Of a stretch of DNA of 64,000 nucleotides, positions 1 to 64,000 are shown one piece after another. Made by a program: the position numbers and the translations under genes. The stretch is from Clostridia bacterium (GTDB lineage Bacteria; Bacillota; Clostridia; Oscillospirales; Acutalibacteraceae). The stretch spans positions 13,340-77,339 of the forward strand of contig JAKSQC010000001.1 of NCBI GenBank assembly GCA_024404325.1, read 5' to 3'. Position 1 is the first letter of the stretch; each line of letters opens with the position of its first letter. The notes beneath the pieces are model-generated. The model worked only from the letters and a program-made list of their open reading frames with translations. It ran no database searches and was not told the DNA's origin.

Positions 1-11
1 AATCTTTCATT

Positions 12-1684
<1,673 letters not shown>

Positions 1685-2488
1685 TTATCTGCCGCTTCCG
1701 GCTACTATTTCGGTTATTTCCTGCGTTATCGCACCCTGCCTTGCACGGTTATATTCAAGTTGCAAGTCATCTATCATCTGCTGTGCATTCTTACCTGCTG
1801 AGTCCATAGCCATACGCCTTGCCGCAACCTCACTCGCAAAACTTTCCCTTACTGCGGCAATTATCTTTCCCGCTACGTACTCATTTACAGCATAGTTTAA
1901 TATCCCGAGTTCATCAGGCTCAAAAATTACACCGCCGTTTTTCTTCTCGTCGGGTTGCGATATAGGAAGTATCCACTTTACCTCGGGCGTTTGCGTCATC
2001 ATTGAAATATAGTTTGTACAAAGTATTCCGAGTTTGTTATATTCCCCGCCATAAAAGTCATCACAAAGTTTCTTTGACAGAGAGAAAGCGTCACTGTAAG
2101 AATACCCCTCTGCATAAACGGTATCGCAAGAAAACCGCTCACAAGCACGCTTGCCTATCGGTATAATATCTACGTTTTCAAACTCCCTTAATTTCCTGAA
2201 TACGTTTGCGTTATAACCGCCCGCAAGTCCTCTGTCTCCCGCAATGACGATTAGTTTTGTCTTACTGTTGCCGTCATTATTAAGATACGGACTTTTCGCA
2301 CATTCAGGCGAATTTGCAAGTGTGTTTACAATATCATCAAGTGCTTTATCGTATTCCCTGCTTTTAAGCATTGCATCGTTTGCTTTTCGTATCTTTGAAG
2401 ATGCTACAAGCCCCATAGCCTTTGTAAGATGCAGTGTGGAATTTACACTCTTTATACGGGTGCGAAGTAATTTTGTATTAACTCCCAA
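1685..2488 (-). CDS. atpG: F1 ATP synthase gamma subunit
   Basis: N-terminus RIKSVNSTLHLTKAMGLVASSKIRKA and C-terminus NRARQGAITQEITEIV are typical of gamma. It uses a TTG start 7 nt after the SD GGGGTG. Confidence 0.9.
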   Translation of the reverse strand: MGVNTKLLRTRIKSVNSTLHLTKAMGLVASSKIRKANDAMLKSREYDKALDDIVNTLANSPECAKSPYLNNDGNSKTKLIVIAGDRGLAGGYNANVFRKLREFENVDIIPIGKRACERFSCDTVYAEGYSYSDAFSLSKKLCDDFYGGEYNKLGILCTNYISMMTQTPEVKWILPISQPDEKKNGGVIFEPDELGILNYAVNEYVAGKIIAAVRESFASEVAARRMAMDSAGKNAQQMIDDLQLEYNRARQGAITQEITEIVAGSGR

Positions 2489-2494
2489 ATCTTA

Positions 2495-3988
2495 TCACCC
2501 CTGCATTTCTGCAAGAGCAGTTTTGAGTTTTTCTACGTCGCAATCTTCATAGTAACCCTGCTCAAAACGTTCTAACAAGTCACTGTATTTATTTTCGAGT
2601 TTTTCAAACAAGCGTTGCTCGTATTCCGATACCTTTTCTACCGGCACACTGTCAAGATAACCGTTTATTACGGCATAAACTATCGCTACCTGACAACCAA
2701 CCGAAACGGGTGAATTGCGGTTTTGCTTTAATACCTCAACTATTCGCTCACCTAAGGCAAGACGTGCCTTTGTATCGGCATCAAGGTCGCTTCCGAACTG
2801 TGCAAACGACTGTAATTCTCTATACTGTGAATATAAAAGTTTAAGTTCTCCCGCAACCTTTTTCATAGGCTTAAGCTGTGCCGAACCGCCTACACGGCTT
2901 ACCGATATACCGGGGTTTATAGCAGGCATTATTCCCGCGTGGAAAAGTTCGGTTTCAAGGAATATCTGACCGTCGGTTATAGATATAACGTTGGTCGGTA
3001 TATAGGCAGAAACATCGCCTGCCTGTGTTTCTATAATCGGGAGTGCGGTAATAGAGCCACCGCCGTATTCGGGTGCTACGCACGCCGCACGCTCAAGCAG
3101 ACGTGAATGCAGATAGAATACGTCACCCGGATATGCCTCACGGCCGGGCGGACGGCGAATAAGCAAAGAAAGTGCTCTGTAAGCTACCGCGTGTTTACTC
3201 AAATCGTCATATATTATAAGAACATCCTTACCCTGTTCCCTGAAATACTCCGCCATAGCACAGCCTGAATAGGGTGCTATATACTGTAAAGGTGCAGTTT
3301 CCGATGCCGAAGCCGAAACTATTATGGTATATTCCATAGCACCTGCTTTTGTAAGTTCGTTTACAAGCTGGACAACCGAAGTGCTCTTCTGCCCTATTGC
3401 AACATAAATGCAAAGTACGTCACTGTTTTTCTGATTTATAATAGTATCTATTGCAATTTCGGTTTTACCGGTCTGTCGGTCGCCTATCAAAAGTTCACGC
3501 TGACCTCTGCCTATGGGTATCATACTGTCTATTGCTTTAATACCCGTCTGCAAAGGAACACTAACACCCTGTCTTTCTATTATTCCGGGTGCTTCCTGCT
3601 CAATAGGTCTTGTTTGTTTACAACCGACAGGCCCTTTGCCGTCTATCGGCTGGCCTAACGCGTCAACAACACGTCCTAACAGTTCCTCGCCTACCGGTAC
3701 TGACAATACCTTTCCCGTTCTGCGTACGGTCATACCCTCGCAAATAGCGTTATTATCAGCAAGAACCGCAACCGAAACCGTTTCTTCTTCAAGATTTTGT
3801 GCAACTCCGTAACTGCCGTCGTCAAATTCAAGAAGTTCATTGGACATACAGTCGCTAAGTCCGTAAACCTTGGCTATACCGTCGCCTACAAGTATTACCG
3901 AACCCGTTTCCCGCATCTCTATCTTTGAATGGTAATTCTTTATCTGTTCTTTTATAATACTGCTGATTTCTTCGGCTTTCTTACTCAT
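2495..3988 (-). CDS. atpA: F1 ATP synthase alpha subunit
   Basis: Has Walker A GDRQTGKT and the blocks [41 protein letters not shown]. Confidence 0.97.
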
Positions 3989-4524
3989 CCTTCTATCACT
4001 TCCCTAACTTCACTAAGACGGCGTTTTAAACTTCCGTCTAAAATTTTGCCGTCTGCCTCGACAATTACACCGCCCATAATACTCTCATCAATTACGTATT
4101 CCGGTACAACGGTTTTTTTGCAGATTTTTTCAAGTTTTTTAACTAATTTTGCCTTTTCGTCCATACTTAGTTCAACGGCACTTGTAACCTTAGCGGTTAC
4201 TACCATTTTTGCATCTTTATTAAGCGTTTTATACTCATTAAAACAATCTTTATAATCCTTAATATGACCGTTTTCACAAAGCATCATTATAAAGGAAAAT
4301 ACATATTCGGGCAAACTGTCACCAAACGTATTTGATAGTATCTCAGACCGTTCTTTCTTTGATATAACGGGTGATGAAAGCAGTTCCACATATTCGGGAT
4401 TAGCGTCAAACAACTCACACATTAAATCAAGTGCGTTTTCAAATTCGTCACTGCTGTTATTTTCACGTGAGAGCATAAACAACGCCTCGGCATACTCTCT
4501 ACTGCTTTCAGACATCGTCATCAC
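3985..4524 (-). CDS. atpH: ATP synthase delta (OSCP) subunit
   Basis: A 179-aa ORF between atpF and atpA with the OSCP-like C-terminus ([20 protein letters not shown]). The start is ambiguous: GTG 4524, ATG 4521 or ATG 4515, all overlapping the atpF end. Confidence 0.8.
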
Positions 4525-5014
4525 CTATTCCGTCTAAAAAAGAATCTATCAATTCTTTATGGTCATCTGTATTGATTTCTCTGGACAGCATCTTTTGGGC
4601 AAGTTCAGACGATACATCTATTATTTCCTTTTTTATATCGGCAGTTGCCTTTTTCTTTTCAAGTTCGGCTTCGTTCTTTGCCTGACGGATTATGGCATCC
4701 GCCCTATCCTTTGCATCTGCCAATACTTTTTCGGTATGCTTATCCGCATTAAATGATGCATTTTTTATCAAATTTTCTGCTTCGCTCTTGGCACCGTCAA
4801 GTTTTTGTTGCCACAAAAGTTTATCCTTTTCGGCATCTTCCTTTGCACTCTGTGCCTTATCGTACTGACTGTCTATTTCCTGCTTACGCTTTAACATAGC
4901 CTTTTTTACAGGCTTATACAAAAACTTCTTAAGCAATAAAAACAAAATCAGCAAATTACAAAGCGATATTAAAATCTGCCATATATTTACAGATATAATA
5001 TCCAAAGACTGCAT
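4508..5014 (-). CDS. atpF: ATP synthase Fo subunit b
   Basis: Has a single N-terminal TM helix followed by a long charged coiled-coil, and sits in the expected operon position. Confidence 0.8.
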   Translation of the reverse strand: MQSLDIISVNIWQILISLCNLLILFLLLKKFLYKPVKKAMLKRKQEIDSQYDKAQSAKEDAEKDKLLWQQKLDGAKSEAENLIKNASFNADKHTEKVLADAKDRADAIIRQAKNEAELEKKKATADIKKEIIDVSSELAQKMLSREINTDDHKELIDSFLDGIGDDDV

Positions 5015-5027
5015 TAAAATTTCACTC

Positions 5028-5330
<303 letters not shown>

Positions 5331-6230
5331 TTAAATTGTTTCTTTATTATATTTAGCCTTACGGCTTTTTTTCTTAAAAAAGTCCTCTGCGGGGAAACCG
5401 CCTGAAATATACATCATTGTAAGCATTGCGAATATAAACGCCTGCAAACAACCGCTGAACAAATCAAAATACACAGATAATATTGCAGGTAAACCTATCT
5501 GCAAAATCGGTATTTCTCCTAAAAATGACGGTAGCCAACCGAGTACTATTGAAGAAAGTCCTTTAAGTCCCGACGCTATAAGCACCGATATTACTGTACC
5601 CGAAAGTATATTTCCGTAGTGACGGAACGCCATTGAAACAGGTGTTGCAACTTCACTTATTACATTAAGGGGTGCAAGCAACGGTACGGGATCGCCGAAA
5701 CTTTTTATATAATGGATAGGTCCGCACTTAAACTTATAATACGTTATAAGGATAAATACGAGTATCGCCCAACCTCCGACTATATTTATATCGGACGTCG
5801 GCGGGTATAAACCTATAAGCGTCAGCAGACTTGAAAATGCCGAAAGTCCCATAATAGCCGCAATAAACGGTGCAAAGCCTTTAAAGTATTCACCCATATT
5901 GCCTTTTACAAGAGATTCGGTAGTATTTACTATCCACTCTGCTATATGCTGACGGCGAAGACAATCTTTTGATTTCAGTCCGTGCGTCATATACATACAA
6001 ATCCAGAATATCGAAAGTATTACTATCCACGAATTTACCTGCGACTCGGTAATAGGTAGGTCTTGCAATGGCATTTTTATAGTAAAATATATCAATGCAC
6101 CTGATATTTCTATTCCGCTTGAAGCAGGTGTAAAAAGTATATTAAGCACTATACCGAATAACAAAGGTATAATCGCAAGTGTTAAATATATTATATCCAC
6201 CGCTAAAAAACGCATATTGTTTTTCTGCAT
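5331..6230 (-). CDS. atpB: ATP synthase Fo subunit a
   Basis: A polytopic membrane protein carrying the conserved stator arginine block (SMAFRHYGNILSG). It sits in the expected operon position. Confidence 0.85.
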   Translation of the reverse strand: MQKNNMRFLAVDIIYLTLAIIPLLFGIVLNILFTPASSGIEISGALIYFTIKMPLQDLPITESQVNSWIVILSIFWICMYMTHGLKSKDCLRRQHIAEWIVNTTESLVKGNMGEYFKGFAPFIAAIMGLSAFSSLLTLIGLYPPTSDINIVGGWAILVFILITYYKFKCGPIHYIKSFGDPVPLLAPLNVISEVATPVSMAFRHYGNILSGTVISVLIASGLKGLSSIVLGWLPSFLGEIPILQIGLPAILSVYFDLFSGCLQAFIFAMLTMMYISGGFPAEDFFKKKSRKAKYNKETI

Positions 6231-6249
6231 ACTTTTCTACTCACCCACC

Positions 6250-6645
6250 TTATAATTCCTTATCATTCTTTTTCATAAATATCGGACGCAACATAATGGT
6301 TATTCTCGGGAAAAACAGAGGTATCAATACTGTAATTGTATTAAATATCGGGGCTAAAACACCTATTGCCGCTACCACAAACATCAATGCATTTCTTACA
6401 GTCTGTGAAAGACGCATTGTATTAGCCGCCTGCTTTTCATCCTTTTTCACCGCTTTTTGTACCGTAACACCCATCAGGAAAAAATTAAGTATCGCAACCG
6501 TACCGCTTAAAATATTGCCGAGCAATACCTTATAATTCCATCGCATCAAAATCAAAAAAACCGATTCCATAAGTACACTCAGTATAATTACGCCGATAGC
6601 GATAAATCGGGTTTCCTTTAAAACGGTCTTATCTATTTTAACCAC
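6250..6645 (-). CDS. atpI: ATP synthase protein I-like small membrane protein
   Basis: A 131-aa protein with about 4 TM helices, immediately upstream of atpB. The call rests on position and topology. Confidence 0.55.
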   Translation of the reverse strand: MVKIDKTVLKETRFIAIGVIILSVLMESVFLILMRWNYKVLLGNILSGTVAILNFFLMGVTVQKAVKKDEKQAANTMRLSQTVRNALMFVVAAIGVLAPIFNTITVLIPLFFPRITIMLRPIFMKKNDKEL

Positions 6646-6650
6646 TTTTA

Positions 6651-8930
6651 TCAGTCTCCTGCCAAATTATGCGATTCTGACGAAGTACTGCCCGACTCCG
6701 TTCCCTGTTCTGAAGAAGATTCCGCTTCGGATGAACTCGGTGTTTCACTTGAACTGCTTTGCGAAGATGAACTTGACTGTCCCCCTGAAGACGGTGTCGC
6801 TTGAGAAGAACTTAAACCTTGTTCCGGCGTTGACTCTTTTGGAGTTTCAGATTCTGTTTTCTTTGTATGCACACCGTTACAGGTTGCAACTTCTACACCG
6901 GGTACATAATAGCCATCTGCGGTGCTGTAACAAGATTTTCCCGCTAGCAGTCCCGTACTCCTGCAATATTTTGCGGTTATTATGTCACTGCTTTGCTCAA
7001 ATTCTTTTATTTCAAGACCCTTGTGAAGTTTGGTCATAATTGTTTTCCATACGGTAGCCGCAGCCCCTGCGTTATTAACATTTTCGGGTTTATCAAAACC
7101 GTACCATACAGAACCTACATAATACGGTGTTCCCGCAACCATCCACAGGTCATTTGACTCGCTTGAAGTACCCGTCTTTGCATACGCTTTCATTTTGCTG
7201 TAACCGGATATTCCCCTGCCCGTTCCCTGAGAACCGTAAACTACGTTTTGCAACAGTTTATTCATTATTGTAGCCGTAGCCGGTGATATTGCCTGCCTGC
7301 CGTCAACATCGCACTTAAGTACCGTCTCACCCGTAGCACGTTCTACCTTATAATAGGTGACAGGTTTAAAATATTTACCCCCATTTCCGAATATGGCGTA
7401 TGCCGCCGCAGATTCGGTGGTGGTTATTCCGTATGCACACCCTCCGAGTGCTAAAGATGCAATGTTTTTATCCGTTTCGGTAAGATGTTTCATATTAAGA
7501 TTGTTTGTTAAAAAATTATAAGAGTTTTCTACGCCTAAATCTTTTAAAATCCAACATGGTATGGTGTTTGCGGAACGTTCAAGTGCCTTTTGCAAGGTCA
7601 TGGTACCTGCATAGTATCCGTACCACTCTTTCGGTCCTGATTTACCCGTAGCATAATAATTATCAAGCGGTTTATCCGTAAGCACCGACGAATAAGTTGC
7701 AACGCCTTTATCTATTGCAAGTGCATAAACTCCTATCGGTTTCATCGTAGAACCGGGCTGACGCGGTGATGACCACGCACGGTTAAGACCTCTATTTACC
7801 GTCTTTTCCCCTGTTCCGCCTACTATTCCGAGTATATGGCCCTCATAGTCCATAACCGTCATCGCAGACTCTACGTGTGTACCCTTATTTAACCTTGAAC
7901 CTTGTGAAAAATACTTTTTCGTATTTCGATAAACGCTTTCCATCTCGTCTTGTATTTCAGGCTCTATAGTAGCATAAATTTTAAAACCGCCGTTATACAG
8001 CATTGATGACGCCGTATCGGCACTGCAACCGTATTTCTCACTTAAATCTTCCGTAATATTACTTATAAGCGTATCAACAAAGTAACTGTTTACAGGTATT
8101 TCAAAATTGCTCTGTTGCGACTTATCTATTACCACATCCATATCATACGCCGTATCGTACTCTTCATAGGTTATTTTGCCGAGTTCAAGCATTTTATCAA
8201 GAACAAGCTGTCTTCTGTTCTTATTTCCCTCTGGTTTTTTATCTGGATTATATGCAGACGGATTTTTTGTAATTCCCGCAAGTGCCGCACATTCTACCAA
8301 AGAAAGTTCGCTTACGTCTTTATTAAAGTAATAGTTTGACGCAACCTGAACACCGCATATTCCGTTGCCTAACGATATGGTATTCAAATATGCTTCAAGT
8401 ATTTTATCCTTATCACCTATTATCTGCTCAACGATTAACGCCCTTGCTATCTCTCTCAACTTTCTTGATGCACTTTTATCATTATCGGAAGTTAAATTTT
8501 TTATTAACTGCTGTGTTATGGTTGAGCCACCCTGATTGGAAGAATATATGTTTACAAACGGCAGATAATTTACAAATGCAGAAGTTGTTCTCTTCCAGTC
8601 AACACCGCTATGAGTATAAAAACGCTGGTCTTCAATACTTACAAATGCGTCTATTAGTTTTTGCGGTATTTTATCGAAGTCTACCCAAATACGGTTTTCA
8701 TTTCCGTGTATACGCTGATACTCCTCCCACTTATCTGAAGAATTTTTAACGTATATTACCGAAGTCATATTTATTTCAAGGTTTTCTATATTCTGTACTA
8801 TATCATTACAGCCAAATACATCAATTGCAGGACCTATACCCGTTTTTGCTACTGCAAAAACCATTGACAGTGATGCAATCGCGATAATTCCGGCTAAAAC
8901 AGCACTAAAATATCGTAGCGGTTTCTCCAT
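6651..8930 (-). CDS. Class A penicillin-binding protein (glycosyltransferase + transpeptidase) with a Ser-rich C-terminal tail
   Basis: Has GT51 motifs EDQRFYTHSGVD, GGSTITQQL and RKLRE, and transpeptidase motifs STMKP (SxxK), SAN and KTGT. It has an N-terminal TM anchor and a low-complexity S/T/E/Q tail over the last ~70 aa. Confidence 0.9.
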   Translation of the reverse strand: MEKPLRYFSAVLAGIIAIASLSMVFAVAKTGIGPAIDVFGCNDIVQNIENLEINMTSVIYVKNSSDKWEEYQRIHGNENRIWVDFDKIPQKLIDAFVSIEDQRFYTHSGVDWKRTTSAFVNYLPFVNIYSSNQGGSTITQQLIKNLTSDNDKSASRKLREIARALIVEQIIGDKDKILEAYLNTISLGNGICGVQVASNYYFNKDVSELSLVECAALAGITKNPSAYNPDKKPEGNKNRRQLVLDKMLELGKITYEEYDTAYDMDVVIDKSQQSNFEIPVNSYFVDTLISNITEDLSEKYGCSADTASSMLYNGGFKIYATIEPEIQDEMESVYRNTKKYFSQGSRLNKGTHVESAMTVMDYEGHILGIVGGTGEKTVNRGLNRAWSSPRQPGSTMKPIGVYALAIDKGVATYSSVLTDKPLDNYYATGKSGPKEWYGYYAGTMTLQKALERSANTIPCWILKDLGVENSYNFLTNNLNMKHLTETDKNIASLALGGCAYGITTTESAAAYAIFGNGGKYFKPVTYYKVERATGETVLKCDVDGRQAISPATATIMNKLLQNVVYGSQGTGRGISGYSKMKAYAKTGTSSESNDLWMVAGTPYYVGSVWYGFDKPENVNNAGAAATVWKTIMTKLHKGLEIKEFEQSSDIITAKYCRSTGLLAGKSCYSTADGYYVPGVEVATCNGVHTKKTESETPKESTPEQGLSSSQATPSSGGQSSSSSQSSSSETPSSSEAESSSEQGTESGSTSSESHNLAGD

Positions 8931-9072
8931 TTTTCAACCTTCTTAAGCAAAAATGCATTTAAGATATTATAACACTATTTTCCATTTTAATCAAGTTTTT
9001 TATATTCATTCATAATTTTGTTATATTTATGACATATAATACCAAAGTAAACCCTACCGAGAGGAGAAAATT

Positions 9073-11676
9073 ATGCTCAAATTAAGTAATATAACAAAAG
9101 ATTATGACTCAGGTGATACAAAAGTCGAGGCTTTAAGAGGAATTGATATCGAATTTCGTAAAAACGAATTTGTATCGGTACTCGGTCCGTCGGGTTGCGG
9201 TAAAACCACACTGCTTAATATAATCGGCGGACTTGACAGATATACCGAGGGTGACTTAATAATTTCGGGACGTTCAACAAAGGAATTTAAAGATTCCGAT
9301 TGGGACACCTACCGCAATCATACAATAGGTTTCGTTTTTCAAAGTTATAATCTTATTCCGCATCAAAGCGTTCTGTCGAATGTTGAATTAGCACTTACAC
9401 TTACGGGCGTAAAGCGTCAGGAGAGGCGTAGACGTGCTAAAGAGGCACTCCAAAAGGTAGGTCTTTCAGACCAACTTCATAAAAAGCCCAACCAGATGTC
9501 GGGCGGACAGATGCAACGTGTAGCCATAGCAAGAGCATTGGTTAATAACCCCGAAGTCCTTTTGGCGGACGAACCGACGGGTGCTCTTGACAGTGAAACA
9601 AGCGTACAGATAATGAACCTCTTAAAGGAAATAGCCAAAGACCGTCTTGTAATAATGGTAACACATAACCCCGACCTTGCAAACGAATATTCAACAAGAA
9701 TTATTAAACTTTTTGACGGCAAGGTCACCGACGATACAAACCCCTATTCGGGTGAAGAGGAAGAACAGGACAACACACGCAGGAAAAGACCGTCAATGTC
9801 ACTGCTTACAGCCTTTTCCCTTTCCTGCAACAACCTGCTTACAAAAAAGGCAAGAACTATTCTTACCGCCTTTGCAGGCTCAATAGGTATAATCGGAATA
9901 GCACTTATACTTTCCCTTTCAAGCGGTGTAAACGCTTATATAAACCGTGTTGAGGAGGATACACTGTCAAGTTATCCGATTATGATACAGCAAAGCGGTA
10001 CGGATGTCAGCGAACTTATAACCTCGCTTATGAGTGATAATAACGGCAGTACAAAGCGTGAAAAAGACAGAATTTACTCAAACGATATTATGAGCGAAAT
10101 GATGACAACTATGATAAACGGTACGAGCGAAAATGATTTGGCATCGTTTAAAAAGTACGTCGAAGATAAAAAGAATAACTTTAAAGACTATACTTCGGAC
10201 ATTAAATATACCTATTCAACAACAATGAACATTTATACCGAAAACGGATATAAAGTAAATCCCAGCACCGTATTTGAAAAAATGGGCTTTAAAAATGACA
10301 GTACCTCGCCTATGGGTAATACGTCATCATTTTCAAATGCGGAAGTATGGAAAGAGTTGCTTGATAACAAAGAACTTCTTGAAAAGCAGTATAACGTTAT
10401 AGCGGGAAGAATGCCGAAAGACTACAATGAAGTTGTTGTAATTGTTGACGAAAACAACGAAATAAGCGATTACACGCTTTATTCACTCGGTCTTAAAGAT
10501 TCGGATGAACTTTCCGATGCTATAAAAAAGGCTATGAACGGCGAAAAACTTGAAAAGCCTAAACAAACAAGTTATTCTTATAATGATATACTCTCTCTTA
10601 AGTTCAGACTTCTTCTAAATACCGATTACTATAAAAGCAACGGTGACGGTACGTGGACTGATATGAAGAACGATGAACTGTATCTTCTTGACAGATTAAA
10701 AGAGTCAACTGAGGTAAAGGTAGTAGGTATACTCAAAGCCGACAGCGACTCTGCTATGACCTCATCAAATTCGGGAACGGTAGGATATTTAAGCAGTCTT
10801 ATGACACATCTGATAAACGGCGTAAATGACAGTGAAATTGTAAAACAGCAAAAAAACAATCCTGAAACCGACGTTATAACAGGTCTTAAATTTGCAAAAG
10901 ACGAAGAATACACCCTTGACGACCTTAAAGCCTATATTTCACAGCTTCCACAAGACCAGCAAATGCAGTTTAACGGTTATATGTCACAAATGTCTGCTCA
11001 GGGTATGACCGATAAACAGATAGTAGAAAAGTTTTCATCGTATCTTAAAGCAACACAGAGCGAATCAACCTATGAAGACAATTTAGCACTTTTGGGTGTT
11101 TCCGACCTTGATACCCCAACGGGCATAAATATCTATCCAAAAGACTTTGAGGCAAAGGAAACCATAAGCAATAAAATAAACGATTACAATAATGCACGTG
11201 CAAAAGAAAATCAAATAACATACACAGATTATATAGGTCTTATGCTTTCTTCGGTTACAACAATAATAAACGCTATCAGTTATATTTTAATAGCGTTTGT
11301 AAGTATTTCACTTATCGTATCTTCCATTATGATTGGAATTATCACCTATATTTCGGTACTTGAAAGAACTAAAGAAATCGGTATTTTAAGAGCAATGGGT
11401 GCATCAAAACACGATGTATCAAGAGTATTTAACGCTGAAACACTAATAGTAGGTCTTACGGCGGGTGTTATAGGTATCGGAATAACACTGCTGTTGTTGA
11501 TACCTATAAATGCAATCATAAAAGCCATAACCGATATTGGCGGTCTTGCGATACTGCCGACACAGGGTGCAATAGTGCTTGTAATTATAAGTATGTTGCT
11601 TACCTTTATAGCAGGTCTTATCCCCTCGAAAATAGCGGCAAAGAAAGACCCTGTAACTTCACTTAGAAGTGAATAA
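9073..11676 (+). CDS. Fused ABC transporter: ATPase + MacB/FtsX-type permease with a very large extracytoplasmic domain
   Basis: Has Walker A GPSGCGKTT, signature MSGGQMQRVAIARAL and Walker B LLADEPTGALD in the N-terminal ~225 aa. This is followed by one TM helix, a ~450-aa soluble region, and a C-terminal FtsX-like 3-TM bundle. An SD GAGAGGAG precedes the ATG. Confidence 0.9.
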   Translation: MLKLSNITKDYDSGDTKVEALRGIDIEFRKNEFVSVLGPSGCGKTTLLNIIGGLDRYTEGDLIISGRSTKEFKDSDWDTYRNHTIGFVFQSYNLIPHQSVLSNVELALTLTGVKRQERRRRAKEALQKVGLSDQLHKKPNQMSGGQMQRVAIARALVNNPEVLLADEPTGALDSETSVQIMNLLKEIAKDRLVIMVTHNPDLANEYSTRIIKLFDGKVTDDTNPYSGEEEEQDNTRRKRPSMSLLTAFSLSCNNLLTKKARTILTAFAGSIGIIGIALILSLSSGVNAYINRVEEDTLSSYPIMIQQSGTDVSELITSLMSDNNGSTKREKDRIYSNDIMSEMMTTMINGTSENDLASFKKYVEDKKNNFKDYTSDIKYTYSTTMNIYTENGYKVNPSTVFEKMGFKNDSTSPMGNTSSFSNAEVWKELLDNKELLEKQYNVIAGRMPKDYNEVVVIVDENNEISDYTLYSLGLKDSDELSDAIKKAMNGEKLEKPKQTSYSYNDILSLKFRLLLNTDYYKSNGDGTWTDMKNDELYLLDRLKESTEVKVVGILKADSDSAMTSSNSGTVGYLSSLMTHLINGVNDSEIVKQQKNNPETDVITGLKFAKDEEYTLDDLKAYISQLPQDQQMQFNGYMSQMSAQGMTDKQIVEKFSSYLKATQSESTYEDNLALLGVSDLDTPTGINIYPKDFEAKETISNKINDYNNARAKENQITYTDYIGLMLSSVTTIINAISYILIAFVSISLIVSSIMIGIITYISVLERTKEIGILRAMGASKHDVSRVFNAETLIVGLTAGVIGIGITLLLLIPINAIIKAITDIGGLAILPTQGAIVLVIISMLLTFIAGLIPSKIAAKKDPVTSLRSE

Positions 11677-11693
11677 AAATCATATACAAAACT

Positions 11694-11720
11694 CACGGCG
11701 GTGCTTTAAGCACCGCCGTG
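11694..11720. terminator. Bidirectional intrinsic terminator between the convergent ABC and PBP genes
   Basis: A perfect 11-bp GC-rich hairpin CACGGCGGTGC-TTTAA-GCACCGCCGTG. Confidence 0.7.
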
Positions 11721-11727
11721 TTCGTAT

Positions 11728-14007
11728 TTATTCTTGTTTTTCATTTTCGGGTTTACTTTCTTCCTTTTCCTCTTTAGGTGTTTCAAGTAACTTCCCGCCG
11801 TGGGTTTTACAAGCACCCGGCACCGAGCCTTTCTTGTACCAGCCTACCGCCTTTGACGGGCAGGAATCTGTTGCCAACAAACCCGTACTTGTACAGTAGT
11901 ATTTCTTTACTGCGTAACTGCTGTCGGTAAACTGTTTTGCTTCGAGTCCCGAATGTATTTTAGACATTACCGCTCCCCACATCTTCATTGCAATAGCACT
12001 GTCGGATATTGCCTGTTGCGTATCGTAACCGCACCAGCAAGATGCTACATAATACGGTGAACCGCCTACAAACCACAGGTCGTTTGAATTATTGGAAGTA
12101 CCCGTTTTTGCGTATATCTTCATATTGGGTATATATGATGCCGCACCCTTACCTGTACCGTTAGAGCCGTAAACTACATTTTGTAAAAGGTGATTCATAA
12201 CGGTAGCAGTATCATCGCTTATTGCAAGGTGCTTTTCGGTATCTTCCGACAGTATTACCTCGCCGTGCTGGTCTTCTACCTTTTTATAAAGCATCGGCTT
12301 ATAATAAAGTCCGCCGTTACCGAACACCGCATACGCCGCCGCCGATTCAAGCGTTGTTATACCGCCGTTAGTACCGCCCATTCCAAGAGGTGACAAATCA
12401 ATATCATTATTATTAAGTGTTGTAACACCGAGTTTTTGAGTGAGGAAATCATAACTTGCCTGAGGTGTAAGTTTGTTTACAAGATAAACGGGTATAGTAT
12501 TTACCGAACGTTCCAATGCATACTGTACGGTTATATTGCCCCAATAAGATTTATACCAGTTTACAGGTGTCCAACCGTTATAATTGGTGGCAGTATCGTT
12601 TACTATACTTGAGTAGTTTATTAGCCCGTTTTCAATGGCAAGTGAATATGCCGCAATAGGCTTCATTGTAGAACCTGGTTGACGTACGGCGTTTATAGCC
12701 CTGTTAAAGCCTGACATACCCAAATTTACCGTCTTTTGACCGATACCTCCCGCAAGTCCCAAAACGTGTCCCTCATAGTCCATTACGGTGAAAGAACCCT
12801 GTAACTTTTGACCGTCTTTGCCCTTTATACCGTAGGTGTCGGAATTTGAGAAAACCGTATCAACGGTTGACTGTATATCGGGGTTTACGGTAGCGTATAT
12901 CTTATATCCGCCACTGTAGAAGTTTGTGGATGCGTGGGTTTCGTCATAACCGTATTTTTTTGCGAGGTCTTTAGTGACCTGAACTATAAGTGCATCAACA
13001 AAATAATTGTTGACCTCACTTTCGTTAAGTTGCTCCTTTGAGGCTACAAGATTAAGTTTCTCTTTAAGAGCTTTATTGTATTCGTCCTTTGTTATATAGC
13101 CTTGTGAACGCATCTCTTTTAAAACGGTTTCACGTCTTAATTTATTATTTTCGGGTTGTTCGTCGGGAACAAATTTTGCAGGACTTTTTGTAATTGACGC
13201 AAGCGTTGCACATTCAAGCAGTGATAACTCGTTTACACTTTTCCCGAAGTAGTAGTTTGACGCAACCTCTACTCCGTACATACCGTGACCTAATGCTATT
13301 GTGTTAAGATAACATTCTATTATTGTATCTTTTGAGTAATGACTTTCAAGATACCTTGCCCTCATTATTTCACGTATCTTTCGGCTCGGTTTCTGCGAAG
13401 TATCGCCCGTAAGGTTCTTAACCAACTGCTGTGTTACGGTAGAACCGCCCTGATTGCTTGAGTAGAAATGCAGGAACATATTTGCAAACGCCGATACAGT
13501 TCGTTTCCAGTCAACACCGTCGTGTACCCTGAAACGCTTATCCTCAATAGCGATGAATGCATTTACAAGGTTTTCGGGTATTCCATTGTAGGTTTCATCC
13601 TTTTTCTGTGCCAAGTTGCGGTCATACGGCACCCATATACGGTTAAACTGACCGTGAAGTCTTTGATACTCCACCCACTCGCTTTTGGCATTCTGGACAT
13701 ATATTGTCGTTGTGAAATTAAGCTTTAAATCATTAAGGTTTTCTTCCATTGTGCCGTCTACCGCAGTAAATACATATACTATGAAAGAGCCTGCAACAAT
13801 ACTACAGGTTATTATCCCCACCAATGCCACAGTAAGCAACGTCTTAAGCAATCTATCCTTGCCTTTTTTCGCACGCATTCTTTTTTTTCTTCTGTCATCT
13901 ACCGCACTTGAAGAAAAACTGTTAAGGTCTAAGGCAGGCTCGTTACCGTCTACTTGGTTATCGTCGGAATTAGAACTGAAAAGGTCATCATAATCCAACA
14001 AAAACAC
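11728..14007 (-). CDS. Class A penicillin-binding protein, paralog of 6651-8930
   Basis: Has EDKRFRVHDGVD, GGSTVTQQL and RKIRE, plus STMKP, SVN and KTGT. It has a charged N-terminal cytoplasmic tail, then a TM anchor. Confidence 0.9.
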   Translation of the reverse strand: MFLLDYDDLFSSNSDDNQVDGNEPALDLNSFSSSAVDDRRKKRMRAKKGKDRLLKTLLTVALVGIITCSIVAGSFIVYVFTAVDGTMEENLNDLKLNFTTTIYVQNAKSEWVEYQRLHGQFNRIWVPYDRNLAQKKDETYNGIPENLVNAFIAIEDKRFRVHDGVDWKRTVSAFANMFLHFYSSNQGGSTVTQQLVKNLTGDTSQKPSRKIREIMRARYLESHYSKDTIIECYLNTIALGHGMYGVEVASNYYFGKSVNELSLLECATLASITKSPAKFVPDEQPENNKLRRETVLKEMRSQGYITKDEYNKALKEKLNLVASKEQLNESEVNNYFVDALIVQVTKDLAKKYGYDETHASTNFYSGGYKIYATVNPDIQSTVDTVFSNSDTYGIKGKDGQKLQGSFTVMDYEGHVLGLAGGIGQKTVNLGMSGFNRAINAVRQPGSTMKPIAAYSLAIENGLINYSSIVNDTATNYNGWTPVNWYKSYWGNITVQYALERSVNTIPVYLVNKLTPQASYDFLTQKLGVTTLNNNDIDLSPLGMGGTNGGITTLESAAAYAVFGNGGLYYKPMLYKKVEDQHGEVILSEDTEKHLAISDDTATVMNHLLQNVVYGSNGTGKGAASYIPNMKIYAKTGTSNNSNDLWFVGGSPYYVASCWCGYDTQQAISDSAIAMKMWGAVMSKIHSGLEAKQFTDSSYAVKKYYCTSTGLLATDSCPSKAVGWYKKGSVPGACKTHGGKLLETPKEEKEESKPENEKQE

Positions 14008-14156
14008 CTCCGTATTTAAAAAACATTATAGGCAATACTTAACCATTTTAAAATATTATACCACAATAAGACAATTTTTGAAGTTACAATTTTTTAACCA
14101 TTATCTGCATATTGTCCTTATTTTTGATAAAAATAAATACAAGGGAGGATTTTTTT

Positions 14157-14447
14157 ATGATAAATTATAAAAAAATTTCAATTTTAATTATTGCGGTAAC
14201 TTTAATATTTGTAATAGCGGTTGTTGTTTTCGGACTCAGTATGAAATCGGGTACTGCAAACACTTCCTACACCCTTAAAGCGTACAGAAACACCGTAGCG
14301 TTATATCAAAACGATAATTTAATTAAAACCTATGACGACATAGTTTTAAACACACTCCCAATATCGGATATAAACAGATTTAAGTCCGGTATTACCGTAT
14401 CTTCCGAAAATGACGCCATAAGAATTATTGAAGATTATGACGGCTAA
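14157..14447 (+). CDS. Small membrane-anchored protein of unknown function (96 aa from the ATG)
   Basis: SD GGGAGG lies 8 nt before ATG 14157; the ORF track begins earlier, at TTG 14112. It has one N-terminal TM helix and a small soluble domain that vaguely resembles BofC-N. Confidence 0.45.
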   Translation: MINYKKISILIIAVTLIFVIAVVVFGLSMKSGTANTSYTLKAYRNTVALYQNDNLIKTYDDIVLNTLPISDINRFKSGITVSSENDAIRIIEDYDG

Positions 14448-14522
14448 AAATATTTACTCTTGAAAGTTTTTATGTTACACTTTATAATTGTATAAAGACT
14501 TTCATTTAAGGGAGTAATTATT

Positions 14523-15077
14523 TTGGAAAATAATGCTATGTCCGCAGGAGTTAAACGTGGCGGACTTTTTAACACGGCAGAAATTAAAATACTTATTTGT
14601 TATATATTAAGTACCATTGATGATCCTGTACCCGTTAATATGCTTGCAAATGTTCTGAATTTTGAGGGAATTGCAAATGCGTTTGAGGTGAGTGATGCGG
14701 TAGTTTCACTTTATAAAAGCGGTAAAATTGCTCAAACAGACGAAAAAGAAGATACCTACGTTATTACAAACAGCGGTCGTGAGATAGCAGGTACGCTTAA
14801 TTCTTCTTTATCATTTTCAGTCAAAGAAAAAGCGTATTCTGCGACAATAAAAATGATGTCGCGTTTTAAAAACGCAAAGTCAACTGATTTTGAAATAACC
14901 AAAGAGGATACGGGAACATACATCACCTGCTCTGCTTTAGACGGTACAAAACCTTTTTTCAGCATAAAACTTTTAGTCACCGACGAAGCACAGGCAAACC
15001 ATATAAAGGAAAAGTTTTTATCCGACCCGTCAAACATTTACTGTGAACTTATTGAATTGCTTACTAAACAAGATTAA
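14523..15077 (+). CDS. DUF4364-like putative winged-helix protein
   Basis: A 184-aa ORF with a TTG start 7 nt after SD AAGGGAG. The N-terminal pattern (AEIKILICYILSTIDDPVPVNMLANVL) resembles the clostridial DUF4364 family, recalled from memory only. Confidence 0.5.
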   Translation: MENNAMSAGVKRGGLFNTAEIKILICYILSTIDDPVPVNMLANVLNFEGIANAFEVSDAVVSLYKSGKIAQTDEKEDTYVITNSGREIAGTLNSSLSFSVKEKAYSATIKMMSRFKNAKSTDFEITKEDTGTYITCSALDGTKPFFSIKLLVTDEAQANHIKEKFLSDPSNIYCELIELLTKQD

Positions 15078-15080
15078 AAA

Positions 15081-15114
15081 AATTGAGGCTGTATCGTTTG
15101 ATACAGCCTCAATT
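15081..15114. terminator. Bidirectional intrinsic terminator
   Basis: A 15-bp perfect hairpin AATTGAGGCTGTATC-GTTT-GATACAGCCTCAATT, flanked by an A-run and a T-run between convergent genes. Confidence 0.8.
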
Positions 15115-15119
15115 TTTTG

Positions 15120-17207
15120 TTATAGAATATGATATTTAACAACTACTGCCGCAAATACTATTGAAACCATTGAGAGGAGTTTTATCAGTATATTTATTGA
15201 CGGTCCTGAAGTATCCTTAAACGGGTCGCCTACGGTATCGCCTACAACGGCACCCTTATGCTGGTCACTGCCCTTACCGCCGTGAACTCCGCTTTCGATA
15301 TACTTCTTTGCGTTATCCCACGCACCGCCCGAATTTGACATAAATATTGCAAGCAAAAATCCGCAGGAAGTAGCACCCGCAAGCATACCCACAACACCCT
15401 GATAACCGAGTATTATACCGGTTAATATAGGTGTTATGATTGCTACTACGGTAGGAAGTACCATTTCACGAAGACTTGCCTTTGTACATAGGTCAACGCA
15501 AGTGGCGTAATCGGCGTCTGCCTTGCCTTCCATAAGTCCTACTATATGTCTAAACTGTCTGCGTACCTCTACTACAACCGACTGTGCCGCTTTGCCTACC
15601 GAGTCCATAGTAAGGGCTGCAAATATAAACGGCAGACAGGTACCGATGAAAAGTCCTACCAAAACCGTAGGCGACATAAGGTCAAATACCGTATTTGCGT
15701 CAGGACTTATCTCCTTGACCTTATTTATATAAGACGCCATAAGTGCCAAAGCCGTAAGTGCCGCAGAGCCTATAGCAAAACCCTTACCCGTAGCGGCGGT
15801 TGTATTGCCCAAAGAATCAAGTGCGTCGGTTCTTTCTCTTACAGATTTATCAAGTCCTGCCATTTCGGCTATACCGCCTGCGTTATCCGCAACGGGACCG
15901 TAAGCATCGGTTGCAAGGGTAATACCAAGCGTAGATAACATACCTACTGCCGAAAGTGCTATACCGTAAAGTCCCAAATTGGAATTGCCTTTTCCGCCTG
16001 AAACAAAAAATGCTATCAGTATACAAGCCGCAACTATTACTATAGGCAAAGCGGTAGACAACATACCAAGTCCCAAACCGCCTATAATTATAGTTGCACT
16101 TCCCGTTTCCGATTTTTGTGCTAATTTTTTAGTAGGTGAATAGGAATCGGATGTAAAGTACTCGGTTGAACGGCCTATTAAAACGCCTGCTATAAGACCT
16201 GCAAGTATTGCAAAGTATATACCTATTGTTTTAAAGCCGTCAAGACAGAAGTATACTATCGGGAAAGATATTATCGCTATCATTACAGCACTGAAATTCG
16301 TTCCTCTGCTAAGGGACTTAAGCAAATCTTTTTGACTTGCATTTTCCCTTGTACGAACAAGGAATGTTCCTATAATCGAACACAATATACCGGCGGTTGC
16401 AATTAACAGGGGTACGGAAATTGCACCGTAGACAGAGCCTTTAAACGCCGCAACACCCAAAGCCATTGAGGATATAACAGAGCCTACGTAAGATTCATAA
16501 AGGTCTGCACCCATACCTGCAACGTCGCCTACGTTATCGCCTACGTTATCGGCAATAACGGCAGGATTTCTCGGGTCGTCCTCGGGTATACCCGCCTCTA
16601 CCTTACCTACAAGGTCTGCACCTACGTCTGCCGCTTTTGTGAATATTCCTCCGCCTACTCTTGCAAAAAGTGCCATTGAAGATGCACCCATACCGAACGT
16701 AAGCATAGCGGCGGTTATCGCATCGGGTGTAAGTTTAAATGCAAACTTTAAAAGTATAAACCAAAGGGATATATCAAAAAGTCCCAAACCTACTACCGTA
16801 AAGCCCATTACAGAGCCTGCTGAAAAGGCAACTCGCAGTCCCTTATTAAGACCGTCTATACAGGCATTTGCCGTCCTTGCATTAGCACTTGTTGCTATCT
16901 TCATTCCGACAAATCCCGAAAGTCCCGAGAAAAAACCACCCGTTACAAATGCAAACGGTACAAACGGGGTAAGAAGCCCTGTAATAGACATTGCCGACAG
17001 TATTATAAACATTACCGCAAAGAACACCAAAACTACGGTATACTGTCTTTTAAGATATGCGTTAGCCCCCGATTTAACAGAATCGGAAATTTTTTTCATC
17101 AGGTCGTTTCCACGGTCAAATTTAAGTACTTTTCTTGCGGTAAGACCTGCAAAGGCAAGTGCTATGATTGAACCTGCGAGCGTTAAAAAGATTGAATAAA
17201 CTTGCAT
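15120..17207 (-). CDS. hppA: Membrane-integral pyrophosphatase (ion-pumping), K+-dependent type
   Basis: A 695-aa polytopic protein with [36 protein letters not shown] and [10 protein letters not shown]. Confidence 0.95.
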
Positions 17208-17251
17208 AAAATAATTCCTTTCCTTATGTTTTTATATATTTAAGTGACTGC

Positions 17252-17899
17252 TCAGGTCATTTTTTCCTGCTTTATTTTTTTATCAATAACGTGACGTGAC
17301 GCCAATTCTTTATATATATCCTCAAGCGAAATACCTGCCTCAATCATAAGTACCATAACGTGATATGTAAGGTCGGCTATTTCGTAAATGGTTTCCTTTT
17401 TATCCTCTGCCTTTGCGGCTATTATCACCTCGGTACTTTCCTCTCCTACCTTTTTCAGTATTTTATCAATACCCTTCTCAAAAAGATAGGTAGTATATGA
17501 GCCTTCTTTTTTATCGGTCTTTCTGCCCTTAATCAGGTCAAAAAGTTGCTCGTAGGAAAAGTCTTTACGCTTATCGCTTTCGAATACTTTATTATTAAAA
17601 CAGGATTTTGTATTAAGATGACATGCAGGGCCGTCAGGCTCTACCGTTACTACAAGTGCGTCATTATCGCAATCGGCAGTAATTGATACTATATGCTGAT
17701 AGTTACCGCTCGTTTCACCCTTCAACCAAAGTTCGTTTCTTGAACGGCTCCAAAAACAGGTAAGCTCCTTTTCCATAGATATTTTAAGGCTTTCCCTATT
17801 CATATAAGCAAGGGTTAATACCTGCTTTGAAACGGCGTCTACAACAACCGCAGGGATAAGTCCTTTTTCATCAAATTTAAGTTCATCAATGTTTATCAT
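17252..17899 (-). CDS. hisIE: Bifunctional phosphoribosyl-AMP cyclohydrolase / phosphoribosyl-ATP pyrophosphatase
   Basis: The N-terminal half resembles HisI (GLIPAVVVD..., [17 protein letters not shown], cysteine cluster). The C-terminal half resembles HisE (SYTTYLF..., [12 protein letters not shown]). Confidence 0.9.
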
Positions 17900-17912
17900 A
17901 ATGCCAATCTCC

Positions 17913-18671
17913 TTATAATCTTGCCGGTATACCGTTTTTGTTCATTTCTTTTTTAAGGTCGGATATTTTGACCTCGCCAAAGTGGAATATTGATGCCGCA
18001 AGTCCTGCGTCTACCTTAGGCAGAGTTTTGAACAGTGTTATAAAATCTTCTATGTTACCTGCTCCGCCCGACGCTATTACGGGAACGCTTACGGCGTTAC
18101 AAACCTCGTTTAGCATTTCAAGGTCAAAACCTTTTTTAACACCGTCGGTATCAATAGAATTCACAACTATTTCTCCCGCTCCGCTGTCTACTCCGCGTTT
18201 TATCCACTCTATTGCCTCAAGTCCCGTATTCTCTCTGCCACCTTTGGCAAAAACGCGGAACACACCGTCTACACGCTTAATATCAACCGACAGTACTACG
18301 CATTGGTCACCGTAAAGTTTTGCCGCCTGCTCTATTAGTTGCGGATTTTTTATAGCACCCGAATTAACGCTTACCTTATCGGCACCGCATTTAAGCACCC
18401 TGTCAAAATCGTCTACCGTATTTATTCCTCCGCCTACCGTAAGAGGTATAAATACGTTTTTCGCCGTTTCGCAAAGTATATCGGAAAAGAGTTTTCTGCC
18501 GTCGGACGATGCCGTTATATCATAAAAGACAAGTTCGTCTGCACCGCACTCGCTATAATACTTTGCAAGTTCTACGGGTGAGGATATTTCCCTTAGTCCC
18601 TCAAAATTTACGCCCTTTACTACGTTCCCGTTTCTTACATCTAAACAGGGTATTATTCTTTTAGTTATCAT
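17913..18671 (-). CDS. hisF: Imidazole glycerol phosphate synthase cyclase subunit
   Basis: Has [14 protein letters not shown] and IASGGAG blocks, and sits in the operon. Confidence 0.95.
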
Positions 18672-19381
18672 TTTGCCACCTCGATTGCCTCGTTTAAAGA
18701 AATGGCATTAGTATAATACGCTTTACCTATTATTGCACCGTATAGGTCAAGTTTACGCAAAGCCTTTACATCTTCAATATCGGATACTCCGCCTGATGCA
18801 ATAATATCCATTAAAAAACGGCTTGAAAGGGTGCTGTAAAGCTCTCTGTTTGTGCCAATCATTGCACCGTCTTTTGAAATATCGGTACAAATAAGGGTTT
18901 TAACACCTATGTCCTGCATATTTTTGCAAAACTCGAATGCATCTATTCCTGAATTTTGTGTCCAACCCTTTATTGCAACAAAGCCGTCTTTAATATCAAT
19001 ACCTACGGCAATTTTTTCTCCGTATTCCTTAACGGCAGTTTCCACAAAGCCCTCACTTGTTACGGCGGCAGTACCTAATATAACCCTGTCAAGTCCTCCT
19101 GATAGGTATTTTTCAATTACGTCCATACTGCGTATTCCGCCACCGATTTCACAAAACAGTCCGCTTGTTTTCTTGATACTGCAAACGGTATCAAAATTAG
19201 GCGTAAGACCTGTCTTTGCACCCTCTAAATCAACAAGATGGATGTGCGTAGCACCCTGTTTTTTAAAATCAAGGCTAACATTTACAGGCTCTTTACTGTA
19301 AACCGTCTTTTGTGCGTAATCGCCCTTATAAAGACGCACCGCTTCGCCCTCGTATAAATCAATTGCAGGATATATCAGCAT
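18668..19381 (-). CDS. hisA: ProFAR isomerase
   Basis: Has IYPAIDL, VDLEGA, GGGIRS and IASGGVS blocks, and sits in the operon. Confidence 0.93.
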   Translation of the reverse strand: MLIYPAIDLYEGEAVRLYKGDYAQKTVYSKEPVNVSLDFKKQGATHIHLVDLEGAKTGLTPNFDTVCSIKKTSGLFCEIGGGIRSMDVIEKYLSGGLDRVILGTAAVTSEGFVETAVKEYGEKIAVGIDIKDGFVAIKGWTQNSGIDAFEFCKNMQDIGVKTLICTDISKDGAMIGTNRELYSTLSSRFLMDIIASGGVSDIEDVKALRKLDLYGAIIGKAYYTNAISLNEAIEVAK

Positions 19382-20001
19382 ATTGCACCTTCTCTCATTT
19401 CACAAAACGCCCTTAAAATATTAAGCCCTGTTTCTCCGCTCTTTTCGGGGTGAACCTGACAGCCTAAAACATTTTTGCTTGCAACGGCGGCGGTGATATC
19501 CGTCCTGTATTCTGCCGATGCTATTATACTGTCAAAACAGTTTACCGCATAAAAGGAATGTACAAAATATACACATTCGCCCTGCTTCACATATTTAAAC
19601 AACGGATGTTTACTGCCTTTAAAGTTAAGAGCATTCCAACCCATATGCGGTATTTTTAAATCTTTAACATCATCGGCAATAGGTCTTATTTCTCCTTTAA
19701 TAAGCCCTAAGCCGTTATGCTCGCCGTACTCAAAACTTTTATCAAAAAGCAGTTGCATACCAAGGCATATACCCATTATGGGTTTGCCTTTTTTTATTTG
19801 TTCTTTTAATACAGGTACTAAACCTGATTTATTTAGTTTATCCATAGCATCAGAAAATGCCCCTACTCCGGGTAATATTATTCTGTCTGCTTTTTTTAAT
19901 ACTTCTTCATCACGGGTGATAACGGTATCTTCGCCTATCTTCTCAAAAGAGCAGACAAGAGAAAACAAATTTCCCACACCGTAATCAATAATAGCGGTCA
20001 T
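19375..20001 (-). CDS. hisH: Imidazole glycerol phosphate synthase glutaminase subunit
   Basis: Has IIDYGVGNL, LPGVGAF, GICLGMQLL (catalytic Cys) and QVHPEKS. Confidence 0.93.
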   Translation of the reverse strand: MTAIIDYGVGNLFSLVCSFEKIGEDTVITRDEEVLKKADRIILPGVGAFSDAMDKLNKSGLVPVLKEQIKKGKPIMGICLGMQLLFDKSFEYGEHNGLGLIKGEIRPIADDVKDLKIPHMGWNALNFKGSKHPLFKYVKQGECVYFVHSFYAVNCFDSIIASAEYRTDITAAVASKNVLGCQVHPEKSGETGLNILRAFCEMREGAIC

Positions 20002-20588
20002 TATAAAACTCCTTTGGTGGACGGTATTTCGTCTTTAAACTCATTATCAATACTTACCGCCGTTCTCAGACTTCTTGCAACCGACTTAAACGCACCCTCG
20101 ATTATATGGTGTGAATTTTTGCCTGCAAACATTCTTATATGCAACGCACACTCTGCTTTTCTAACAAAGCCCAACCAAAATTCCTCAATAAGTTCGGTAT
20201 CAAAGTCGCCGACCTTTTGGGTGGGGATATCCATATCGTATCCTAAATAAGACCTGCCCGAAAAATCAACTGCGGAAAGTATCAAAGTTTCGTCCATCGG
20301 CAAAATTGTATCGCCGTAGCGGTGTATACCCTTTTTATCACCGAGTGCATCAAAAAACGCTTTACCGAGAGTTATTCCTATATCCTCAACCGTGTGGTGA
20401 TAATCAACATAGGTATCACCTTTACACTTTAATATTATATCAAATCTTCCGTGAGATGCAAAAAGTGTCATCATATGGTCGAGAAAACCGCAACCCGTAT
20501 CAATTTCACTTTTACCGCTTCCGTCAAGATTTAATGTAAGTTCTATATCCGTTTCGGCGGTTTTCCTTTTGATTTCAGACTTCCTCAT
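20001..20588 (-). CDS. hisB: Imidazoleglycerol-phosphate dehydratase
   Basis: Has the RKTAETDI start, the metal motifs DHMMTLF and HHTVEDIGI, and HHIIEGAFKS. Confidence 0.93.
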   Translation of the reverse strand: MRKSEIKRKTAETDIELTLNLDGSGKSEIDTGCGFLDHMMTLFASHGRFDIILKCKGDTYVDYHHTVEDIGITLGKAFFDALGDKKGIHRYGDTILPMDETLILSAVDFSGRSYLGYDMDIPTQKVGDFDTELIEEFWLGFVRKAECALHIRMFAGKNSHHIIEGAFKSVARSLRTAVSIDNEFKDEIPSTKGVL

Positions 20589-21649
20589 ATCATTTCCTCC
20601 AAAACGCCCTTTAAAATATCAATAAATGCCTGCATTTGCTCATCACTGCCTATTGTTATGCGGTTGTAGTCCTTTAAAAGTTCTGTTTCAAAGTGACGGA
20701 TAAGCACTCCCTTTTCCTTTAAGGCAAGATATAATTCCTTACCGCCTATTTTAGAATGTTTTGCAAAAATAAAGTTTGCTTTTGAATCAGTCATTACAAA
20801 ACCTAATTCCTTTAGTTTTTCTTCTGTATATTTCCGTGTGTCCTTAATTTTTTTGCAGTTTGTAACAAAATATTTATCATCGCACAAAGCACCTATTCCC
20901 GCACTCATTGTCATACGGTTTACATTATACGGATTAGTGGAATACTTTATAGTATTTAGGTCTGCTATCAGTTCCTTACAGCCTACTCCGAAACCGAGTC
21001 TTCCCCCCGCAAGAGAACGCGACTTTGAAAAGGTTTGGCAAACAAGCAGATTATCATACTTATGTATTAAATCAGTACAACTTTCTCCCCCGAAATCAAC
21101 GTATGCCTCATCTACTATAACCACATTATTTTTGTTTGAAGAAACTATTCTTTCTATTTCACCTTTTGAAAGTGCTATACCCGTAGGTGCATTGGGGTTT
21201 GCAATAAATACCGTCTTATTTATACCTATATAATCGTTTATATCAAGTGTAAAATCGTCCTTTAGGGGTATTTCACTGTAGGGTACGCCGTTATACTCTG
21301 CAAAAACCTTATAAAAACCGTAGGTAATATTTGCAAATACCGCAGGGTTATCCTTATCACAAAAGGCTGAAAATGCAAAATTTAAAATTTCATCCGAACC
21401 GTTAGTAAAAAGTATTTCGTCTTCTGCTATCCTTAACTTCTGTGACGCAATTTTTACAAGTGCTTTACATTCGGGGTCGGAATACAGTTGCAAATCACCT
21501 GCCGACTGACGTGCAAGCCTTTGTGCCATAGGAGAAGGCGGAAAGGGTGACTCATTGGTATTAAGTTTTATATACTTTCTTTCCTGCGGTTGCTCACCCG
21601 GTGTATAGGGTGTAAGAGAGTTAAATTTACTGCTGATAAATCTACTCAT
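20585..21649 (-). CDS. hisC: Histidinol-phosphate aminotransferase
   Basis: A class II aminotransferase with LNTNESP, NPNAPTG and TFSKSRSLAGGRLG (PLP lysine). Confidence 0.9.
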   Translation of the reverse strand: MSRFISSKFNSLTPYTPGEQPQERKYIKLNTNESPFPPSPMAQRLARQSAGDLQLYSDPECKALVKIASQKLRIAEDEILFTNGSDEILNFAFSAFCDKDNPAVFANITYGFYKVFAEYNGVPYSEIPLKDDFTLDINDYIGINKTVFIANPNAPTGIALSKGEIERIVSSNKNNVVIVDEAYVDFGGESCTDLIHKYDNLLVCQTFSKSRSLAGGRLGFGVGCKELIADLNTIKYSTNPYNVNRMTMSAGIGALCDDKYFVTNCKKIKDTRKYTEEKLKELGFVMTDSKANFIFAKHSKIGGKELYLALKEKGVLIRHFETELLKDYNRITIGSDEQMQAFIDILKGVLEEMI

Positions 21650-22929
21650 CAGTCATCCTCCTCTATACGGACAACGGCACTCTTTGCGTGTGCTGTAAGT
21701 CCCTCTTTCTTTGCAAAGTACTCTACGTCCCTTGCCACCTTGCAAAGTGCATCTTTAGTATAGTAAGTATACTGTGTTTTCTTTACAAAATCGTCTACCG
21801 AGAGCGGACTTGAAAACTTAGCAGTACCGCTTGTCGGAAGTGTATGGTTGGGCCCTGCAAAATAATCGCCTAAAGCCTCAGGGCAGTTGCGTCCCATAAA
21901 CACAGAGCCTGCGTGACGTATACCGTCTAAATAATCAAACGGGTTATCAACGCAAAGTTCAAGATGTTCGGGTGCTATTTCGTTTGCAATTTCAATAGCA
22001 CTGTAAAGCGATTTTGCCACTATGATTTTTCCGTTATCGTCTATTGACGCTCTTGCTATATCACATCTTTCAAGTTTCGGTATTTGAACTTCAAGTTCTT
22101 TACTTACCTTGAGTGCTAAATCGTAACTGTCGGTAACAAGTACGGCAGATGCCATTTTATCGTGCTCCGCCTGAGAAAGCAGGTCAGACGCCACGTATTT
22201 CGGGTTTGATGCACCGTCGGCAACAATAAGTATTTCGCTCGGCCCTGCTATCATATCTATTGAAACTTTGCCGAATACCTGTTTTTTAGCCTCTGCTACA
22301 AATGCGTTACCGGGGCCTACTATCTTATCAACTTTCGAAATACTCTGTGTGCCGTATGCAAGGGCTGCTATCGCCTGAGCACCGCCGACCTTGAATATTT
22401 TATCAACCCCTGCAACGCTTGCCGCTGCAAGTATTACGGGGTTTACTTTTCCCTCACTGTTGGGAGGTGTTACAATTACAACCTCTTTTACACCCGCAAT
22501 TTTTGCAGGAATAGCGTCCATCAAAACGGTAGACGGATACGCCGCCGTACCTCCCGGAACATACAGTCCCGCACGGTCAACCGGTATAACCTTTTGACCT
22601 ATAACAACACCATTTTCATCGTTGATTATAAAACTGTTTCTCTTTTGTCTTTCGTGAAATTTGGTTATGTTTTTTGACGCCTTTTTAAGTATTTCAAGAA
22701 ATTCGGGTTCTACAGATGCTACCGCCTCATCTATTTCGTCTTTGGTCACAAGCAAACTTTTTAAATCTGCCTTATCAAATTTCTTTGAATATTCATAAAG
22801 TGCCTTATCGCCGTTTTGTTTTACGTTTTCTATTATTTCGGTAACTATATCCTGAACATTTGCCTGCGGATTAGTTCTTGCAAATATTTCCTCGTTTTTA
22901 ACCTCACCGTATTTATATATCTTAATCAT
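21649..22929 (-). CDS. hisD: Histidinol dehydrogenase
   Basis: A 426-aa protein with the blocks YVPGGTAAYPSTVLM, GPGNAFVAEAK, SQAEHD and GDYFAGPNHTLPT. Confidence 0.95.
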   Translation of the reverse strand: MIKIYKYGEVKNEEIFARTNPQANVQDIVTEIIENVKQNGDKALYEYSKKFDKADLKSLLVTKDEIDEAVASVEPEFLEILKKASKNITKFHERQKRNSFIINDENGVVIGQKVIPVDRAGLYVPGGTAAYPSTVLMDAIPAKIAGVKEVVIVTPPNSEGKVNPVILAAASVAGVDKIFKVGGAQAIAALAYGTQSISKVDKIVGPGNAFVAEAKKQVFGKVSIDMIAGPSEILIVADGASNPKYVASDLLSQAEHDKMASAVLVTDSYDLALKVSKELEVQIPKLERCDIARASIDDNGKIIVAKSLYSAIEIANEIAPEHLELCVDNPFDYLDGIRHAGSVFMGRNCPEALGDYFAGPNHTLPTSGTAKFSSPLSVDDFVKKTQYTYYTKDALCKVARDVEYFAKKEGLTAHAKSAVVRIEEDD

Positions 22930-22931
22930 CG

Positions 22932-24488
22932 TTATCCCTCCGTAACTTCTGAAAGAGCATTAAATATATTCTTAATCTTTTCTGCCTTAAATTTATAAGA
23001 TGCCTTATTTGCTATAAGTCTTGCACTTATAGGCACTATTGTTTCCTTAACCTCTAAATTGTTTTCTTTTAGCGTTGTTCCCGTTTCGACTATATCGACT
23101 ATTACATCGGACAGTCCTAAAATCGGTGCTATTTCAATAGAGCCGTTAAGGTGAATTATATCAATATCCCTGCCCTTTGTACGGTAAAAGGACTTTGCAA
23201 TATTTGAAAATTTAGTGGCAACCCTTAAGGTCTTTGAATTATCATCGGTAAAACCGTCAGGTCCTGCAACCGCCATACGGCACTTGCCCATATTAAGGTC
23301 TAAAAGTTCGTATACATCAGGCTCATATTCAAGTAAAATATCCTTTCCCGCAACACCTATATCGGCGGCACCGCGTTCAACATATATTGCTACGTCGGAC
23401 GGCTTTACCCAAAAGTATCTTACCTTTTTTTCGATATTCTCGAATATAAGTTTTCTGTTGGTTTCGAGTATTGACGGACATTCAAATCCCGATTTTGCAA
23501 ACAAATTATAAACTTTTTCACCGAGCCTGCCCTTTGGAAGTGCTACGTTTATAAAACCGTCATCAACCGTCTGTGCGTTTTCTTGAAAGTTTATGCGTTC
23601 TAATACATCGGTATAAACGGCAAACCCTATTGCACAGGACTTCCTGCCCATCTTACGCATAAGGCAGTCATACTGACCGCCCGAAAGTACCTCTGTGGGA
23701 ATATCCCTTAAAAAGCCTTTGAAAACTATTCCGTTATAATAGTTTGTATCCCCTACAACCGAAAAGTCAATCACAACATAATTTTTATCTTTAAACCGCT
23801 GTATAACACTTAAAAACTTTGAACAACTGCCATCGTCAATTTCCCTTAAACTTTCTGTAACCTGAGAAACCGTACCGTTTATTGACAGTAATTGTTTTAA
23901 TAAAATAACAGTCTTTTTATCGCAACTATCCTTACATATATTATCTATTTCGTGGAAATTCTTCTCACCTATTGCCTTGTAAAGCGAATATTCAAGTGTT
24001 TTTGATAAATTAAGTTTTTTAATTATATTTGAAAGGATATCCAAATCGGATACTGCAAGCACATATTCCTTTGAAAGCATACTAAGACTATCCAACGCAA
24101 GAGAGAGTACCTCGCAAATATCATTTTCACCGATACTGCCGAAGCACTCTACGCCCGACTGCATAATCTCCTTAAAAGAGCCTGTACCCTTTGATACACG
24201 GTATACATTCTCATTATAAAAGAGTTTTTGTACGGTGTTGTTTTCATCGGTGCTGTTTTTAATTATAGATAATGTAACATCGGGCTTTAACGCCATAAGT
24301 TTACCGCTTGTATCGGTAAAGGTGATGACATTATCCGAAACAAGAAAATCTTTATTTTTTGCATATAAATCATATTCTTCAAACTTACTCATACGGTAAG
24401 GAAGATAACCGTACTTTAAATAAAGTTCCCTTAAAGTAAATATTATTTTTTCACTGTTTTGTAAAACGCTGTCATTCACCGTCATCAT
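22932..24488 (-). CDS. hisZG: Fused ATP phosphoribosyltransferase: HisZ-like regulatory domain + short-form HisG catalytic domain
   Basis: The N-terminal ~310 aa resemble HisRS/HisZ (YLPYRMSKFEEYDLY, LKPDVT). The C-terminal ~210 aa match HisG-S (ALPKGRL..., VKPSDVAIYVERGAADIGVAGKD, DIVETGTTLKEN). The start is ATG 24488 or 24485, 4 or 7 nt after GGAG, overlapping the upstream gene's stop. The ORF track's 24515 start is unlikely. Confidence 0.85.
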   Translation of the reverse strand: MMTVNDSVLQNSEKIIFTLRELYLKYGYLPYRMSKFEEYDLYAKNKDFLVSDNVITFTDTSGKLMALKPDVTLSIIKNSTDENNTVQKLFYNENVYRVSKGTGSFKEIMQSGVECFGSIGENDICEVLSLALDSLSMLSKEYVLAVSDLDILSNIIKKLNLSKTLEYSLYKAIGEKNFHEIDNICKDSCDKKTVILLKQLLSINGTVSQVTESLREIDDGSCSKFLSVIQRFKDKNYVVIDFSVVGDTNYYNGIVFKGFLRDIPTEVLSGGQYDCLMRKMGRKSCAIGFAVYTDVLERINFQENAQTVDDGFINVALPKGRLGEKVYNLFAKSGFECPSILETNRKLIFENIEKKVRYFWVKPSDVAIYVERGAADIGVAGKDILLEYEPDVYELLDLNMGKCRMAVAGPDGFTDDNSKTLRVATKFSNIAKSFYRTKGRDIDIIHLNGSIEIAPILGLSDVIVDIVETGTTLKENNLEVKETIVPISARLIANKASYKFKAEKIKNIFNALSEVTEG

Positions 24489-24780
24489 TTTTCTCCGTTT
24501 CCGACAAGTTGTCAAGTGCTATTCTGTATCCGTTTGAGCCGTAGGTAAGGCAACGGTTTACCCTGCTGATAGTTGCAGTACTTACCCCCACCTTTTCGGC
24601 TATCTTTTGATAACTTAACCCCTCGTCTAAAAGTATAGCGGTATCAAAACGCTGTGCCATATCCTGAATTTCTTTTATGGTACACAAATCGTCAAAAAAC
24701 GCCTCACATTCTTTGGGTGTCTTTATATTCGATATTGCCTTGAAAAGCCTTTGTATTGACCTGTTTTGATAATTAGGCAT
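24472..24780 (-). CDS. TrpR-like YerC/YecD-family DNA-binding protein, first gene of the his operon (HisR-type candidate)
   Basis: 102 aa from ATG 24780 (SD GGGAG). It has the family-typical LCTIKEIQDMAQRF and YQKIAEKVGVSTATISRVNRCL helix-turn-helix. It overlaps the hisZG start by ~14 nt, suggesting translational coupling. Confidence 0.75.
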   Translation of the reverse strand: MPNYQNRSIQRLFKAISNIKTPKECEAFFDDLCTIKEIQDMAQRFDTAILLDEGLSYQKIAEKVGVSTATISRVNRCLTYGSNGYRIALDNLSETEKNDDGE

Positions 24781-24812
24781 AATCTCTCCCTCTAACAATT
24801 TAGTATGTTATC

Positions 24813-24841
24813 ACTTTACCACACTAAATCAATAAAGTCAA
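24813..24841 (-). promoter_or_regulatory. Putative sigma-A promoter of the yerC-his operon
   Basis: On the minus strand: TTGACT, 17 nt, then TAAAGT with TG at -15/-14. It lies ~33 nt upstream of ATG 24780. Confidence 0.45.
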
Positions 24842-24850
24842 GCATTTTTT

Positions 24851-24884
24851 AAAAAACAGGGACATTCCCTTAAAGAACGTCCCC
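24851..24884 (-). terminator. Intrinsic terminator of argF
   Basis: On the minus strand: GGGACGTTC-loop-GGAATGTCCC (9 bp including one G-U) followed by TGTTTTTT. It begins 11 nt after the argF stop. Confidence 0.65.
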
Positions 24885-24894
24885 TAAATACATA

Positions 24895-25878
24895 TTAAAG
24901 TGTTGCCGCCATAACCGCTTTTATTGTATGCATACGGTTTTCCGCTTCATCAAATACTATCGACTGTTCACTCTCAAATACTTCCTCGGTAACCTCCATA
25001 CAGTCAATACCGAACTTTTTATAAATATCCTTACCGATAGCGGTATCAAGGTTATGAAAGGCTGGCAGACAATGCATAAATCTGCATTGTTTTCCTGCAT
25101 TTTCCATAATCGCTTTATTTACCTGATAAGGTGATAAGTCTTTTATACGCTTTTCCCACACGCTGTCAGGCTCGCCCATTGATACCCAAACATCGGTATA
25201 AATAACGTCCGCACCCTTTGTTGCAACAAACGGGTCTTCGATAAATTCAAGCACCGCACCGGTACTTTCGGCAATTTTCTTACATTCATTTATAAGTTCT
25301 TTATTCGGGAAATACTCTGCCAAAGTACAGGCAACGAAGTGCATACCCATTTTAGCACAACCGACCATTAAGGAATTACCCATATTATAACGTGCATCAC
25401 CCATATAAACTAACTTTTTACCCTCAAGTGTGCCAAAATGTTCTTTTATTGTCAAAAAGTCAGCAAGTATCTGTGTCGGATGAAACTCATTTGTAAGACC
25501 GTTCCAAACAGGAACACCTGCGTATTTTGCAAGTTCTTCCACGATAGACTGCTCAAAACCGCGGTATTCTATACCGTCAAACATTCTGCCAAGCACCCTT
25601 GCGGTATCTGCAATACTCTCTTTCTTTCCCATTTGCGAGCCTGACGGGTCAAGATACACGGCGGTCATTCCAAGGTCAGATGCCGCCACCTCAAATGCAC
25701 ACCGCGTACGCGTACTCGTCTTTTCAAATACAAGTGCTATATTTTTACCCGCTTTAATTCTATGCTCAATTCCGTTTTTCTTTTCTTTTTTTAGTTTTGC
25801 AGACAAATCTAAAAGTTCGGATATCTCTTGCGGTGTGAAATCAAGCAGTTTTAAAAAACTTTTTCCCTTTAAATTCAT
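24895..25878 (-). CDS. argF: Ornithine carbamoyltransferase
   Basis: Has STRTR, HPTQ, DVWVSMG and HCLPA motifs. I cannot separate anabolic from catabolic by eye; the ARG box suggests an arginine regulon. Confidence 0.9.
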
Positions 25879-25905
25879 AAATTCTCACCCTGTAATTAAT
25901 TTTTT

Positions 25906-25919
25906 TGAATAATTATGCA
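25906..25919. promoter_or_regulatory. ARG box (ArgR/AhrC operator candidate)
   Basis: TGAATAATTATGCA fits the palindromic TGAAT-N4-ATKCA consensus. It lies 5 nt downstream of the argF -10 element. Confidence 0.45.
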
Positions 25920-25923
25920 ATAA

Positions 25924-25952
25924 ATTATACTGTATAAAACCCTTTTTGTCAA
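25924..25952 (-). promoter_or_regulatory. argF sigma-A promoter
   Basis: On the minus strand: a perfect TTGACA, 17 nt, then a perfect TATAAT. Confidence 0.65.
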
Positions 25953-26032
25953 GTATATTCCGAAATATTCATAAAAATGCAAAAAATATGCAAAAACTGT
26001 GACGTATGGAAAAATTTTGCCGTAAAAAACGC

Positions 26033-26061
26033 TTGACATACGGTGTTTAGTGTGGTAATAT
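26033..26061 (+). promoter_or_regulatory. Sigma-A promoter P1 (drives T-box 1)
   Basis: TTGACA, 17 nt, then TAATAT preceded by TGG (extended -10). Confidence 0.65.
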
Positions 26062-26069
26062 AATTGCAA

Positions 26070-26339
26070 ATTTTAAAGGCTATGACGAAGACGGCTTTGC
26101 TTTTTTATTCAAGAGAGCGGATGTTTGGTGCAAATTCCGTATAAAAAATCAAAACAGCCCATCACTTCCGAGCCGGATAGCTGAAAATCACAGTAGGCGT
26201 ATCCCGTGATTGCTGCGTAAAGGCATAAGGGTTGTCAGACCCTGAGTGGCAGTATTTACTGCAATTTGAGTGGTACCGCGAGTGTATGAATTTTTCCACA
26301 CCCGTCTCAAAGCAAATGTTTTGAGACGGGTGTTTTTTT
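26070..26339 (+). promoter_or_regulatory. T-box leader 1, specifier AUC (Ile)
   Basis: Stem I base GGCT/AGCC has K-turn TGA..GA, an AGAGAG bulge and a GGTGCAA distal loop. The specifier layout is ATC-A-CTTCC-GA-GCC, with ATC at 26161-26163. The T-box sequence AATTTGAGTGGTACCGCG lies at 26263-26280. The terminator CACCCGTCTCAAA/TTTGAGACGGGTG (26299-26332) is followed by T7. Confidence 0.9.
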
Positions 26340-26355
26340 GCAGGAGGACTTTAAA

Positions 26356-28623
26356 ATGTCGACAGTAAAATCAAACAAACTAATGGAAGTTGCAACACGT
26401 ATTCGTGAAATGCGTCAGATTTTCGGTTTTACCGAAGAAGAAATGGCACAAAAAACCGAAGTGACTTTAAGTGAATATCAAGACTATGAAACAGGAAAAC
26501 TTGATTTTCCTTTTACCTTTATTCATAAATGTTCTCTTGCTTTTGGAATAGGAATTACAGACCTGCTTGAGGGACAAAGTGCCCACCTTTCGTCATATAC
26601 GGTAACAAGAAAAGGTCAAGGTACGCAGACGGCGGAAGAAGACGGCATTGAAATACGCAACTTAGCACCAATGTTCCGTAATAAGATAGCAGAACCTTAT
26701 TGGGTTAAATATGAATATAGTAAAGAACTTCAAAACAAGCCAATTCATTTAACAAAACATTCGGGACAGGAATTTGACCTTGTACTCAAAGGCAGACTGA
26801 AAGTACAAGTAGGTGATAATATAGAGTATTTAAGCGAGGGTGACAGTATCTACTACAACAGTTCTACCCCTCACGGTATGATTGCGGTAGACGGGGAAGA
26901 ATGTTTGTTTGTAGCGGTAGTTCTCCCCGGTGCTAATCAGGAAGAAATACTTATAAGAGATACCCTGCTGACGTCAAAAAACCACAACAAGAAACTTGTC
27001 AGCGAAAAGTTTGTAAGTGTTAAGGAAAATCAGGACGGCTATCCTATATCCATTAACTTTAAGAATGAAGACAAATTTAATTTTGCATTTGATATAGTAG
27101 ACGAGATAGCGAAACGTGAGCCTGACAAACTTGCCTTACTTCACATTTCACAGGATAAAACCGAACGCAGATTTACTTTTAACGATATTAAACGTGCGTC
27201 CAATCAGTGTGCAAACTACTTTAAGTCACTCGGCATTAAAAAGGGTGACAGGGTAATGTTGGTACTCAAACGCCACTATGAATTTTGGTTTTCAATCATT
27301 GCACTTCATAAATTAGGTGCAATAGTAATACCCGCAACAAATCAACTTCAAAAGCACGATTTTGAATATAGATTTAAAGCGGCAGGAGTAAGTGCGATAG
27401 TATGCACTTCCGACGGCGATGTTGCAAATCAGGTTGACTTGGCGTCTGAAAACTACCCCCAACTCACAACAAAAATAATAGTGGGCACAAAAAGAGACGG
27501 TTGGCACAACCTAAAGGAAGAATACAACATTTACAGTGCACACTTTTACCGCACCGAAGATACCCCCTGCGGAAACGAGCCTATGCTTATGTTCTTCACT
27601 TCGGGTACTACGGGATATCCTAAAATTGCAACCCACACATATAAATACCCGTTAGGTCACTATTTAACGGCTAAATATTGGCACGGAGTAAGTGATGACG
27701 GACTTCACCTTACAATATCCGATACGGGTTGGGGTAAAGCGTTATGGGGTAAACTCTACGGTCAGTGGCTATGTGAGGGAGCAGTATTTGCCTATGACTT
27801 TGACCGTTTCGATGCAAGCGAGATACTTCCGATGTTTGCAAAATATCAAATAACAACATTTTGTGCGCCGCCGACAATGCTTAGAATGATGATAAAACAG
27901 GATATATCGCATTATGACTTTTCATCCGTAAAGCGTATGACAACGGCAGGTGAGGCACTTAATCCTGAGGTTTACCGTCAGTTTGAAAAGGCGACGGGAC
28001 TTCAAATTATGGAGGGTTTCGGTCAAACCGAAACCACGCTTACCGTTGCAAACTTTATGGGCGGTTCTCATAAATTAGGTTCTATGGGCAGACCGTCACC
28101 GCTTTATGATATAGATATTATAAATGCCGAGGGCAAAAGCGTTGCAGACGGTGAAACGGGCGAAATCGTAATACGAACAGACAAAGAAGTCCCCTGCGGA
28201 CTGTTTACGGGATACTATAAAGACGAGCAAAAGACAAAAGAGGTATGGCATGACGGATATTACCACACGGGTGATTCGGCGTGGCGTGACGAGGACGGAT
28301 ATTATTGGTACGTAGGTAGAGTTGACGACGTAATCAAGTCTTCGGGTTACAGAATAGGGCCGTTTGAAATTGAAAGCGTTATTATGGAACTGCCTTACGT
28401 TTTAGAGTGTGGAGTATCTGCCGCCCCCGACGAGGTAAGAGGACAGGTAGTAAAAGCAAGCATTGTTCTTGTAAACGGCACTAAGCCTTCAGAGGAACTT
28501 AAAAAGGAAATTCAAAATTACGTAAAAACCCATACTGCACCTTATAAATATCCGCGTATAGTCGAGTTCAAAGACAGTCTGCCTAAAACTGTTAGTGGAA
28601 AAATACAGAGAAATCTGTTATAA
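26356..28623 (+). CDS. Three-domain fusion: XRE HTH + cupin + AMP-forming (medium/short-chain) acyl-CoA synthetase
   Basis: ATG 26356 lies 8 nt after AGGAGG. Residues ~10-75 are HTH_3-like. Residues ~100-195 are a cupin (HSGQEFDLVLKG...GDSIYYNSSTPHGM). The remainder has adenylate-forming motifs FTSGTTGYPK, GFGQTE, YHTGD, GRVDDVIKSSGYRIGPFEIE and PKTVSGKIQR. Confidence 0.9.
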   Translation: MSTVKSNKLMEVATRIREMRQIFGFTEEEMAQKTEVTLSEYQDYETGKLDFPFTFIHKCSLAFGIGITDLLEGQSAHLSSYTVTRKGQGTQTAEEDGIEIRNLAPMFRNKIAEPYWVKYEYSKELQNKPIHLTKHSGQEFDLVLKGRLKVQVGDNIEYLSEGDSIYYNSSTPHGMIAVDGEECLFVAVVLPGANQEEILIRDTLLTSKNHNKKLVSEKFVSVKENQDGYPISINFKNEDKFNFAFDIVDEIAKREPDKLALLHISQDKTERRFTFNDIKRASNQCANYFKSLGIKKGDRVMLVLKRHYEFWFSIIALHKLGAIVIPATNQLQKHDFEYRFKAAGVSAIVCTSDGDVANQVDLASENYPQLTTKIIVGTKRDGWHNLKEEYNIYSAHFYRTEDTPCGNEPMLMFFTSGTTGYPKIATHTYKYPLGHYLTAKYWHGVSDDGLHLTISDTGWGKALWGKLYGQWLCEGAVFAYDFDRFDASEILPMFAKYQITTFCAPPTMLRMMIKQDISHYDFSSVKRMTTAGEALNPEVYRQFEKATGLQIMEGFGQTETTLTVANFMGGSHKLGSMGRPSPLYDIDIINAEGKSVADGETGEIVIRTDKEVPCGLFTGYYKDEQKTKEVWHDGYYHTGDSAWRDEDGYYWYVGRVDDVIKSSGYRIGPFEIESVIMELPYVLECGVSAAPDEVRGQVVKASIVLVNGTKPSEELKKEIQNYVKTHTAPYKYPRIVEFKDSLPKTVSGKIQRNLL

Positions 28624-28637
28624 TTTATAAAAAGGTC

Positions 28638-28666
28638 TTGACAAATTAAAAAAGCAGTGGTATTAT
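28638..28666 (+). promoter_or_regulatory. Sigma-A promoter P2 (drives T-box 2)
   Basis: TTGACA, 17 nt, then TATTAT preceded by TGG. It starts 15 nt after the ACS1 stop. Confidence 0.65.
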
Positions 28667-28672
28667 ATCACT

Positions 28673-28988
28673 TAATTAAAGACTTTGACGAAGAGTGTAT
28701 AAAAATACGTCCTATGCCAAAGCATTTAAACTTGAACTTGAATGTTTTGGCATCAGAGAAATGACGGTTGGTGCAAGTCATCGGAAACGGTTTTTATATT
28801 TGTAGCTTCCGAGTCGGGAAGAAGAACGGGCAAAACCTTAGTAGAACTTCTCCGTGATTGCTGCGTAAATGCATAAGGGTTGTCAGACCCTGAGTGGCAG
28901 TATTTACTGCAATTTGAGTGGTACCGCGGGTGTTTAAGATTATCACACTCGTCTCAAAGTTATCATTGCTTTGGGACGGGTGTTTTTG
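28673..28988 (+). promoter_or_regulatory. T-box leader 2, specifier GUA (Val)
   Basis: Stem I base GACT/AGTC has K-turn TGA..GA, an AGAGA bulge and a GGTGCAA loop. The specifier layout is GTA-G-CTTCC-GA-GTC, with GTA at 28802-28804. The T-box sequence lies at 28911-28928. The terminator (28947-28959 / 28969-28981) is followed by T5. Confidence 0.9.
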
Positions 28989-29015
28989 TATGTCCGTCCG
29001 GAAAGGTTGAGAAAT

Positions 29016-31313
29016 ATGGGACAAAATAACGGTCTTGATTTTAAAATCAAAGAAATGTCTTCAAGAATTCGCGAACTTCGTGAAATCACGGGTTATACAA
29101 CCGAAGAAATGGCGAAAAAGACCGACGTCAGCACCGAGGAATATATAAAATGCGAAAACGGGGAGGCAGACCTTAACTTTGCTTTTATTTACCGTTGTGC
29201 CATTGCCTTTGGTGTGAACGTTACCGATATTATTGAAGGTGTAAGCCCGACGCTTACTTCTTATACTCTTACAAGAAGCGGTCAAGGTCAAAAGATAGAC
29301 CAAGCACACGGAATGGTATACTATAATTTAGCGGCTGCTTTTCAAAACAGAATAGCAGAGCCTTTATACGTTTGCAGTGCATACAGTGAAGAGGCACAAC
29401 ATAAAGATATAGAGTTGACAACACATTCAGGACAGGAATGTGATATAGTAGTTTCAGGTCATCTTACGGTGCAGGTAGGCCGCCACAAGGAAACATTGGG
29501 ACCCGGCGACAGTATTTATTATGACAGTTCCACACCTCACGGTATGATTGCGGTAAACGGTGAAGACTGCATATTTTACGCAATAGTACTTAATCCTACG
29601 GGCGAGCCGATACCCGAACTTTCAAGTACGGTTGAAAATGTTACTTTAAAAGAAACAAAACCGTCCAAAAAGGATAATAAGGAAAGAATATACCGTAAGT
29701 TTATAGACACCGAGGTTGACGAAAACGGCACACCTACAAAAATAACGTTTAAAAATGAAGATAAGTTTAATTTTGCATTTGATTTGGTGGACGCACTTGC
29801 AGACCGCGAACCCGATAAACTTGCAATGCTTCATATATCAAGGGATATGACAGAACGCCGTTTTACCTTTAAAGATATAAAAAAGGCATCTAATCAGTGT
29901 GCTAACTATTTTAAGTCTTTGGGCATTAAAAAAGGTGACAGAGTAATGCTTTGTCTTAAGCGTCACTATCAATTCTGGTTCTGTATGTTAGGTCTTAATA
30001 AACTCGGTGCTGTTGCGATACCTGCCGTAAATCAGTTGCAGGAACACGATTTTGAGTACCGTTTTAAGTCTGCCGGTATAAGTGCGGTTATTTGTACTGC
30101 CGACGGCGACACTGCACATCAAATGGACTTGGCGGCGGAAAAATGTCCCGACCTTACGATAAAACTTATAGTAAACGGTACGCGTGAGGGTTGGAAAAAC
30201 TTTGACGAAGAATACCCCCTTTTCAGCACACATTTTAAAAGAACCGCCGATTCACCCTGCGGTAATGACACTATGATTATGTATTTTACGTCGGGTACTT
30301 CGGGTTATCCGAAAATCGCAACCCATTCTCATAAGTATCCTTTAGGGCATTTCCATACTGCAAAGTATTGGCATCACGTTGACCCTGACGGACTTCACCT
30401 TACAATATCCGATACCGGTTGGGCAAAGGCTATGTGGGGTAAACTTTACGGACAGTGGCTATGCGAGGCGGCAACCTTTGTTTATGACTTTGACCGTTTT
30501 GATGCAAGCGAAATACTGCCGATGTTCGCAAAGTATAATATTACTACTTTTTGTGCACCGCCTACAATACTCAGAATGATGGTTAAGCAGGATATATCAA
30601 AGTATGATTTTTCATCGGTAAAGCATATGACTACGGCGGGAGAGGCGCTTAACCCCGAAGTTTACCGTCAGTTCAAAAATGCTACGGGACTTAAAATTAT
30701 GGACGGTTTCGGTCAAACCGAATCGACTATGATTATAGGAAATCTTGTAGGTATGCAACATAAATTAGGCTCTATGGGTAAACCCGCACCTATTTATGAC
30801 GTTGACCTTATTGATGAAAACGGTAACACGGTAGCCGTAGGCGAAACAGGTGAAATTGTTATAAACGTTAAAAACGGTGCACCTTGCGGACTGTTTAAGG
30901 GTTATTATAAAGACGAAGAAAAAACCAAAGAGGTCTGGCACGACGGATATTACCACACGGGTGATTCTGCGTGGCGTGATGAGGACGGATACTATTGGTA
31001 CGTAGGCAGAGTTGACGACGTAATCAAGTCTTCGGGTTACAGAATAGGGCCGTTTGAAATCGAAAGTGTTATTATGGAACTGCCTTACGTTTTAGAGTGC
31101 GGCGTATCAGCCGCCCCCGACGAGGTAAGAGGACAGGTAGTAAAGGCAAGCATTGTTCTTGTAAACGGCACTAAGCCTTCAGAGGAACTTAAAAAGGAAA
31201 TTCAAACTTATGTTAAAACACATACCGCACCTTATAAATATCCTCGTATAGTAGAATTCCGCGACAGTCTGCCTAAGACGGTTACGGGTAAAATACAAAG
31301 GAACAAACTTTAA
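29016..31313 (+). CDS. Paralogous XRE HTH + cupin + AMP-forming acyl-CoA synthetase fusion
   Basis: Same three-domain order as 26356-28623. Has FTSGTSGYPK, GFGQTE and YHTGD. The C-terminal ~115 aa are identical to the paralog. The start is ATG 29016; the ORF track start 28971 lies inside the T-box terminator. Confidence 0.9.
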   Translation: MGQNNGLDFKIKEMSSRIRELREITGYTTEEMAKKTDVSTEEYIKCENGEADLNFAFIYRCAIAFGVNVTDIIEGVSPTLTSYTLTRSGQGQKIDQAHGMVYYNLAAAFQNRIAEPLYVCSAYSEEAQHKDIELTTHSGQECDIVVSGHLTVQVGRHKETLGPGDSIYYDSSTPHGMIAVNGEDCIFYAIVLNPTGEPIPELSSTVENVTLKETKPSKKDNKERIYRKFIDTEVDENGTPTKITFKNEDKFNFAFDLVDALADREPDKLAMLHISRDMTERRFTFKDIKKASNQCANYFKSLGIKKGDRVMLCLKRHYQFWFCMLGLNKLGAVAIPAVNQLQEHDFEYRFKSAGISAVICTADGDTAHQMDLAAEKCPDLTIKLIVNGTREGWKNFDEEYPLFSTHFKRTADSPCGNDTMIMYFTSGTSGYPKIATHSHKYPLGHFHTAKYWHHVDPDGLHLTISDTGWAKAMWGKLYGQWLCEAATFVYDFDRFDASEILPMFAKYNITTFCAPPTILRMMVKQDISKYDFSSVKHMTTAGEALNPEVYRQFKNATGLKIMDGFGQTESTMIIGNLVGMQHKLGSMGKPAPIYDVDLIDENGNTVAVGETGEIVINVKNGAPCGLFKGYYKDEEKTKEVWHDGYYHTGDSAWRDEDGYYWYVGRVDDVIKSSGYRIGPFEIESVIMELPYVLECGVSAAPDEVRGQVVKASIVLVNGTKPSEELKKEIQTYVKTHTAPYKYPRIVEFRDSLPKTVTGKIQRNKL

Positions 31314-31315
31314 TT

Positions 31316-31981
31316 ATGGAAAACTTTAAGCGTATTACCCTTTTGTGCGGTCACTACGGAAGCGGTAAAACAAATATCGCGGTCAATATGGCATACGAAC
31401 TTAAAAAGAAATATTCAAATGTTGCCATAGCCGACCTCGATATAGTAAACCCGTACTTTCGCACCAAGGACAGCATAAAAGAGTTTGAAAAAAGGGATAT
31501 AAAGTTAATTTGCTCAAAATATGCAGGCTCTAATGTAGATATACCCGCCCTCCCACAGGAGATGTATGCACTTACAGACGATAGGCAAATGCACTGTATA
31601 ATAGACGTCGGCGGGGACGACAGAGGTGCGTTGGCACTCGGTCGCCTATCCCCTGCAATAAAAGAAGAAAACGATTATGATATGCTTATGGTTATAAACT
31701 GTTACCGTCCGCTGACGCGTGACGTACCCTCAACCATAAATATTATGCGTGAAATAGAAACCGCTTCGGGTATTAAGTTTACAGGTCTTATAAACAACTC
31801 AAATTTAGGTAAGCTTACAACAAAGCAAACGGTTATCGATTCACTTAAATTTGCCGACGGTGTTTCAAAGGCTTCGGGACTTCCGATATTTTGCACCGCA
31901 GTAAAACAAGGTTTATTTGACAGAAAAGACGGCAGTTTAAAAAACGTCTTTCCGATAGAACTTCAAGAAAACATATACTGA
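31316..31981 (+). CDS. Uncharacterised SIMIBI-class P-loop NTPase (CooC/GPN-loop-like)
   Basis: 221 aa with Walker A GHYGSGKT, DLDIVNPYF, Walker-B-like IIDVGGDD and an NNSN block. It starts 2 nt after the ACS2 stop. Confidence 0.7.
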   Translation: MENFKRITLLCGHYGSGKTNIAVNMAYELKKKYSNVAIADLDIVNPYFRTKDSIKEFEKRDIKLICSKYAGSNVDIPALPQEMYALTDDRQMHCIIDVGGDDRGALALGRLSPAIKEENDYDMLMVINCYRPLTRDVPSTINIMREIETASGIKFTGLINNSNLGKLTTKQTVIDSLKFADGVSKASGLPIFCTAVKQGLFDRKDGSLKNVFPIELQENIY

Positions 31982-31996
31982 TAAGGAGCGATGAAT

Positions 31997-32203
31997 ATGG
32001 CAAAACTTAAGTTCAAAACAGATTTTTGTAAAGGTTGCGGACTGTGTGTAGACGCTTGTCCAAAAAAACTGTTAAAACTCGCAACCGACAAAATCAATAA
32101 AAAGGGACATCATCCGGCAGAAATAACCGATCAAGATTCCTGTACGGGTTGCACAAGTTGTGCAATAATGTGTCCGGACTGTGTAATAACGGTAGAAAGG
32201 TAA
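31997..32203 (+). CDS. 2-oxoacid:ferredoxin oxidoreductase delta subunit (2x[4Fe-4S] ferredoxin)
   Basis: Has CKGCGLCVDACP and CTGCTSCAIMCP motifs. ATG 31997 lies 8 nt after AGGAG. Confidence 0.85.
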   Translation: MAKLKFKTDFCKGCGLCVDACPKKLLKLATDKINKKGHHPAEITDQDSCTGCTSCAIMCPDCVITVER

Positions 32204-32211
32204 GTGAAATT

Positions 32212-33273
32212 ATGGCTGATAAAGTACTTATGAAAGGTAACGAAGCCTTAGCGGAAGCCGCAATATTAGCAGGTTGCCGTCACTACTTCGGTTATCCTAT
32301 CACCCCGCAGACAGAGGTTGCGGCTTATATGGCAAAAAAGATGCCGAAAATCGGCGGAACGTTTTTGCAGGCGGAAAGTGAAATTGCCGCTATAAATATG
32401 GTATACGGTGTTTCTTCGGCAGGTCACCGCGTTATGACATCATCTTCAAGCCCCGGAATTTCCTTAAAGGGCGAGGGAATATCATATCTTGCCGGTGCAG
32501 ACCTTCCTGCACTCGTAGTAAACGTACAGCGTGGGGGTCCGGGACTCGGAGGCATACAACCGAGCCAGTCCGACTATTTTCAGGCTACAAAGGGTGCCGC
32601 ACACGGCGACTTCCATATGATAGTATTAGCACCTGCATCTGTTCAGGAAATGGCAGAGCTGACCATTAAGGGATTTGAACTTGCAGACAAGTACAGAATG
32701 ACCTCTATGATTTTGGCAGACGGTACTATGGGACAGATGATGGAACCTGTTGACCTTGATTTTAAAATCACACCCGAACCCGAAAAGCCTTGGGCAACTA
32801 CGGGTACAAAACTCAAAAGAAATCATAACATAGTAAATTCTCTTTCCCTTGTTCCCGAAGAACTTGAACAACTCAATATAGCACGTTATGAGCGTTATAA
32901 GACGGTTGAAGAAAACGAATGTATGTATGAGGAATACTTAGTAGACGATGCCGATATAGTGCTTGTAGCATTCGGTATTACTTCGAGAGTTTCAAAACAC
33001 GCTATTGACAATGCAAGAGAACAAGGCGTAAAGGTCGGTCTTATCCGTCCCATTACCCTTTGGCCGTTCCCGAAAGCACCATTCCAAAAGGCAGTAGGAC
33101 ACGCCAAAGCATTTATAACGGTAGAACTTAATATGGGACAGATGATAGAGGACGTTAAACTTGCAACTAATTGTAAGGTTCCGGTACATCTTTGTAACCG
33201 TGTAGGCGGTATGATTCCTGACCATACACAGGTATATGATAAAATTATGGAAATCAACGAGGAGGTAAAATAA
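32212..33273 (+). CDS. 2-oxoacid:ferredoxin oxidoreductase alpha subunit (VorB/KorA-like)
   Basis: Has N-terminal KGNEALAEAAILAGCRHYFGYPITPQTE and MTSSSSPGISL. The start is ATG 32212; the ORF track start 32149 overlaps the delta gene. Confidence 0.88.
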   Translation: MADKVLMKGNEALAEAAILAGCRHYFGYPITPQTEVAAYMAKKMPKIGGTFLQAESEIAAINMVYGVSSAGHRVMTSSSSPGISLKGEGISYLAGADLPALVVNVQRGGPGLGGIQPSQSDYFQATKGAAHGDFHMIVLAPASVQEMAELTIKGFELADKYRMTSMILADGTMGQMMEPVDLDFKITPEPEKPWATTGTKLKRNHNIVNSLSLVPEELEQLNIARYERYKTVEENECMYEEYLVDDADIVLVAFGITSRVSKHAIDNAREQGVKVGLIRPITLWPFPKAPFQKAVGHAKAFITVELNMGQMIEDVKLATNCKVPVHLCNRVGGMIPDHTQVYDKIMEINEEVK

Positions 33274-33275
33274 CT

Positions 33276-34028
33276 ATGGTAGTATTTGAAAAACCGCACG
33301 CACTTACCGACGTGCCTTTACACTATTGCCCCGGTTGTACTCACGGTATCGTACATAGGCTCGTTGCCGAAGCAATCGACGAACTCGGAATTGAGGGACA
33401 GACAATAGGTATAGCACCCGTTGGTTGTTCGGTAATGGCTTACGATTACTTTAACTGCGATATGATAGAAGCCGCTCACGGACGTGCACCGGCAGTGGCA
33501 ACAGGCGTTAAAAGAGCCGACCCCGATAATCACATAGTATTTACCTATCAGGGCGACGGTGACCTTGCTTCCATAGGTATGGCTGAAACCGTACACGCAG
33601 CGGCAAGAAATGAAAATATAACCGTTATTTTTATAAACAATGCAATTTACGGTATGACAGGCGGTCAGATGGCACCTACTTCCCTGCCCGGTCAGGTTAC
33701 ACAGACTTCTCCTTACGGCAGAGATACATCCCACTGCGGTTATCCTATTAGGGTTTGCGAAATGCTCGCAACATTAGAAGGACCCGAGTATCTTGAAAGG
33801 GTAACCGTAAATAATGTTGCTAACGTACGCAAAGCAAAAAAGGCCATTAAAAAGGCTTTCCAAAACCAAATAGATAAAAAAGGTTTTTCACTAATAGAGG
33901 TTGTATCTTCCTGTCCTACCAACTGGGGTATGACACCGCAAGACGCACTTAAGTGGATAGACGATAATATGCTTCCATATTATCCTCTTGGCGTTTATAA
34001 AGACCGTTCTGCAAAGGAGGAAAAGTAA
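33276..34028 (+). CDS. 2-oxoacid:ferredoxin oxidoreductase beta subunit (TPP-binding)
   Basis: Has a CPGCTHG cluster ligand block and the GDGDLASIG...NNAIYGMTGGQ TPP motif. Confidence 0.88.
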   Translation: MVVFEKPHALTDVPLHYCPGCTHGIVHRLVAEAIDELGIEGQTIGIAPVGCSVMAYDYFNCDMIEAAHGRAPAVATGVKRADPDNHIVFTYQGDGDLASIGMAETVHAAARNENITVIFINNAIYGMTGGQMAPTSLPGQVTQTSPYGRDTSHCGYPIRVCEMLATLEGPEYLERVTVNNVANVRKAKKAIKKAFQNQIDKKGFSLIEVVSSCPTNWGMTPQDALKWIDDNMLPYYPLGVYKDRSAKEEK

Positions 34029-34570
34029 TGAAACTTCCAATACAGTGCTTATTTTCAGGCTTTGGCGGACAGGGTATCCTGTTTTCCGGCAAATTTATGG
34101 CATATAAGGGTATGATTGAGGATAAATTTGTATCATGGCTTCCTTCCTACGGTCCCGAAATGCGTGGCGGTACCGCAAGTTGCAGTGTGGTTATAAGCGA
34201 TAGGGAGATTGCATCTCCCATTATTTCAACACCCGATATTTTGGTTGCAATGAATTTACCGTCACTTGATAAGTACGAAAAAATCGTAAAAAAAGGCGGT
34301 ACAATATTTGTTGACTCAACCCTTATCGAAAGAAAGGTTGAAAGGGACGATGTAAACGTATATTATGTCCCTGCAACCAAACTTGCAAGCGATAATAATA
34401 TGCCGACTCTTGCAAATATGATACTTGTCGGTAAAATATTAAAGGTAAGAAATGAATATTCAGAAGAAAGTGTCCGTGCGGCTCTTACAAAGGTAGTTTC
34501 CGCAAAACACGCCGATTTGCTTGAAGTCAATATGAAAGCAATGCAAATAGGTGCTTCTTACGAGGAATAA
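34028..34570 (+). CDS. 2-oxoacid:ferredoxin oxidoreductase gamma subunit
   Basis: 180 aa with GFGGQGILFSGK and YGPEMRGG blocks. Its ATG overlaps the beta stop (ATGA-type junction). Confidence 0.85.
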   Translation: MKLPIQCLFSGFGGQGILFSGKFMAYKGMIEDKFVSWLPSYGPEMRGGTASCSVVISDREIASPIISTPDILVAMNLPSLDKYEKIVKKGGTIFVDSTLIERKVERDDVNVYYVPATKLASDNNMPTLANMILVGKILKVRNEYSEESVRAALTKVVSAKHADLLEVNMKAMQIGASYEE

Positions 34571-34589
34571 CAAGAAAGGAATTATTGCT

Positions 34590-35651
34590 ATGAATATCAG
34601 AGTTGAAAACACACAGCATCCGTCATCAATGCCGGGTAGTGAATTTGGATTCGGCAGAATTTTTTCAGACCATATGTTTATGATGGACTACAATGCAAAC
34701 GAGGGTTGGCATGATGCAAGAATAGTCCCGTTTGGAAGACTTTCCATTCACCCTGCTTCCACCGTACTTCACTACGGTGCAGAGATATTTGAGGGACTTA
34801 AGGCATACCGCCGTCCCGATGGCGGAGTACAACTTTTCAGACCTATTGAAAATATCCGCCGTATGAATGATTCGGCAGAGCGTTTGTGCTTACCGCAAAT
34901 TCCCGAAGATGAAGCTATGGAAATACTCACCACATTTATCAGTCACGAAAAGGAGTGGACACCGTCAGCCCCTGGAACAACACTTTACATTCGTCCTTTC
35001 CTGTTCGGTAACGATGAATCACTCGGCGTACACGCAGTGAAGAACGCTACTTTCGTAATTATTGCATCACCTACGGGAAGTTATTATAAAGAGGGCTTTA
35101 AGCCGGTACGCATTATGATTGAAGATGAGGACGTAAGAGCAGTACGAGGCGGTACGGGTTATGCTAAATGCGGAGGTAACTACGCAGCAAGCACACGTGC
35201 AGGAGAGAGAGCCGAACAGATGGGTTATTCTCAAGTACTTTGGCTTGACGGTGTTGAGCGTAAGTACATAGAGGAAGTAGGAGCAATGAACGTTATGTTC
35301 AAAATAAACGGCGAAATCGTTACTCCTAAACTTACAGGCTCAATACTCCCCGGTATTACAAGAAAGTCCTGTATTGAACTTTTAAGAAGCAAGGGTTATA
35401 AGGTTTCAGAGCGTCTGCTCAGTCTCCAAGAACTCGTAAGTGCTATGACTGACGGCACACTCGAGGAAGCTTGGGGTTGCGGAACAGCGGCAGTAGTATC
35501 ACCTATCGGTGAGCTTTGCTATAAAGATATTAAGTACGCTATCAACGGCGGTAAAATCGGTGAGCTCACACAAAGCCTTTACGATACCCTTACGGGTATA
35601 CAGTTTGGCAGAAGTGAAGACCCGTTCGGTTGGACTGTTCGTATAGACTAA
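34590..35651 (+). CDS. ilvE: Branched-chain amino acid aminotransferase (long, ~350-aa type)
   Basis: Has FGRIFSDHMF, YGAEIFEGLKAYR, GGTGYAKCGGNYAAS, EEVGAMNVMF and PGITR blocks. Confidence 0.9.
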   Translation: MNIRVENTQHPSSMPGSEFGFGRIFSDHMFMMDYNANEGWHDARIVPFGRLSIHPASTVLHYGAEIFEGLKAYRRPDGGVQLFRPIENIRRMNDSAERLCLPQIPEDEAMEILTTFISHEKEWTPSAPGTTLYIRPFLFGNDESLGVHAVKNATFVIIASPTGSYYKEGFKPVRIMIEDEDVRAVRGGTGYAKCGGNYAASTRAGERAEQMGYSQVLWLDGVERKYIEEVGAMNVMFKINGEIVTPKLTGSILPGITRKSCIELLRSKGYKVSERLLSLQELVSAMTDGTLEEAWGCGTAAVVSPIGELCYKDIKYAINGGKIGELTQSLYDTLTGIQFGRSEDPFGWTVRID

Positions 35652-35665
35652 TCATTTAAAAAGAC

Positions 35666-35694
35666 TTGACATATAATGATTTATGTGGTATAGT
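35666..35694 (+). promoter_or_regulatory. Sigma-A promoter P3 (drives T-box 3)
   Basis: TTGACA, 17 nt, then TATAGT preceded by TGG. It starts 15 nt after the ilvE stop. Confidence 0.65.
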
Positions 35695-35700
35695 TATTAA

Positions 35701-35975
35701 AAATTTCAAATGCATTGATGGAATTATTCCTTTTTTGTATGTCTATTTCAGAGAGCCGTCGGTTGGTGCAAGACGGAAAGGCTTTAAAGGGAAGTCTCAT
35801 TTCGGAGCAGAACTGCCTGAAATTTTAGTAAGCAGTTCCGGTTTGACCCCGTTACCGTGGTCAAGGGCTTGTTTGAGCCTATTTAAGTTGACCGTTTATT
35901 CGGTAAACAGGGTGGTACCGCGGATTAAATTATTCGTCCCTGAAACTGATGTATTTCAGTTTCAGGGATTTTTTG
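35701..35975 (+). promoter_or_regulatory. T-box leader 3, specifier CUC (Leu)
   Basis: Stem I base TGC/GCA has K-turn TGA..GA, an AGAGAG bulge and a GGTGCAA loop. The specifier layout is CTC-A-TTTC-GGA-GCA, with CTC at 35796-35798. The T-box sequence GGGTGGTACCGCGG lies around 35908-35922. The terminator TCCCTGAAACTGA/TCAGTTTCAGGGA (35937-35968) is followed by T6. Confidence 0.9.
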
Positions 35976-35996
35976 TTTTAAAAGGATTGGTGACTT

Positions 35997-37376
35997 ATGA
36001 ATAATATTAAAATTTCAGATTTAACTCTTTGTCTTGTAAGCAGTGATTTGACATTTAAGGAAAAAATAGAAATTGCAAGACAACTTGAAAAGTTACAACT
36101 TGACTGCATTGAACTTCCCGAAATCAAAAAGGTTAAATCTGATACCCTTTTTATACGCACTGTTTCTTCTTTTCTTAAAAACAGTATACTTTCGGTTTGT
36201 GCGGGAAGCAGTATAGAGAGTATAGACAATGCCGTTACGGCACTTAGTGTATGCAAAAAGCCGATGATAAGAATAGAACTTCCGGTATCAACTGTAAGAA
36301 TGGAATATGATTTTCATAAAAAAGCACCAAAAATGCTCGAATGGATAAATAAAACCGTTTGCTATGCTTCGCAAAAATGTGACGTTGAGTTTTGTGCACT
36401 TGATGCCACAAGAGCCGAGTCTGAATTTTTAATTGAAGCACTGAAAACCGCAGAGTCGGCAGGTGCAAAGATAATAACCGTTTGCGATGATGCAGGCGAA
36501 ATGCTTACCGATGAATTTACCGAATTTATAAAGCGTATAAAGAGCAATATATCAACGCCGATATACATTAACTGTAATAATAAAAACGGTATGGCACTTT
36601 CCCTTGCGGCTATTTCAATAAAGAACGGCGATGCACAAGGTGTTAAGACTTCGGTAAACGGTGACACCGTAAGTTTAGAGAATATATCAACTTTTATAAG
36701 AAACTGCGGAGAAAAACACAGTATAATATCAAATATAAGATACACAGAACTTTACCGTACTATCTCCCAAATCAAACGTATTACGGGAAATGTTACTGAA
36801 AGCAATGAAAAGACCGTATCCACAGTTACTTCAAACGATGAAATAAAACTCGATAAAAATGATGACAAAAACACCGTAATCACAATGGTGGCAAGACTCG
36901 GTTATGACCTTTCAAAAGAGGATGAAGACAATGTTTATGAGCAGTTTTTGCGTGTAGCCGATAAAAAGACAGTCGGAGCAAAGGAACTTGATGCGATAGT
37001 AATCAGTTCTGCTTTACAAGTACCGCCCACCTATAAACTTGATAATTATATAGTAAACAGCGGTAATTCTATTTCCTCAAGTGCACAGGTAACGCTTAAA
37101 CACTTTGACAGTGTAACTCAAGGCATAAGCATAGGCGACGGACCTATTGACGCCGCATTTTTGGCTATTGAGCAGATAATAGGTTGTCACTACGATTTAG
37201 AGGACTTCCAAATTCAAACCGTAACCGAGGGCAAAGAGGCAATCGGTTCTGCAATAATCAAACTGCGTTCGGCAGGTAAAATATATTCAGGCAACGGCAT
37301 TTCAACCGATATAATAGAGGCAAGCATAAGGGCGTACTTAAACGCACTTAACAAAATTGCCTACGAGGAGGTATAA
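35997..37376 (+). CDS. 2-isopropylmalate synthase-like protein with degenerate active site (pseudoenzyme) and intact LeuA C-terminal regulatory domain
   Basis: It is colinear with LeuA along its whole length, but the catalytic motifs are replaced: DTTLRDGEQ becomes DLTLCLVSS, HCHNDLG becomes NCNNKNG, and GIGERAGN becomes NGDTVSLEN. The C-terminus (GDGPIDAAFLAIEQI..., ISTDIIEASIRAYLNALNK) matches the LeuA_dimer/allosteric domain. Confidence 0.8.
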   Translation: MNNIKISDLTLCLVSSDLTFKEKIEIARQLEKLQLDCIELPEIKKVKSDTLFIRTVSSFLKNSILSVCAGSSIESIDNAVTALSVCKKPMIRIELPVSTVRMEYDFHKKAPKMLEWINKTVCYASQKCDVEFCALDATRAESEFLIEALKTAESAGAKIITVCDDAGEMLTDEFTEFIKRIKSNISTPIYINCNNKNGMALSLAAISIKNGDAQGVKTSVNGDTVSLENISTFIRNCGEKHSIISNIRYTELYRTISQIKRITGNVTESNEKTVSTVTSNDEIKLDKNDDKNTVITMVARLGYDLSKEDEDNVYEQFLRVADKKTVGAKELDAIVISSALQVPPTYKLDNYIVNSGNSISSSAQVTLKHFDSVTQGISIGDGPIDAAFLAIEQIIGCHYDLEDFQIQTVTEGKEAIGSAIIKLRSAGKIYSGNGISTDIIEASIRAYLNALNKIAYEEV

Positions 37377-37378
37377 CG

Positions 37379-39916
37379 GTGAAATTTTCTTTTTCCACAA
37401 AGGGTTGGCATAACTGTACCTTTGAAGATTTTGTAAGAATTGCAAATGAGCTTCAGTTTCAGGGTATAGAACTGCATAACATCCATAACGAGGCATTTAC
37501 CAAAAAAGGCGGTGCTTTACACGATTATACTGCGGCGGCTACTTTGCGTTATTTAAAAGAAAAAAATCTTTCACTGCCGTGTGTTGATGCGATAGGCGAC
37601 ATTGCAAGTGCCGACAGTGCTGATAATTTAAAGCAGGAAATTTCGCAGTGTATAGAGGTTGCATCACATCTTAAAATTTCATATATAAGGCTAAAGGCGG
37701 AAAAAAGTGACGATATAGATACTGCTACCAAAAACGTAATAAACCTTTTAGAGCAGATGCTACCCATCGCCGAGCAGGAAAATATCACTTTTCTTATTGA
37801 AACTTCTGGACTTTTTGCAAGTTCACTTAAACTCAGGGATATACTCGAATATTTTGCATGTGATAATTTGGCGGCTTTATGGAATTTATCCGATGCTTAT
37901 TTTGAAGCAGGAGAGAGTGCAGAAGAAATAATAAAGAATTTAGGTGCTTATGTACGCCACGTTCACGTAAACGATGCCGTTAAAACCGAAAACGGTACAA
38001 ATTACTGTCTTTTAGGCGAGGGAGAAGTTCCGTTTGAAGAAATTATGCTTGCCTTAAAATCGGTTAATTATGACGGCTTTTTATCGCTTGTATGGGACCC
38101 TGCTTGGTGCGAGGAACTTGACGATATTGAAATACTGTTTTCACAGTTTACAAATTATATGAAGCAGTTTGGCACAACCTACCGCAGGAATAAAACACTT
38201 TATTATAACAAGGCACGCACAGGCGAATTTGTATGGAAAAAAGACCTGCTTATAGACGAAACGTTTTCGCAGGTTCTTGACAGAATGGTTGAGGAATTCC
38301 CCGACCAATATGCCTTTAAGTATACAACACTTGATTACACAAGGACATATTCACAATTCCGTGATGATGTAAATACCTTTGCAAGAGCGTTAGTTGCACT
38401 CGGTGTTAAAAGCGGTACACACGTAGCGGTTTGGGCATCAAATGTACCGCAGTGGTATATAGCCTTTTGGGCGACGGTAAAGTTAGGTGCGGTTCTTGTA
38501 ACGGTAAATACCGCATACAAAATTCACGAGGTAGAGTATCTTTTAAAGCAGTCTGATACGCATACAATAATTATGACGCAGGGTGCTAAAGATACAAACT
38601 ACGGTGAAATTATTGCACAGCTTTGTCCTGAACTTGAAAACAAGAAACCATCTGGGCACCTCCACGCACGCAAACTGCCGTTTTTGAGAAATGTTATTAC
38701 CGTGGGATTTCGTCAAAAGGGTTGCCTTATGTGGAATGATGCATTAGAATTTTCATCACAGGTATCGCTTGAAACGGTAAACCGTATGGCAGATAGTGTA
38801 AATCATAATGACGTATGCAATATGCAGTATACTTCGGGTACAACGGGATTTCCTAAGGGCGTTATGCTGACGCATTATAATATAGTAAATAACGGTAAAT
38901 GTATAGGCGACCGTATGGACTTATCAACTGCTGACAGAATGATGGTACAAGTGCCTATGTTCCACTGTTTTGGAATGGTACTTGCAATGACGGCTACTAT
39001 GACGCACGGCGGTACGCTTTTACCTCTGCCCTATTTCTCACCGAAACCCGCACTTTCCTGTATAAACAACGAAAGAATAACGGCATTTCACGGTGTTCCC
39101 ACAATGTTTATAGCCCTCCTTGAGCACCCCGACTTTGCAAAAACCGACTTTTCTTATATGCGTACGGGAATTATGGCAGGAAGTCCGTGTCCTATTTCTG
39201 CTATGCGTGACGTTATTGATAAAATGAATATGCGTGACATAACAATAGTTTACGGTCAGACCGAAGCCTCCCCCGGTTGTACTATGAGTTCTACCGATGA
39301 TTCCATAGAGATAAGGGTGGGTACTGTCGGCAGACCTCTGCCAGAAATTGAATGTAAGATAGTAGACCCCGAAACGGGAGAAGAATGTCCTATAGGTGTT
39401 ACGGGTGAGTTTATAGCACGCGGTTATAATATAATGAAAGGCTATTATAAAATGCCTAAGGCCACAGCATCTGCCATTGACGCTAAAGGTTGGCTTCACA
39501 CCGGCGACCTTGCCTGCAAAACCGAGGACGGCAACTTCCGTATTACGGGCAGACTTAAAGATATGATAATAAGGGGCGGAGAAAATATCTATCCAAAGGA
39601 AATAGAGGAATTTATTTATACGCATAAAAAGGTCAGTGACGTTCAGGTTGTAGGCGTTCCCGACGAGCAGTACGGCGAGGAAATTTTAGCCTGCATTATA
39701 TTAAAAGAAAACGAGCAAATGACCGTTGATGAGATGAAAACGTATATTGCGGAAAATATGGCACGTCATAAAGTACCGAAATATATTGAGTTTGTGTCCG
39801 AATTTCCGATGAACGCCGCAGGCAAAATTTTGAAATATAAAATAAGAGAGGATGCTGTTAAAAAGTTGGGTTTAAACGCAAACGACAGCATAGTTATGGA
39901 CAATGGTAAACGGTAA
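37379..39916 (+). CDS. Fusion of xylose-isomerase-like TIM barrel (AP_endonuc_2-type) with a FadD-like AMP-forming acyl-CoA ligase
   Basis: Uses a GTG start 7 nt after GAGGAGG. The N-terminal ~270 aa are TIM-barrel-like (GIELHN..., IRLKA..., FLIETSG, HVHVND, SLVWDP). The C-terminal ~560 aa carry YTSGTTGFPKGV, VYGQTE, LHTGDL and GRLKDMIIRGGENIYPKEIE. Confidence 0.85.
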   Translation: MKFSFSTKGWHNCTFEDFVRIANELQFQGIELHNIHNEAFTKKGGALHDYTAAATLRYLKEKNLSLPCVDAIGDIASADSADNLKQEISQCIEVASHLKISYIRLKAEKSDDIDTATKNVINLLEQMLPIAEQENITFLIETSGLFASSLKLRDILEYFACDNLAALWNLSDAYFEAGESAEEIIKNLGAYVRHVHVNDAVKTENGTNYCLLGEGEVPFEEIMLALKSVNYDGFLSLVWDPAWCEELDDIEILFSQFTNYMKQFGTTYRRNKTLYYNKARTGEFVWKKDLLIDETFSQVLDRMVEEFPDQYAFKYTTLDYTRTYSQFRDDVNTFARALVALGVKSGTHVAVWASNVPQWYIAFWATVKLGAVLVTVNTAYKIHEVEYLLKQSDTHTIIMTQGAKDTNYGEIIAQLCPELENKKPSGHLHARKLPFLRNVITVGFRQKGCLMWNDALEFSSQVSLETVNRMADSVNHNDVCNMQYTSGTTGFPKGVMLTHYNIVNNGKCIGDRMDLSTADRMMVQVPMFHCFGMVLAMTATMTHGGTLLPLPYFSPKPALSCINNERITAFHGVPTMFIALLEHPDFAKTDFSYMRTGIMAGSPCPISAMRDVIDKMNMRDITIVYGQTEASPGCTMSSTDDSIEIRVGTVGRPLPEIECKIVDPETGEECPIGVTGEFIARGYNIMKGYYKMPKATASAIDAKGWLHTGDLACKTEDGNFRITGRLKDMIIRGGENIYPKEIEEFIYTHKKVSDVQVVGVPDEQYGEEILACIILKENEQMTVDEMKTYIAENMARHKVPKYIEFVSEFPMNAAGKILKYKIREDAVKKLGLNANDSIVMDNGKR

Positions 39917-40709
39917 ACTTTTTGTTATTGATGCACACTGCCACGTCTACCCCGATAAAATTGCAACCATAGCATCGGGCAATACCGACCGTTTTTACGA
40001 TACAGTATCTAAACACGATGGCAAGGTGGGTACGCTCCTTGATTTAAAAGAGGAAAGCGGTATAGACCGCTTTTTGGTGCAGTCAGTAGCAACCACGCCG
40101 AAACAGGTACAAAGAATAAATCAGTTTATTGCCGATACCGTAAATAACAGTAACGGTATTATGACGGGACTTGGTACTCTCCACCCTGACAGTGCAGATT
40201 TAAAGGCGGACGTAATGCAAATAAAGCAACTTGGTCTTCACGGGGTAAAACTGCACCCCGATATCCAACAGTTTAAAATTGATGATTACAGATGTCTTAA
40301 AATTTATGAACTCTGCGAGCAGGAAAATTTACCTGTTCTTATGCACACGGGTGACAACAGATATGATTTTTCCAATCCAAACCGTCTTTTACCCGTTATA
40401 AAAATATTTGATAAATTAACCCTTGTAGCCGCCCATCTCGGCGGATATTCGGTGTGGGAAGAAGCAGTACAAAAACTTGCAGGTATTAAAAATCTGTATT
40501 TTGACTGTTCATCATCATTTTTTTGGTTAAACCCAAAACGTGCAAAGGAGATAATTGAAATTTACGGTACTGACCGTGTATTATTCGGAAGTGACTATCC
40601 GATGTGGTCGCCCAAAGCAGAACTTGATACCTTGTTATCTCTTGGCTTTGGCGATGATGATTTAAAGATGATTTTATCTGAAAATGCTAAAAAAATTTAT
40701 AATATTTAA
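39903..40709 (+). CDS. Amidohydro_2-family metal-dependent TIM-barrel enzyme (hydrolase/decarboxylase superfamily)
   Basis: Has IDAHCHVYP (HxH), LHPD, MHTGD, AHLGG and FGSDYP. It overlaps the upstream gene by 14 nt. Confidence 0.8.
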   Translation: MVNGKLFVIDAHCHVYPDKIATIASGNTDRFYDTVSKHDGKVGTLLDLKEESGIDRFLVQSVATTPKQVQRINQFIADTVNNSNGIMTGLGTLHPDSADLKADVMQIKQLGLHGVKLHPDIQQFKIDDYRCLKIYELCEQENLPVLMHTGDNRYDFSNPNRLLPVIKIFDKLTLVAAHLGGYSVWEEAVQKLAGIKNLYFDCSSSFFWLNPKRAKEIIEIYGTDRVLFGSDYPMWSPKAELDTLLSLGFGDDDLKMILSENAKKIYNI

Positions 40710-40726
40710 AGGACTTGTTTTAAAAT

Positions 40727-41569
40727 ATGAGAAAGTATAAATCAATCACTTTATATTTAATTGTTGCTCTTATGCTTTTATGCCTTTGCGGGTGCAGAAA
40801 AACAAGCACTTCCAATTTAAGTTGTGAAAGCAGTTATCCGTCTATAACATCATCACAAGAAAGCGAAGAAGAACAGACGGAAGAATCGGCACCCGAAAGT
40901 ACACAGGTTTCGGCATCGGTTCAAGAAAACACATCTTCTGCATCTTCTGCATCTTCGGCACAAAAAACACCTGCCAAACCAAAAACCAATCCAAACCCCT
41001 ATCTTCTTAAAGTCAACCGTACACAAAATCTTGTAATTGCATATTCAAAAGACGGAAACGGTGAATATACCGTTCCGGTAAGGGCTATGATATGTTCTGT
41101 CGGTTTAAACGGTGACACTCCTACAGATACATATAAAACACAAAACAAATACGTTTGGCGTCCGCTCATAGGCAATGTTTACGGTCAGTACGCTACAAGA
41201 ATTACGGGAAGTATACTTTTTCACTCGGTGCCATACAGTTCACAAAATAAATCTACTCTTGATTACAATGAGTACAATAAGCTTGGCAGTTCTGCTTCGC
41301 ACGGTTGCGTGAGAATGACGGTAGAAGATGCTAAATGGATATACGATAACTGCCCGCTTGGTACTACCGTAATAATCTATGACAGCAATGCTCCCGAGCC
41401 TCTTGCAAAGCCATCGGCACAAAAAATCGACCCGTCAAGTCCAATGTGTGGTTGGGACCCGACAGACCCTGACCCTGCAAATCCGTGGAAAAATACAACA
41501 CCCGCTCCAAAAGAACCTGAAACCGAACCGCAACAGGAAATAACAGAAGAAACAGAGCAAACAGAATAA
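40727..41569 (+). CDS. L,D-transpeptidase (YkuD domain) lipoprotein
   Basis: Has a signal peptide with lipobox LCLCGC, an S/E/Q-rich linker, and a YkuD catalytic block FHSVP...SHGCVRM. Confidence 0.85.
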   Translation: MRKYKSITLYLIVALMLLCLCGCRKTSTSNLSCESSYPSITSSQESEEEQTEESAPESTQVSASVQENTSSASSASSAQKTPAKPKTNPNPYLLKVNRTQNLVIAYSKDGNGEYTVPVRAMICSVGLNGDTPTDTYKTQNKYVWRPLIGNVYGQYATRITGSILFHSVPYSSQNKSTLDYNEYNKLGSSASHGCVRMTVEDAKWIYDNCPLGTTVIIYDSNAPEPLAKPSAQKIDPSSPMCGWDPTDPDPANPWKNTTPAPKEPETEPQQEITEETEQTE

Positions 41570-41604
41570 AACAAAACAGTCTGTGTCATATTAAAAATAT
41601 AAAT

Positions 41605-41650
41605 AGAGCATATTAAGTCTCCGTTTACGGTTTTTCACTTAATATGCTCT
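41605..41650. terminator. Bidirectional terminator between ldt (+) and dnaJ (-)
   Basis: A 14-bp stem AGAGCATATTAAGT / ACTTAATATGCTCT with an 18-nt loop, followed by TTTTCTTT. Confidence 0.6.
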
Positions 41651-41669
41651 TTTCTTTATTTTATGGTTA

Positions 41670-42821
41670 TTATTCGTTAAAAAAGTCTTTAACCTTATCC
41701 ATAAAACCTTTGCGTTTTTTGTAGTTTGATTCGCCTGTTGCAAGGTCAAATTCTTTTAATTTTTCTTTTTGGGCTTTTGAAAGATCTCTTGGCACTTCTA
41801 CGTTTATTTTAACGTATTGATCACCCTTACCTGAGTAATTAAGACGTTGTATACCCTTGCCTTTCAACTTAAATTCATCACCTGGTTGAGTACCCTCATG
41901 AATGGTAAATTTAACCTTACCGTCAAGAGTTGGCACGGTGATTTCAGCACCTGATGTTGCCTGTGCGAAGGTTATCGGTATTTCGCAAAAGACATCAAAA
42001 CCGTCTCTTGTGAAAATCGGGTGCGGACGAACGTTTACATTTATACGCAAATCTCCCGCAGGACCGCCGTTAGCACCTGCATCACCGCCACCGCGAACAC
42101 TTATTATCTGACCGTCGTCTATACCGGCAGGAATATCAATATTTTGTTCTACTGTATGCCTTATACGTCCCTTTCCTGCACAGGTATGGCAGGGCTTATC
42201 TATTATCTTACCGCTTCCGTGACAGTTATCGCAGACCTTTTGTGTCTGCATAACGCCGAAAGGTGTTCGCTGTGTGGCAGATACCTGACCGCTTCCGTGA
42301 CATACAGGACAGGTTTTAGAAGAAGTGCCTTTTTCACAACCCGTACCGCCACAATCTTTACAGTTATCTATTTTTGTAACCTTTACTGTCTTACTGCAAC
42401 CTTTTGCCGCCTCTTCAAATGACAGATTTACAGATGCAGCCGCATCGTTTCCCCTACGCGGTGCATTTGGGTTGGAACGTCTGCCCCCGCCGAAACCTCC
42501 GCCGAAGAAAGAACTGAATATATCGCCGAGGTCGGAAAAATCTCCGGTAAATCCACCGCCGAAACCTCCGCCACCTGCACCGAAGTTCGGGTCAACACCT
42601 GCGTGTCCGAACTGGTCATACCTCGCACGCTTTTCCTTATCGGACAGTACCTCGTAAGCCTCATTTACTTCCTTAAAGTTTTTTTCAGCTTCGGCATCAC
42701 CGGGGTGTAAATCGGGGTGATACTTCTTTGCGGCTTTTCTGTATGCTTTTTTTAGTTCCTCGTCGCCTACCGATTTGTCAACGCCGAGTACGTCATAATA
42801 ATCTCGTTTATCTTCAGCCAA
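41670..42821 (-). CDS. dnaJ: Chaperone DnaJ
   Basis: Has a J-domain with HPD, a G/F-rich linker and four CxxCxGxG zinc motifs. It uses a TTG start 8 nt after AGGAG. Confidence 0.95.
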
Positions 42822-42901
42822 AGTAATTTCTCCTACAACTTTATGTAAAGTTTATATCAGCAAAGATTTTCTCTTTGCTGATACTACTGCTAAACTAAAT
42901 A

Positions 42902-44746
42902 TTACTTATTGTTGTTATCATCAACGTCGGTATAATCAGCCTCATATACGTTGCTGTCCGCATTATCCTGAGCGTTGCCCTGAGCATCGCCCTGTGCGGC
43001 ACCCTGAGCCTGTGCAGCCGCATTATATACCTTTTCGCTTATCGCATAAAGTTCCTTTTGAAGTTCGTCCTGCTTTGCCTTAATAGCATCATTATCTTCG
43101 CCCTTAAGTGCCTCTTTCAAAGCCTCTTTGGCAGTTTCTATTTTAGATTTTTCTTCATCGGTAAGTTTATCACCGAATTCACTTACTGTCTTTTCGGTTT
43201 GATAAATCATCTGGTCTGCATTATTTCTTAAATCAACGTTTTCTCTGCGTTTCTTGTCCTCTGCCGCATAAGCCTCTGCTTCCTTAACCGCCTTGTCTAT
43301 ATCCTCTTTGGACATATTGGTATTTGAAGTAATGGTAATGTTGTTTTCCTTGCCTGTACCTAAATCTTTTGCGGATACGTGAACAATACCGTTTGCATCT
43401 ATATCAAAGGTAACTTCGATTTGAGGAATTCCTCTCGGTGCAGGTGCGATACCGTCAAGATGGAATACGCCCAAAGTCTTATTATCCTTTGCAAATTCAC
43501 GTTCACCCTGTAAAACGTGTACCTCAACAGAAGTCTGACCGTCTGCGGCGGTAGAGAAAATCTGACTTTTTTTAGTAGGAATGGTGGTGTTACGCTCGAT
43601 AACCTTTGTTGAAACTCCGCCCATTGTTTCAATACCGAGTGACAGTGGGGTTACGTCAAGTAAAAGAAGTCCCTTTACGTCACCGCCTAATACACCTGCC
43701 TGAAGTGATGCACCGATTGCAACACATTCGTCAGGATTGATACCTTTAAACGGTTCACTGCCCATAAATGACTTTACTGCCTCTTGAACGGCAGGAATTC
43801 TTGAAGAACCGCCGACCATTAAAACTTTATTTATTTCATTCTTATTAAGTCCCGAGTCCGAAAGTGCCTGACGTACAGGTCCCATGGTAGCCTCTACCAA
43901 ATCTGCCGTAAGTTCGTTGAACTTTGCTCTTGTGAGGGTTGTTTCAAAGTGTTTAGGACCTGTGGAATCAGCCGTTATAAACGGAAGATTTATATCTGCC
44001 GTAGTCATACCCGAAAGGTCGATTTTCGCCTTTTCAGCAGCCTCTTTTACACGTTGCATTGCCATTTTATCCCCTGAAAGATCAATGCCCTGCTCTGCTT
44101 TAAAGGTAGAAACGATAAAGTCCATTACACGTTTATCGAAATCGTCGCCGCCGAGTTTGTTGTTACCGGCAGTTGCCAAAACCTCTTGAACACCGTCACC
44201 CATTTCAATAATGGAAACATCGAAAGTACCTCCGCCTAAGTCATATACCATAACCTTTTGGTCGTCCTCTTTGTCTATACTGTAAGCAAGAGCGGCGGCG
44301 GTAGGCTCATTTATAATACGTTTAACGTCAAGACCTGCAATTTTACCTGCATCCTTTGTTGCCTGACGCTGTGCATCTGTAAAGTATGCAGGAACGGTAA
44401 TAACCGCCTCTGTAACCGTCTGACCTAAATAAGCCTCTGCGTCGGTTTTAAGTTTTTGAAGAATAATAGCCGAAATTTCCTGCGGAGTATACTTCTTATC
44501 GTCAATGGCAACGGTATAAGAACTTCCCATTTCACGCTTTATTGAACTGATTGTTCTGTCAGGGTTTGTAATTGCCTGACGCTTTGCAACCTGACCTACC
44601 ATACGTTCGCCCGTCTTTGAAAAAGCAACAACAGACGGTGTTGTTCTCGAACCCTCTGCGTTCGCAATTACTACCGGCTCTCCGCCCTCCATAACTGCTA
44701 CACAAGAGTTTGTAGTACCTAAATCAATACCTATAATTTTTCCCAT
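42902..44746 (-). CDS. dnaK: Chaperone DnaK (Hsp70)
   Basis: Has [25 protein letters not shown] and other Hsp70 blocks. Confidence 0.98.
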
Positions 44747-44787
44747 AATAAAATTCCTCCAAAGTTATATATGTTGTTATATTAAAC

Positions 44788-45300
44788 TTAATTTGCTACC
44801 TTTACCATTGCCGGACGTATAACCGTATCGCCTAATTTATACCCCTTTTGCAAAACTTCGGCTATTACGTTTTCCGACATTTCTTCGTCTTCTATATGCA
44901 TAACCGCTTCGTGCATATTCGGGTCAAAGTTATCTCCGACACTTCCGATTTGCTCAATACCCAGCGTATCGACAATAGTTTCAAACTGCTTGACAATCAT
45001 CTCAATTCCCTTTATATAGTCTGCACTTTCTTTATTGGAAACAGACGCACGGTCTATGTTATCAATGATTGGCAAAAGTTTCTTGATTATACCTGCCTTT
45101 GCAAATTCCGCCACACCCGATTTTTCTCTTTCGGTGCGTTTCTTATAGTTATCAAACTCGGCGGCTGTACGGATAAGTAAATCGTTTTTATTTTCAAGTT
45201 CTTCCTTTAATTTCTCAATTTCCGTATCTTTTTTGCTCTTCTTTTTTTCTTTTTTCTCGCCTACTTGTTGCTCGTTTTGTACCTTTTCTTCCTCTGCCAC
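44788..45300 (-). CDS. grpE: Nucleotide exchange factor GrpE
   Basis: Has a charged N-terminus and a GrpE core (RTAAEFDNYKKR, HEAV). It uses a GTG start 8 nt after GGAGG. Confidence 0.9.
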   Translation of the reverse strand: MAEEEKVQNEQQVGEKKEKKKSKKDTEIEKLKEELENKNDLLIRTAAEFDNYKKRTEREKSGVAEFAKAGIIKKLLPIIDNIDRASVSNKESADYIKGIEMIVKQFETIVDTLGIEQIGSVGDNFDPNMHEAVMHIEDEEMSENVIAEVLQKGYKLGDTVIRPAMVKVAN

Positions 45301-45303
45301 TTG

Positions 45304-46302
45304 TCAGTCCTCCATATCTTTTACCGCCTGTGTCATAAGCGATGTCAGACACAGTGCCGTATATTCTATACTCGGAATTATTTGTTCGTAAGACATTCTT
45401 CCACGCCCTAATATACCGATTTTTCCGCAATATGTTTTGCCGTTTGAATATCTTGAAACAACCAATGTTTTGCCGCTTAGCTCATTAAATAAAGTATCAT
45501 TACCGAAAATAACCTCTGTTTTAACATTTTCGTTGCCCATTGCCGAAATAAGAGGCTCGCCTCTTTCTGCAAGGGACATTATGCGTCTTGCTCCGTCATC
45601 ACCGAAAAGATTATATAAATTTGAACTTCCGATTATATTTACGCTTGAACTGTCAGCCTTTTGTGCCATTTCAAAAAGTGCCGTAAAAATCGGCATAAGT
45701 GCAAACGAATTAAGTCCCGAAAGGGAAATAATATTTTGCAGTGTTGCCATATTAAAATCGGATAGTGGTCTTCCTTTAAGACGGTTATTTACAATATCGC
45801 AAAACAAACTTTTAAGTTCATTATTAAGACCGCTTTGAAGACGTACTACCGCATTATCCGCCCTGCCGTCAGACGTTATCATAAGTATTACCGCACTGTG
45901 TAAACTTATTGTAATAAGTTCTGCTTTTCTTAAATAAACTCCGCTTCCGACCGCATACGATACAACCGATGGAAAACCCGTAAGCTCGCAAAGAATATTC
46001 CCCGCCACACAGGGCATTTCTTTAAGACCGCAATTAATGGATGAAAACTGTAAATCAATATACTCTTTTGTACTGACACTAAGCGGTGCGGGTTTTAAGG
46101 AACTTATATAAAACCTATATCCCGAACTTGTGGGTATCCGCCCTGCCGAGGTATGCGGTTGGCTTAAAAGACCAAGTGTACAAAGTTCGTTCATTTCATT
46201 TCTAAGTGTTGCAGATGACGGTGCATTTTTAAGCAACCCCGTAAGTGCTTTTGAACCTACCGGTTCTCCCGTTTCAATATAAGCCTTTACAACCGCCTGC
46301 AA
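45304..46302 (-). CDS. hrcA: Heat-inducible repressor HrcA (true N-terminus probably ~10 codons further upstream; see findings)
   Basis: Has GEPVGSKAL winged-helix and HrcA C-terminal blocks, and is the first gene of the dnaK operon behind CIRCE. The ORF-track start is TTG 46302. Confidence 0.88.
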   Translation of the reverse strand: MQAVVKAYIETGEPVGSKALTGLLKNAPSSATLRNEMNELCTLGLLSQPHTSAGRIPTSSGYRFYISSLKPAPLSVSTKEYIDLQFSSINCGLKEMPCVAGNILCELTGFPSVVSYAVGSGVYLRKAELITISLHSAVILMITSDGRADNAVVRLQSGLNNELKSLFCDIVNNRLKGRPLSDFNMATLQNIISLSGLNSFALMPIFTALFEMAQKADSSSVNIIGSSNLYNLFGDDGARRIMSLAERGEPLISAMGNENVKTEVIFGNDTLFNELSGKTLVVSRYSNGKTYCGKIGILGRGRMSYEQIIPSIEYTALCLTSLMTQAVKDMED

Positions 46303-46365
46303 AACCGCCTGTTTTCTCTGTGAAAGTTCCGTTTTCCGTCACCCCCGCAAAACCGTTTTCATAAA

Positions 46366-46392
46366 TTAGCACTCTTGCTGTGCGAGTGCCAA
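46366..46392. promoter_or_regulatory. CIRCE operator
   Basis: TTAGCACTC-N9-GAGTGCCAA has one mismatch to the consensus TTAGCACTC-N9-GAGTGCTAA. It lies between the promoter and hrcA. Confidence 0.9.
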
Positions 46393-46399
46393 CGATTAT

Positions 46400-46427
46400 A
46401 TTATATACTGAATTTTCCAAAAGTCAA
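46400..46427 (-). promoter_or_regulatory. Sigma-A promoter of the hrcA-grpE-dnaK-dnaJ operon
   Basis: On the minus strand: TTGACT, 16 nt, then TATAAT, directly upstream of CIRCE. Confidence 0.6.
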
Positions 46428-46547
46428 CACTTTTTATCAAATTTTCTTTGACCTTTCCTGACCTTTTACATTTTGTTAATAATTTGTATTCAGTTTCTCT
46501 CGTTCGTTGCTTTAATTATATCATATCTCCTCTTTTTCATTTTTCAT

Positions 46548-46579
46548 GAAAAAACAAAGCCCTCCGTAAAGGACTTTGT
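46548..46579 (-). terminator. Intrinsic terminator of putP
   Basis: On the minus strand: a hairpin ACAAAGTCC..GGAGGGCTTTGT followed by TTTTTTC, ~15 nt after the stop. Confidence 0.6.
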
Positions 46580-46594
46580 CTACAATCATTTATT

Positions 46595-48142
46595 TCATCT
46601 TTTTAAACTCTGTTTAACTTCTTCAAATGTATCGACTATTTCCTGATTTGGTGCTTGTGTGAGAAGACTTACCACTATAATGGAAATCAGTCCTAATATG
46701 AATGCCGGCAGCAGTTCATATATATCCAAAACCGTACCTGCAAAAGCAGAACGAATAACAAATTTCCAAATGAATACAGTTGCACTTCCGACTAATATTC
46801 CGGTAATAGCACCGTACTTATTAGTACGTTTCCAAAACAGTGCACAGAGCATCAACGGACCGAATGCCGCACCGAAACCTGCCCACGCGAATGAAACTAT
46901 GCGGAATACCGAACTTTCGGGATCACGTGCCAAGAAAATGGCAATTACAGAAATTAAGACAACCGAGATACGTGCAAGCAACATTGCTACCTTTGGTTTT
47001 AATTTTATATTAAAGGTTTCCTGAATAATATTTTGCGACACACTTGATGCCGCCGCAAGCAACTGTGAATCGGCAGTAGACATAGTTGATGCCAATATAC
47101 CTGCAAGAATGATACCTGCCGTAAATGCGGGTACACAACCGAAACGGCTTAAATATTTTGCTATATCAACAATTATTGTTTCTGCGACATCGGCATTTTT
47201 ATAAGACGGAAGAACACCGTTTTTCATAAGTGAATATCCGACTACACCGATAAGAATTGCAACAGCCATTGAAATGACAACCCATGTACTTGCCACTCTA
47301 CGCGAGGTTTTAAGTTTATTTTCGTCCTTTATGCCCATAAATCTTAAAAGAATATGAGGCATACCGAAATAGCCGAGTCCCCAAGCAAGGGTGGACGCAA
47401 CGGGTAATGCTCCGTAACTTGTAGCAACGCCGTTTGCCACATCGTGTCCCTTAAACAAATTTGTAAAGCCTTCAAGTGATGAAACGTTTGAAAATACGTT
47501 TCCGAAACCTTTTACAAGTCCCTCGCCAAACCCTACTACAACGAAAAGTGCAATAGTCATAACAATAGACTGAATAAAGTCGGTAGTGGAAGCGGCAAGG
47601 AAACCTCCTAATGTACAGTATATAATTATTACTGCCGCACTAAGAATCATTGCACGCATATAATTTATACCGAAAAGCGAAGAAAACAGCTTACCGCAAG
47701 CGGCAAAACCCGATGCAGTATAGGGAATAAAGAAAATAATAATTATCAATGCGGAAAGAGTAGTGATTACCTTTTTATCGTCACCGAAACGTGTACCGAA
47801 AAAATGCGGTATTGTGTAAGCATCTATTCTCTGACTGTAAACACGAAGGCGTTTCGCAACAATCAGCCAATTTATGTATGTACCTGCCGCAAGACCTATT
47901 GCCGTCCAACTTGCCTCGGCAAGACCGCCCATCATCGCAACTGCGGGAAGTCCCATTAAAAGCCAGCCACTCATATCGGAGGCTTCGGCACTCATTGCCG
48001 TTACCAAAGGTCCTAACGATCTACCACCTAAAAAAAAGTCTTTTGTGGTTTTGTTTTTATCGGCAAACTTAAAGCCAATAACAATCATCATAATCATATA
48101 AATTACGATAGCCACAAGAATAATCCAAAGTGAAGTTGTCAT
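46595..48142 (-). CDS. putP: Sodium:solute symporter, PutP-like (Na+/proline)
   Basis: 515 aa and ~13 TM helices. The N-terminal block GGRSLGPLVTAMSAEASDMSGWLLMGLP is characteristic of PutP. Confidence 0.8.
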   Translation of the reverse strand: MTTSLWIILVAIVIYMIMMIVIGFKFADKNKTTKDFFLGGRSLGPLVTAMSAEASDMSGWLLMGLPAVAMMGGLAEASWTAIGLAAGTYINWLIVAKRLRVYSQRIDAYTIPHFFGTRFGDDKKVITTLSALIIIIFFIPYTASGFAACGKLFSSLFGINYMRAMILSAAVIIIYCTLGGFLAASTTDFIQSIVMTIALFVVVGFGEGLVKGFGNVFSNVSSLEGFTNLFKGHDVANGVATSYGALPVASTLAWGLGYFGMPHILLRFMGIKDENKLKTSRRVASTWVVISMAVAILIGVVGYSLMKNGVLPSYKNADVAETIIVDIAKYLSRFGCVPAFTAGIILAGILASTMSTADSQLLAAASSVSQNIIQETFNIKLKPKVAMLLARISVVLISVIAIFLARDPESSVFRIVSFAWAGFGAAFGPLMLCALFWKRTNKYGAITGILVGSATVFIWKFVIRSAFAGTVLDIYELLPAFILGLISIIVVSLLTQAPNQEIVDTFEEVKQSLKR

Positions 48143-48236
48143 TTTTTACTCTCCTATAAAAAAATATAGAATATTTTACCATAAAAACATAAATTTTACA
48201 AGACTTAGGGAAAAATAAATTTTCACTCAAAATATT

Positions 48237-48911
48237 TCACAGTAAAAGCAAATCATTTTTACATTCCAAATTTGTCTTTTGAACTGTACCGTTTATGCAG
48301 TATGCTACGCAGAAATCAGGTATATCAGAGTACTCTGCAAAGTTATAAATACCGTCTGTATCACAGCAACTGACTGATATATTTTCCCCGTCTATACTTA
48401 TACAAAATCTATCAAGCGGTAGTTTTAGTCCAAAGCCCGTAGCCTTTATAAAACTTTCCTTTAACGTCCAAAAACTAAAGAATTGCCGTTGTTGCTCGGC
48501 AGTGTTATGTAAACCAACTATATTGTTGTATTCATCTGTATGAAAAAACCTCTTTGCAATACTTAAATCAATATTATCAATTCTTTCTATATCGCAACCT
48601 ATTTCCGTATCAGAAATTGCTACTAATGCTTTATTGTCGCTATGTGATACGCTAAAATATAAATTAGGCTCATTTTCAAAATACGGCTTACCGTATTTAC
48701 CCTCTTTATAAAGCATATTCTTTTCTATAAGTCCCAAATCTTTTAGTGCACTACCGAGCAAAATGCCCGCACCAAGGCTTAAATTTTTATCTTTTCTTTG
48801 CTTGAATGTATTTATTTTTTCCTGCCTGTATTTTGAAACATTTTTATAAAAAAAATTAAAAGTATTTTCATCGCTTAGCGGTGTTACATTCATATACATC
48901 AACCGTATCAA
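48237..48911 (-). CDS. Sfp-type 4'-phosphopantetheinyl transferase
   Basis: Has FSVSHSDN, IGCDIE and FWTLKESFIKATG motifs. It uses a TTG start 6 nt after GGAGAG. Confidence 0.8.
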   Translation of the reverse strand: MIRLMYMNVTPLSDENTFNFFYKNVSKYRQEKINTFKQRKDKNLSLGAGILLGSALKDLGLIEKNMLYKEGKYGKPYFENEPNLYFSVSHSDNKALVAISDTEIGCDIERIDNIDLSIAKRFFHTDEYNNIVGLHNTAEQQRQFFSFWTLKESFIKATGFGLKLPLDRFCISIDGENISVSCCDTDGIYNFAEYSDIPDFCVAYCINGTVQKTNLECKNDLLLL

Positions 48912-48942
48912 GTCAATCTCTCCATATCCCGTTAGTCTAAAA

Positions 48943-48973
48943 AAGATGCATTGCTAAAATAGCAGTGCATCTT
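48943..48973 (-). terminator. Intrinsic terminator after the CapD-like gene
   Basis: A 14-bp hairpin (one mismatch) AAGATGCATTGCTA/TAGCAGTGCATCTT, flanked by an A-run and a T-run. Confidence 0.6.
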
Positions 48974-48983
48974 CTGTTTTTTA

Positions 48984-50891
48984 TCAGGTATTTACCATTT
49001 TCATTTCTTCCGACTTTTCAGCACAGCTGTTTACCGCCTCACAAGTTTTATATGTAGGCACAACTTTGGCTATTGCATTTTTTAATATATCGGCATTACC
49101 TATACCGTAGGCAGATTCAACCGCATCGGTCAAAACCTTGATTTTGCTGTCAACTTCTGCTCTTGAAAGCGGAGCGTCATGCTCGATAAATATTAAATCG
49201 TTCTCTGTCTTATCAAGTTCTTCGCCCTTCATCAAAAGTTCTTCATACAGTTTCTCTCCCGGACGAAGACCTATTTCATCAATTTTGATATCCTTTTCCG
49301 GCTCAAATCCCGAAAGACGAATCATATCACAGGCAAGGTCGTAAATTTTTACAGGCTTACCCATATCAAGCACAAACAACTCACCGTCTTTTGCCATTTT
49401 ACCGGCGTGCATTACAAGCTGGCTTGCTTCGGGTATTGTCATAAAGTAACGAATAATACGCTTGTCCGTTATGGTAATCGGCCCGCCTTGCTCAATCTGT
49501 TTTTTAAAAAGCGGTATAACACTTCCATTAGAGCCTAAAACGTTGCCGAATCTTACAGCCGCAAAGTTTGTATTACTGTCGGTACGGCACTGTATTATCA
49601 TTTCACAGACGCGTTTAGACGCACCCATAATATTTGTAGGATTAACAGCCTTATCGGTAGAAATAAGAATAAACTTCTCTGCCTCGTATTTTTCTGCCAT
49701 ATCGGCGGTATTATATGTACCAAGAACATTATTTTTTACTGCTTCACTCGAACTGTGTTCCATTAACGGGACGTGTTTATGTGCCGCCGCGTGGAATACT
49801 ACATCGGGACGGTGAATTTTAAACACCTCGTCAAGTCTTTTCCTGTCCCTGACAGAGCCTATTTCAACACAAAGATTAAGCTTTTCGCCGTATTTACGGA
49901 CAAGTTCCTGCTCAATATCATAAGCATTGTTTTCATAAATTTCAAAAATAACCAACTTGTTCGGTCTGCATTTTGCAATTTGACGGCAGAGCTCAGAACC
50001 GATTGAACCGCCTCCGCCTGTAACAAGAATGGTTTTACCTTTGTAATAATCAAGAGAACTTGCATTTTCTATAAGTATCGGATTACGGAAAAGCAAATCT
50101 TCTATCTGGAAAGTTCGTATTACTTTCTTAAATTCGTTGCCATTATCTTGGAGAGGAGAGTCGTATATCTTTACCTGACATCCAAAATTTGAATATCTTT
50201 CATAAAGCATATTCAAAGTGTTACTGTCAGCGTTTGCAATTGCAATTACAAACTCTTTTATGTCAAGAAGTTCTACAAACTCCGACAGGCGGTCTTCGCC
50301 GTAAACGGGGAGTTCTGAAACAGAATTACCGATTTTCCCATATGCTTTATCAATAAAACATACCGGATTATAATGTGCATTTGGATTTGTAATAAGTTCT
50401 TCTGCAAGACTCGCACCAAGTTGACCTGCACCTACTATTGCTATGTTGATTTTTTTGCTCTTTTCTGCGGAACGTTGGTTACTCCATCTATACAATAGCT
50501 GATAGGTAAACCGTGAAAGCAATGTCAAAAGTGCATTAAGCGAGGTAACAATTATAAAATGCCAAACACCTGTATAAATACTGAATATTCTTGAACAAAA
50601 TATAGCTAATATACCGCTGAAACAGTCAGCCCACACAAGTTTAAAATAAACCCGTGTGTTTGAATAACGCCAAATATTACGGTACATTCTCAGTATAAAT
50701 CTTACACCGAAAATAAAAATAGCCATAAGACAGGCATTGTCTATATATGTTCTTAAATCATAACTTAACGGTGAATCGACAATATTAACCGATACATAAA
50801 AAGAAATATTGATAAAAGCAAAACAAAATACATCAAAAGCAATCAGCAATACTCTTCTGAGCTTTTTATTCAAAAAACCAAGAAACCGCAT
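48984..50891 (-). CDS. Membrane-anchored polysaccharide biosynthesis protein CapD/PglF-type (NDP-sugar 4,6-dehydratase)
   Basis: Has four N-terminal TM helices and two Rossmann regions (IVGAGQLG; VTGGGGSIGSEL), plus an SDR catalytic region (STDKAV...YGASK-like MGASKR). Confidence 0.8.
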   Translation of the reverse strand: MRFLGFLNKKLRRVLLIAFDVFCFAFINISFYVSVNIVDSPLSYDLRTYIDNACLMAIFIFGVRFILRMYRNIWRYSNTRVYFKLVWADCFSGILAIFCSRIFSIYTGVWHFIIVTSLNALLTLLSRFTYQLLYRWSNQRSAEKSKKINIAIVGAGQLGASLAEELITNPNAHYNPVCFIDKAYGKIGNSVSELPVYGEDRLSEFVELLDIKEFVIAIANADSNTLNMLYERYSNFGCQVKIYDSPLQDNGNEFKKVIRTFQIEDLLFRNPILIENASSLDYYKGKTILVTGGGGSIGSELCRQIAKCRPNKLVIFEIYENNAYDIEQELVRKYGEKLNLCVEIGSVRDRKRLDEVFKIHRPDVVFHAAAHKHVPLMEHSSSEAVKNNVLGTYNTADMAEKYEAEKFILISTDKAVNPTNIMGASKRVCEMIIQCRTDSNTNFAAVRFGNVLGSNGSVIPLFKKQIEQGGPITITDKRIIRYFMTIPEASQLVMHAGKMAKDGELFVLDMGKPVKIYDLACDMIRLSGFEPEKDIKIDEIGLRPGEKLYEELLMKGEELDKTENDLIFIEHDAPLSRAEVDSKIKVLTDAVESAYGIGNADILKNAIAKVVPTYKTCEAVNSCAEKSEEMKMVNT

Positions 50892-51000
50892 ACCTCATCC
50901 ATCTTTCTTACAAAAATATTCCCTTGTATTCGAAAAAACAAACAACATATCCATAACATTGCTATAATTATATACCTTTTTGCATATTAAGTCAACTTTA

Positions 51001-52923
51001 TTATTTTAAAAGGCAGTCGCCAATAAATACCAAACCGCAACATACTGATGCTATTGCTTTTTTGTTTTTTATGCCGAGTCTCGAAATAAGTGCTTTTACT
51101 ACACTTATGCAAACGGTAATCTTAATAATACTGCTTGCAAAAAACACAAAATAAGAAAAACCGTCCATTCTTGTGAACAGTTCGCCTACGGTTACGGTAC
51201 TGATTGCGTCTGAATAAGGGAATTCCATCTCCGATGCGACATTAGTTCCGAAAAGTAAAAGACTGTTAAGCAAACATATACAGAGTAATACTGCTCCCAA
51301 TACAACAGCTAAGCACATATATTTCTTTGCCATATTTTCAAAAAAACATTTTCTATACAAGAGTATAGGCAGCAAAGTAACGAAAACATTAACAAAGTAA
51401 GATGATGTTTGTCTTAATGTATCTTTAATATCGGGGAACTGTAAAACAATTATATTTTCAAGTCGGTATCTGGGAATTGATATAATAAAAAGCAAAATTA
51501 TTATTATGGCAGTAATAACAAGAGAAAATAAAGAAAATTTGAGTATTATTTTGTCTTTTTGAAGTGAAAACCACAAAACGCACAATGCAAATACCACCGA
51601 TACTATAAACCTCGGTGTATTAGGTAACATTCTGAAAGCCACAAAATCGGTATAATCGCTGAAACACAGTACGGATATAAAAATAAGCAAAATACTGCTT
51701 ACTATATAAACAATCTTTAATATGACAGTATTTTTCAAAAGCCTTTTTTCATCGTATAAAAAGTCAAATGCAAAGGTCAGCAGGTATATTAGTGCCAAAC
51801 CTGATACCGAAGCAATTATGAAACTTAAAAAGTTATTTTGACCGGCATTTTTATAAGGTACACCGATGACGGCGTTACCAAGCAAAAACATTGCCGACAT
51901 CATTAGAAAATGAATATTATAGTTTGACTTCTCTTTCATACTCTTCCTACTTTGTTTCACATTCATTTTAAAATCATCTTTAAGACTGTTATAAAGTGAC
52001 CTGTCCCTTAAATACAATCTGTTTTCAAAACCGAAAACATCGCCGTAACCGTTGTCTGTCATTTTTTTTATAAGTGCATTGCAATTATTTTCCAAAGTAT
52101 TTTCAAAGTTTTTCGTTTTATATTCAAAAGAAAATATTGTTTTTAAATCAATTTCAAGTATGTTGTTTTTATAATTAAAATTGAATTTTGTATGCATTTT
52201 ATTTATCTTAGCCCTTTGCTCACCCAAAAGAATTTTACCGCCGTTGTTTGAGTTCGAAAGAACCGAATAAATATAACTTTCCGATTCGTTTATATTTGTT
52301 ACAAACTGTCTGTTGCGGTATATATTTCTGCCGTCCATTTTAATACCGTCTTCTAAGCATTTAAAAAAGGGAAGTGAAAATACTTTTCCTTTTTTCGCCT
52401 CAAGTGCCTTTATTTCGTAAAATCTGTTTTGATAGAGTATACCCGTTTCGTCACTGCTTCGCTCAATCATTCCCATAATGTCATAACCCGAGGTGAGTGC
52501 AGAAACACTCTCCTGCTGTAAGAGCTTATTTGCATTATCTGTCGCAACAAAATATACGCCTAAATTAAGATTTTTTTGGTCGGCACTGTAATCAAATATA
52601 TCTCCGAGCGTCTCAGATGTTATACCGTTTCCTATCGCCACTACACCGCAATGGTCAAATAACAGTGATTTTGAAAGAAATGATGGAATATTAAAAATCG
52701 CCTGCGACGGCGTACTGCCGTCTGCCGAAAATACCTTTATTTCAGCCTCCTCGTTAATACTGTCAGTACCGACTATTACAGCCTGAATACTTGCAACAAT
52801 ATTACCGTTATCGGCGTCAAACCCTACCGCCGATACCATATACTGACTGTTGCTTTCCCTGTAATCACTGCAACCTGCAAGTGTTAAAGCACAAAGCAGT
52901 ACAATTAAAATCAGTCTTTTCAT
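51001..52923 (-). CDS. Germinant receptor GerAC-like lipoprotein fused to a GerAB-like permease
   Basis: The N-terminus has lipobox LAGC and GerC hallmarks (VSAVGFD...; C-terminal GDVFGFEN). From ~aa 335 there is a polytopic GerAB-like segment (HFLMMSAMFLLGNAVIGVPY...). It is a single uninterrupted 640-aa ORF. Confidence 0.7.
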   Translation of the reverse strand: MKRLILIVLLCALTLAGCSDYRESNSQYMVSAVGFDADNGNIVASIQAVIVGTDSINEEAEIKVFSADGSTPSQAIFNIPSFLSKSLLFDHCGVVAIGNGITSETLGDIFDYSADQKNLNLGVYFVATDNANKLLQQESVSALTSGYDIMGMIERSSDETGILYQNRFYEIKALEAKKGKVFSLPFFKCLEDGIKMDGRNIYRNRQFVTNINESESYIYSVLSNSNNGGKILLGEQRAKINKMHTKFNFNYKNNILEIDLKTIFSFEYKTKNFENTLENNCNALIKKMTDNGYGDVFGFENRLYLRDRSLYNSLKDDFKMNVKQSRKSMKEKSNYNIHFLMMSAMFLLGNAVIGVPYKNAGQNNFLSFIIASVSGLALIYLLTFAFDFLYDEKRLLKNTVILKIVYIVSSILLIFISVLCFSDYTDFVAFRMLPNTPRFIVSVVFALCVLWFSLQKDKIILKFSLFSLVITAIIIILLFIISIPRYRLENIIVLQFPDIKDTLRQTSSYFVNVFVTLLPILLYRKCFFENMAKKYMCLAVVLGAVLLCICLLNSLLLFGTNVASEMEFPYSDAISTVTVGELFTRMDGFSYFVFFASSIIKITVCISVVKALISRLGIKNKKAIASVCCGLVFIGDCLLK

Positions 52924-54410
52924 TGACGTTTTTTAACATCTCCGCTTCTTATGATATTTCTGTTAAACACAGGTCTTTTTTTCATAAAAGTCCAAGGTGC
53001 ACGCCATACGGTGTCTTTTAGATTTTGAGAATTAGGGTTGTTAAGAGATACGGTATAGTCTACTCCAAATGACGTTATACTGAATATTCTTATCACAAAC
53101 ACCGCAGATACGGCAATATACCCGAAAAGTCCGAAAACGGAACTTGCTATAACCAAAAGAAGTCTTAAATAAAATACTATGCCTTTAAGTCTCGGTATCA
53201 TAAGACCTGCTATACCGCTGAGTGCTACGGCAATAAGCATAGGTGCACTTATTATTCTCGCCTCTACCGCCGCCTGCCCTACAACAAGCCCGCCTACGAT
53301 ACTAAGAGCATGTCCCAAACTCTGTGGCATTCGTACGCCCGTTTCCTTTAATATTTCAAAAACGAGTATTAAAATTATACATTCCACTACCGACGGCATA
53401 GGCACACCGCCTCTCAGTTGTGCTATTGACAGTGCAAAATTTGTCGGTAAAAGTTGCATATGGAATGTTGTAAGAGCTACAAATATGGCAGGTACACTTA
53501 CCGCTATAAAAAAACATATATAACGAAGTATCCTATTAACCGAGGAAATCATATAGTTAAGATAATAGTCTTCGTCCGACTGAAAGTTTTCCGAAAACAA
53601 GTATGGAAGTGTAAGGACTACAGGAGTACCGTCAACTACTACTGCTATGCGTCCTTCAAGCAGTCTGGCGGCTACTATGTCAGGTCTTTCGGTTGTACCC
53701 GTTGTTTTAAAAAGTGAATTTTTATGGTCTCTTATATGCTCGGCAATATAGTTGCTGTCAAGTATGCCGTCTATATCTATCATACTCATTCTTCTTTTGA
53801 GTTCATCTACCGTAGACTTATCGGCAAGACTTCCCAAATAACATACAAATACAACCGTTTCCGTCCGTCTGCCTATTCTCAGCATTTCTACACATAGGTC
53901 AGGGGTTAAAAGTTTTCTTCTGAGCATTGCAATATTAAGCAGTGCAACCTCGTCAAAGCCCTCTCTCGGTCCTTGAAGTACACGCTCGTCCGCAGGCTCG
54001 CTTATGCCCCTTGACCTAAAGCCTTTGGTATTAACCGTAAGTGCCGATGTGCACCCCTCTATAAAGATTACCGTATCACCGTACAAAACCGACCTTATTA
54101 AATCTGCCATATCATTAGTTGTATTTACTTCGCCTGCAAAAAGTATATTGGCTGATATATAATCTGCATCAAATTTTACGGTACTTGGTATTTTTGAAAG
54201 TATCAGCGGACGCACTATTGCCTCGTTTATAAGTTCAGAGTTTACCATACCGTCCATATAAAAAAGAACTGCACTTCTATTCTCGTCTGTTTTTATCAGG
54301 CGCTCTCGCAAAATACCGTCATTTTTAAATATTTCTTTGAATTTTGCCGTATCTTGCGTAAAATTCCCGCTTAATTTAATATTATCATAATCAGAAGTAA
54401 GACCGCTCAA
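52920..54410 (-). CDS. Germinant receptor A subunit (GerAA/GerKA family)
   Basis: A 496-aa protein with a GerA-family soluble N-domain and a C-terminal 5-TM region (TERPD, LLEGR, PMPSVVE blocks). It uses a TTG start 8 nt after GGAGG and overlaps the downstream gene by 4 nt. Confidence 0.85.
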   Translation of the reverse strand: MSGLTSDYDNIKLSGNFTQDTAKFKEIFKNDGILRERLIKTDENRSAVLFYMDGMVNSELINEAIVRPLILSKIPSTVKFDADYISANILFAGEVNTTNDMADLIRSVLYGDTVIFIEGCTSALTVNTKGFRSRGISEPADERVLQGPREGFDEVALLNIAMLRRKLLTPDLCVEMLRIGRRTETVVFVCYLGSLADKSTVDELKRRMSMIDIDGILDSNYIAEHIRDHKNSLFKTTGTTERPDIVAARLLEGRIAVVVDGTPVVLTLPYLFSENFQSDEDYYLNYMISSVNRILRYICFFIAVSVPAIFVALTTFHMQLLPTNFALSIAQLRGGVPMPSVVECIILILVFEILKETGVRMPQSLGHALSIVGGLVVGQAAVEARIISAPMLIAVALSGIAGLMIPRLKGIVFYLRLLLVIASSVFGLFGYIAVSAVFVIRIFSITSFGVDYTVSLNNPNSQNLKDTVWRAPWTFMKKRPVFNRNIIRSGDVKKRQ

Positions 54411-54421
54411 AAATAAAACCT

Positions 54422-54451
54422 CCGCAATAACCTATAAATATATTATTGCGG
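54422..54451 (-). terminator. Hairpin between the cortex-lytic gene and gerAA
   Basis: CCGCAATAA-N12-TTATTGCGG; on the minus strand it is followed by AGGTTTTATTTT. It overlaps the gerAA SD, so it may act as an attenuating structure rather than a full stop. Confidence 0.4.
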
Positions 54452-54494
54452 AAATTTTTATAAAAATACTCAAGGCAAGCCAAACCCGTCAGAC

Positions 54495-55856
54495 TTATTG
54501 TGTTTCGATTAAAAAATCATATTGGTTTGCAATATTATACCACGTTACCGGTCCTACCGCACCGTTAACGGGAAGCCCGAAAAGCGACTGAAACGTTCTT
54601 ACTGCATCTGCCGTTTGACTTCCGAAGTATCCCGTCACCGGAAGTTCGGGTATTTCGGGATAATATCTGCCTATTAACGATAAATAGGTTTGTAAATCTC
54701 TTACGTCCTGACCGCTTGTTCCCTCGGTCAAAAAGTATCCGGGATAGAGTTTAGCACGGTCGCCCGAATACCCCTCGGGAAGTGACGCCACAGTTTGAGA
54801 ATAAACATCTCTTAACCTTATCCAAGTTGCGTTGTTTACTATGCCCGTTTGCGGCAGACCGTTAAGTGCCTGAAATTCTCTTACCGCCGTAGTCGTTTGC
54901 GGTCCGTATATACCGTTTAACGGTGATAAATTTAAGTTTGGGTTAAAATACGCTATAACGTTTAAATAATATTGCAGAATTTGTATTTGAGGACCTTGCA
55001 TACCCTCGGAGAGTTGTCTTGTAAATGGCAGTTGTGCCTCCTCAATGGTTATGCCCTCGGACACAAGGTCGGAAAGACTTTTTACACCTGCATAGTATTG
55101 CTTTATTCTATACCACGTTGATTTATCTACTTCTCCCGTAACACTTAGATTGAAAATTCGCTGAAATTCTCTTACGGCGTTTTGGGTGTCAACGCCGAAT
55201 ATACCGTTTTCCTCTGCAATTTTGGGTATTGCGGGATAGTTTCTTGAAATACGGTTTAACTCTGTTTGTATCGTCTTTACGCTGTTGCCCGTATCACCTA
55301 TCCTTACAGGCACACCGGGATACGACTCCTCGATATTCTGCACAGGTGCATTTGTAACGATATCTATATCCTCACCGTAATAATTACGAAGAATTTGAAG
55401 CGGGTCAAGTCCGCTTTCTGCAAGCGATACCGTACCCCATTGTGAAAGTCCGTTGCAGGTAGACGTTGTACCGTTGCAAAACTGCGTAAAATACGGTGCA
55501 ACACTACCCTGCCTTACAACGTAATTATTGAATATTTCGTCTACTATGTCACTTACATTTTCATATATTTCTCTGTTTTCTACAAATGCTTGGTCATACC
55601 GTGTGGTGTTTGTTATATCAAAGTTATATCCCCTTGAACGGTAGTATTCGGTATAAACCCTGTTAAGTGCATACGATATTATTGCATAAACATTCGCCCT
55701 TATTGCATTTTCAGGCCATGTTGGGTATATCTCACTCGAAGCTACATTCTTTATATAATCTGAAAAACTTACCGTTACATTCCGTGCATTTGAATCGGGT
55801 GCACCGAGGTGAACTACTATACTTTCGGGTATAACGGGAAAATCTACTTCAGGCAT
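54495..55856 (-). CDS. SpoIID/LytB-like domain protein with three PG_binding_1 repeats (candidate spore cortex-lytic enzyme)
   Basis: The N-terminal ~165 aa resemble SpoIID (AIRANVYAIISYAL..., YFTQFCNG). These are followed by three ~65-aa repeats of the pattern GxxGxxVxxLQxxLxxI...G.FGxxTxxAVxxFQ...L.xxGxVxxxTW. Confidence 0.6.
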   Translation of the reverse strand: MPEVDFPVIPESIVVHLGAPDSNARNVTVSFSDYIKNVASSEIYPTWPENAIRANVYAIISYALNRVYTEYYRSRGYNFDITNTTRYDQAFVENREIYENVSDIVDEIFNNYVVRQGSVAPYFTQFCNGTTSTCNGLSQWGTVSLAESGLDPLQILRNYYGEDIDIVTNAPVQNIEESYPGVPVRIGDTGNSVKTIQTELNRISRNYPAIPKIAEENGIFGVDTQNAVREFQRIFNLSVTGEVDKSTWYRIKQYYAGVKSLSDLVSEGITIEEAQLPFTRQLSEGMQGPQIQILQYYLNVIAYFNPNLNLSPLNGIYGPQTTTAVREFQALNGLPQTGIVNNATWIRLRDVYSQTVASLPEGYSGDRAKLYPGYFLTEGTSGQDVRDLQTYLSLIGRYYPEIPELPVTGYFGSQTADAVRTFQSLFGLPVNGAVGPVTWYNIANQYDFLIETQ

Positions 55857-55868
55857 AAAATCTCCCCC

Positions 55869-56369
55869 TTACAAATCATAACTATTCGACTCGTCAAAAA
55901 TTGCAGGCGACTTATTATTACCCGCCGCAGAAACTAAAACGAGGTCTGCTGTTTGTACAGATTTCACACCCGGAAATACGGGAACATTCATATTTATTTG
56001 TTCTACATAACCGTCCGACTTTACCGATATGTTATACTCTGCGTATGGCAGTCTGCTTTCTCCTGCACTCTCGGAATAACTTTTAGGCGGTGTGGCAAGT
56101 CTGAAAGAGGGCGTACGTCCGCTTTGGTCGGTTACCGCAGTATGTAGCACTTCCATATTATCATAATTCCCCTTAAATATCGTAACTACTGCACCTACAA
56201 CGGGATATAAACCTCTTAGTGTTGTTACGTTTACCGTAAGTTCCCCCGTATTTTGGTCACTCGGTATCTCCACGCCCGACGACTGCACACTCACCGCCTT
56301 ATTTTTTGCAGATTTATACAGTGACATCAGTTCATCGCTGTACTTTTTTATAAGTTCTTTCTCATTCAT
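55869..56369 (-). CDS. Small protein with a carboxypeptidase-regulatory-like (Ig/transthyretin-like) beta domain
   Basis: 166 aa from ATG 56369 (SD GGGGTG). Has the pattern GELTVNVTT...GAVVTIF...TDQSGRT...Y.ISVKSDGY. Confidence 0.5.
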   Translation of the reverse strand: MNEKELIKKYSDELMSLYKSAKNKAVSVQSSGVEIPSDQNTGELTVNVTTLRGLYPVVGAVVTIFKGNYDNMEVLHTAVTDQSGRTPSFRLATPPKSYSESAGESRLPYAEYNISVKSDGYVEQINMNVPVFPGVKSVQTADLVLVSAAGNNKSPAIFDESNSYDL

Positions 56370-56526
56370 AAAAAAACACACCCCAAAATTATTATAAAGC
56401 ATTATATTTTATGCTTTGTTTTGGAATGTGTTAAATATTATTTTGTTATAATTGCGAATATAATTAAACCATTGAAAGTAAATAATCATTCAGTCGGCAA
56501 AGCCGACACCTAAATTATTCTTTTTT

Positions 56527-56592
56527 AAGTCTTAAATATTCATTATTCATTTAGAAAACCTATCACTCTAATTTAATGAATATTTAAGACTT
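56527..56592. repeat. Perfect 19-bp inverted repeat with a 28-nt spacer
   Basis: AAGTCTTAAATATTCATTA (56527-56545) pairs with TAATGAATATTTAAGACTT (56574-56592). Confidence 0.8.
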
Positions 56593-56617
56593 AATAATGA
56601 ATTATGAATAATACAAA

Positions 56618-56651
56618 GCGAAAACCTACCACTTGCGTGATAGGTTTTCGC
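56618..56651 (-). terminator. Intrinsic terminator of tRNA-Ser
   Basis: GCGAAAACCTA-N12-TAGGTTTTCGC; on the minus strand it is followed by TTTGTATT. It begins 3 nt after the tRNA CCA end. Confidence 0.7.
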
Positions 56652-56653
56652 TT

Positions 56654-56747
56654 TGGCGGAGATGGAGAGATTCGAACTCTCGAGAACGCTTTAACGTCCT
56701 ACACGATTTCCAATCGTGCGCCCTCGACCGGACTAGGCGACATCTCC
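56654..56747 (-). tRNA. tRNA-Ser (anticodon GGA), class II with long variable arm, CCA encoded
   Basis: On the minus strand the 94-nt sequence is GGAGATG...CATCTCC-G-CCA. It has a 7-bp acceptor stem, an anticodon stem CACGA/TCGTG with loop TTGGAAA, a variable stem GGACG/CGTTC, and a T-arm GAGAG-TTCGAAT-CTCTC. Confidence 0.93.
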
Positions 56748-56792
56748 GTAACTCCACAGTATTATACATTAAGAAAACTGAAAAATCAAGCA

Positions 56793-57788
56793 TTATTTAT
56801 AAAGTTTTAATATTTTATTTGCTCTGTCATACACCATATCACGCAGTCTTTTGGGTGTAATAACCTCTATTTTTTCGCCGTAGTTCATAATCCATGTTAC
56901 AAGTGCATCGCTTACAGACACCTTTGCAGAAAAGCGGAAACTATCTTCTGTTACGTTTTTTATAAATATTTTATCTGTAAATCTGTCTGTTACCTGCTCT
57001 AATATGCCTTTTTGACACTTTAGTTCTATTTCCTCGGTGTCACCGCCGTACATACTGAAAAGTTTTTTAGTATAATCTACAACGTCAAATACGTCGTTAT
57101 ACTCACTTACTTCGCTAAACGGTCTTGCTGTACACTCACTCTCACTTACCGAACGCATACGGTCTATACGCAGGTGTATCAGATTATCGTATTTTTCGTA
57201 ATTGCCTATCAAATAATAGTGGTCATCCTGCCACGTCATAGCATACGGGCTTACCGTCATTTGCTTATAAACCGTCTTAATTTCCCTATCTTCAAGACAG
57301 CGTGTACCGTACCTGAACGTTATTTTTTTCTTATTTTCTATCGCTCTGTTAATACTGTCAATAGTGTAAAAAATCTCCTCATTAGCACACTTGCCGACGG
57401 TATCAATGTATATACCCATATCTCTGCCTGAGAATTGATGAACGCTTAACATTTTTTCAAGTTTTTTTGTCAGTTCTCTGGTTTTCTTTGCACTAATAAA
57501 TTTCGCCGTTCTCACAGCATCGCACAAAAGATAAATTTCCGGCAGTTCAAACTCCCTTTCGGCTAAAAAATACCCTGCACGGGGAACGCGGGTTTTAATT
57601 ATATCAAAACCGTAGTTTACAAGACATTCAATATCGTCATATATAGCCTTTCTCTCGGCAGTAATGCCCATTGAAATAAGTCTGTCGCATATCTCGTTTG
57701 CAGGCATCGGGTGGTCTTCGTCGGTATACTTTTTAAGTATATCGGCAACATAAAAAAGTTTTAACTTTTGTCCGCTTCTTGCTCCCAT
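56793..57788 (-). CDS. HTH-WYL-domain transcriptional regulator
   Basis: Has an N-terminal wHTH and a central WYL block (VSPYAMTWQDDHYYLIGNY). ATG 57788 lies 8 nt after GAGGAG and overlaps the upstream gene's end. Confidence 0.75.
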   Translation of the reverse strand: MGARSGQKLKLFYVADILKKYTDEDHPMPANEICDRLISMGITAERKAIYDDIECLVNYGFDIIKTRVPRAGYFLAEREFELPEIYLLCDAVRTAKFISAKKTRELTKKLEKMLSVHQFSGRDMGIYIDTVGKCANEEIFYTIDSINRAIENKKKITFRYGTRCLEDREIKTVYKQMTVSPYAMTWQDDHYYLIGNYEKYDNLIHLRIDRMRSVSESECTARPFSEVSEYNDVFDVVDYTKKLFSMYGGDTEEIELKCQKGILEQVTDRFTDKIFIKNVTEDSFRFSAKVSVSDALVTWIMNYGEKIEVITPKRLRDMVYDRANKILKLYK

Positions 57789-58372
57789 TTTTTCCACTCC
57801 TCAAAAAACCTATCATAACCGTATACTGCATTTACGGCATCTAAAAATGCGTTTGCGGAAAGATTTGACGGCAGTCCTAAAAACACCGATAACCGTTTTC
57901 TTAAATCACTGCTGTTATTACTTCCGCTTAAACCGATTTTATAAAGGTCGGTTTTGGTAATTTTCTTTTTTACCTTTATTTCTTTAAATTCACTGACACC
58001 GCTGTTTACAAGTGCCTGTTTAATTATATCAGCCGTCATTCCCTCAACGCCTAAAAGTCCCTCTTTGCCGAAACTGGTTTTGCGTTTTTCCTTACCGAGT
58101 ATTTGAGGAATATAAACGTTTATAATACTGCCGTCCTTACAAATATTTTTAAGATACGACCGTATCACCGCTCCCGCACTGTCCGAATCGGTCATAACAA
58201 TTATGCCGTTTTTTTGTGACAAACTGCGTATTAAATCGCACTTTTCTTTATCCTTAAAAATTCCAAAACCGTCGGTTGTGATTATATAGGCATCAATAAT
58301 ATTTTCAAGCGTTTTTTTATCGTATTTCCCCTCAACCACCACCGCCTGAGCAAGCCTAATCAACCGCCTCAC
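57761..58372 (-). CDS. Toprim-domain protein, RNase M5-like
   Basis: Has VVVEGKYDK (Toprim Glu) and VMTDSDSAG (DxD), about 200 aa. It overlaps holA by 17 nt. Confidence 0.6.
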   Translation of the reverse strand: MRRLIRLAQAVVVEGKYDKKTLENIIDAYIITTDGFGIFKDKEKCDLIRSLSQKNGIIVMTDSDSAGAVIRSYLKNICKDGSIINVYIPQILGKEKRKTSFGKEGLLGVEGMTADIIKQALVNSGVSEFKEIKVKKKITKTDLYKIGLSGSNNSSDLRKRLSVFLGLPSNLSANAFLDAVNAVYGYDRFFEEWKKWEQEADKS

Positions 58373-59408
58373 CCTTAACGATTATATAAATTAGCTTTAC
58401 CGTTAACTGCTCTAAAACCGTTCTCGGCTCCAAACCGAAACTTTTAAGTTTTTTATCTGCACTCATAAGTGCCTCGAAACTTAAAAGCAATTTTTCTCTG
58501 TTCATTTTTTTAAGGTCAATTTTTGCCCTATCGAGTACAAATGCTTTATTTTTGTACCCGAAGTCAGACGATACGTCCAATATTTTTTTGCCTGCATTAA
58601 GAGCAGTAAAAACTCTGTACATATCAACGTATGTTGCCGACGCTGTATAAAGAATTATCATCGGTTCAATGTGCATAAAAAACATATTGTCAAGTTGTTT
58701 TAACGCACCCGACACATCTAAGGCAAATATTTGCTTAACGTAATCGTAAACGGAAGACTCAACAGATTTTATACAAACAAGGTCTACCGTTTCCTTTGTT
58801 ATCTCACTGCCGTTTGCATAACTGCACAGTTTATCAAGTTCATTTTTAAGGGTGCTGATATCCTCTCCGCAGGTTTCAATTAAATGTTTAGCGACGTTAT
58901 CGGACATTATGCATTTGCGTTTCTTTGCACCGTCTGTAAGCATTTTTACAAGCACTGCACCTTTACGGTGGTCAAGTTTTACCGCTCTGCCACCGCCTTT
59001 TTCGACTGATGATATAAGTTTTTTAGCCTTTGCGTTTCTTTTATCGTCAAACTCTATACTGTCAAACCTGACAATAAATACGCATCCATCTGTAGTGTCA
59101 CAAAGCAAATTACAAAGTTTATCAAAATCGGACTTTGACGAATGCTCAAAATCGTAATCGGTAAGTGTTACGCATTTGCTGTCAGCCATCATCGGATACT
59201 GTTTTACAGCATCATATACCTCTTGCAGGTCTGCGTTACCGTCAAATTTTTGCAGGTTGAAAAACGGGTCGCCCCCGTATGCTTTATCACTTATCTTATC
59301 GGCATAATACTTTTTTAAGTATGTATCATCACCGAAAATCAAATATGCTCCGCAAAGTCTGTCAGAAGAAATTTCTTTTGCGAGTGCATCTTCATAAATC
59401 AAAGCCAT
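58356..59408 (-). CDS. holA: DNA polymerase III delta subunit
   Basis: A 350-aa protein with N-terminal YLIFGDDTYL and a clamp-loader delta fold pattern. It sits in the conserved position after comEC. Confidence 0.8.
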   Translation of the reverse strand: MALIYEDALAKEISSDRLCGAYLIFGDDTYLKKYYADKISDKAYGGDPFFNLQKFDGNADLQEVYDAVKQYPMMADSKCVTLTDYDFEHSSKSDFDKLCNLLCDTTDGCVFIVRFDSIEFDDKRNAKAKKLISSVEKGGGRAVKLDHRKGAVLVKMLTDGAKKRKCIMSDNVAKHLIETCGEDISTLKNELDKLCSYANGSEITKETVDLVCIKSVESSVYDYVKQIFALDVSGALKQLDNMFFMHIEPMIILYTASATYVDMYRVFTALNAGKKILDVSSDFGYKNKAFVLDRAKIDLKKMNREKLLLSFEALMSADKKLKSFGLEPRTVLEQLTVKLIYIIVKGEAVD

Positions 59409-59423
59409 TTTCTACCTCCGATT

Positions 59424-60908
59424 TTAAATCTGATTTAATTTTAACAGATGTCTTCGCATTTTACAAGCATACATTATAAGAAGTACCGCAATTATAAACA
59501 TAACAGACAAAACTGTCAGTATATCAATCAGTGCCTCATTAGATATGCCGACAGATGCAAAGGGCAGTTTTGAAAGTTTTAAAATTACGTTGTTTATATA
59601 TTTGGCAAAAAGTCCCGCTGTTATAAAAAACGGCTCGGAAATAAAACGAATAACGGGTAAAAGATTTAAAGATAACGCACACACAATAAATAGCAATGCT
59701 CCTGTAACCGCATAAGAAATAAGAATGTTAGTAATAGACGAAATAAGCGAAACACTTCCGAAATTATAAATAAGTATCGGCATAGACATAAATGTTGCAG
59801 AAAGCGTAACAACCGTTATCTCTGTAATTACATTTAAAATAAAACTTTTAGGTATATATTTTTTGATTTCACCGATAAAAAACGGTGCTATATAAACTAC
59901 GCCGAACGTACATAAAACCGACAACTGAAACGCCACGTTAAAAACAACAAACGGAGAGCTGATGATTATAAGAGTAACCGCAGTACAAAGATTGCTTAAA
60001 GTATCACTGTCCCTTTCAAAAAGCGGTGCAAAGGACGCTATTATATACATAATGCCTGCCCTGATAATCGACGTTGTAAAACCGCATACCGCAATAATCG
60101 CGAAAACCGTTGTAATTGATAACGTAAATCTCAAATACTTATTGTAAAACAGTCTATCCAAAACGGTATAAAACCCACTCATAATAATAGACAGATGAAG
60201 TCCCGATACTACCATAACGTGGCTTACTCCCGTTGTTTTAACCGCCCCGTAAAATTCATCACTTAAATAGGTTTTGTTTCCTGTTGTTATGGCATTAAGC
60301 GTTGCCGCCTCAAAATAGGGTAACTTTAAAAATAATGTTTTTGTTATGTAATTTCTTATTTTATTAAGAGAATAGAAAAAGTTATTTTTTCCCTTAATTC
60401 CTATAAACCTTTCCAAACTGCAATCACTGTAAATCCCATCGGAAAACCGCCACGTTTTATACTTTGAGCCGTCAAGACTCTTAAGCATAACATCTGCATC
60501 AAATATATCCCCTGCTGAAATATCAAGGTTTTTATCCTGATAAAAAATCTCAAATTTACTGCCGTTACCTATTACCGAATTTCCGTTTGTGATTACATTT
60601 ACCGTACTGTAATTGTCAAAATGCTCACAGTTTTCTGTTGCGGTAAACCGCAAGGTCATTATACCGCCCGAAAAATCATCAACCGTTTTTACATTTTTAC
60701 ATACGGTTGACAGGGACAGTACCGTAACACCTACAAAAAACATTACTGTTATAATACAACTGTTATGCGTTTTAATACTTAAAACCAACAGTATTAAAAT
60801 AAGCACCGCACCTAACGGCAATAAAGCACCGTTAAAGTAATAAACGGTAAAGGTGAGCATACTGCAAAGTATTGCAGAAAGTACCGTCATTCTTTTTAAA
60901 GCAATCAA
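59424..60908 (-). CDS. comEC: ComEC/Rec2-family competence channel protein (no metallo-beta-lactamase domain)
   Basis: Polytopic, with an N-terminal OB-like insert after TM2/3 and a competence-domain block TGVSHVMVVSGLHL. It is 494 aa and so lacks the C-terminal MBL module. Confidence 0.75.
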   Translation of the reverse strand: MIALKRMTVLSAILCSMLTFTVYYFNGALLPLGAVLILILLVLSIKTHNSCIITVMFFVGVTVLSLSTVCKNVKTVDDFSGGIMTLRFTATENCEHFDNYSTVNVITNGNSVIGNGSKFEIFYQDKNLDISAGDIFDADVMLKSLDGSKYKTWRFSDGIYSDCSLERFIGIKGKNNFFYSLNKIRNYITKTLFLKLPYFEAATLNAITTGNKTYLSDEFYGAVKTTGVSHVMVVSGLHLSIIMSGFYTVLDRLFYNKYLRFTLSITTVFAIIAVCGFTTSIIRAGIMYIIASFAPLFERDSDTLSNLCTAVTLIIISSPFVVFNVAFQLSVLCTFGVVYIAPFFIGEIKKYIPKSFILNVITEITVVTLSATFMSMPILIYNFGSVSLISSITNILISYAVTGALLFIVCALSLNLLPVIRFISEPFFITAGLFAKYINNVILKLSKLPFASVGISNEALIDILTVLSVMFIIAVLLIMYACKMRRHLLKLNQI

Positions 60909-60924
60909 AATATATTTCCTTTTC

Positions 60925-61167
60925 CTAACGTATTTCCTGCTCTAAATTATCAAACTCAGGAGTAGAGAAAAACTGACCTAAGGTTATTTCAAGACCGTCA
61001 CAAAACTTTTTTATGGTTGTTATTGATACGTCGCGTCTGTTTCCGCTTAGCATACTGTATGCCGTTGAAGGCGTAACCCCCGATATGTTTGCGAGTGTGT
61101 TTATCCTGATATCCCTTTCCCTGCACAGTTCCTCAAACCTTAATACAACAATATCTTTAACGCTCAT
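60925..61167 (-). CDS. Small XRE-family HTH protein
   Basis: 80 aa from ATG 61167 (SD GAGGTGG, 5 nt upstream). Has an HTH, LANISGVTPSTAYSMLSG. Confidence 0.7.
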   Translation of the reverse strand: MSVKDIVVLRFEELCRERDIRINTLANISGVTPSTAYSMLSGNRRDVSITTIKKFCDGLEITLGQFFSTPEFDNLEQEIR

Positions 61168-61268
61168 TAGTACCACCTCAAAAACATTGTAAAAATAATT
61201 TCGCAGTATCGTATACGCAGTTGCGTAATACACTTCTTTTCTTTCTACAAATTTCGACAGGTCTTACC

Positions 61269-61430
61269 TATACCTCAGCATTTAAACCCGAATCAGCCTA
61301 AAAGGGCGGTTTTTAGGCGTCTTTCGGCTCATTGTCGCTCATAGGCTGACGGATTTACGAGTATTTTAACGAAGCCACAGCGGAAAATTCTTGTTCCAAA
61401 ATCTGGTTCGGGGTTAAATGCTGAGGTATA
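61269..61430. other. 162-nt element closed by a 28-bp imperfect inverted repeat (structured RNA or MITE-like element)
   Basis: The arms at 61269-61296 and 61403-61430 match at 26/28 positions. There is an internal 8-bp hairpin GCCTAAAA-N7-TTTTAGGC. The element lies between the mntP terminator and the XRE gene. Confidence 0.6.
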
Positions 61431-61431
61431 T

Positions 61432-61465
61432 AAAAAATCAGGCAACATACGTTTTATATGTCGCC
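61432..61465 (-). terminator. Intrinsic terminator of mntP
   Basis: On the minus strand: GGCGACATA-loop-TATGTTGCC (one mismatch) followed by TGATTTTTTA. Confidence 0.6.
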
Positions 61466-61485
61466 CAATCAGTTAAAAAATAAAA

Positions 61486-62055
61486 TTAAAAATTCAAAAC
61501 GCCAAGATGTTCGAGAAGTATTTTAAGCCCTATAAGTATCAGTATAATACCGCCTGCAAGCTCAGCTTTATTTTTATACACCGCACCGAATTTGTGTCCT
61601 AAAAATACTCCTATAGCTGATAACAAAAACGTTATTGTACCTATTACGGTTACGGCAAGTACAATCTGCACCCTTAAAAATGCAAAAGTTATCCCGACAG
61701 CTAAAGCATCAATACTTGTGGCAACCGCCAAAACAAACAGTTCCTTAATATCAAATTTACCGCTTGCCTCACTGTCAGTATCTGTTTTAAATGACTCTAT
61801 TGCCATTTTTCCGCCTATAAACAAAAGTAAGCCGAAAGCTATAAAATGATCAACCGAAGTTATGTACTTCTCAAACCTTTGACCTAAAACCCAACCTATA
61901 AACGGCATAAGTGCCTGAAATCCGCCGAAAAACAGTGCTATTATTAAAGTTTGAGAGTAACTGAGTTTAGGCGTTTTAAGTCCTTTACATATAGACACCG
62001 CAAAAGCGTCCATAGCAAGACCTATACCTATTAAGGTCAATTCCAAAAATCCCAT
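61486..62055 (-). CDS. mntP: Manganese efflux pump MntP
   Basis: 189 aa and 6 TM helices, with a duplicated motif (GLAMDAFAVS / ATSIDALAVG). Confidence 0.8.
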   Translation of the reverse strand: MGFLELTLIGIGLAMDAFAVSICKGLKTPKLSYSQTLIIALFFGGFQALMPFIGWVLGQRFEKYITSVDHFIAFGLLLFIGGKMAIESFKTDTDSEASGKFDIKELFVLAVATSIDALAVGITFAFLRVQIVLAVTVIGTITFLLSAIGVFLGHKFGAVYKNKAELAGGIILILIGLKILLEHLGVLNF

Positions 62056-62077
62056 ATAAAAACTCCGTTAAAAATAA

Positions 62078-62959
62078 TTATTTATCGCTGTTCCATTTTT
62101 TAATGTCTTTAAGTTCACAGAACATCTGCTTATAACTGTTATGCCGTGATTTTTCAAGTTTTCCGTCCTCGACCGCTTTCAAAACTCTGCAACCTTTTTC
62201 ACAGGTATGCGTACATGTGGTAAATTTACAACTATCAGTAAATTTGCTTATATCGGGAAAACTTTCGGCGAGATGAAGTTTAAATTCATAGTTTTTATCT
62301 GCCGTCTCTATTGATGAAAAACCGGGTGTGTCCGCAACGTAACCGCCGTATTCTGTCTTAAATAGCTGTGTATGGCGTGTGGTGTGTCTGCCCCTGCCGA
62401 GTTTATCGCTTACTTCACCTGTTTTAAGCGATAACTCACCGAATACCGCATTTAGAATACTTGACTTGCCTACACCTGAATTGCCCACAAACGCACTGAT
62501 ACAGTTTTGTACTTCCGATTTTATATCTTTAATACCCTCATTTGTAAGTGCCGATACAATATATGTTTTAAACCCTGAATTATTATAAATTTTTTTATAA
62601 TTTTCAAAATCACCCATATCGCACTTATTAAAAACTATTATCGGCTCTATGTTATTGAATATGCATACAGCAGTAAGTCTGTCTATCATAACGGTATCGG
62701 GCTTAGGTACGGAATATGACGAAACTATAAACAGTTTGTCTATATTGGCAATTATAGGCCTGTTTAGTATATTCTTACGTTCCTTAATACTTTCCACTAC
62801 GCCGTGTTCACCGTCGGTAAGTGTAAAGTCCACCTTATCACCGACAACGGGGGAAATTCCCGTCTTACGGAAATTTCCCCTTGCTTTGCACTCATATACC
62901 TTATCTTCACAATCTACATAGTAAAACGAAGATACTGCCTTTAATATTAAACCATTCAT
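62078..62959 (-). CDS. rsgA: Ribosome small-subunit-dependent GTPase A
   Basis: Has an OB fold, then circularly permuted GTPase motifs (NKCD, GNSGVGKSS), and a C-terminal zinc knuckle CKFTTCTHTCEKGC. Confidence 0.9.
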   Translation of the reverse strand: MNGLILKAVSSFYYVDCEDKVYECKARGNFRKTGISPVVGDKVDFTLTDGEHGVVESIKERKNILNRPIIANIDKLFIVSSYSVPKPDTVMIDRLTAVCIFNNIEPIIVFNKCDMGDFENYKKIYNNSGFKTYIVSALTNEGIKDIKSEVQNCISAFVGNSGVGKSSILNAVFGELSLKTGEVSDKLGRGRHTTRHTQLFKTEYGGYVADTPGFSSIETADKNYEFKLHLAESFPDISKFTDSCKFTTCTHTCEKGCRVLKAVEDGKLEKSRHNSYKQMFCELKDIKKWNSDK

Positions 62960-62961
62960 AA

Positions 62962-64000
62962 TCAGTATGTTTGCGACTTTTCGGTTGAACTGCCGTCGCT
63001 GTACTTCTTATAATCTTCGTATCTCTTTATCGTGTCGTATTTGCCCGTCGAACAGTCTATCTCTATATCGCGGTATTTGATATAATCACCGTCTTTAGCC
63101 TTTAATTTAATTGTAGCCGTCATAGTCTTATCGGTTGATGTAATACCTTTAAATGTATAATTTGAAATGTCCGAAAAGGCTACCGTTTCGCTCTCTTTTA
63201 TTAACTTTCCGTCTTCCCAAAGTGAAACCGTACCCGTGCTTGCCTTAAAATCACTCGGAAGGTCAGCACGCAGGTCAAAATTGTAATTAGTGACACCTGT
63301 ACTTACGTAAATTGTAACGGTCGTACCCTCTGCTACCTGTGAAGACGAATTTGCATCGGGGTTTTGAGAAATAACATAACCCGCATCATAATATTTATCT
63401 TTTGAAGTAAGATCACGCTTTTCGATGGCAGGTACTAATCCCAATTTCTTTATATCGGAAACCGCCTTTTCCTGTTTAAGACCTATAACATTCGGTACGT
63501 CTACCATTTTAGTTGCCTTTCCCGTGCTTACAAACACAGTAATTTTAGTACCCTCAGCAACAACGGTGGTTCTTGCAGGCTCGGTCTTTACTACAAGACC
63601 CGACTCAATATCGTCATCGGCAACCTCGTTAATTTCTGTAACAAAGCCCTTAGACTTAAGCTCCGATACCGCGTATGATTCGGTTTTGCCGTAAACGTCG
63701 GGAACTTTTATAGTAGACTGCCCCTTGCTTACATAAAGGGTGATTTCCGCACCTTTTTTAAGTTTTTTACCGTCTGACGGGTCCTGTTTAAATATATAAC
63801 CGTATTTATATTCCGAGTCATAGTCCCATTCTTCCGTAAACTTAAATTTGTCTTTATATTCTTCGTTATTCTTAACTTCTTCAAGTGTAAGTCCTACAAA
63901 TTTCGGACATGCTATTTCATCACCCGTGCTTGTAAACAGACGCGGAATAAATATAATTCCCAACACAATAATAGCAATAATAAGCGTTGCGGCAATACCT
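62962..64000 (-). CDS. prkC: PASTA-domain Ser/Thr kinase, C-terminal part (gene continues beyond the window)
   Basis: The frame stays open to the window edge. It contains a TM helix, three PASTA repeats (VPDVYGK..., VPNVIGL...) and a terminal beta-rich domain. It sits in the conserved prkC-rsgA order. Confidence 0.8.
   Translation of the reverse strand, partial: GIAATLIIAIIVLGIIFIPRLFTSTGDEIACPKFVGLTLEEVKNNEEYKDKFKFTEEWDYDSEYKYGYIFKQDPSDGKKLKKGAEITLYVSKGQSTIKVPDVYGKTESYAVSELKSKGFVTEINEVADDDIESGLVVKTEPARTTVVAEGTKITVFVSTGKATKMVDVPNVIGLKQEKAVSDIKKLGLVPAIEKRDLTSKDKYYDAGYVISQNPDANSSSQVAEGTTVTIYVSTGVTNYNFDLRADLPSDFKASTGTVSLWEDGKLIKESETVAFSDISNYTFKGITSTDKTMTATIKLKAKDGDYIKYRDIEIDCSTGKYDTIKRYEDYKKYSDGSSTEKSQTY

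Follow-up and report, generated by a model that had tools for sequence, protein, structure and literature searches.

A predicted T-box-gated gene block for making isoleucine, valine, and leucine from branched short-chain fatty acids in a rumen or gut Clostridia bacterium

A 14.7-kb block of genes and RNA leaders (positions 26033 to 40709, all features on the + strand) likely constitutes a salvage regulon that converts exogenous 2-methylbutyrate, isobutyrate, and (probably) isovalerate to isoleucine, valine, and leucine, with one T-box per branch. The block lies in a 64,000-nt window, the whole stretch of DNA analyzed, on contig JAKSQC010000001.1 of assembly GCA_024404325.1, and all coordinates are window positions. 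It most likely enables its host, an uncultured rumen or gut Clostridia bacterium, to make the three amino acids from scavenged branched short-chain fatty acids. A preliminary description had proposed this route from branched acids to amino acids; every checkable element of it held, and comparative sequence data strengthen the prediction. The features are as follows.

26033..26061, + strand: Ile-unit promoter, TTGACA-17-TAATAT with a TG extended -10
26073..26333, + strand: Ile T-box leader including terminator (specifier AUC at 26161-26163, terminator at 26298-26333)
26356..28623, + strand: lig1, HTH(XRE)-cupin-acyl-CoA synthetase, 755 aa (Pfam; best NCBIfam match MbcS)
28638..28666, + strand: Val-unit promoter, beginning 15 nt past the lig1 stop codon
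28676..28983, + strand: Val T-box leader including terminator (specifier GUA at 28802-28804, terminator at 28945-28983)
29016..31313, + strand: lig2, paralogous HTH-cupin-acyl-CoA synthetase, 765 aa (Pfam; best NCBIfam match MbcS)
31316..31981, + strand: orphan SIMIBI-class P-loop NTPase, 221 aa (weak CbiA/ParA Pfam matches)
31991..32203, + strand: vorD, 2x[4Fe-4S] delta subunit, a small ferredoxin
32212..33273, + strand: alpha subunit, NCBIfam "VorB," POR_N plus PFOR_II
33276..34028, + strand: beta subunit, TPP-binding
34028..34570, + strand: gamma subunit, POR domain
34551..35651, + strand: ilvE, branched-chain amino acid aminotransferase, class IV (start codon probably downstream of 34551)
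35666..35694, + strand: Leu-unit promoter, beginning 15 nt past the ilvE stop codon
35706..35969, + strand: Leu T-box leader including terminator (specifier CUC at 35796-35798, terminator at 35936-35969)
35997..37376, + strand: pseudo-LeuA, HMGL-like barrel plus LeuA_dimer domain
37379..39916, + strand: lig3, TIM domain fused to a PRK12583-like acyl-CoA ligase
39903..40709, + strand: Amidohydro_2 metallo-enzyme, 268 aa, metal ligands conserved

In the mechanism that we propose, the block would be read as three head-to-tail transcription units, each with a sigma-A consensus promoter and a terminating T-box leader. T-boxes respond to uncharged cognate tRNA, the sign of a scarce amino acid, by switching on supply genes for that amino acid; here, each leader's antiterminator would be stabilized by the matching uncharged tRNA (tRNA-Ile, tRNA-Val, or tRNA-Leu), allowing transcription to continue into the downstream genes. 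Behind the Ile gate, the AMP-forming ligase lig1, with Gly at a pocket-aligned position, would produce 2-methylbutyryl-CoA, and behind the Val gate lig2, with Ala at that position and a pocket presumably one methyl smaller, would produce isobutyryl-CoA. The Val gate would further control the P-loop NTPase, the four-subunit VOR-type oxidoreductase, which may form 2-oxoacids from acyl-CoA, reduced ferredoxin, and CO2, and IlvE, which would transaminate these 2-oxoacids to amino acids. The Leu gate would control a ligase of a different family, a dead LeuA with a leucine-binding regulatory domain, and an Amidohydro_2 enzyme; a separate ligase family for leucine may be needed because MbcS/Macs-type enzymes are poor on isovalerate. 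2-Oxoacid:ferredoxin oxidoreductases are reversible and AMP-forming ligases drive carboxylate activation, and the T-boxes' response to starvation, taken with this type of ligase, favors operation toward synthesis. We infer this direction of flux, the substrates, and the use of VOR and IlvE in common by all three branches; since these enzymes sit behind one gate, starvation for another of the amino acids would call for basal expression, read-through, or another copy of the enzymes.

The three T-box leaders were placed where they had been described by a covariance-model search with Rfam RF00230, all on the + strand: Ile at 26073-26312 (88.9 bits, E = 4.6e-20), Val at 28676-28959 (74.6 bits, E = 1.9e-16), and Leu at 35706-35944 (111.6 bits, E = 7.7e-24). 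In the window, only the Leu leader exceeds the RF00230 gathering score of 93; orthologous leaders at all three positions exceed it in other species, and Rfam's model also confirms the leaders in Ruminococcus difficilis, an isolate that carries the cluster, and in six further loci. An additional 39-nt hairpin in stem I (28712-28752) lowers the score of the Val leader. Covariance-model alignment returned the same specifiers as the preliminary description, AUC-A at 26161, GUA-G at 28802, and CUC-A at 35796, and the antiterminator bulge is UGGU in all three leaders, implying discriminator base A, consistent with tRNA-Ile, tRNA-Val, and tRNA-Leu. One detail of the preliminary description, a single box sequence for every leader, needs correction: in leaders 1 and 2 the box is GAGTGGTACCGCG instead of GGTGGTACCGCG. 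The terminators reported after each leader are the three best terminator matches within the block, and the promoters are likewise its three best + strand promoter matches; the shared architecture attributed to them is real but amounts to the ordinary sigma-A consensus with an extended -10, with no special signature. This promoter architecture is kept upstream of lig1 in related loci. No terminator is present between lig1 and the Val promoter or between ilvE and the Leu promoter.

The cluster is present in at least 581 species-level genomes, nearly all from rumen or gut Oscillospirales. The genes are conserved together as a set, and across the 80 loci compared Ile-, Val-, and Leu-specific T-boxes consistently gate the same three genes. 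A T-box immediately precedes lig1 in 64 of 71 loci, lig2 in 58 of 64, and pseudo-LeuA in 30 of 37; none precedes an internal gene in the 80 loci, except for a single motif match upstream of ilvE (1/49). Specifier conservation spans ~60 species: all 66 aligned orthologous Ile leaders carry ATC, Val leaders carry GTA or in a few cases GTC, and Leu leaders carry CTC or in a few cases CTG. VOR and IlvE lie behind the Val gate, or in five loci behind the Ile gate instead. The Leu module occurs in several placements and orientations around the core, and its repeated rearrangement around this conserved core argues for a functional link; no other genes are conserved adjoining the cluster in related loci.

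All domain architectures named in the preliminary description were recovered, including the delta ferredoxin subunit at 31991-32203. The proposal of dedicated Ile and Val ligases is supported by their placement in the MbcS/MacsMa family, the one characterized family with specificity for 2-methylbutyrate and isobutyrate, and by covariation of one residue with the T-box specifier. The best PDB match of the lig1 ligase domain is MacsMa (3ETC, 627 bits), and both proteins score far short of the 850-bit MbcS equivalog cut-off (lig1, 443; lig2, 452). The paralogs share 78% identity in the ligase domain and 46 to 51% in the HTH and cupin domains. Only one ligase-domain position consistently separates them, Gly460 in lig1 and Ala470 in lig2, which aligns with Acs Val310, a residue that we take to belong to the acetate/acyl pocket. 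Gly accompanies Ile (ATC) T-boxes in 66/66 cases and Ala accompanies Val (GTA/GTC) T-boxes in 54/54, a covariation that compares two orthologous groups rather than many independent events. MacsMa prefers 2-methylbutyrate (PMC10455477), and MbcS activates 2-methylbutyrate and isobutyrate, is poor on isovalerate and butyrate, and has no activity on acetate (PMC10026030). From these sequence relationships, lig1 is predicted to be a 2-methylbutyrate-CoA ligase and lig2 an isobutyrate-CoA ligase. More speculatively, the HTH-cupin modules of lig1 and lig2, and pseudo-LeuA in partnership with lig3, could sense end product or substrate at the first committed step.

The assignments of a VOR-type enzyme and IlvE both pass curated NCBIfam cut-offs (alpha subunit against NF005507 VorB, 539.5 bits, cut-off 399; IlvE against NF009897, 463.7 bits, cut-off 307). 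The NTPase has no NCBIfam match and no PDB sequence match, and its AF2 model (pLDDT 85) resembles SRP GTPases and ATPase-type HypB (TM ~0.55). It was found in 64 loci, always just ahead of the oxidoreductase genes when those are present, and we speculate that it helps the oxidoreductase to mature or acts as its partner.

Assignments in the Leu module are less clear than those of the Ile and Val branches. The LeuA-like protein is dead, as had been claimed: its barrel lacks the catalytic R/D, HxH, and E motifs, a loss conserved in ~40 orthologs. Its best-conserved part is the C-terminal regulatory LeuA_dimer domain, making it a candidate leucine sensor, and it pairs 1:1 with lig3 in 40 loci. By elimination and from the Leu T-box only, lig3 is predicted to be an isovalerate-CoA ligase. 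Residues 1-280 of lig3 form a xylose-isomerase-like TIM domain that shows poor conservation and lacks some of the canonical metal ligands. The Amidohydro_2 enzyme is probably active, judging from its retained metal ligands; its AF2 model (pLDDT 93) is nearest to ACMSD-type decarboxylases and the uncharacterized structures 3IRS and 3CJP. In several genomes its gene lies elsewhere, after vorC or ilvE or before pseudo-LeuA.

These features leave some room, though we consider it rather unlikely, for a reading that keeps the proposed Ile and Val branches but has the Leu module salvage another precursor (an ester, lactone, amide, or hydroxy- or keto-acid derivative). This precursor would require the Amidohydro_2 enzyme, possibly along with the TIM domain, either ahead of its activation to a CoA ester or afterward. 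Three parts of the module, namely pseudo-LeuA, the TIM domain, and the Amidohydro_2 enzyme, have no role in the minimal three-step route yet are conserved, which hints that the Leu branch may use extra or different chemistry; the amidohydrolase appears, with all its metal ligands, to be catalytically competent, and its modeled fold is nearest to reversible decarboxylases and lactonases. We found no characterized close homolog of lig3 and no characterized isovalerate ligase in its family. Set against this reading, the variable placement of the amidohydrolase gene means that it is not tied to lig3, the TIM domain is degenerate, rumen bacteria are classically known to make leucine from isovalerate, and poor use of isovalerate by MbcS-type enzymes would alone explain a different ligase.

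Two further readings concern the purpose of the whole block. It is improbable that the ligases chiefly supply acyl-CoA primers for branched-chain membrane fatty acids, with the T-boxes serving as a proxy for low keto-acid-derived primer, even though MbcS, the nearest named family, plays this role in Staphylococcus aureus (PMC10026030), ruminococci are mentioned as building branched acids into long-chain fatty acids (PMC7709123), and acyl-CoAs from the block could also feed FabH. Co-transcription of the VOR-type oxidoreductase and IlvE with the Val ligase would be pointless if primers were made from acids taken up from outside, and switching on by uncharged tRNA is sensible only with VOR and IlvE running toward the amino acid. 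The pseudo-LeuA regulatory domain and the presence of a separate gate for each amino acid likewise suggest a role in amino acid homeostasis. A dual use for amino acids and lipid primers is likely, but would not be the primary logic. That the block is instead catabolic, with IlvE, VOR, and the ligases fermenting branched-chain amino acids to branched acids, seems very improbable. VOR and IlvE are, as general knowledge has it, commonly oxidative in proteolytic Clostridia and archaea, but the T-boxes here switch on at amino acid scarcity, and AMP-forming ligases conserve no energy and are effectively irreversible toward acyl-CoA. Fermenting organisms rely on ADP-forming synthetases or on a phosphotransacylase with a kinase; the block contains none of these enzymes, nor are any of them conserved neighbors of the cluster in related loci.

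The leaders resemble the RF00230 T-boxes of Firmicutes ilv-leu and aminoacyl-tRNA synthetase operons in their stem I K-turn, specifier loop, AG bulge, distal loop, UGGN antiterminator bulge, intrinsic terminator, and use of AUC, GUA, and CUC for Ile, Val, and Leu. The genes controlled here, however, are not those of de novo biosynthesis, tRNA synthetases, or transporters but encode carboxylate-CoA ligases together with a ferredoxin oxidoreductase and several accessory proteins, under three gates of different specificity placed in series in one co-linear block without inter-unit terminators. The lig1 and lig2 ligase domains are close homologs of MbcS of S. aureus and MacsMa of Methanosarcina acetivorans (PDB 3ETC) and, like Macs, retain the pocket Trp and Gly in place of Acs Trp414; unlike these enzymes, they bear an N-terminal XRE-HTH plus cupin module (~215 aa) and form two specialized paralogs (Gly versus Ala) under Ile and Val T-boxes, and they are predicted to serve the synthesis of amino acids and not, as MbcS does, the supply of lipid primers. 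The oxidoreductase has all four subunits (delta, alpha, beta, and gamma) of the OFOR family member VOR (2-oxoisovalerate:ferredoxin oxidoreductase, EC 1.2.7.7) but is predicted to run reductively (carboxylating), is preceded by the orphan SIMIBI NTPase, and is under T-box control. Pseudo-LeuA shares with LeuA (2-isopropylmalate synthase, which has a leucine-feedback regulatory domain) the HMGL-like TIM barrel, the C-terminal LeuA_dimer domain, and leucine-responsive control. It is nevertheless not a LeuA, since every ortholog has lost the catalytic Arg/Asp, HxH, and Glu; strong conservation is confined to the regulatory domain, and a CoA ligase is its obligate neighbor. Allison and Bryant reportedly showed that rumen bacteria make branched-chain amino acids from these acids by reductive carboxylation, and this classical route (MetaCyc "L-isoleucine biosynthesis V") has the same steps of acyl-CoA activation, ferredoxin-dependent carboxylation, and transamination. 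It is known from labeling and physiology, with no genes or regulation assigned for these bacteria in the searchable literature, where, in line with the claim of novelty made earlier, we also found no description of a T-box-gated ligase/VOR/IlvE system; as late as 2020, a paper (PMC7709123) described the reverse reaction as "not proven yet." In contrast, we propose a gene cluster and its control, which, if correct, would supply the genes and control logic for a pathway known physiologically for 60 years.

Each of the three units of the cluster opens with a T-box leader that aligns over the full length of the Rfam covariance model RF00230 (model positions 1-219 of 219), and stem I with its K-turn, the specifier loop, the AG bulge, and the distal loop are aligned to the model in all three. 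Specifiers were read from these alignments as the codon and one further base, after which come the basal helix (3′ strand) and the GAG of the K-turn. The leaders and their specifiers are as follows:

26073-26312, + strand: Ile T-box leader (RF00230, 88.9 bits, E 4.6e-20)
26161, + strand: specifier AUC-A, in the Ile leader
28676-28959, + strand: Val T-box leader (RF00230, 74.6 bits, E 1.9e-16)
28802, + strand: specifier GUA-G, in the Val leader
35706-35944, + strand: Leu T-box leader (RF00230, 111.6 bits, E 7.7e-24)
35796, + strand: specifier CUC-A, in the Leu leader

Within the window, only the Leu leader reaches the Rfam gathering threshold for RF00230 (93 bits), with the Ile and Val leaders below it. 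The Val leader falls short because a 39-nt extra hairpin inserted in its stem I (28712-28752, + strand) costs score. In a sample of other loci, the model used at its gathering threshold recovers leaders at the orthologous positions, and the Ile and Val leaders of other species score 95 to 107 bits. The T-box sequence UGGUACCGCG is present in all three leaders, and the antiterminator bulge of each is UGGU, which implies a discriminator base A compatible with tRNA-Ile, tRNA-Val, and tRNA-Leu. By the established T-box mechanism, in which uncharged cognate tRNA brings about antitermination, each leader would terminate transcription unless its uncharged cognate tRNA paired with the specifier and the UGGU bulge.

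The three top plus-strand promoter matches of the block lie at 26033, 28638, and 35666, and its three top terminator matches are those of the leaders (26298-26333, 28945-28983, and 35936-35969), each of which overlaps the 3′ half of the antiterminator, making the two structures mutually exclusive, and is followed by a U-run. The preliminary description had placed a promoter, a T-box leader, and a terminator at each of these three places and had read the specifiers as Ile, Val, and Leu; the covariance-model, promoter, and terminator searches bear it out on every one of these points, and ORF and Pfam analysis recovered the domain architectures that it had described for the genes. A search of the plus strand found no terminator between the stop codon of lig1 (28623) and the Val promoter, and none between the stop codon of ilvE (35651) and the Leu promoter, and therefore the three units lie in series.

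This arrangement recurs widely. A scan with lig1 against one genome per species found at least 581 loci with the cluster; the best 80 of these come almost entirely from metagenome-assembled genomes, with rumen, hindgut, and feces as sources, and are labeled Acutalibacteraceae, Ruminococcaceae, Oscillospiraceae, or unclassified Eubacteriales/Clostridia. A T-box lies directly 5′ of lig1 in 64/71 loci, of lig2 in 58/64, and of the gene for pseudo-LeuA, the LeuA-like protein heading the Leu unit, in 30/37, while ilvE has one upstream in 1/49 loci and the other internal genes have none. The specifier is ATC in all 66 aligned Ile leaders, GTA nearly throughout the Val leaders (GTC in a few), and mostly CTC in the Leu leaders (CTG in a few). 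In about half of the Ile orthologs (related loci L005, L006, L011, L017, and ∼30 others), the base 3′ of the specifier is C (ATC-C), a departure from the usual conserved purine; the Ile leader of the window has A.

Gene order in the core of the cluster (lig1, lig2, P-loop gene, vorD-A-B-C, ilvE) is almost invariant. The Leu module (pseudo-LeuA, lig3, and amidohydrolase) adjoins this core in several placements and orientations, a classic signature of functional coupling. The position of the Amidohydro_2 gene varies as well: it may follow lig3, vorC, or ilvE or precede pseudo-LeuA (L013, L048, L063, L036, and L045 versus the window), and it is a member of the whole cluster rather than strictly of the Leu unit. 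When all ORFs of the 80 loci were clustered, no further conserved neighbors (transporters, ferredoxin, or Rnf) were found; the other recurrent ORF clusters had no match to window proteins and resembled shadow ORFs antisense to cluster genes. The cultured Ruminococcus difficilis (locus L081; GCA_016680995.1, JAEQMG010000149.1) has the stretch from lig2 to the amidohydrolase in unchanged order, with a Leu T-box (CUC) at L081:5516-5802 that passes the Rfam threshold at 108.9 bits, and thus offers a cultured carrier for experiments.

The two ligases of the Ile and Val units and the P-loop gene that follows them are located as follows:

26356-28623, + strand: lig1, with XRE-HTH, cupin, and AMP-binding ligase domains (Pfam)
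29016-31313, + strand: lig2, with XRE-HTH, cupin, and AMP-binding ligase domains (Pfam)
31316-31981, + strand: P-loop protein, a generic SIMIBI NTPase (structure model, pLDDT 85)

Both lig1 and lig2 contain AMP-binding and AMP-binding_C domains (Pfam). Their best NCBIfam match is MbcS, at 443.5 and 452.2 bits, short of the equivalog cutoff of 850, and by this comparison they are relatives of MbcS and not equivalogs. The best solved relative of the pair is PDB 3ETC (627 bits), which is MacsMa of Methanosarcina acetivorans, an enzyme with 2-methylbutyrate as its preferred substrate (PMC10455477); MbcS acts on 2-methylbutyrate and isobutyrate but uses isovalerate and butyrate poorly and acetate not at all (PMC10026030). 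Residues G556/G566 of the two ligases align with Trp414 of Acs, where Gly is a stated trait of medium-chain enzymes, and pocket roles have been described for that site and for Macs Trp259 (PMC10455477). This alternative Trp is kept in the window proteins, with the Trp of their AKYW motif aligning with that of the Macs AKYW.

The ligase domains of lig1 and lig2 are 78% identical, compared with 46% for the HTH and 51% for the cupin domains. Across the loci, 11 positions are at least 90% conserved within each paralog group but differ between the groups, and 10 of the 11 fall in the HTH-cupin module. In the ligase domain, a single position discriminates, occupied by Gly460 in lig1 and Ala470 in lig2 (motif DTGW[G/A]K); MacsMa has Gly there. 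It aligns with Acs Val310, one of the residues, along with Thr311, Val386, and Trp414, that we take to line the acetate pocket (the Acs numbering used here is internally consistent at Lys609 and Trp414). Specifier and residue covary without exception, every ATC leader pairing with Gly (66/66) and every GTA or GTC leader with Ala (54/54), although these represent two orthologous groups and the counts are not independent events. That the only ligase residue to separate the paralogs is absolutely conserved and aligns with a pocket position is nonetheless telling. Should this position face the pocket as it does in Acs, the Val-gated enzyme would have a pocket one methyl smaller, which is the difference between isobutyrate and 2-methylbutyrate.

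The HTH-cupin modules have a mean identity of 60 to 68% within each paralog group, and their paralog-specific divergence suggests that each paralog may read a signal of its own. Comparison with PDB gave only weak XRE and cupin matches for this module. No conserved palindrome that could serve as an HTH operator was found in ∼160 aligned promoter regions, which share only a consensus −35 box, an extended −10 box, and A/T-rich upstream tracts. The motif AAACTTTAA, 5′ of the Val promoter, was considered as an operator and set aside, as it is conserved coding sequence for the C terminus of lig1.

Downstream of lig2 and the P-loop gene, the Val unit encodes all four subunits of a VOR-type oxidoreductase, namely, delta (ferredoxin), alpha, beta (TPP-binding), and gamma. 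The alpha subunit passes the VorB model NF005507 (539.5 bits versus a cutoff of 399), and the beta and gamma subunits match generic OFOR models below their cutoffs. The set of four subunits and the VorB match point to a VOR-type enzyme, with carboxylation of branched substrates as its predicted activity. IlvE passes both NF009897 (463.7 versus a cutoff of 307) and TIGR01123 (379 versus 250). The P-loop protein has no sequence relative in NCBIfam or PDB, and a fold search with its model returned generic SIMIBI relatives only, at a TM of ∼0.55 to SRP GTPases and ATPase-type HypB.

The Leu unit differs in composition. As the preliminary description had claimed, its LeuA-like protein is catalytically dead: DTTLRDGEQ is replaced by DLTLCLVSS, the HxH motif by NCN (NCNNKNGMA), and the Glu of EDATR by Leu (ALDATR), and the best LeuA model gives 257 bits versus a cutoff of 532. 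These losses are conserved across ∼40 orthologs. The protein retains a C-terminal LeuA_dimer domain (PF08502, E 9.5e-30, profile positions 4-130 of 131), and conservation within the protein is highest in this LeuA regulatory domain. Since the catalytic losses are conserved, the regulatory domain is the best kept, and pseudo-LeuA pairs 1:1 with lig3 across loci, we infer that pseudo-LeuA might be a leucine sensor acting on lig3. The latter is a fusion of a xylose-isomerase-like TIM domain, with only weak sugar-epimerase-like matches in PDB, to a ligase from outside the family of lig1 and lig2 (best match, PRK12583; 685 bits versus a cutoff of 832). The use of one ligase family for Ile and Val and another for Leu would follow from the preference of MbcS and Macs for alpha-methyl acids and their poor use of isovalerate, and we infer isovalerate as the lig3 substrate by elimination. 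The third member of the module, the Amidohydro_2 protein (39903-40709, + strand; PF04909, 110 bits), has an invariant set of metal ligands (H12, H14, H118, H148, H178, and D231), in line with the HxH, His, His, and Asp ligands of this superfamily on a TIM barrel. Its structure model has a TM of 0.7 to 0.8 to family members in a fold search, with ACMSD-type reversible decarboxylases and uncharacterized amidohydrolases such as 3IRS and 3CJP as the nearest folds. The model thus places it in the ACMSD/LigI-like superfamily, a fold that fixes no specific function.

Together, these proteins could convert branched-chain carboxylates to amino acids in three steps. An AMP-forming ligase would activate the carboxylate to its acyl-CoA, VOR would reductively carboxylate the acyl-CoA to the 2-oxoacid with reduced ferredoxin and CO2, and IlvE would transaminate the 2-oxoacid to the amino acid. 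Induction by starvation, combined with AMP-forming and effectively irreversible ligases, argues for the direction from acid to amino acid. A catabolic reading of the same genes is contradicted both by the T-box logic and by the energetics of AMP-forming ligases, and we reject it. The acyl-CoAs may also serve, secondarily, as lipid primers of the kind associated with MbcS, but this leaves the co-induction of VOR and IlvE on starvation unexplained. For the Leu branch, use of a precursor different from isovalerate is rather unlikely but has some standing, because the minimal route leaves three of the conserved components without a task. In the biosynthetic reading that we favor, VOR and IlvE would serve more than one branch. 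They lie only behind the Val gate in the window. In five other loci (L049, L064, L072, L074, and L079), the P-loop gene, vor, and ilvE come straight after one ligase of the Gly type that has an Ile (ATC) T-box, and neither a second ligase nor a Val T-box intervenes; the gate ahead of VOR and IlvE is thus the Ile gate there, and the shared enzymes ride with whichever ligase is upstream.

A more speculative extension, possible if on balance improbable, would give each of the conserved accessory components a role. The HTH-cupin ligases lig1 and lig2 might be BirA-like enzyme/repressors, or allosteric enzymes, reading Ile versus Val, or one acid versus the other; a domesticated, dead LeuA would be the leucine sensor of lig3, and the P-loop NTPase would be a dedicated partner enabling VOR to work in carboxylation. 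Together with the serial T-boxes, this would create a two-layer AND logic, with one layer reporting demand for the amino acid and the other reporting that precursor is on hand, or that product is not in surplus. If true, it would be a new style of pathway control, with a dedicated sensor on each first-step ligase.

The remainder of the 64-kb window contains no ilv or leu genes and carries housekeeping genes, including the his operon (17252-24515). The latter is headed by an apparent HisZ-HisG fusion, a 527-amino-acid ORF with a HisZ-like (tRNA-synt_His) domain and HisG (22932-24515, − strand). Beyond it lies a membrane H+-translocating pyrophosphatase (15120-17207, − strand), which could recoup energy from the PPi that the three AMP-forming ligases release; other genomes show no linkage between it and the cluster. 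On the other side, a YkuD L,D-transpeptidase gene (40727-41569, + strand) starts 17 nt past the amidohydrolase stop codon, such that cotranscription is possible; in other genomes, the cluster lacks it. A transporter of the sodium:solute symporter family, 6 kb 3′ of the block (46595-48142, − strand), could import carboxylates and is not conserved with the cluster. Farther along are a 640-amino-acid ORF with GerAC N- and C-terminal domains and a Spore_permease (GerAB-like) domain beside a GerA gene, possibly a fused germinant-receptor subunit (51001-52923, − strand), and a tRNA with a long variable arm whose anticodon reads GGA (Ser) by eye (56657-56747, − strand), with a WYL-domain regulator just upstream (56793-57797).

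Fiber-degrading Oscillospirales of the rumen and gut need isobutyrate, 2-methylbutyrate, and isovalerate, the “isoacids” that are supplemented in ruminant nutrition and cross-fed in the human gut. To our knowledge, the searchable literature assigns neither genes nor regulation to this requirement. In NCBI, the cluster proteins are named “AMP-binding protein,” “hypothetical protein,” and “amidohydrolase family protein,” and with such generic annotation we would expect metabolic reconstructions to miss the route and mispredict branched-chain amino acid auxotrophy. The cluster offers candidate genes for every step of the branched-acid route, and the three T-box specifiers together with the Gly/Ala residue provide a marker that would predict the pairing of acid and amino acid in hundreds of uncultured species. 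Its HTH-cupin fusions, pseudo-LeuA, orphan NTPase, and Amidohydro_2 enzyme are leads to new regulatory or enzymatic mechanisms.

The physiology of converting branched acids to amino acids is classical, reportedly going back to labeling work on rumen bacteria by Allison and Bryant. In a 2020 study of Prevotella, formation of amino acids from branched acids, the reverse reaction, was still described as “not proven yet” (PMC7709123). We found no description of a T-box link to this route, of the cluster, or of its fusions in the searchable literature (subscription-only papers fall outside it), and the cluster is absent from the text of Wels 2008. The enzyme families and the T-box mechanism are individually known; what this analysis adds is a well-supported assignment of genes and a regulon to an old pathway, with several conserved components as yet unexplained by it.

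Follow-up and report, generated by a model that had tools for sequence, protein, structure and literature searches.

Proteins in which an N-terminal Cro/C1-type helix-turn-helix (HTH) is followed by a cupin within ~185 aa are familiar as XRE-cupin transcription factors (PuuR of E. coli; PauR, PsdR and ErfA of P. aeruginosa; 1Y9Q), which are encoded beside associated metabolic genes (PMC7901475). All the experimentally characterised members that we found are DNA-binding local repressors of neighbouring genes, and conserved pairing of regulator and target gene is typical of the family (PMC7901475). An HTH-like alpha domain followed by a cupin fold is also seen in the Fe(II) enzymes of phosphonate metabolism HppE, HEPD and MPnS (1ZZ6, 6B9S). 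Trigger enzymes such as BirA, PutA and NadR carry a domain of DNA-binding type and an active enzyme in one polypeptide, and in BirA, which is an adenylate-forming ligase, the HTH is N-terminal. The acyl-CoA synthetase FadD1, which has no HTH, is reported to bind promoters (PMC12754631). Macs of Methanosarcina acetivorans (3ETC) and MbcS of Staphylococcus aureus are branched short/medium-chain acyl-CoA synthetases built as single modules.

The two genes described here, from a Clostridia genome (gut or rumen), encode an HTH-cupin module like that of the transcription factors, but covalently fused to an enzyme of the Macs and MbcS kind, which makes up the C-terminal 540 aa; unlike in the trigger enzymes, a cupin lies between HTH and enzyme. 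Our literature search found no publication on an HTH-cupin-synthetase fusion.

Two fused genes and their operon

Genes A and B are tandem open reading frames in the span 26356-31313 of the window, i.e. of the entire 64,000-nucleotide stretch analysed (Table 1). The gene A product is identical to MCQ2440299.1, recorded as "AMP-binding protein". In a single frame, both proteins show the Pfam order HTH_3/HTH_19, Cupin_2, AMP-binding and AMP-binding_C (A: HTH_19 E 3.7e-6, HTH_3 7.6e-5 with 23.1 bits vs a cut-off of 23, Cupin_2 8.3e-11, AMP-binding 1.5e-64, AMP-binding_C 6.9e-20; B: HTH_19 1.3e-7 with 31.8 bits vs a cut-off of 30.2, HTH_3 2e-5, Cupin_2 1.3e-11, AMP-binding 1.1e-63, AMP-binding_C 1.7e-19), with HTH_3 reaching the Pfam threshold in both and HTH_19 in B. 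Both also contain the motif HSGQE...GDSIYY.SSTPHGM, and the stretch from cupin to ligase holds neither a stop codon nor a Met in either. An earlier note on this DNA had proposed an HTH-cupin pair joined in frame, twice, to a complete adenylate-forming enzyme and had suggested a profile search for HTH_3, Cupin_2 and AMP-binding; all three are present in A and B, and the fusion proved widespread. Across 80 species genomes there are 132 full-length orthologues, 74 of A type plus 58 of B type, all of which keep the N-terminal 200 aa in frame, and full-length fusions fall into >120 protein clusters.

Table 1. Features of the fused-gene operon, in window coordinates
Feature	Position	Strand	Remarks
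Promoter P1	26033..26061	+	TTGACA-17-TAATAT with TG
Gene A T-box leader	26073..26312	+	specifier AUC (Ile) at 26161-26163
Gene A T-box terminator hairpin, then T run	26298..26333	+	
Gene A	26356..28623	+	HTH-cupin module fused to acyl-CoA synthetase, 755 aa; ATG to stop; AGGAGG 10 nt 5' of ATG
A HTH-like five-helix domain, XRE-type	26380..26580	+	aa 9-75, net charge -5 to -6
A cupin barrel	26731..26931	+	aa 126-192, invariant His135, Glu139, His173
A Macs/MbcS-type acyl-CoA synthetase	26995..28620	+	aa 214-755, pocket motif GWGKALW
Promoter P2	28638..28666	+	TTGACA-17-TATTAT with TG
Gene B T-box leader	28676..28959	+	specifier GUA (Val) at 28802-28804
Gene B T-box terminator hairpin, then T run	28945..28983	+	
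Gene B	29016..31313	+	paralogous HTH-cupin-synthetase fusion, 765 aa; ATG to stop
B HTH-like domain	29046..29246	+	aa 11-77, net charge -5
B cupin barrel	29397..29597	+	aa 128-194, His137, Glu141, His175
B acyl-CoA synthetase part	29685..31310	+	aa 224-765, pocket motif GWAKAMW
P-loop NTPase	31316..31981	+	weak CbiA/ParA/NUBPL-like matches; starts 3 nt past gene B
2-oxoacid:ferredoxin oxidoreductase alpha subunit	32212..33273	+	POR_N, PFOR_II; ORF opens 32149
2-oxoacid:ferredoxin oxidoreductase beta subunit, TPP-binding	33276..34028	+	
2-oxoacid:ferredoxin oxidoreductase gamma subunit	34028..34570	+	
Class IV (branched-chain) aminotransferase	34590..35651	+	Aminotran_4; ORF opens 34551

The N-terminal module is under strong purifying selection, with dN/dS of 0.03-0.08 (HTH 0.084 in A and 0.050 in B; cupin 0.055 and 0.025; ligase 0.044 and 0.037), and each fused ORF starts 16-33 nt 3' of the terminator hairpin of its T-box. 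This adjacency, the in-frame conservation and the dN/dS values rule out an annotation error that hides a true start downstream of the module. Both the architecture and the selection acting on the module are established.

Operon context and T-box codons are established as well. Genes A and B head a conserved operon in which they are followed by a P-loop protein, a 2-oxoacid:ferredoxin oxidoreductase and an aminotransferase, an order kept in 33 complete loci and many truncated ones; the P-loop NTPase keeps its place in >50 loci and the aminotransferase is the last gene in >40. The -35 and extended -10 elements of P1 are retained in 55-60 orthologous loci. Against Rfam RF00230 the A leader scores 88.9 bits (E 2.8e-19), under the gathering score of 93, and the B leader 74.6 bits (E 1.3e-15). 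The specifier column reads AUC throughout the ~40 distinct variants listed from 62 aligned A leaders, and GUA or GUC in the ~40 distinct variants listed from 54 aligned B leaders, where one row is all gaps. A T-box core precedes 63/69 A genes and 54 B genes, and none of 71 unfused loci; the co-occurrence of T-boxes with the two fusions that had been noted earlier is thus borne out. The operon would make branched-chain amino acids from branched short-chain fatty acids ("isoacids"), with A or B as entry enzyme converting acid to acyl-CoA, the oxidoreductase carrying out reductive carboxylation, and transamination as the last step.

Specialisation of the paralogues and unfused relatives of the module

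The synthetase of A matches Macs (PDB 3ETC) with E 4.7e-187 and 52% identity; MbcS is the best NCBIfam model for these proteins (443-452 bits, 443 for A), under its equivalog cut-off of 850, and every adenylation motif is in place, as is the catalytic Lys (SGKIQR). Because the pocket Gly is common to A and the 2-methylbutyrate enzyme Macs, A probably activates 2-methylbutyrate. This residue, Gly460, is confined to A-type proteins, and B, with Ala there, probably activates isobutyrate. Transcription of A would respond to uncharged tRNA-Ile through its AUC T-box, and that of B to uncharged tRNA-Val through its GUA T-box.

Overall, A and B are 69% identical, ~50-55% in the N modules, in agreement with the earlier impression of moderate similarity, and ~70-90% in the ligase parts. 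Fixed differences number 18 in module plus linker vs 2 in the ligase (Gly460Ala and Leu463Met). Gene conversion, considered as the cause of this asymmetry, does not explain it. Positions 98 and 100, which align with HppE Tyr103 and Tyr105, are Ile,Ile in A, Met,Tyr in B and Tyr,Tyr in unfused proteins. Both this distribution of fixed differences and the consistent placement of A behind an Ile (AUC) and B behind a Val (GUA/GUC) T-box speak for the idea that each of the two modules has a ligand of its own. The synthetase itself can do without the module, because 3ETC was crystallised with the synthetase chain only and one B-type copy (L042) has no module.

Standalone homologues of the module are 30-46% identical to it over aa 8-190. 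In 66-69 of 69 unfused loci, picked by the module alone, a 182-184 aa homologue lies directly 5' of an orthologous Macs-type synthetase, which is next on the same strand in 66/69, at a gap of typically 14-30 nt (roughly 19 nt). When the search began from the synthetase in methanogen operons, the module gene was upstream in 4/4, in one case overlapping the synthetase start by 4 nt, and three more contexts agree with the pairing. The synthetases of these unfused loci and methanogen operons are 62-71% identical to 3ETC. The fusion is therefore not a one-off: this linkage is established from methanogens to bacteria and, in a departure from the XRE-cupin transcription factors, the partner in archaea and bacteria is always one synthetase family. 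The N-terminal 195 aa would be the covalently joined form of a dedicated synthetase partner protein. Synthetase-ferredoxin fusion proteins of 627-635 aa are also present in Methanosarcinales.

Linkage so tight that it resembles translational coupling might also be expected of a module that senses nothing and serves to dock or oligomerise the synthetase (as dimers or tetramers), or to hold it on the ferredoxin oxidoreductase for channelling of acyl-CoA. The helical domain of HppE builds the oligomer, an exposed and highly conserved surface (PFTFIHKC) marks helix 4 in the fused forms, and the synthetase-ferredoxin proteins are further fusions along the pathway. We consider this explanation unlikely: most unfused bacterial loci have no oxidoreductase gene adjoining the pair, a pure scaffold has no obvious use for a 2-His-1-Glu triad that never varies, and it would not account for the paralogue-specific residues that align with pocket positions.

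DNA reading, catalysis or sensing by the module

The description of the module as "PuuR type" in the earlier note stands as far as the domain pair and the cupin His/Glu/His pattern common to both are concerned; the relationship is remote (19.6% identity, E 1e-5) and HppE is equally close. By sequence profile and predicted fold alike the module is as near to this Fe(II) enzyme as to an XRE-cupin regulator (Foldseek 1.7e-13 for HppE, level with 1.6e-13 for 1Y9Q; full-length profile match to HppE, HEPD and MPnS, E 1.6e-12).

According to the same note, these proteins might be DNA-binding trigger enzymes. In such a reading the module would be a working XRE-cupin repressor, the fusion would dimerise via the cupin and occupy an operator, whether in its own promoter or in another, and binding of a ligand by the cupin (or by the ligase, as in BirA) would release the DNA; this would add autoregulation at the protein level above the T-boxes. 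The HTH fold is intact, at Pfam thresholds and under strong purifying selection, its characterised relatives repress local genes and travel with them (PMC7901475), the unfused module gene opens the synthetase operon in all 69 loci, a common place for an autorepressor, and FadD1 is a reported precedent for a synthetase acting as transcription factor (PMC12754631). The HTH is, however, acidic: A and B both have a net charge of -5, and the aligned homologues, which include a few fragments of fused proteins, range from 0 to -11, most of them lying between -3 and -10. The XRE-cupin proteins 1Y9Q (+3) and PuuR (+2) are basic, as is 434 repressor (+4); the values for PbsX-family and DdrOC are 0 and -1, and the HppE alpha domain is acidic (-4) like the module. 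In alignment, Gln29 and Ser30 of 434 repressor, which contact DNA, fall on conserved Glu/Asp39 and Glu40, and Lys40 falls on Asp50, which is invariant. Module orthologues vary at the Gln28 and Gln33 positions, and even those of 65-80% identity differ at exposed sites of the "recognition" helix. No conserved palindrome or operator was found in 60 orthologous A promoters (P1) or in P2, nor a conserved palindrome in 66 unfused upstream regions; AT-rich blocks 5' of the -35 element resemble UP elements. An inverted repeat that could be an operator, TTTAAATTGC-N5-GCAATTCAAA, lies between -10 element and RBS in a single unfused lineage (L081-L083 and L114). Charge and replaced contact residues make DNA binding less likely, but DdrOC binds DNA at net -1. 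Amino-acid-specific T-boxes, moreover, already gate transcription, and a repressor at enzyme stoichiometry, in two copies per operon, would be unusual. The trigger-enzyme proposal found no support in these sequence comparisons, and we rate it somewhat below the sensor reading; DNA binding, demonstrated for BirA, PutA, NadR and FadD1, appears questionable for A and B from their sequences.

The cupin triad is invariant in 59 sequences and aligns with HppE His138/Glu142/His180. Together with the full-length matches, this could point to an HppE-like metalloenzyme performing an extra step on the acid, acyl-adenylate or acyl-CoA within a bifunctional fusion. We think this very improbable. Catalysis does not follow from the triad, because XRE-cupin regulators such as PuuR keep His/Glu/His; identity to HppE, HEPD and MPnS is 17-19%, with another pathway and another gene context; and the acid is turned into amino acid in three steps that require no added reaction. 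HppE, HEPD and MPnS use O2 or peroxide, a poor fit to strict anaerobes, and oxygenase chemistry seems unlikely because the hosts are such organisms.

With moderate confidence, we prefer to see the module as a sensor of ligand or metal that acts in cis on its enzyme, and not as part of a DNA-binding trigger enzyme; of the options in the earlier note, the second, a cupin that senses allosterically for the ligase, is the better fit. The cupin would hold a divalent metal on its 2-His-1-Glu triad, bind a small molecule, perhaps acyl-CoA, the acid substrate, or Ile or Val as end product, and modulate the attached ligase in cis, e.g. as feedback on the ATP-costly first committed step. The full-length structure model is of too poor a quality for module-ligase docking to be visible in it. 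We further infer that the HTH-like helical domain is a structural or dimerisation element that does no sequence-specific DNA reading, as in HppE, whose HTH-like domain is to our knowledge not known to bind DNA, with transcriptional control left to the T-boxes. Taken as a whole, an explanation in which A and B are the entry enzymes of an isoacid operon, modulated in cis by an attached partner module, is offered tentatively, as quite possibly correct. Isoacid activation by A and B would serve the synthesis of isoleucine and valine.

Domain architecture, gene starts and distribution

In both paralogues, a Pfam profile search found the same four domains in a single frame, as an earlier note had proposed from the sequence: HTH_19/HTH_3 at residues 15-75 (E-values 1e-5 to 1e-7), Cupin_2 at residues 131-190 (1e-11), AMP-binding at residues 250-630 (1e-64) and a terminal AMP-binding_C (1e-20). 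The cupin matches, with 41.9 and 44.5 bits, exceed their cut-off of 27.2. The HTH scores lie at about the curated Pfam thresholds, as HTH_3 passes its cut-off of 23 in both proteins (23.1 bits in A, 25.0 in B), and HTH_19, with a cut-off of 30.2, does so in B alone (31.8 bits, against 27.2 in A). The synthetase part (AMP-binding E 1e-64, AMP-binding_C 7e-20) carries the TSGTTGYPK, YHTGD and SGKIQR motifs and an intact catalytic Lys. A and B are not free-standing proteins of about 180-200 aa like the XRE-cupin factors, being fused in frame to a 540-aa enzyme and, at the level of domain architecture, they join an enzyme and a domain of DNA-binding type in one chain, as a trigger enzyme does. Protein A is identical to a GenBank MAG entry named 'AMP-binding protein [Clostridia bacterium]'.

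The note's reading also depended on the start of translation lying ahead of the HTH-cupin region, and this was borne out. Both ORFs begin right after the T-box terminator hairpin, which leaves no space for a mis-called upstream start, and a downstream start would cost 200 codons that 132 orthologues retain in frame under strong constraint (dN/dS 0.03-0.08 for the N-terminal 200 residues, 0.05-0.08 for the HTH). Because neither a stop nor a Met codon was found in the cupin-to-ligase linker of A or B, an internal Met start yielding free ligase could be ruled out.

The fusion, whose spread the note had proposed to survey, is common. A search at the protein level brought up over 120 clusters, 752-806 aa long and in nearly all cases 752-757, that have the Pfam architecture of A and B, and scanning one genome from each species yielded 581 relatives. 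The best 80 of these 581 are without exception MAGs of Oscillospirales-type Clostridia from gut, faeces or rumen, nearly all align to the query across almost its entire length, and they provided 132 full-length fused genes, 74 A-type and 58 B-type, with the A-then-B tandem in about 60 of the 80 loci. More divergent fused proteins, with module identity down to 35-52%, were also found and, taken with the wide spread, they indicate that fusion and duplication are old. In one locus, L042, the B-type copy (pocket GWAKA) is a 586-aa ORF without the HTH-cupin module, and the A copy keeps it.

Positions of the features discussed (in the window, unless another locus is named)
Feature	Position (nt)	Strand	Remarks
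527-aa ORF ahead of hisD	22932-24515	-	Resembles a HisZ-HisG fusion by eye
TrpR-family gene	24472-24798	-	Trp_repressor, E 7e-29; its end overlaps the start of the 527-aa ORF
Ornithine carbamoyltransferase gene	24895-25878	-	Divergent from gene A; its promoter bears ARG-box-like repeats
ARG-box-like AT-rich repeats (TGAATAATTATGCA, TTCATAAAAATGCAAA, others)	25900-26025		Adjoin P1, the promoter of gene A
Imperfect palindrome, 20 bp	26005-26024		Lies among the ARG-box-like repeats
T-box terminator hairpin	26298-26333		Rfam mir-4524 matches at this site dismissed as chance
Gene A	26356-28623	+	755 aa; AGGAGG ahead of ATG
Gene A residues 57, 59 and 183	26524-26532; 26902-26904		
Conversion tract in A and B	28264-28533; 30954-31223		270 nt
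Gene B	29016-31313	+	765 aa; in tandem with A
P-loop NTPase gene	31316-31981	+	221 aa; 3 nt after gene B; weak CbiA/ParA/NUBPL-like matches
Leu (CUC) T-box operon, related coordinates	35706-35944; 35997-37376; 39903-40709		
Second fusion, in the same Leu operon	37379-39916	+	845 aa; xylose-isomerase-like TIM barrel (AP_endonuc_2) and AMP-binding synthetase
B-type copy without module, locus L042	9621-11381		586-aa ORF
Synthetase-Fer4 gene, locus L171	3501-5402		HTH-cupin gene overlaps its start by 4 nt

Operon, T-boxes and predicted substrates

The C-terminal 540 residues share 52% identity over 518 aa (E 4.7e-187) with PDB 3ETC, the Methanosarcina acetivorans synthetase (Macs), which has been described as a medium-chain enzyme with 2-methylbutyrate as substrate (PMC10455477). 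Among NCBIfam models the best match is that of S. aureus MbcS, with 443.5 and 452.2 bits against an equivalog cut-off of 850, and the synthetase parts of A and B are, judging by sequence, relatives of MbcS and not equivalogs. Five genes follow B, encoding the P-loop NTPase, the alpha, beta and gamma subunits of a 2-oxoacid:ferredoxin oxidoreductase and a class IV aminotransferase, an order conserved in 33 complete loci and in many truncated ones. The position of the NTPase between synthetases and oxidoreductase is kept in more than 50 loci, and this protein may serve in maturing the Fe-S clusters of the oxidoreductase.

Both A and B are preceded by a sigma-70-type promoter and a T-box leader with its terminator (Rfam E 2.8e-19 for A and 1.3e-15 for B, under the Rfam gathering score). 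The specifier column was calibrated on the third T-box of the window, which reads CUC (Leu) ahead of a LeuA-like gene, and on this basis the specifiers are AUC (Ile) for A and GUA (Val) for B. Among the variants listed of the 62 A and 54 B leaders aligned, these codons are conserved and their flanks variable. A T-box core lies ahead of 63 of 69 A genes and of 54 B genes in the fused lineage, and none was found upstream of 71 loci in which a small HTH-cupin gene precedes a separate synthetase gene. The Leu operon of the window holds a second fusion, located between the LeuA-like gene and an Amidohydro_2 gene; in loci L081-L083 the three families of this operon occur as separate adjacent genes beside an unfused HTH-cupin and synthetase pair.

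Only two ligase positions are fixed differently between A and B, Gly460/Ala and Leu463/Met, both in GW[G/A]KA[L/M]W, the counterpart of the acyl-pocket segment in acetyl-CoA synthetase; the pocket residue of Macs is Gly, as in A. From the Ile and Val T-boxes, the operon and the Gly/Ala difference, a coherent reading would be that A activates 2-methylbutyrate for Ile and B isobutyrate for Val, the acyl-CoA then being reductively carboxylated and transaminated to the amino acid. The route from isoacid to amino acid is known physiologically in rumen bacteria and methanococci, and cellulolytic rumen and gut Clostridia need isoacids (isobutyrate, 2-methylbutyrate, isovalerate), which are fed to dairy cattle. 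In terms of genes, the control of this uptake of isoacids into amino acids is poorly defined; the locus described here is a whole operon, conserved across genomes, in which T-boxes specific for an amino acid are combined with a pair of specialised entry enzymes.

The unfused partner protein and the relatives of the module

A search with residues 1-205 against 1.8 billion representatives gave 2267 matches, including many free-standing proteins of 182-195 aa that align to residues 8-190 with 30-46% identity, and a profile of 41 free-standing homologues found the family in Clostridia, Bacteroidota and methanogens. In three genomic contexts the small gene lies 18-36 nt upstream of an AMP-binding gene of 552-558 aa. 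When 80 metagenome loci were chosen solely by the small protein, in a scan with 12 closer sequences, the synthetase was directly downstream on the same strand in 66 of the 69 loci that had at least 600 nt of downstream sequence, a count of loci passing a conservative filter, and the other three were truncated matches; the two genes are usually 14-30 nt apart, with about 19 nt as a rough figure. In the reverse test, seeded with proteins 71-91% identical to 3ETC, all four methanogen operons (a Methanosarcinaceae genome, Methanococcus maripaludis C5, a Methanobacteriaceae contig and a Methanosarcinales-type contig) had a gene of 182-184 aa directly upstream, then ferredoxin and oxidoreductase, with the small gene and the synthetase overlapping by 4 nt in one of them. 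Given that the pair is conserved, and that the synthetases of unfused pairs are 62-71% identical to 3ETC, A and B represent a Rosetta-stone fusion of a gene pair found across both prokaryotic domains.

Five metagenome loci (L112, L123, L127, L132, L164) were considered as further fusions and rejected, as a stop codon follows the cupin in all of them. In another 12 loci (L129-L131, L136, L138, L145, L149, L155, L158, L161, L165, L166) the small gene lacks a Shine-Dalgarno sequence and TAATATTGAAA occurs about 25 nt upstream, at a fixed spacing to the start codon. We set it aside as an operator; it reads as a Bacteroidota-type -7 promoter element and shows the taxonomic reach of the unfused pair. 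Some Methanosarcinales, in turn, have a Macs-type synthetase of about 600-635 aa with a C-terminal ferredoxin domain (Fer4; P0421-P0425, P0441, P0442), and in locus L171 the HTH-cupin gene overlaps the start of such a gene. The synthetase-ferredoxin fusions hint that the module might serve as a scaffold or channelling adaptor, a role we regard as improbable.

Concerning the ancestry of the module, the earlier note had assigned it to the PuuR type. The HTH_3 and Cupin_2 domains of that assignment are indeed present, but identity to PuuR of E. coli MG1655 is 19.6% (E 1e-5), and HppE, an Fe(II) epoxidase, is matched about as well as 1Y9Q, an uncharacterised XRE-cupin protein of Vibrio. The family profile gave E 3e-13 for 1Y9Q, as two separate domain matches, and 1.6e-12 for HppE, as a single match over residues 8-182. 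Modelled on its own with AlphaFold, the module has five helices and a barrel and is predicted with confidence (pLDDT 87.7; 80-97 in the HTH part); in the full-length model the cupin falls below pLDDT 50 because the input alignment is shallow, with sequences 78-100% identical. Foldseek placed 1Y9Q (1.6e-13) and HppE (1.7e-13) at the top, followed by HEPD/MPnS and single-domain metal cupins, and both parts of the HppE fold, alpha (HTH-like) and beta (cupin), were matched at TM 0.48-0.52. Since this architecture is common to a repressor class and an enzyme class, similarity alone does not decide function.

His135, Glu139 and His173 occur without exception in 59 sequences, fused and unfused, and align with His138, Glu142 and His180, the iron ligands of HppE. 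PuuR has the same His/Glu/His pattern, so the triad suggests a metal site and not catalysis, and the operon leads from isoacid to amino acid and holds no phosphonate genes, unlike the setting of HppE. That the cupin is itself catalytic is very unlikely in our opinion, in spite of its resemblance to an epoxidase. Two cysteines, Cys59 and Cys183, do not vary among the 46 sequences of a fused-protein alignment, and of the 132 fused orthologues 131 have Cys59. A also conserves His57, and B conserves Cys44; the consensus of the unfused family has no Cys at these columns. It is conceivable that these His and Cys residues make up a second metal site, or else a redox-sensitive connection joining the barrel to the helical domain.

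DNA reading or control of the attached ligase

The fused chain could be a DNA-binding trigger enzyme, in keeping with an HTH fold that is intact and strongly constrained, and with the finding that characterised XRE-cupin proteins are local repressors exchanged along with their target genes (PMC7901475). The properties of the HTH, however, speak against this. Its net charge is -5 in A and B over the 60-64 aligned residues, and 0 to -11 (mostly -3 to -10) across the aligned homologues, compared to +4 in 434 repressor, +3 in 1Y9Q, +2 in PuuR, 0 in a PbsX-family repressor, -1 in DdrOC and -4 in the helical domain of HppE, and the basic or polar surface expected for DNA contact was not found. Gln28, Gln29, Ser30 and Gln33 of 434 repressor align with positions 38, 39, 40 and 43, and its Lys40 and Arg43 with Asp50 and a hydrophobic residue. 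At position 39, Glu or Asp is found in 64 of 74 A-type proteins and in 41 of 58 of the B type; at position 40, Glu occurs in 43 of the 74 and in all of the 58. Asp50 never changes in the 132 orthologues, in which positions 38, 42 and 43 vary. Among exposed stretches, conservation is highest in helix 4 (PFTFIHKC) and not in the 'recognition' helix.

The promoters point the same way. Scans for k-mers and inverted repeats, run on the promoter regions of 60 A and 54 B genes and on the upstream regions of 66 unfused loci, found no conserved palindrome; all they picked up were the -35 element, the extended -10 element, AT tracts resembling UP elements, and stem I of the T-box. The 20-bp imperfect palindrome ahead of gene A was rejected as an operator, as it lies among the ARG-box-like repeats and is not conserved in orthologues. 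One unfused lineage does have an inverted repeat that is a plausible candidate operator, lying downstream of the -10 element and ahead of the RBS, which would favour DNA reading. On balance, canonical DNA binding by the HTH of A and B is doubtful, and we consider a DNA-binding trigger enzyme rather unlikely.

The two modules have diverged more than the enzymes they are attached to. The note had described them as moderately similar by eye, which agrees with 41-60% module identity between paralogues (63-76% within orthologues), compared to 69-87% in the ligase (73-89% within orthologues), and 18 fixed differences between A and B fall in module and linker, versus 2 in the 515-aa ligase. Gene conversion can be rejected as the cause of this clustering, because in the module the A-B identities within and between genomes are equal; in the ligase they differ by 0.02-0.03, and the conversion tract of the window (94-96% identical, against a background of 63-82%) covers only the C-terminal domain. 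In L042 the C-termini of the two copies are likewise identical. Fixed-difference positions 98 and 100 are Ile,Ile in A, Met,Tyr in B and Tyr,Tyr in unfused proteins, and align with HppE Tyr103 and Tyr105, which lie on the strand lining its active site; we would expect such a pattern if the cupins of A and B bound different small molecules.

Our preferred explanation, held tentatively, is that the module is a cis-acting sensor on the attached ligase. A metal-containing cupin would bind a molecule of the pathway (end product, acid or acyl-CoA) and modulate the ligase, the helical domain would be structural, and transcription would be left to the T-boxes. Such a sensor would explain why module and synthetase are obligately linked, why they became fused and why the HTH is acidic, and would provide two-level, amino-acid-specific control of an ATP-costly first committed step. 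The module is accessory and not essential for catalysis, as is shown by 3ETC, crystallised as the synthetase chain without it, and by the B copy of L042, which lacks it.

A full-text literature search found nothing on the fusion or the unfused partner, and targeted checks of the paper on MbcS and of a preprint on transposon fitness in M. maripaludis likewise turned up no mention of either. The sequences are already public under generic names. An XRE-cupin module in permanent association with an ANL-family enzyme, to which it is fused in this locus, is set apart by its properties from characterised repressors; regulator-enzyme domain fusions and HTH-cupin enzymes both have precedents.

More generally, it is conceivable, and we suggest it with reserve, that the 'XRE-cupin' partner of Macs-type synthetases, from methanogens to gut Clostridia, is an enzyme-regulatory subunit of a new kind and not a transcription factor, with a metal cupin that would sense Ile/Val or the isoacid and throttle the ligase, and an HTH turned protein-protein interface. 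If so, the fused, duplicated A and B would be the clearest natural evidence of the physical partnership. Methanococcus maripaludis is a genetically tractable host with the unfused pair. The module is tied to this enzyme family in both prokaryotic domains. Were it to bind DNA, it would make a new trigger enzyme comparable to BirA; if it is an allosteric sensor, it would define a new class of regulatory subunit for adenylate-forming enzymes and would be the second case, after HppE, of an HTH fold put to non-DNA use.

Follow-up and report, generated by a model that had tools for sequence, protein, structure and literature searches.

A Val T-box-controlled oxidoreductase-IlvE operon from an uncultured Clostridia bacterium and its proposed role in the salvage of branched short-chain fatty acids

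Within the window (the whole 64-kb stretch of DNA that was analysed), the genes for the delta, alpha, beta and gamma subunits of a 2-oxoacid:ferredoxin oxidoreductase (OFOR) and for the transaminase IlvE are part of a single transcription unit of seven genes (viz. ligase 2, P-loop, delta, alpha, beta, gamma and IlvE), which is preceded by a Val T-box. From its sequence and context, this operon probably serves in the salvage of branched short-chain fatty acids of the rumen and hindgut to branched-chain amino acids, with the oxidoreductase working in the carboxylating direction. If this interpretation is correct, then these are genes for a pathway known only from the tracer work of the 1960s.

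Organization of the operon and its T-box leaders

The features of this region are listed in Table 1. The five genes from delta to IlvE are all intact open reading frames separated by gaps of 8, 2, -1 and 19 nt in gene order, the beta and gamma genes overlapping by the sequence ATGA, and these measurements bear out the tight packing of the four subunits and the transaminase described in an earlier, sequence-only reading of this DNA. The ligase 2 gene is separated from the P-loop gene by 2 nt and the latter from delta by 9-15 nt. The delta gene, whose product contains two CxxCxxCxxxCP motifs and is called as a 68 aa protein in the related locus L081, starts from an ATG at either 31991 or 31997. 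The alpha reading frame opens with a TTG at 32149; however, the ATG at 32212 (MADKVLMKG) is preferred and gives a protein of 353 aa, the same length as its homologues.

Table 1. Features of the region containing the oxidoreductase-IlvE operon (positions are those of the window)
Feature	Position	Strand	Matches and characteristics
Ile leader	26033..26340	+	promoter TTGACA-17-TAATAT; T-box, AUC specifier; RF00230 88.9 bits, E 1.4e-18
Ligase 1: HTH_XRE + cupin module fused to AMP-forming short-chain acyl-CoA synthetase	26356..28623	+	Pfam HTH_19, Cupin_2, AMP-binding, AMP-binding_C
Val leader	28638..28990	+	promoter TTGACA-17-TATTAT at 28638; T-box, GUA specifier; RF00230 74.6 bits, E 6.6e-15
Ligase 2: HTH_XRE + cupin module fused to AMP-forming short-chain acyl-CoA synthetase	29016..31313	+	Pfam, NCBIfam; first gene of oxidoreductase operon
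P-loop NTPase, SIMIBI class	31316..31981	+	weak Pfam CbiA and NUBPL matches
delta: OFOR delta subunit, 2x[4Fe-4S] ferredoxin-like	31997..32203	+	Pfam Fer4 families, PorD_KorD
alpha: OFOR alpha subunit	32212..33273	+	Pfam POR_N + PFOR_II; NCBIfam NF005507 VorB
beta: OFOR beta subunit	33276..34028	+	Pfam TPP_enzyme_C
gamma: OFOR gamma subunit	34028..34570	+	Pfam POR 127 bits; best NCBIfam match PRK08537, 119 bits, below cut-off 235
IlvE: branched-chain amino acid aminotransferase, class IV, type II	34590..35651 (ATG 34590)	+	PRK13357 463.6 bits (cut-off 307); TIGR01123 379 (cut-off 250)
Leu leader	35666..35975	+	promoter TTGACA-17-TATAGT; T-box, CUC specifier; RF00230 111.6 bits (gathering 93)
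LeuA paralogue	35997..37376	+	LeuA_dimer domain present; below all LeuA cut-offs
Ligase 3: xylose-isomerase-like TIM barrel fused to FadD-type AMP-forming acyl-CoA ligase	37379..39916	+	Pfam AP_endonuc_2 + AMP-binding
Amidohydro_2 family protein	39903..40709	+	Pfam PF04909 110 bits

The earlier reading had also placed the oxidoreductase genes behind a Val T-box. This T-box is real; however, it sits 3 kb upstream, outside the delta-IlvE segment to which that reading referred, and two genes which it did not list (ligase 2 and P-loop) intervene. The Val T-box proper extends from 28676 to 28959, and an insert of 39 nt in its Stem I brings it below the RF00230 gathering threshold of 93. Its terminator hairpin (28945-28983), like those of the Ile leader (26298-26333) and the Leu leader (35936-35969), is followed by a T run. 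The Leu T-box (35706-35944), located downstream of IlvE, is the sole leader above the gathering score and controls the next genes, viz. the LeuA paralogue and ligase 3, whereas the Ile T-box precedes ligase 1, which is a paralogue of ligase 2. In a scan of the plus strand between 25.8 and 42 kb, the three top-scoring promoters and terminators were exactly those of the three leaders, and the terminator scan found no credible terminator between 29016 and 35651.

The association of T-boxes with these genes is strongly conserved. In an alignment of 121 T-box leaders, the specifier is ATC in all 47 leaders of ligase-1 types, GTA, GTC or GTG in all 43 leaders of ligase-2 types, and CTC or CTG in all 26 leaders of LeuA-like genes. 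Due to these synonymous changes across species, the reading frame of the specifier is fixed, and the pairing of each T-box with its own ligase (Val, Ile, Leu) is kept across about 40-47 species per class. Among 63 related rumen/hindgut loci in which the upstream flank is 4.5 kb or longer, a T-box is present upstream in 55 (specifiers: Val 39, Ile 15, GCA 1), and no genes other than those for a ligase, the P-loop protein or IlvE intervene between this T-box and delta; T-boxes were also confirmed in the related loci L013, L022 and L059. The P-loop gene adjoins delta in 57/63 related loci, and IlvE lies directly 3' of the oxidoreductase in 42 of the 62 loci with enough downstream flank. As this arrangement recurs in dozens of species, it reflects more than chance. 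The nearest 80 loci are all from rumen, hindgut or faecal MAGs, and the ligase-IlvE-T-box context is confined to these Clostridia, being absent around the 70%-identical oxidoreductase copies in a Verrucomicrobia MAG. It counts against the proposed salvage that gating by tRNA-Val only, as seen here, or by tRNA-Ile only, as seen in 15 other genomes, is odd for one oxidoreductase serving three amino acids; with a single shared enzyme, starvation for only isoleucine or only leucine would raise the ligase, but not the oxidoreductase.

The predicted model of the P-loop protein (pLDDT 85.7) matches the folds of SRP54/FtsY and ATPase-type HypB with TM of 0.5-0.6, and this protein may act in the maturation of the oxidoreductase. 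In the LeuA paralogue the HxH motif is changed to NxN and the catalytic motifs are missing in all 36 orthologues, indicating that it is catalytically dead with its regulatory (dimerisation) domain kept; possibly, it acts as a leucine sensor. The Amidohydro_2 gene overlaps the end of ligase 3 by 14 nt, and the two occur in this order in many related loci. The proposed pathway has no need of the TIM barrel, the amidohydrolase or the dead LeuA, and this counts against our preferred explanation.

Ligases and the acids they may activate

Ligases 1 and 2 are 69% identical. The top NCBIfam family for the ligases is MbcS, yet the scores are under the equivalog cut-off (452 vs 850, and 443 bits for ligase 1), and the second-best model is the acetate-CoA ligase PRK04319 (389 bits). 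The catalytic part of ligase 2 matches PDB 3etc with an E value of 1.3e-192 and ~58% identity. Further, Val310, Val386 and Trp414 of the Acs pocket correspond to Ala, Ala and Gly in ligase 2, which widens the acyl pocket at three of the four positions that line it in Acs. The equivalent of Val310 is also the sole catalytic-domain residue which separates the ligase classes, being Ala in the Val class and Gly in the Ile class. The 3etc enzyme is said, by Shah et al. in 2009, to favour small branched acids. MbcS is selective for 2-methylbutyrate and isobutyrate and not acetate, for which its activity is undetectable, and both acetate and propionate are termed poor substrates (PMC10026030). By these comparisons the ligases are nearest to enzymes for small branched acids, and it is proposed that ligase 1 is a 2-methylbutyrate-CoA ligase and ligase 2 an isobutyrate-CoA ligase. 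Ligase 3, which scores 685 bits against PRK12583 (below the cut-off of 832) and whose nearest PDB relatives have other specificities, is proposed to be an isovalerate-CoA ligase.

However, if the ligases activated propionate or acetate, then the oxidoreductase, still carboxylating, would convert propionyl-CoA to 2-oxobutyrate or acetyl-CoA to pyruvate, and isoleucine and valine would be derived from these via the classical acetohydroxyacid pathway. Anaerobes are known to make isoleucine from propionate, OFORs are often broad in range, the runner-up ligase model is that for acetate, and IlvE also ends the classical route. This possibility is nevertheless considered unlikely in view of the enlarged ligase pocket, the kinship of the ligases to MbcS and 3etc and not to Acs, the poor use of acetate and propionate by MbcS, and the catalytic death of the LeuA in the Leu-gated unit. 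Further against it, ilvB, ilvC and ilvD were not found in the unit, in the 64-kb window, or among the mapped neighbours in related loci.

Direction and substrates of the oxidoreductase

In the proposed salvage of branched acids, uncharged tRNA-Val would pair with the leader at two sites, viz. the GUA specifier and the UGGU bulge, stabilising the antiterminator, and RNA polymerase would then enter the seven-gene unit. Ligase 2 would form isobutyryl-CoA from isobutyrate, ATP and CoA, the delta-alpha-beta-gamma enzyme would combine this with CO2 and reduced ferredoxin, which we infer to be the electron donor, to give 2-oxoisovalerate, and IlvE would convert the latter to valine by transamination. 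The Ile-gated and Leu-gated units would supply the ligases for 2-methylbutyrate and isovalerate, and the resulting CoA esters would share the oxidoreductase and IlvE of the Val-gated unit for their carboxylation and amination. In the rumen, isovalerate is carboxylated to leucine, as cited in PMC7356843. The ATP which ligase 2 spends in converting a free acid to its acyl-CoA would be wasted unless the oxidoreductase used acyl-CoA as a substrate, and the combination of such a ligase with an oxidoreductase and a transaminase, all controlled by a starvation switch, would fit only the carboxylating direction. This direction, which the sequence-only reading had argued from the T-box, gains independent and stronger support from the ATP-using ligase at the head of the same unit, the action of the ligase's kin on small branched acids, the conserved pairing of Val, Ile and Leu T-boxes with ligases, and a pocket that is without the basic residue of 2-oxoglutarate enzymes.

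If the cluster mainly made branched acyl-CoA primers for branched-chain membrane fatty acids, then the oxidoreductase and IlvE would work in the oxidative direction and convert amino acids to acyl-CoA. Lipid synthesis is served by MbcS-like ligases in S. aureus, and, according to PMC7709123, rumen bacteria also incorporate isoacids into lipids. However, if the VOR of this operon worked oxidatively, then it and the ligase would be redundant, both leading to one and the same acyl-CoA, and as the T-box turns its genes on under scarcity of the amino acid, spending valine on lipid primers would then be illogical. To our knowledge, T-boxes control genes for synthetases, biosynthesis and uptake (the RF00230 regulons), and not catabolism, and this explanation is regarded as improbable.

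The preferred reading, in which branched acyl-CoAs are carboxylated, also bears on the specificity of the oxidoreductase. The alpha subunit scores 539.5 bits against the VorB model (cut-off 399) whereas every KOR, POR and IOR model in NCBIfam failed; its close homologues are already named VorB by NCBI, this name being that of a subfamily model. The alpha sequence was aligned to 1yd7, 8ys5, 6n2n and 5b46, and beta to 8ys5_C, 6n2n_B and 5b48_B. The alpha motifs YPITP, Arg107 (carboxylate binding) and Leu112 (pocket) show no variation among 78-80 orthologues, and beta contains the TPP-binding GDGD...NN motif, four cluster cysteines and the pocket residues Met54 and Met126. In StOFOR1, Lys49b is required for 2-oxoglutarate use (PMC5020499). 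At the equivalent position our beta has Met, and 76 orthologues have Met, Leu or Phe, whereas both solved 2-oxoglutarate enzymes have Arg; the alpha pocket has Gly-Leu where these have Ser-Thr. The pocket is thus without the basic residue of 2-oxoglutarate enzymes. That the enzyme is a 2-oxoglutarate synthase (KOR/OGOR) providing glutamate as the amino donor for IlvE, as could be thought from its closest solved structures and next-best NCBIfam models (2-oxoglutarate or generic 2-oxoacid enzymes) and from the JGI label "2-oxoglutarate ferredoxin oxidoreductase subunit alpha" on some homologues, is very improbable, since the KOR models are all under cut-off (319 vs 411, 240 vs 579, beta 133 vs 364), the OGOR Arg is replaced by Met, Leu or Phe and loss of its equivalent Lys abolishes 2-oxoglutarate use by StOFOR1, the neighbouring pocket Thr is replaced by Leu, and the partner ligase is of monocarboxylate type, MbcS being inactive on short dicarboxylic acids (PMC10026030).

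The VOR-type specificity suggested earlier is consistent with the VorB model and the pocket. However, as an Ile T-box precedes the same oxidoreductase unit in 15 genomes, a general branched-chain 2-oxoacid synthase is likelier than a valine-specific enzyme. The Pyrococcus-type VOR models failed (PRK08366, 73 bits vs 646; beta PRK11864, 63.6 vs 405), and it counts against our proposal that alpha and beta are closer in sequence to the 2-oxoglutarate-type 1yd7, 8ys5 and 6n2n than to that VOR model.

Relationship to known systems

The proposed chemistry is the same as in the isoacid carboxylation studied by Allison and co-workers from the 1960s to 1984 (Allison et al. 1984 is reference 61 of PMC7709123), where isobutyrate, 2-methylbutyrate and isovalerate with CO2 carbon yield valine, isoleucine and leucine, and the habitat of that pathway matches that of the related loci. 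However, it was described by labelling, without genes, in Bacteroides/Prevotella, Ruminococcus and Megasphaera, whereas a full gene set with its regulation is proposed here for uncultured Clostridia. The physiology is old, but the operon and its three-channel T-box wiring are apparently undescribed; our literature search found no paper that reports either of them or links such an operon to isoacid carboxylation, and a genome-scale reconstruction from 2022 of amino acid biosynthesis in the gut omits this pathway.

With VOR (EC 1.2.7.7; the NF005507 VorB subfamily and archaeal VORs) the oxidoreductase shares the delta/alpha/beta/gamma set and the TPP and Fe-S motifs, but it is not of the Pyrococcus type and its gene context is seen only in these Clostridia. 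The reverse TCA OFORs, viz. MmOGOR (6n2n) and 2-oxoglutarate synthase (8ys5), are of the same superfamily and its closest solved relatives, and provide a precedent for net reductive carboxylation of acyl-CoA with reduced ferredoxin; however, their pocket has Arg in beta and Ser-Thr in alpha in place of the Met and Gly-Leu found here. MbcS of S. aureus and the M. acetivorans 3etc ligase are, like the ligases here, related short branched-chain acyl-CoA synthetases with an enlarged pocket, but only ligases 1 and 2 carry the N-terminal HTH and cupin (the 3etc alignment begins at residue 14 of the catalytic part), and while MbcS in S. aureus feeds lipid synthesis, ligase 2 is co-transcribed with the OFOR and IlvE. 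Lastly, the leaders share the specifier, the UGGN bulge and the terminator/antiterminator mechanism with those of Firmicutes T-box ilv-leu and aminoacyl-tRNA synthetase operons (RF00230), but here three of them (Ile, Val, Leu) occur in series with no terminator between units, and the genes which they control are those for salvage (ligase, OFOR, transaminase) and not for the acetohydroxyacid pathway.

Arrangement of the T-box-gated units

The genes for the delta, alpha, beta and gamma subunits of the 2-oxoacid:ferredoxin oxidoreductase (OFOR) and for the transaminase IlvE are five intact plus-strand genes according to the ORF table and family scans, and the tight packing described for them in the sequence-only reading is borne out by intergenic gaps of 8, 2, -1 and 19 nt. 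The alpha ORF starts with TTG at 32149, and the start at the ATG at 32212 gives the length seen in all homologues. The same reading had also placed these genes behind a Val T-box. This leader is real and belongs to the same transcription unit; however, it is not adjacent to the cluster but lies 3 kb upstream of the start that had been reported, and two genes that had not been listed, viz. those for an acyl-CoA ligase (ligase 2) and a P-loop protein, intervene. The gap between these two genes is 2 nt and that between the P-loop gene and delta is 9-15 nt. As the gaps are short, and the terminator scan revealed no credible terminator between 29016 and 35651, the Val leader, ligase 2, the P-loop protein, delta, alpha, beta, gamma and IlvE form one transcription unit.

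This unit is the middle one of three T-box-gated units that are arranged head to tail (window 26033-35975; see the table below). Only the Leu leader, located 3' of IlvE, matches RF00230 at the Rfam gathering threshold within the window, while a plus-strand search by E-value adds two more, viz. the leader of ligase 1 (88.9 bits, E 1.4e-18) and the Val leader. The Val leader aligns with the full model (1-219) at 74.6 bits (E 6.6e-15) against a gathering score of 93, and its lower score coincides with a 39-nt hairpin insert in Stem I (28717-28755), which is an insertion to the Rfam model; the orthologous leaders in one of the related loci (L013, 98.8 bits) exceed the gathering score. The promoters of all three leaders are close to consensus (TTGACA and, after 17 nt, TAATAT, TATTAT or TATAGT); each leader also has a T-box sequence with the UGGU bulge, and a hairpin of 14-16 bp followed by a T run. 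In a consensus scan of the 16-kb region, no other plus-strand promoter or terminator ranked as high as those of the three leaders. With AUC-A, GUA-G and CUC-A in their specifier loops, the leaders correspond to Ile, Val and Leu, respectively. In the Val leader, GUA-G is followed by CUUCCGAG, the T-box sequence AAUUUGAGUGGUACCGCG is found at 28909-28928, the UGGU bulge matches an A73 discriminator, and the terminator consists of a 16-bp hairpin (28945-28983) followed by TTTTTGT. Because no terminator is seen after ligase 1 or after IlvE (window 26033-35975), the leaders can be regarded as serial Ile, Val and Leu gates, in which read-through from one unit would run into the predicted terminator of the next leader.

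Coordinates of the T-box leaders, genes and other features in the window
Feature	Position	Strand	Description
HisZ-HisG ORF	22932-24515	-	527 aa; HisZ-like domain (19-304) and HisG (322-502)
Ile leader	26073-26312	+	T-box
Ligase 1	26356-28623	+	behind Ile leader; 69% identical to ligase 2
Val leader	28676-28959	+	T-box
Ligase 2	29016-31313	+	765 aa; N-terminal HTH_XRE and cupin_2, C-terminal AMP-forming acyl-CoA synthetase
P-loop protein	31316-31981	+	221 aa
Delta	31997-32203	+	68-70 aa; two CxxCxxCxxxCP motifs, Fer4 families
Alpha	32212-33273	+	353 aa; POR_N and PFOR_II
Beta	33276-34028	+	250 aa; TPP_enzyme_C
Gamma	34028-34570	+	180 aa; POR domain PF01558, 127 bits
IlvE	34590-35651	+	353 aa; PRK13357, 463.6 bits vs cut-off 307
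Leu leader	35706-35944	+	T-box
LeuA-like gene	35997-37376	+	behind Leu leader
Ligase 3	37379-39916	+	xylose-isomerase-like TIM barrel fused to FadD-type ligase
Amidohydro_2 gene	39903-40709	+	overlaps ligase 3 by 14 nt
tRNA	56657-56747	-	91 nt; long variable arm, anticodon GGA (Ser) from alignment

The Ile and Val units also share unusually similar stretches. The DNA sequences of ligases 1 and 2 are 56-81% identical, but the identity rises to 93-95% over about 300 nt near their 3' ends (approximately 28300-28623 vs 30990-31313). Likewise, the two leaders are different in Stem I and yet have one mismatch only over about 95 nt in Stem III and the antiterminator (approximately 26195-26290 vs 28850-28945). 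The pattern suggests that gene conversion has taken place between the two paralogous units. Elsewhere in the window, the his operon is headed by an ORF that joins the regulatory subunit of ATP phosphoribosyltransferase to the catalytic one, and the sole tRNA has no relation to the T-boxes.

Conservation of the locus and its accessory proteins

The alpha subunit has thousands of homologues; Clostridia, Acutalibacteraceae and related MAGs supply the nearest ones, with 86% identity. The window proteins were mapped onto the 80 nearest loci found by a scan using one genome per species (67-84% identity), all of which come from rumen, hindgut or faecal MAGs. In most of these the order ligase, P-loop, delta, alpha, beta, gamma, IlvE is retained, and the pair formed by the LeuA-like gene and ligase 3 is found close by, in varying position and orientation. 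Leaders in these loci were identified by a T-box sequence pattern, and 121 of them were aligned with MAFFT, anchored on the window sequences; in the three loci that were searched whole, Rfam confirms them. The specifier is ATC (Ile) in all 47 leaders before ligases of the ligase-1 type, GTA, GTC or GTG (Val) in 43/43 before the ligase-2 type, and CTC or CTG (Leu) in 26/26 before the LeuA-like gene. As these changes are exclusively synonymous, the specifier frame is confirmed.

Among the 63 loci with at least 4.5 kb of sequence upstream of alpha, 55 have a T-box that is separated from delta by no genes other than those for ligase, P-loop protein or IlvE; 39 of these T-boxes have a Val specifier, 15 an Ile specifier and one has GCA. 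The last of these (L028, at about 8800-9100) is a T-box directly 5' of the P-loop gene, with the aligned specifier GCA (Ala) followed by U; the usual state at this column is a Val codon and a purine, and this leader, which departs from both, may be decayed or retargeted. Three of the eight loci with no detected T-box also lack the ligase, P-loop and IlvE genes. Two of these three are labelled as Verrucomicrobia or Lentisphaeraceae, and in them the oxidoreductase occurs alone among unrelated genes (FeoB, YchF, DprA and FTHFS in the Verrucomicrobia copy, L060).

A P-loop protein is present between the ligase and delta in 57/63 of these loci, and its homologues are called "hypothetical" in every source that gives them a name. 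A PDB sequence search with this protein gave no match; its predicted fold (pLDDT 85.7) is that of a SIMIBI-class NTPase, with SRP54/FtsY and the ATPase-type HypB as the nearest members, a likeness that holds at the class level only. Going by this model, it may be an insertion factor for a cofactor or cluster of the oxidoreductase. The LeuA-like protein of the Leu unit lacks both RDGEQ and HxH, with DLTLCLVSS at the N-terminal site and NCNNK in place of HCHDD, and the two motifs are absent in 36/36 of its orthologues. It falls below the cut-off of all LeuA models and still has the regulatory domain LeuA_dimer. The protein seems to be a conserved pseudoenzyme, possibly a leucine sensor. The TIM barrel and the Amidohydro_2 protein of the same unit (37379-40709) are both superfluous for a simple isovalerate-to-leucine route.

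Substrate class of the oxidoreductase and of the ligases

The GYPITPQ and QRGGP motifs of alpha align with the Thr256/Arg344 region of StOFOR, and the latter holds the carboxylate-binding Arg; YPITP, which also binds the carboxylate, does not vary among 80 orthologues, and 78/80 retain QRGGP with its Arg. In the beta subunit the GDGD...NN motif for TPP binding is present along with four cluster cysteines, with CPGC, GCS and SCPT aligning with Cys12, Cys15, Cys46 and Cys197 of StOFOR1 beta. Across 76-80 orthologues of the oxidoreductase, GPGLG and YGMTGGQ are nearly invariant. IlvE (class IV) contains the Aminotran_4 domain and passes two equivalog models, viz. PRK13357 and TIGR01123 (379.1 bits vs 250).

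The sequence-only reading had favoured a VOR-type specificity (2-oxoisovalerate, EC 1.2.7.7). Alpha passes the NCBI VorB subfamily model NF005507 (539.5 bits vs 399), a name that NCBI already uses for close homologues, and among the NCBI family models it fails every one for KOR, POR, IOR, oxalate and the Pyrococcus-type VOR; its scores are 319 bits vs 411 (PRK08659) and 240 vs 579 (OorA) for KOR, and 73 bits vs 646 (PRK08366) for the Pyrococcus-type VOR. Beta passes no family model, its best being the KorB model PRK09628 (133 bits vs 364), and it scores 63.6 bits vs 405 on PRK11864 of the Pyrococcus-type VOR; delta does not pass OGOR_delta (49 bits vs 125). The nearest solved structures are the P. 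furiosus 2-keto acid enzyme 1yd7 and the 2-oxoglutarate enzymes 8ys5 and 6n2n. Since the nearest structures include 2-oxoglutarate enzymes, the OFOR is placed by its sequence on the KOR side of the family, and the 2-oxoglutarate reading was worth testing. The residues around the substrate side chain have been identified for StOFOR, in which Lys49b of StOFOR1 is required for 2-oxoglutarate but not for pyruvate (PMC5020499). Its equivalent in beta, which follows the third cluster Cys, is Met (GCSVM), whereas Arg is present in 8ys5 and 6n2n, and in 76/76 orthologues this position is occupied by Met, Leu or Phe and never by a basic residue. In pairwise alignments the Thr349a equivalent is Leu here and Thr in 1yd7, 8ys5 and 6n2n, and the Leu123b equivalent is Met. 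The predicted hydrophobic pocket argues against 2-oxoglutarate, although by itself it is no proof of branched-chain substrates; activity with 2-oxoisovalerate/isobutyryl-CoA and other branched substrates would draw indirect support from this pocket together with the operon partners. On the pocket residues and the model cut-offs, the reading as a 2-oxoglutarate synthase is rejected.

For ligases 1 and 2, MbcS is the family of best score (443 and 452 bits), yet membership of this equivalog, with a cut-off of 850, is not reached. The catalytic part of ligase 2 aligns end to end with PDB 3etc (E 1.3e-192), which we take to be the Methanosarcina acetivorans ligase with a pocket described for small branched acyl groups. 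Relative to acetyl-CoA synthetase the acyl pocket of both ligases is predicted to be enlarged, as Val310, Val386 and Trp414 of Acs are replaced by Ala, Ala and Gly in ligase 2, and Val310 by Gly in ligase 1; the E. coli Acs sequence in this alignment agrees with the literature in its length and motif numbering. When 42 ligases behind Val leaders were compared with 46 behind Ile leaders, nine positions separated the two classes. Only one of these, the position equivalent to Val310, belongs to the catalytic domain; ligases of the Val class have Ala there and those of the Ile class have Gly, so that the pocket wall of the Ile class is one methyl smaller, which fits the one-carbon step between isobutyrate and 2-methylbutyrate. 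The MbcS of S. aureus is selective for 2-methylbutyrate and isobutyrate, uses isovalerate poorly and acetate not at all (PMC10026030). Ligase 3 is from a different ligase family, which agrees with isovalerate being a poor substrate for MbcS-type enzymes.

The other eight class-separating positions lie in the HTH+cupin module (residues 59-117), and this distribution suggests a class-specific role of the module in sensing or DNA binding. The module, of about 235 aa, forms the N-terminus of both MbcS-like ligases (window 26356-27060 and 29016-29720) and is conserved in related loci, as seen from tblastn hit lengths. These ligases are perhaps BirA-like enzyme/regulators or feedback sensors.

Proposed role and its relation to the known pathway

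An AMP-forming ligase converts a free acid into an acyl-CoA at the expense of ATP. The presence of such a ligase at the head of the OFOR operon is sensible only if the OFOR consumes acyl-CoA. In the mechanism that we propose, uncharged tRNA-Val would stabilise the antiterminator of the Val leader and the Val unit would be transcribed; ligase 2 would form isobutyryl-CoA, which the OFOR would carboxylate with reduced ferredoxin to 2-oxoisovalerate, and IlvE would convert the latter into valine. The Ile and Leu gates would add the ligases for 2-methylbutyrate and isovalerate, with the OFOR and IlvE being shared. The rumen and hindgut offer millimolar isoacids (branched short-chain fatty acids), high CO2 and reduced ferredoxin. 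However, the OFOR and IlvE are behind one tRNA gate only, though three amino acids would need both; that this gate is Val in 39 genomes and Ile in 15 argues for a shared enzyme, and the logic is incomplete.

In its broadest form, the proposal is that these uncultured rumen and hindgut Clostridia obtain their branched-chain amino acids (BCAA) mainly or only from isoacids through a modular tRNA-charging regulon, comprising three dedicated ligases, one for each amino acid, one shared OFOR and one transaminase, in which the HTH+cupin modules and the dead LeuA with its leucine-binding regulatory domain would add a second, protein-level layer of amino-acid sensing and the SIMIBI NTPase may mature the enzyme. 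We advance this combined claim tentatively and regard it as rather doubtful when taken as a whole. No ilv/leu biosynthetic genes were found among 30 of the larger ORFs scanned within the 64-kb window. It is quite improbable that the OFOR instead makes 2-oxobutyrate or pyruvate that feeds the classical pathway; in that case the direction would still be carboxylating and the substrates would differ. A catabolic VOR or a lipid-primer role is rejected, as either clashes with the T-box logic and with the AMP-forming ligase.

The carboxylation of isoacids to valine, isoleucine and leucine, which the proposed regulon would serve, has been known from labelling since the 1960s, and isoacids are given to ruminants as feed additives on this basis. 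PMC7709123 and PMC11304471 refer to Allison's work, and PMC7356843 cites the rumen conversion of isovalerate into leucine by carboxylation. [quoted passage not shown] In the searchable literature we found no account of this operon, of three ligases paired with Ile, Val and Leu T-boxes or of the regulatory argument for direction, nor a publication in which VOR or isoacid assimilation is connected with a T-box or with this operon, although notice in a database or supplement is possible. The locus offers a means of finding isoacid assimilators, of revising BCAA auxotrophies that have been predicted wrongly and of choosing enzymes for acyl-CoA carboxylation assays. It is also a clean natural case in which the logic of regulation argues for the direction that a reversible enzyme takes in the cell. 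Should the genomes lack the de novo ilv/leu genes, the locus would in addition explain an obligate isoacid requirement and could be used in metagenomes as a marker of fibre degraders that depend on isoacids. Both the pathway and the enzyme class are already known, and the ligase-OFOR-transaminase operon with its three T-boxes supplies a concrete gene set and a marker for this old pathway.
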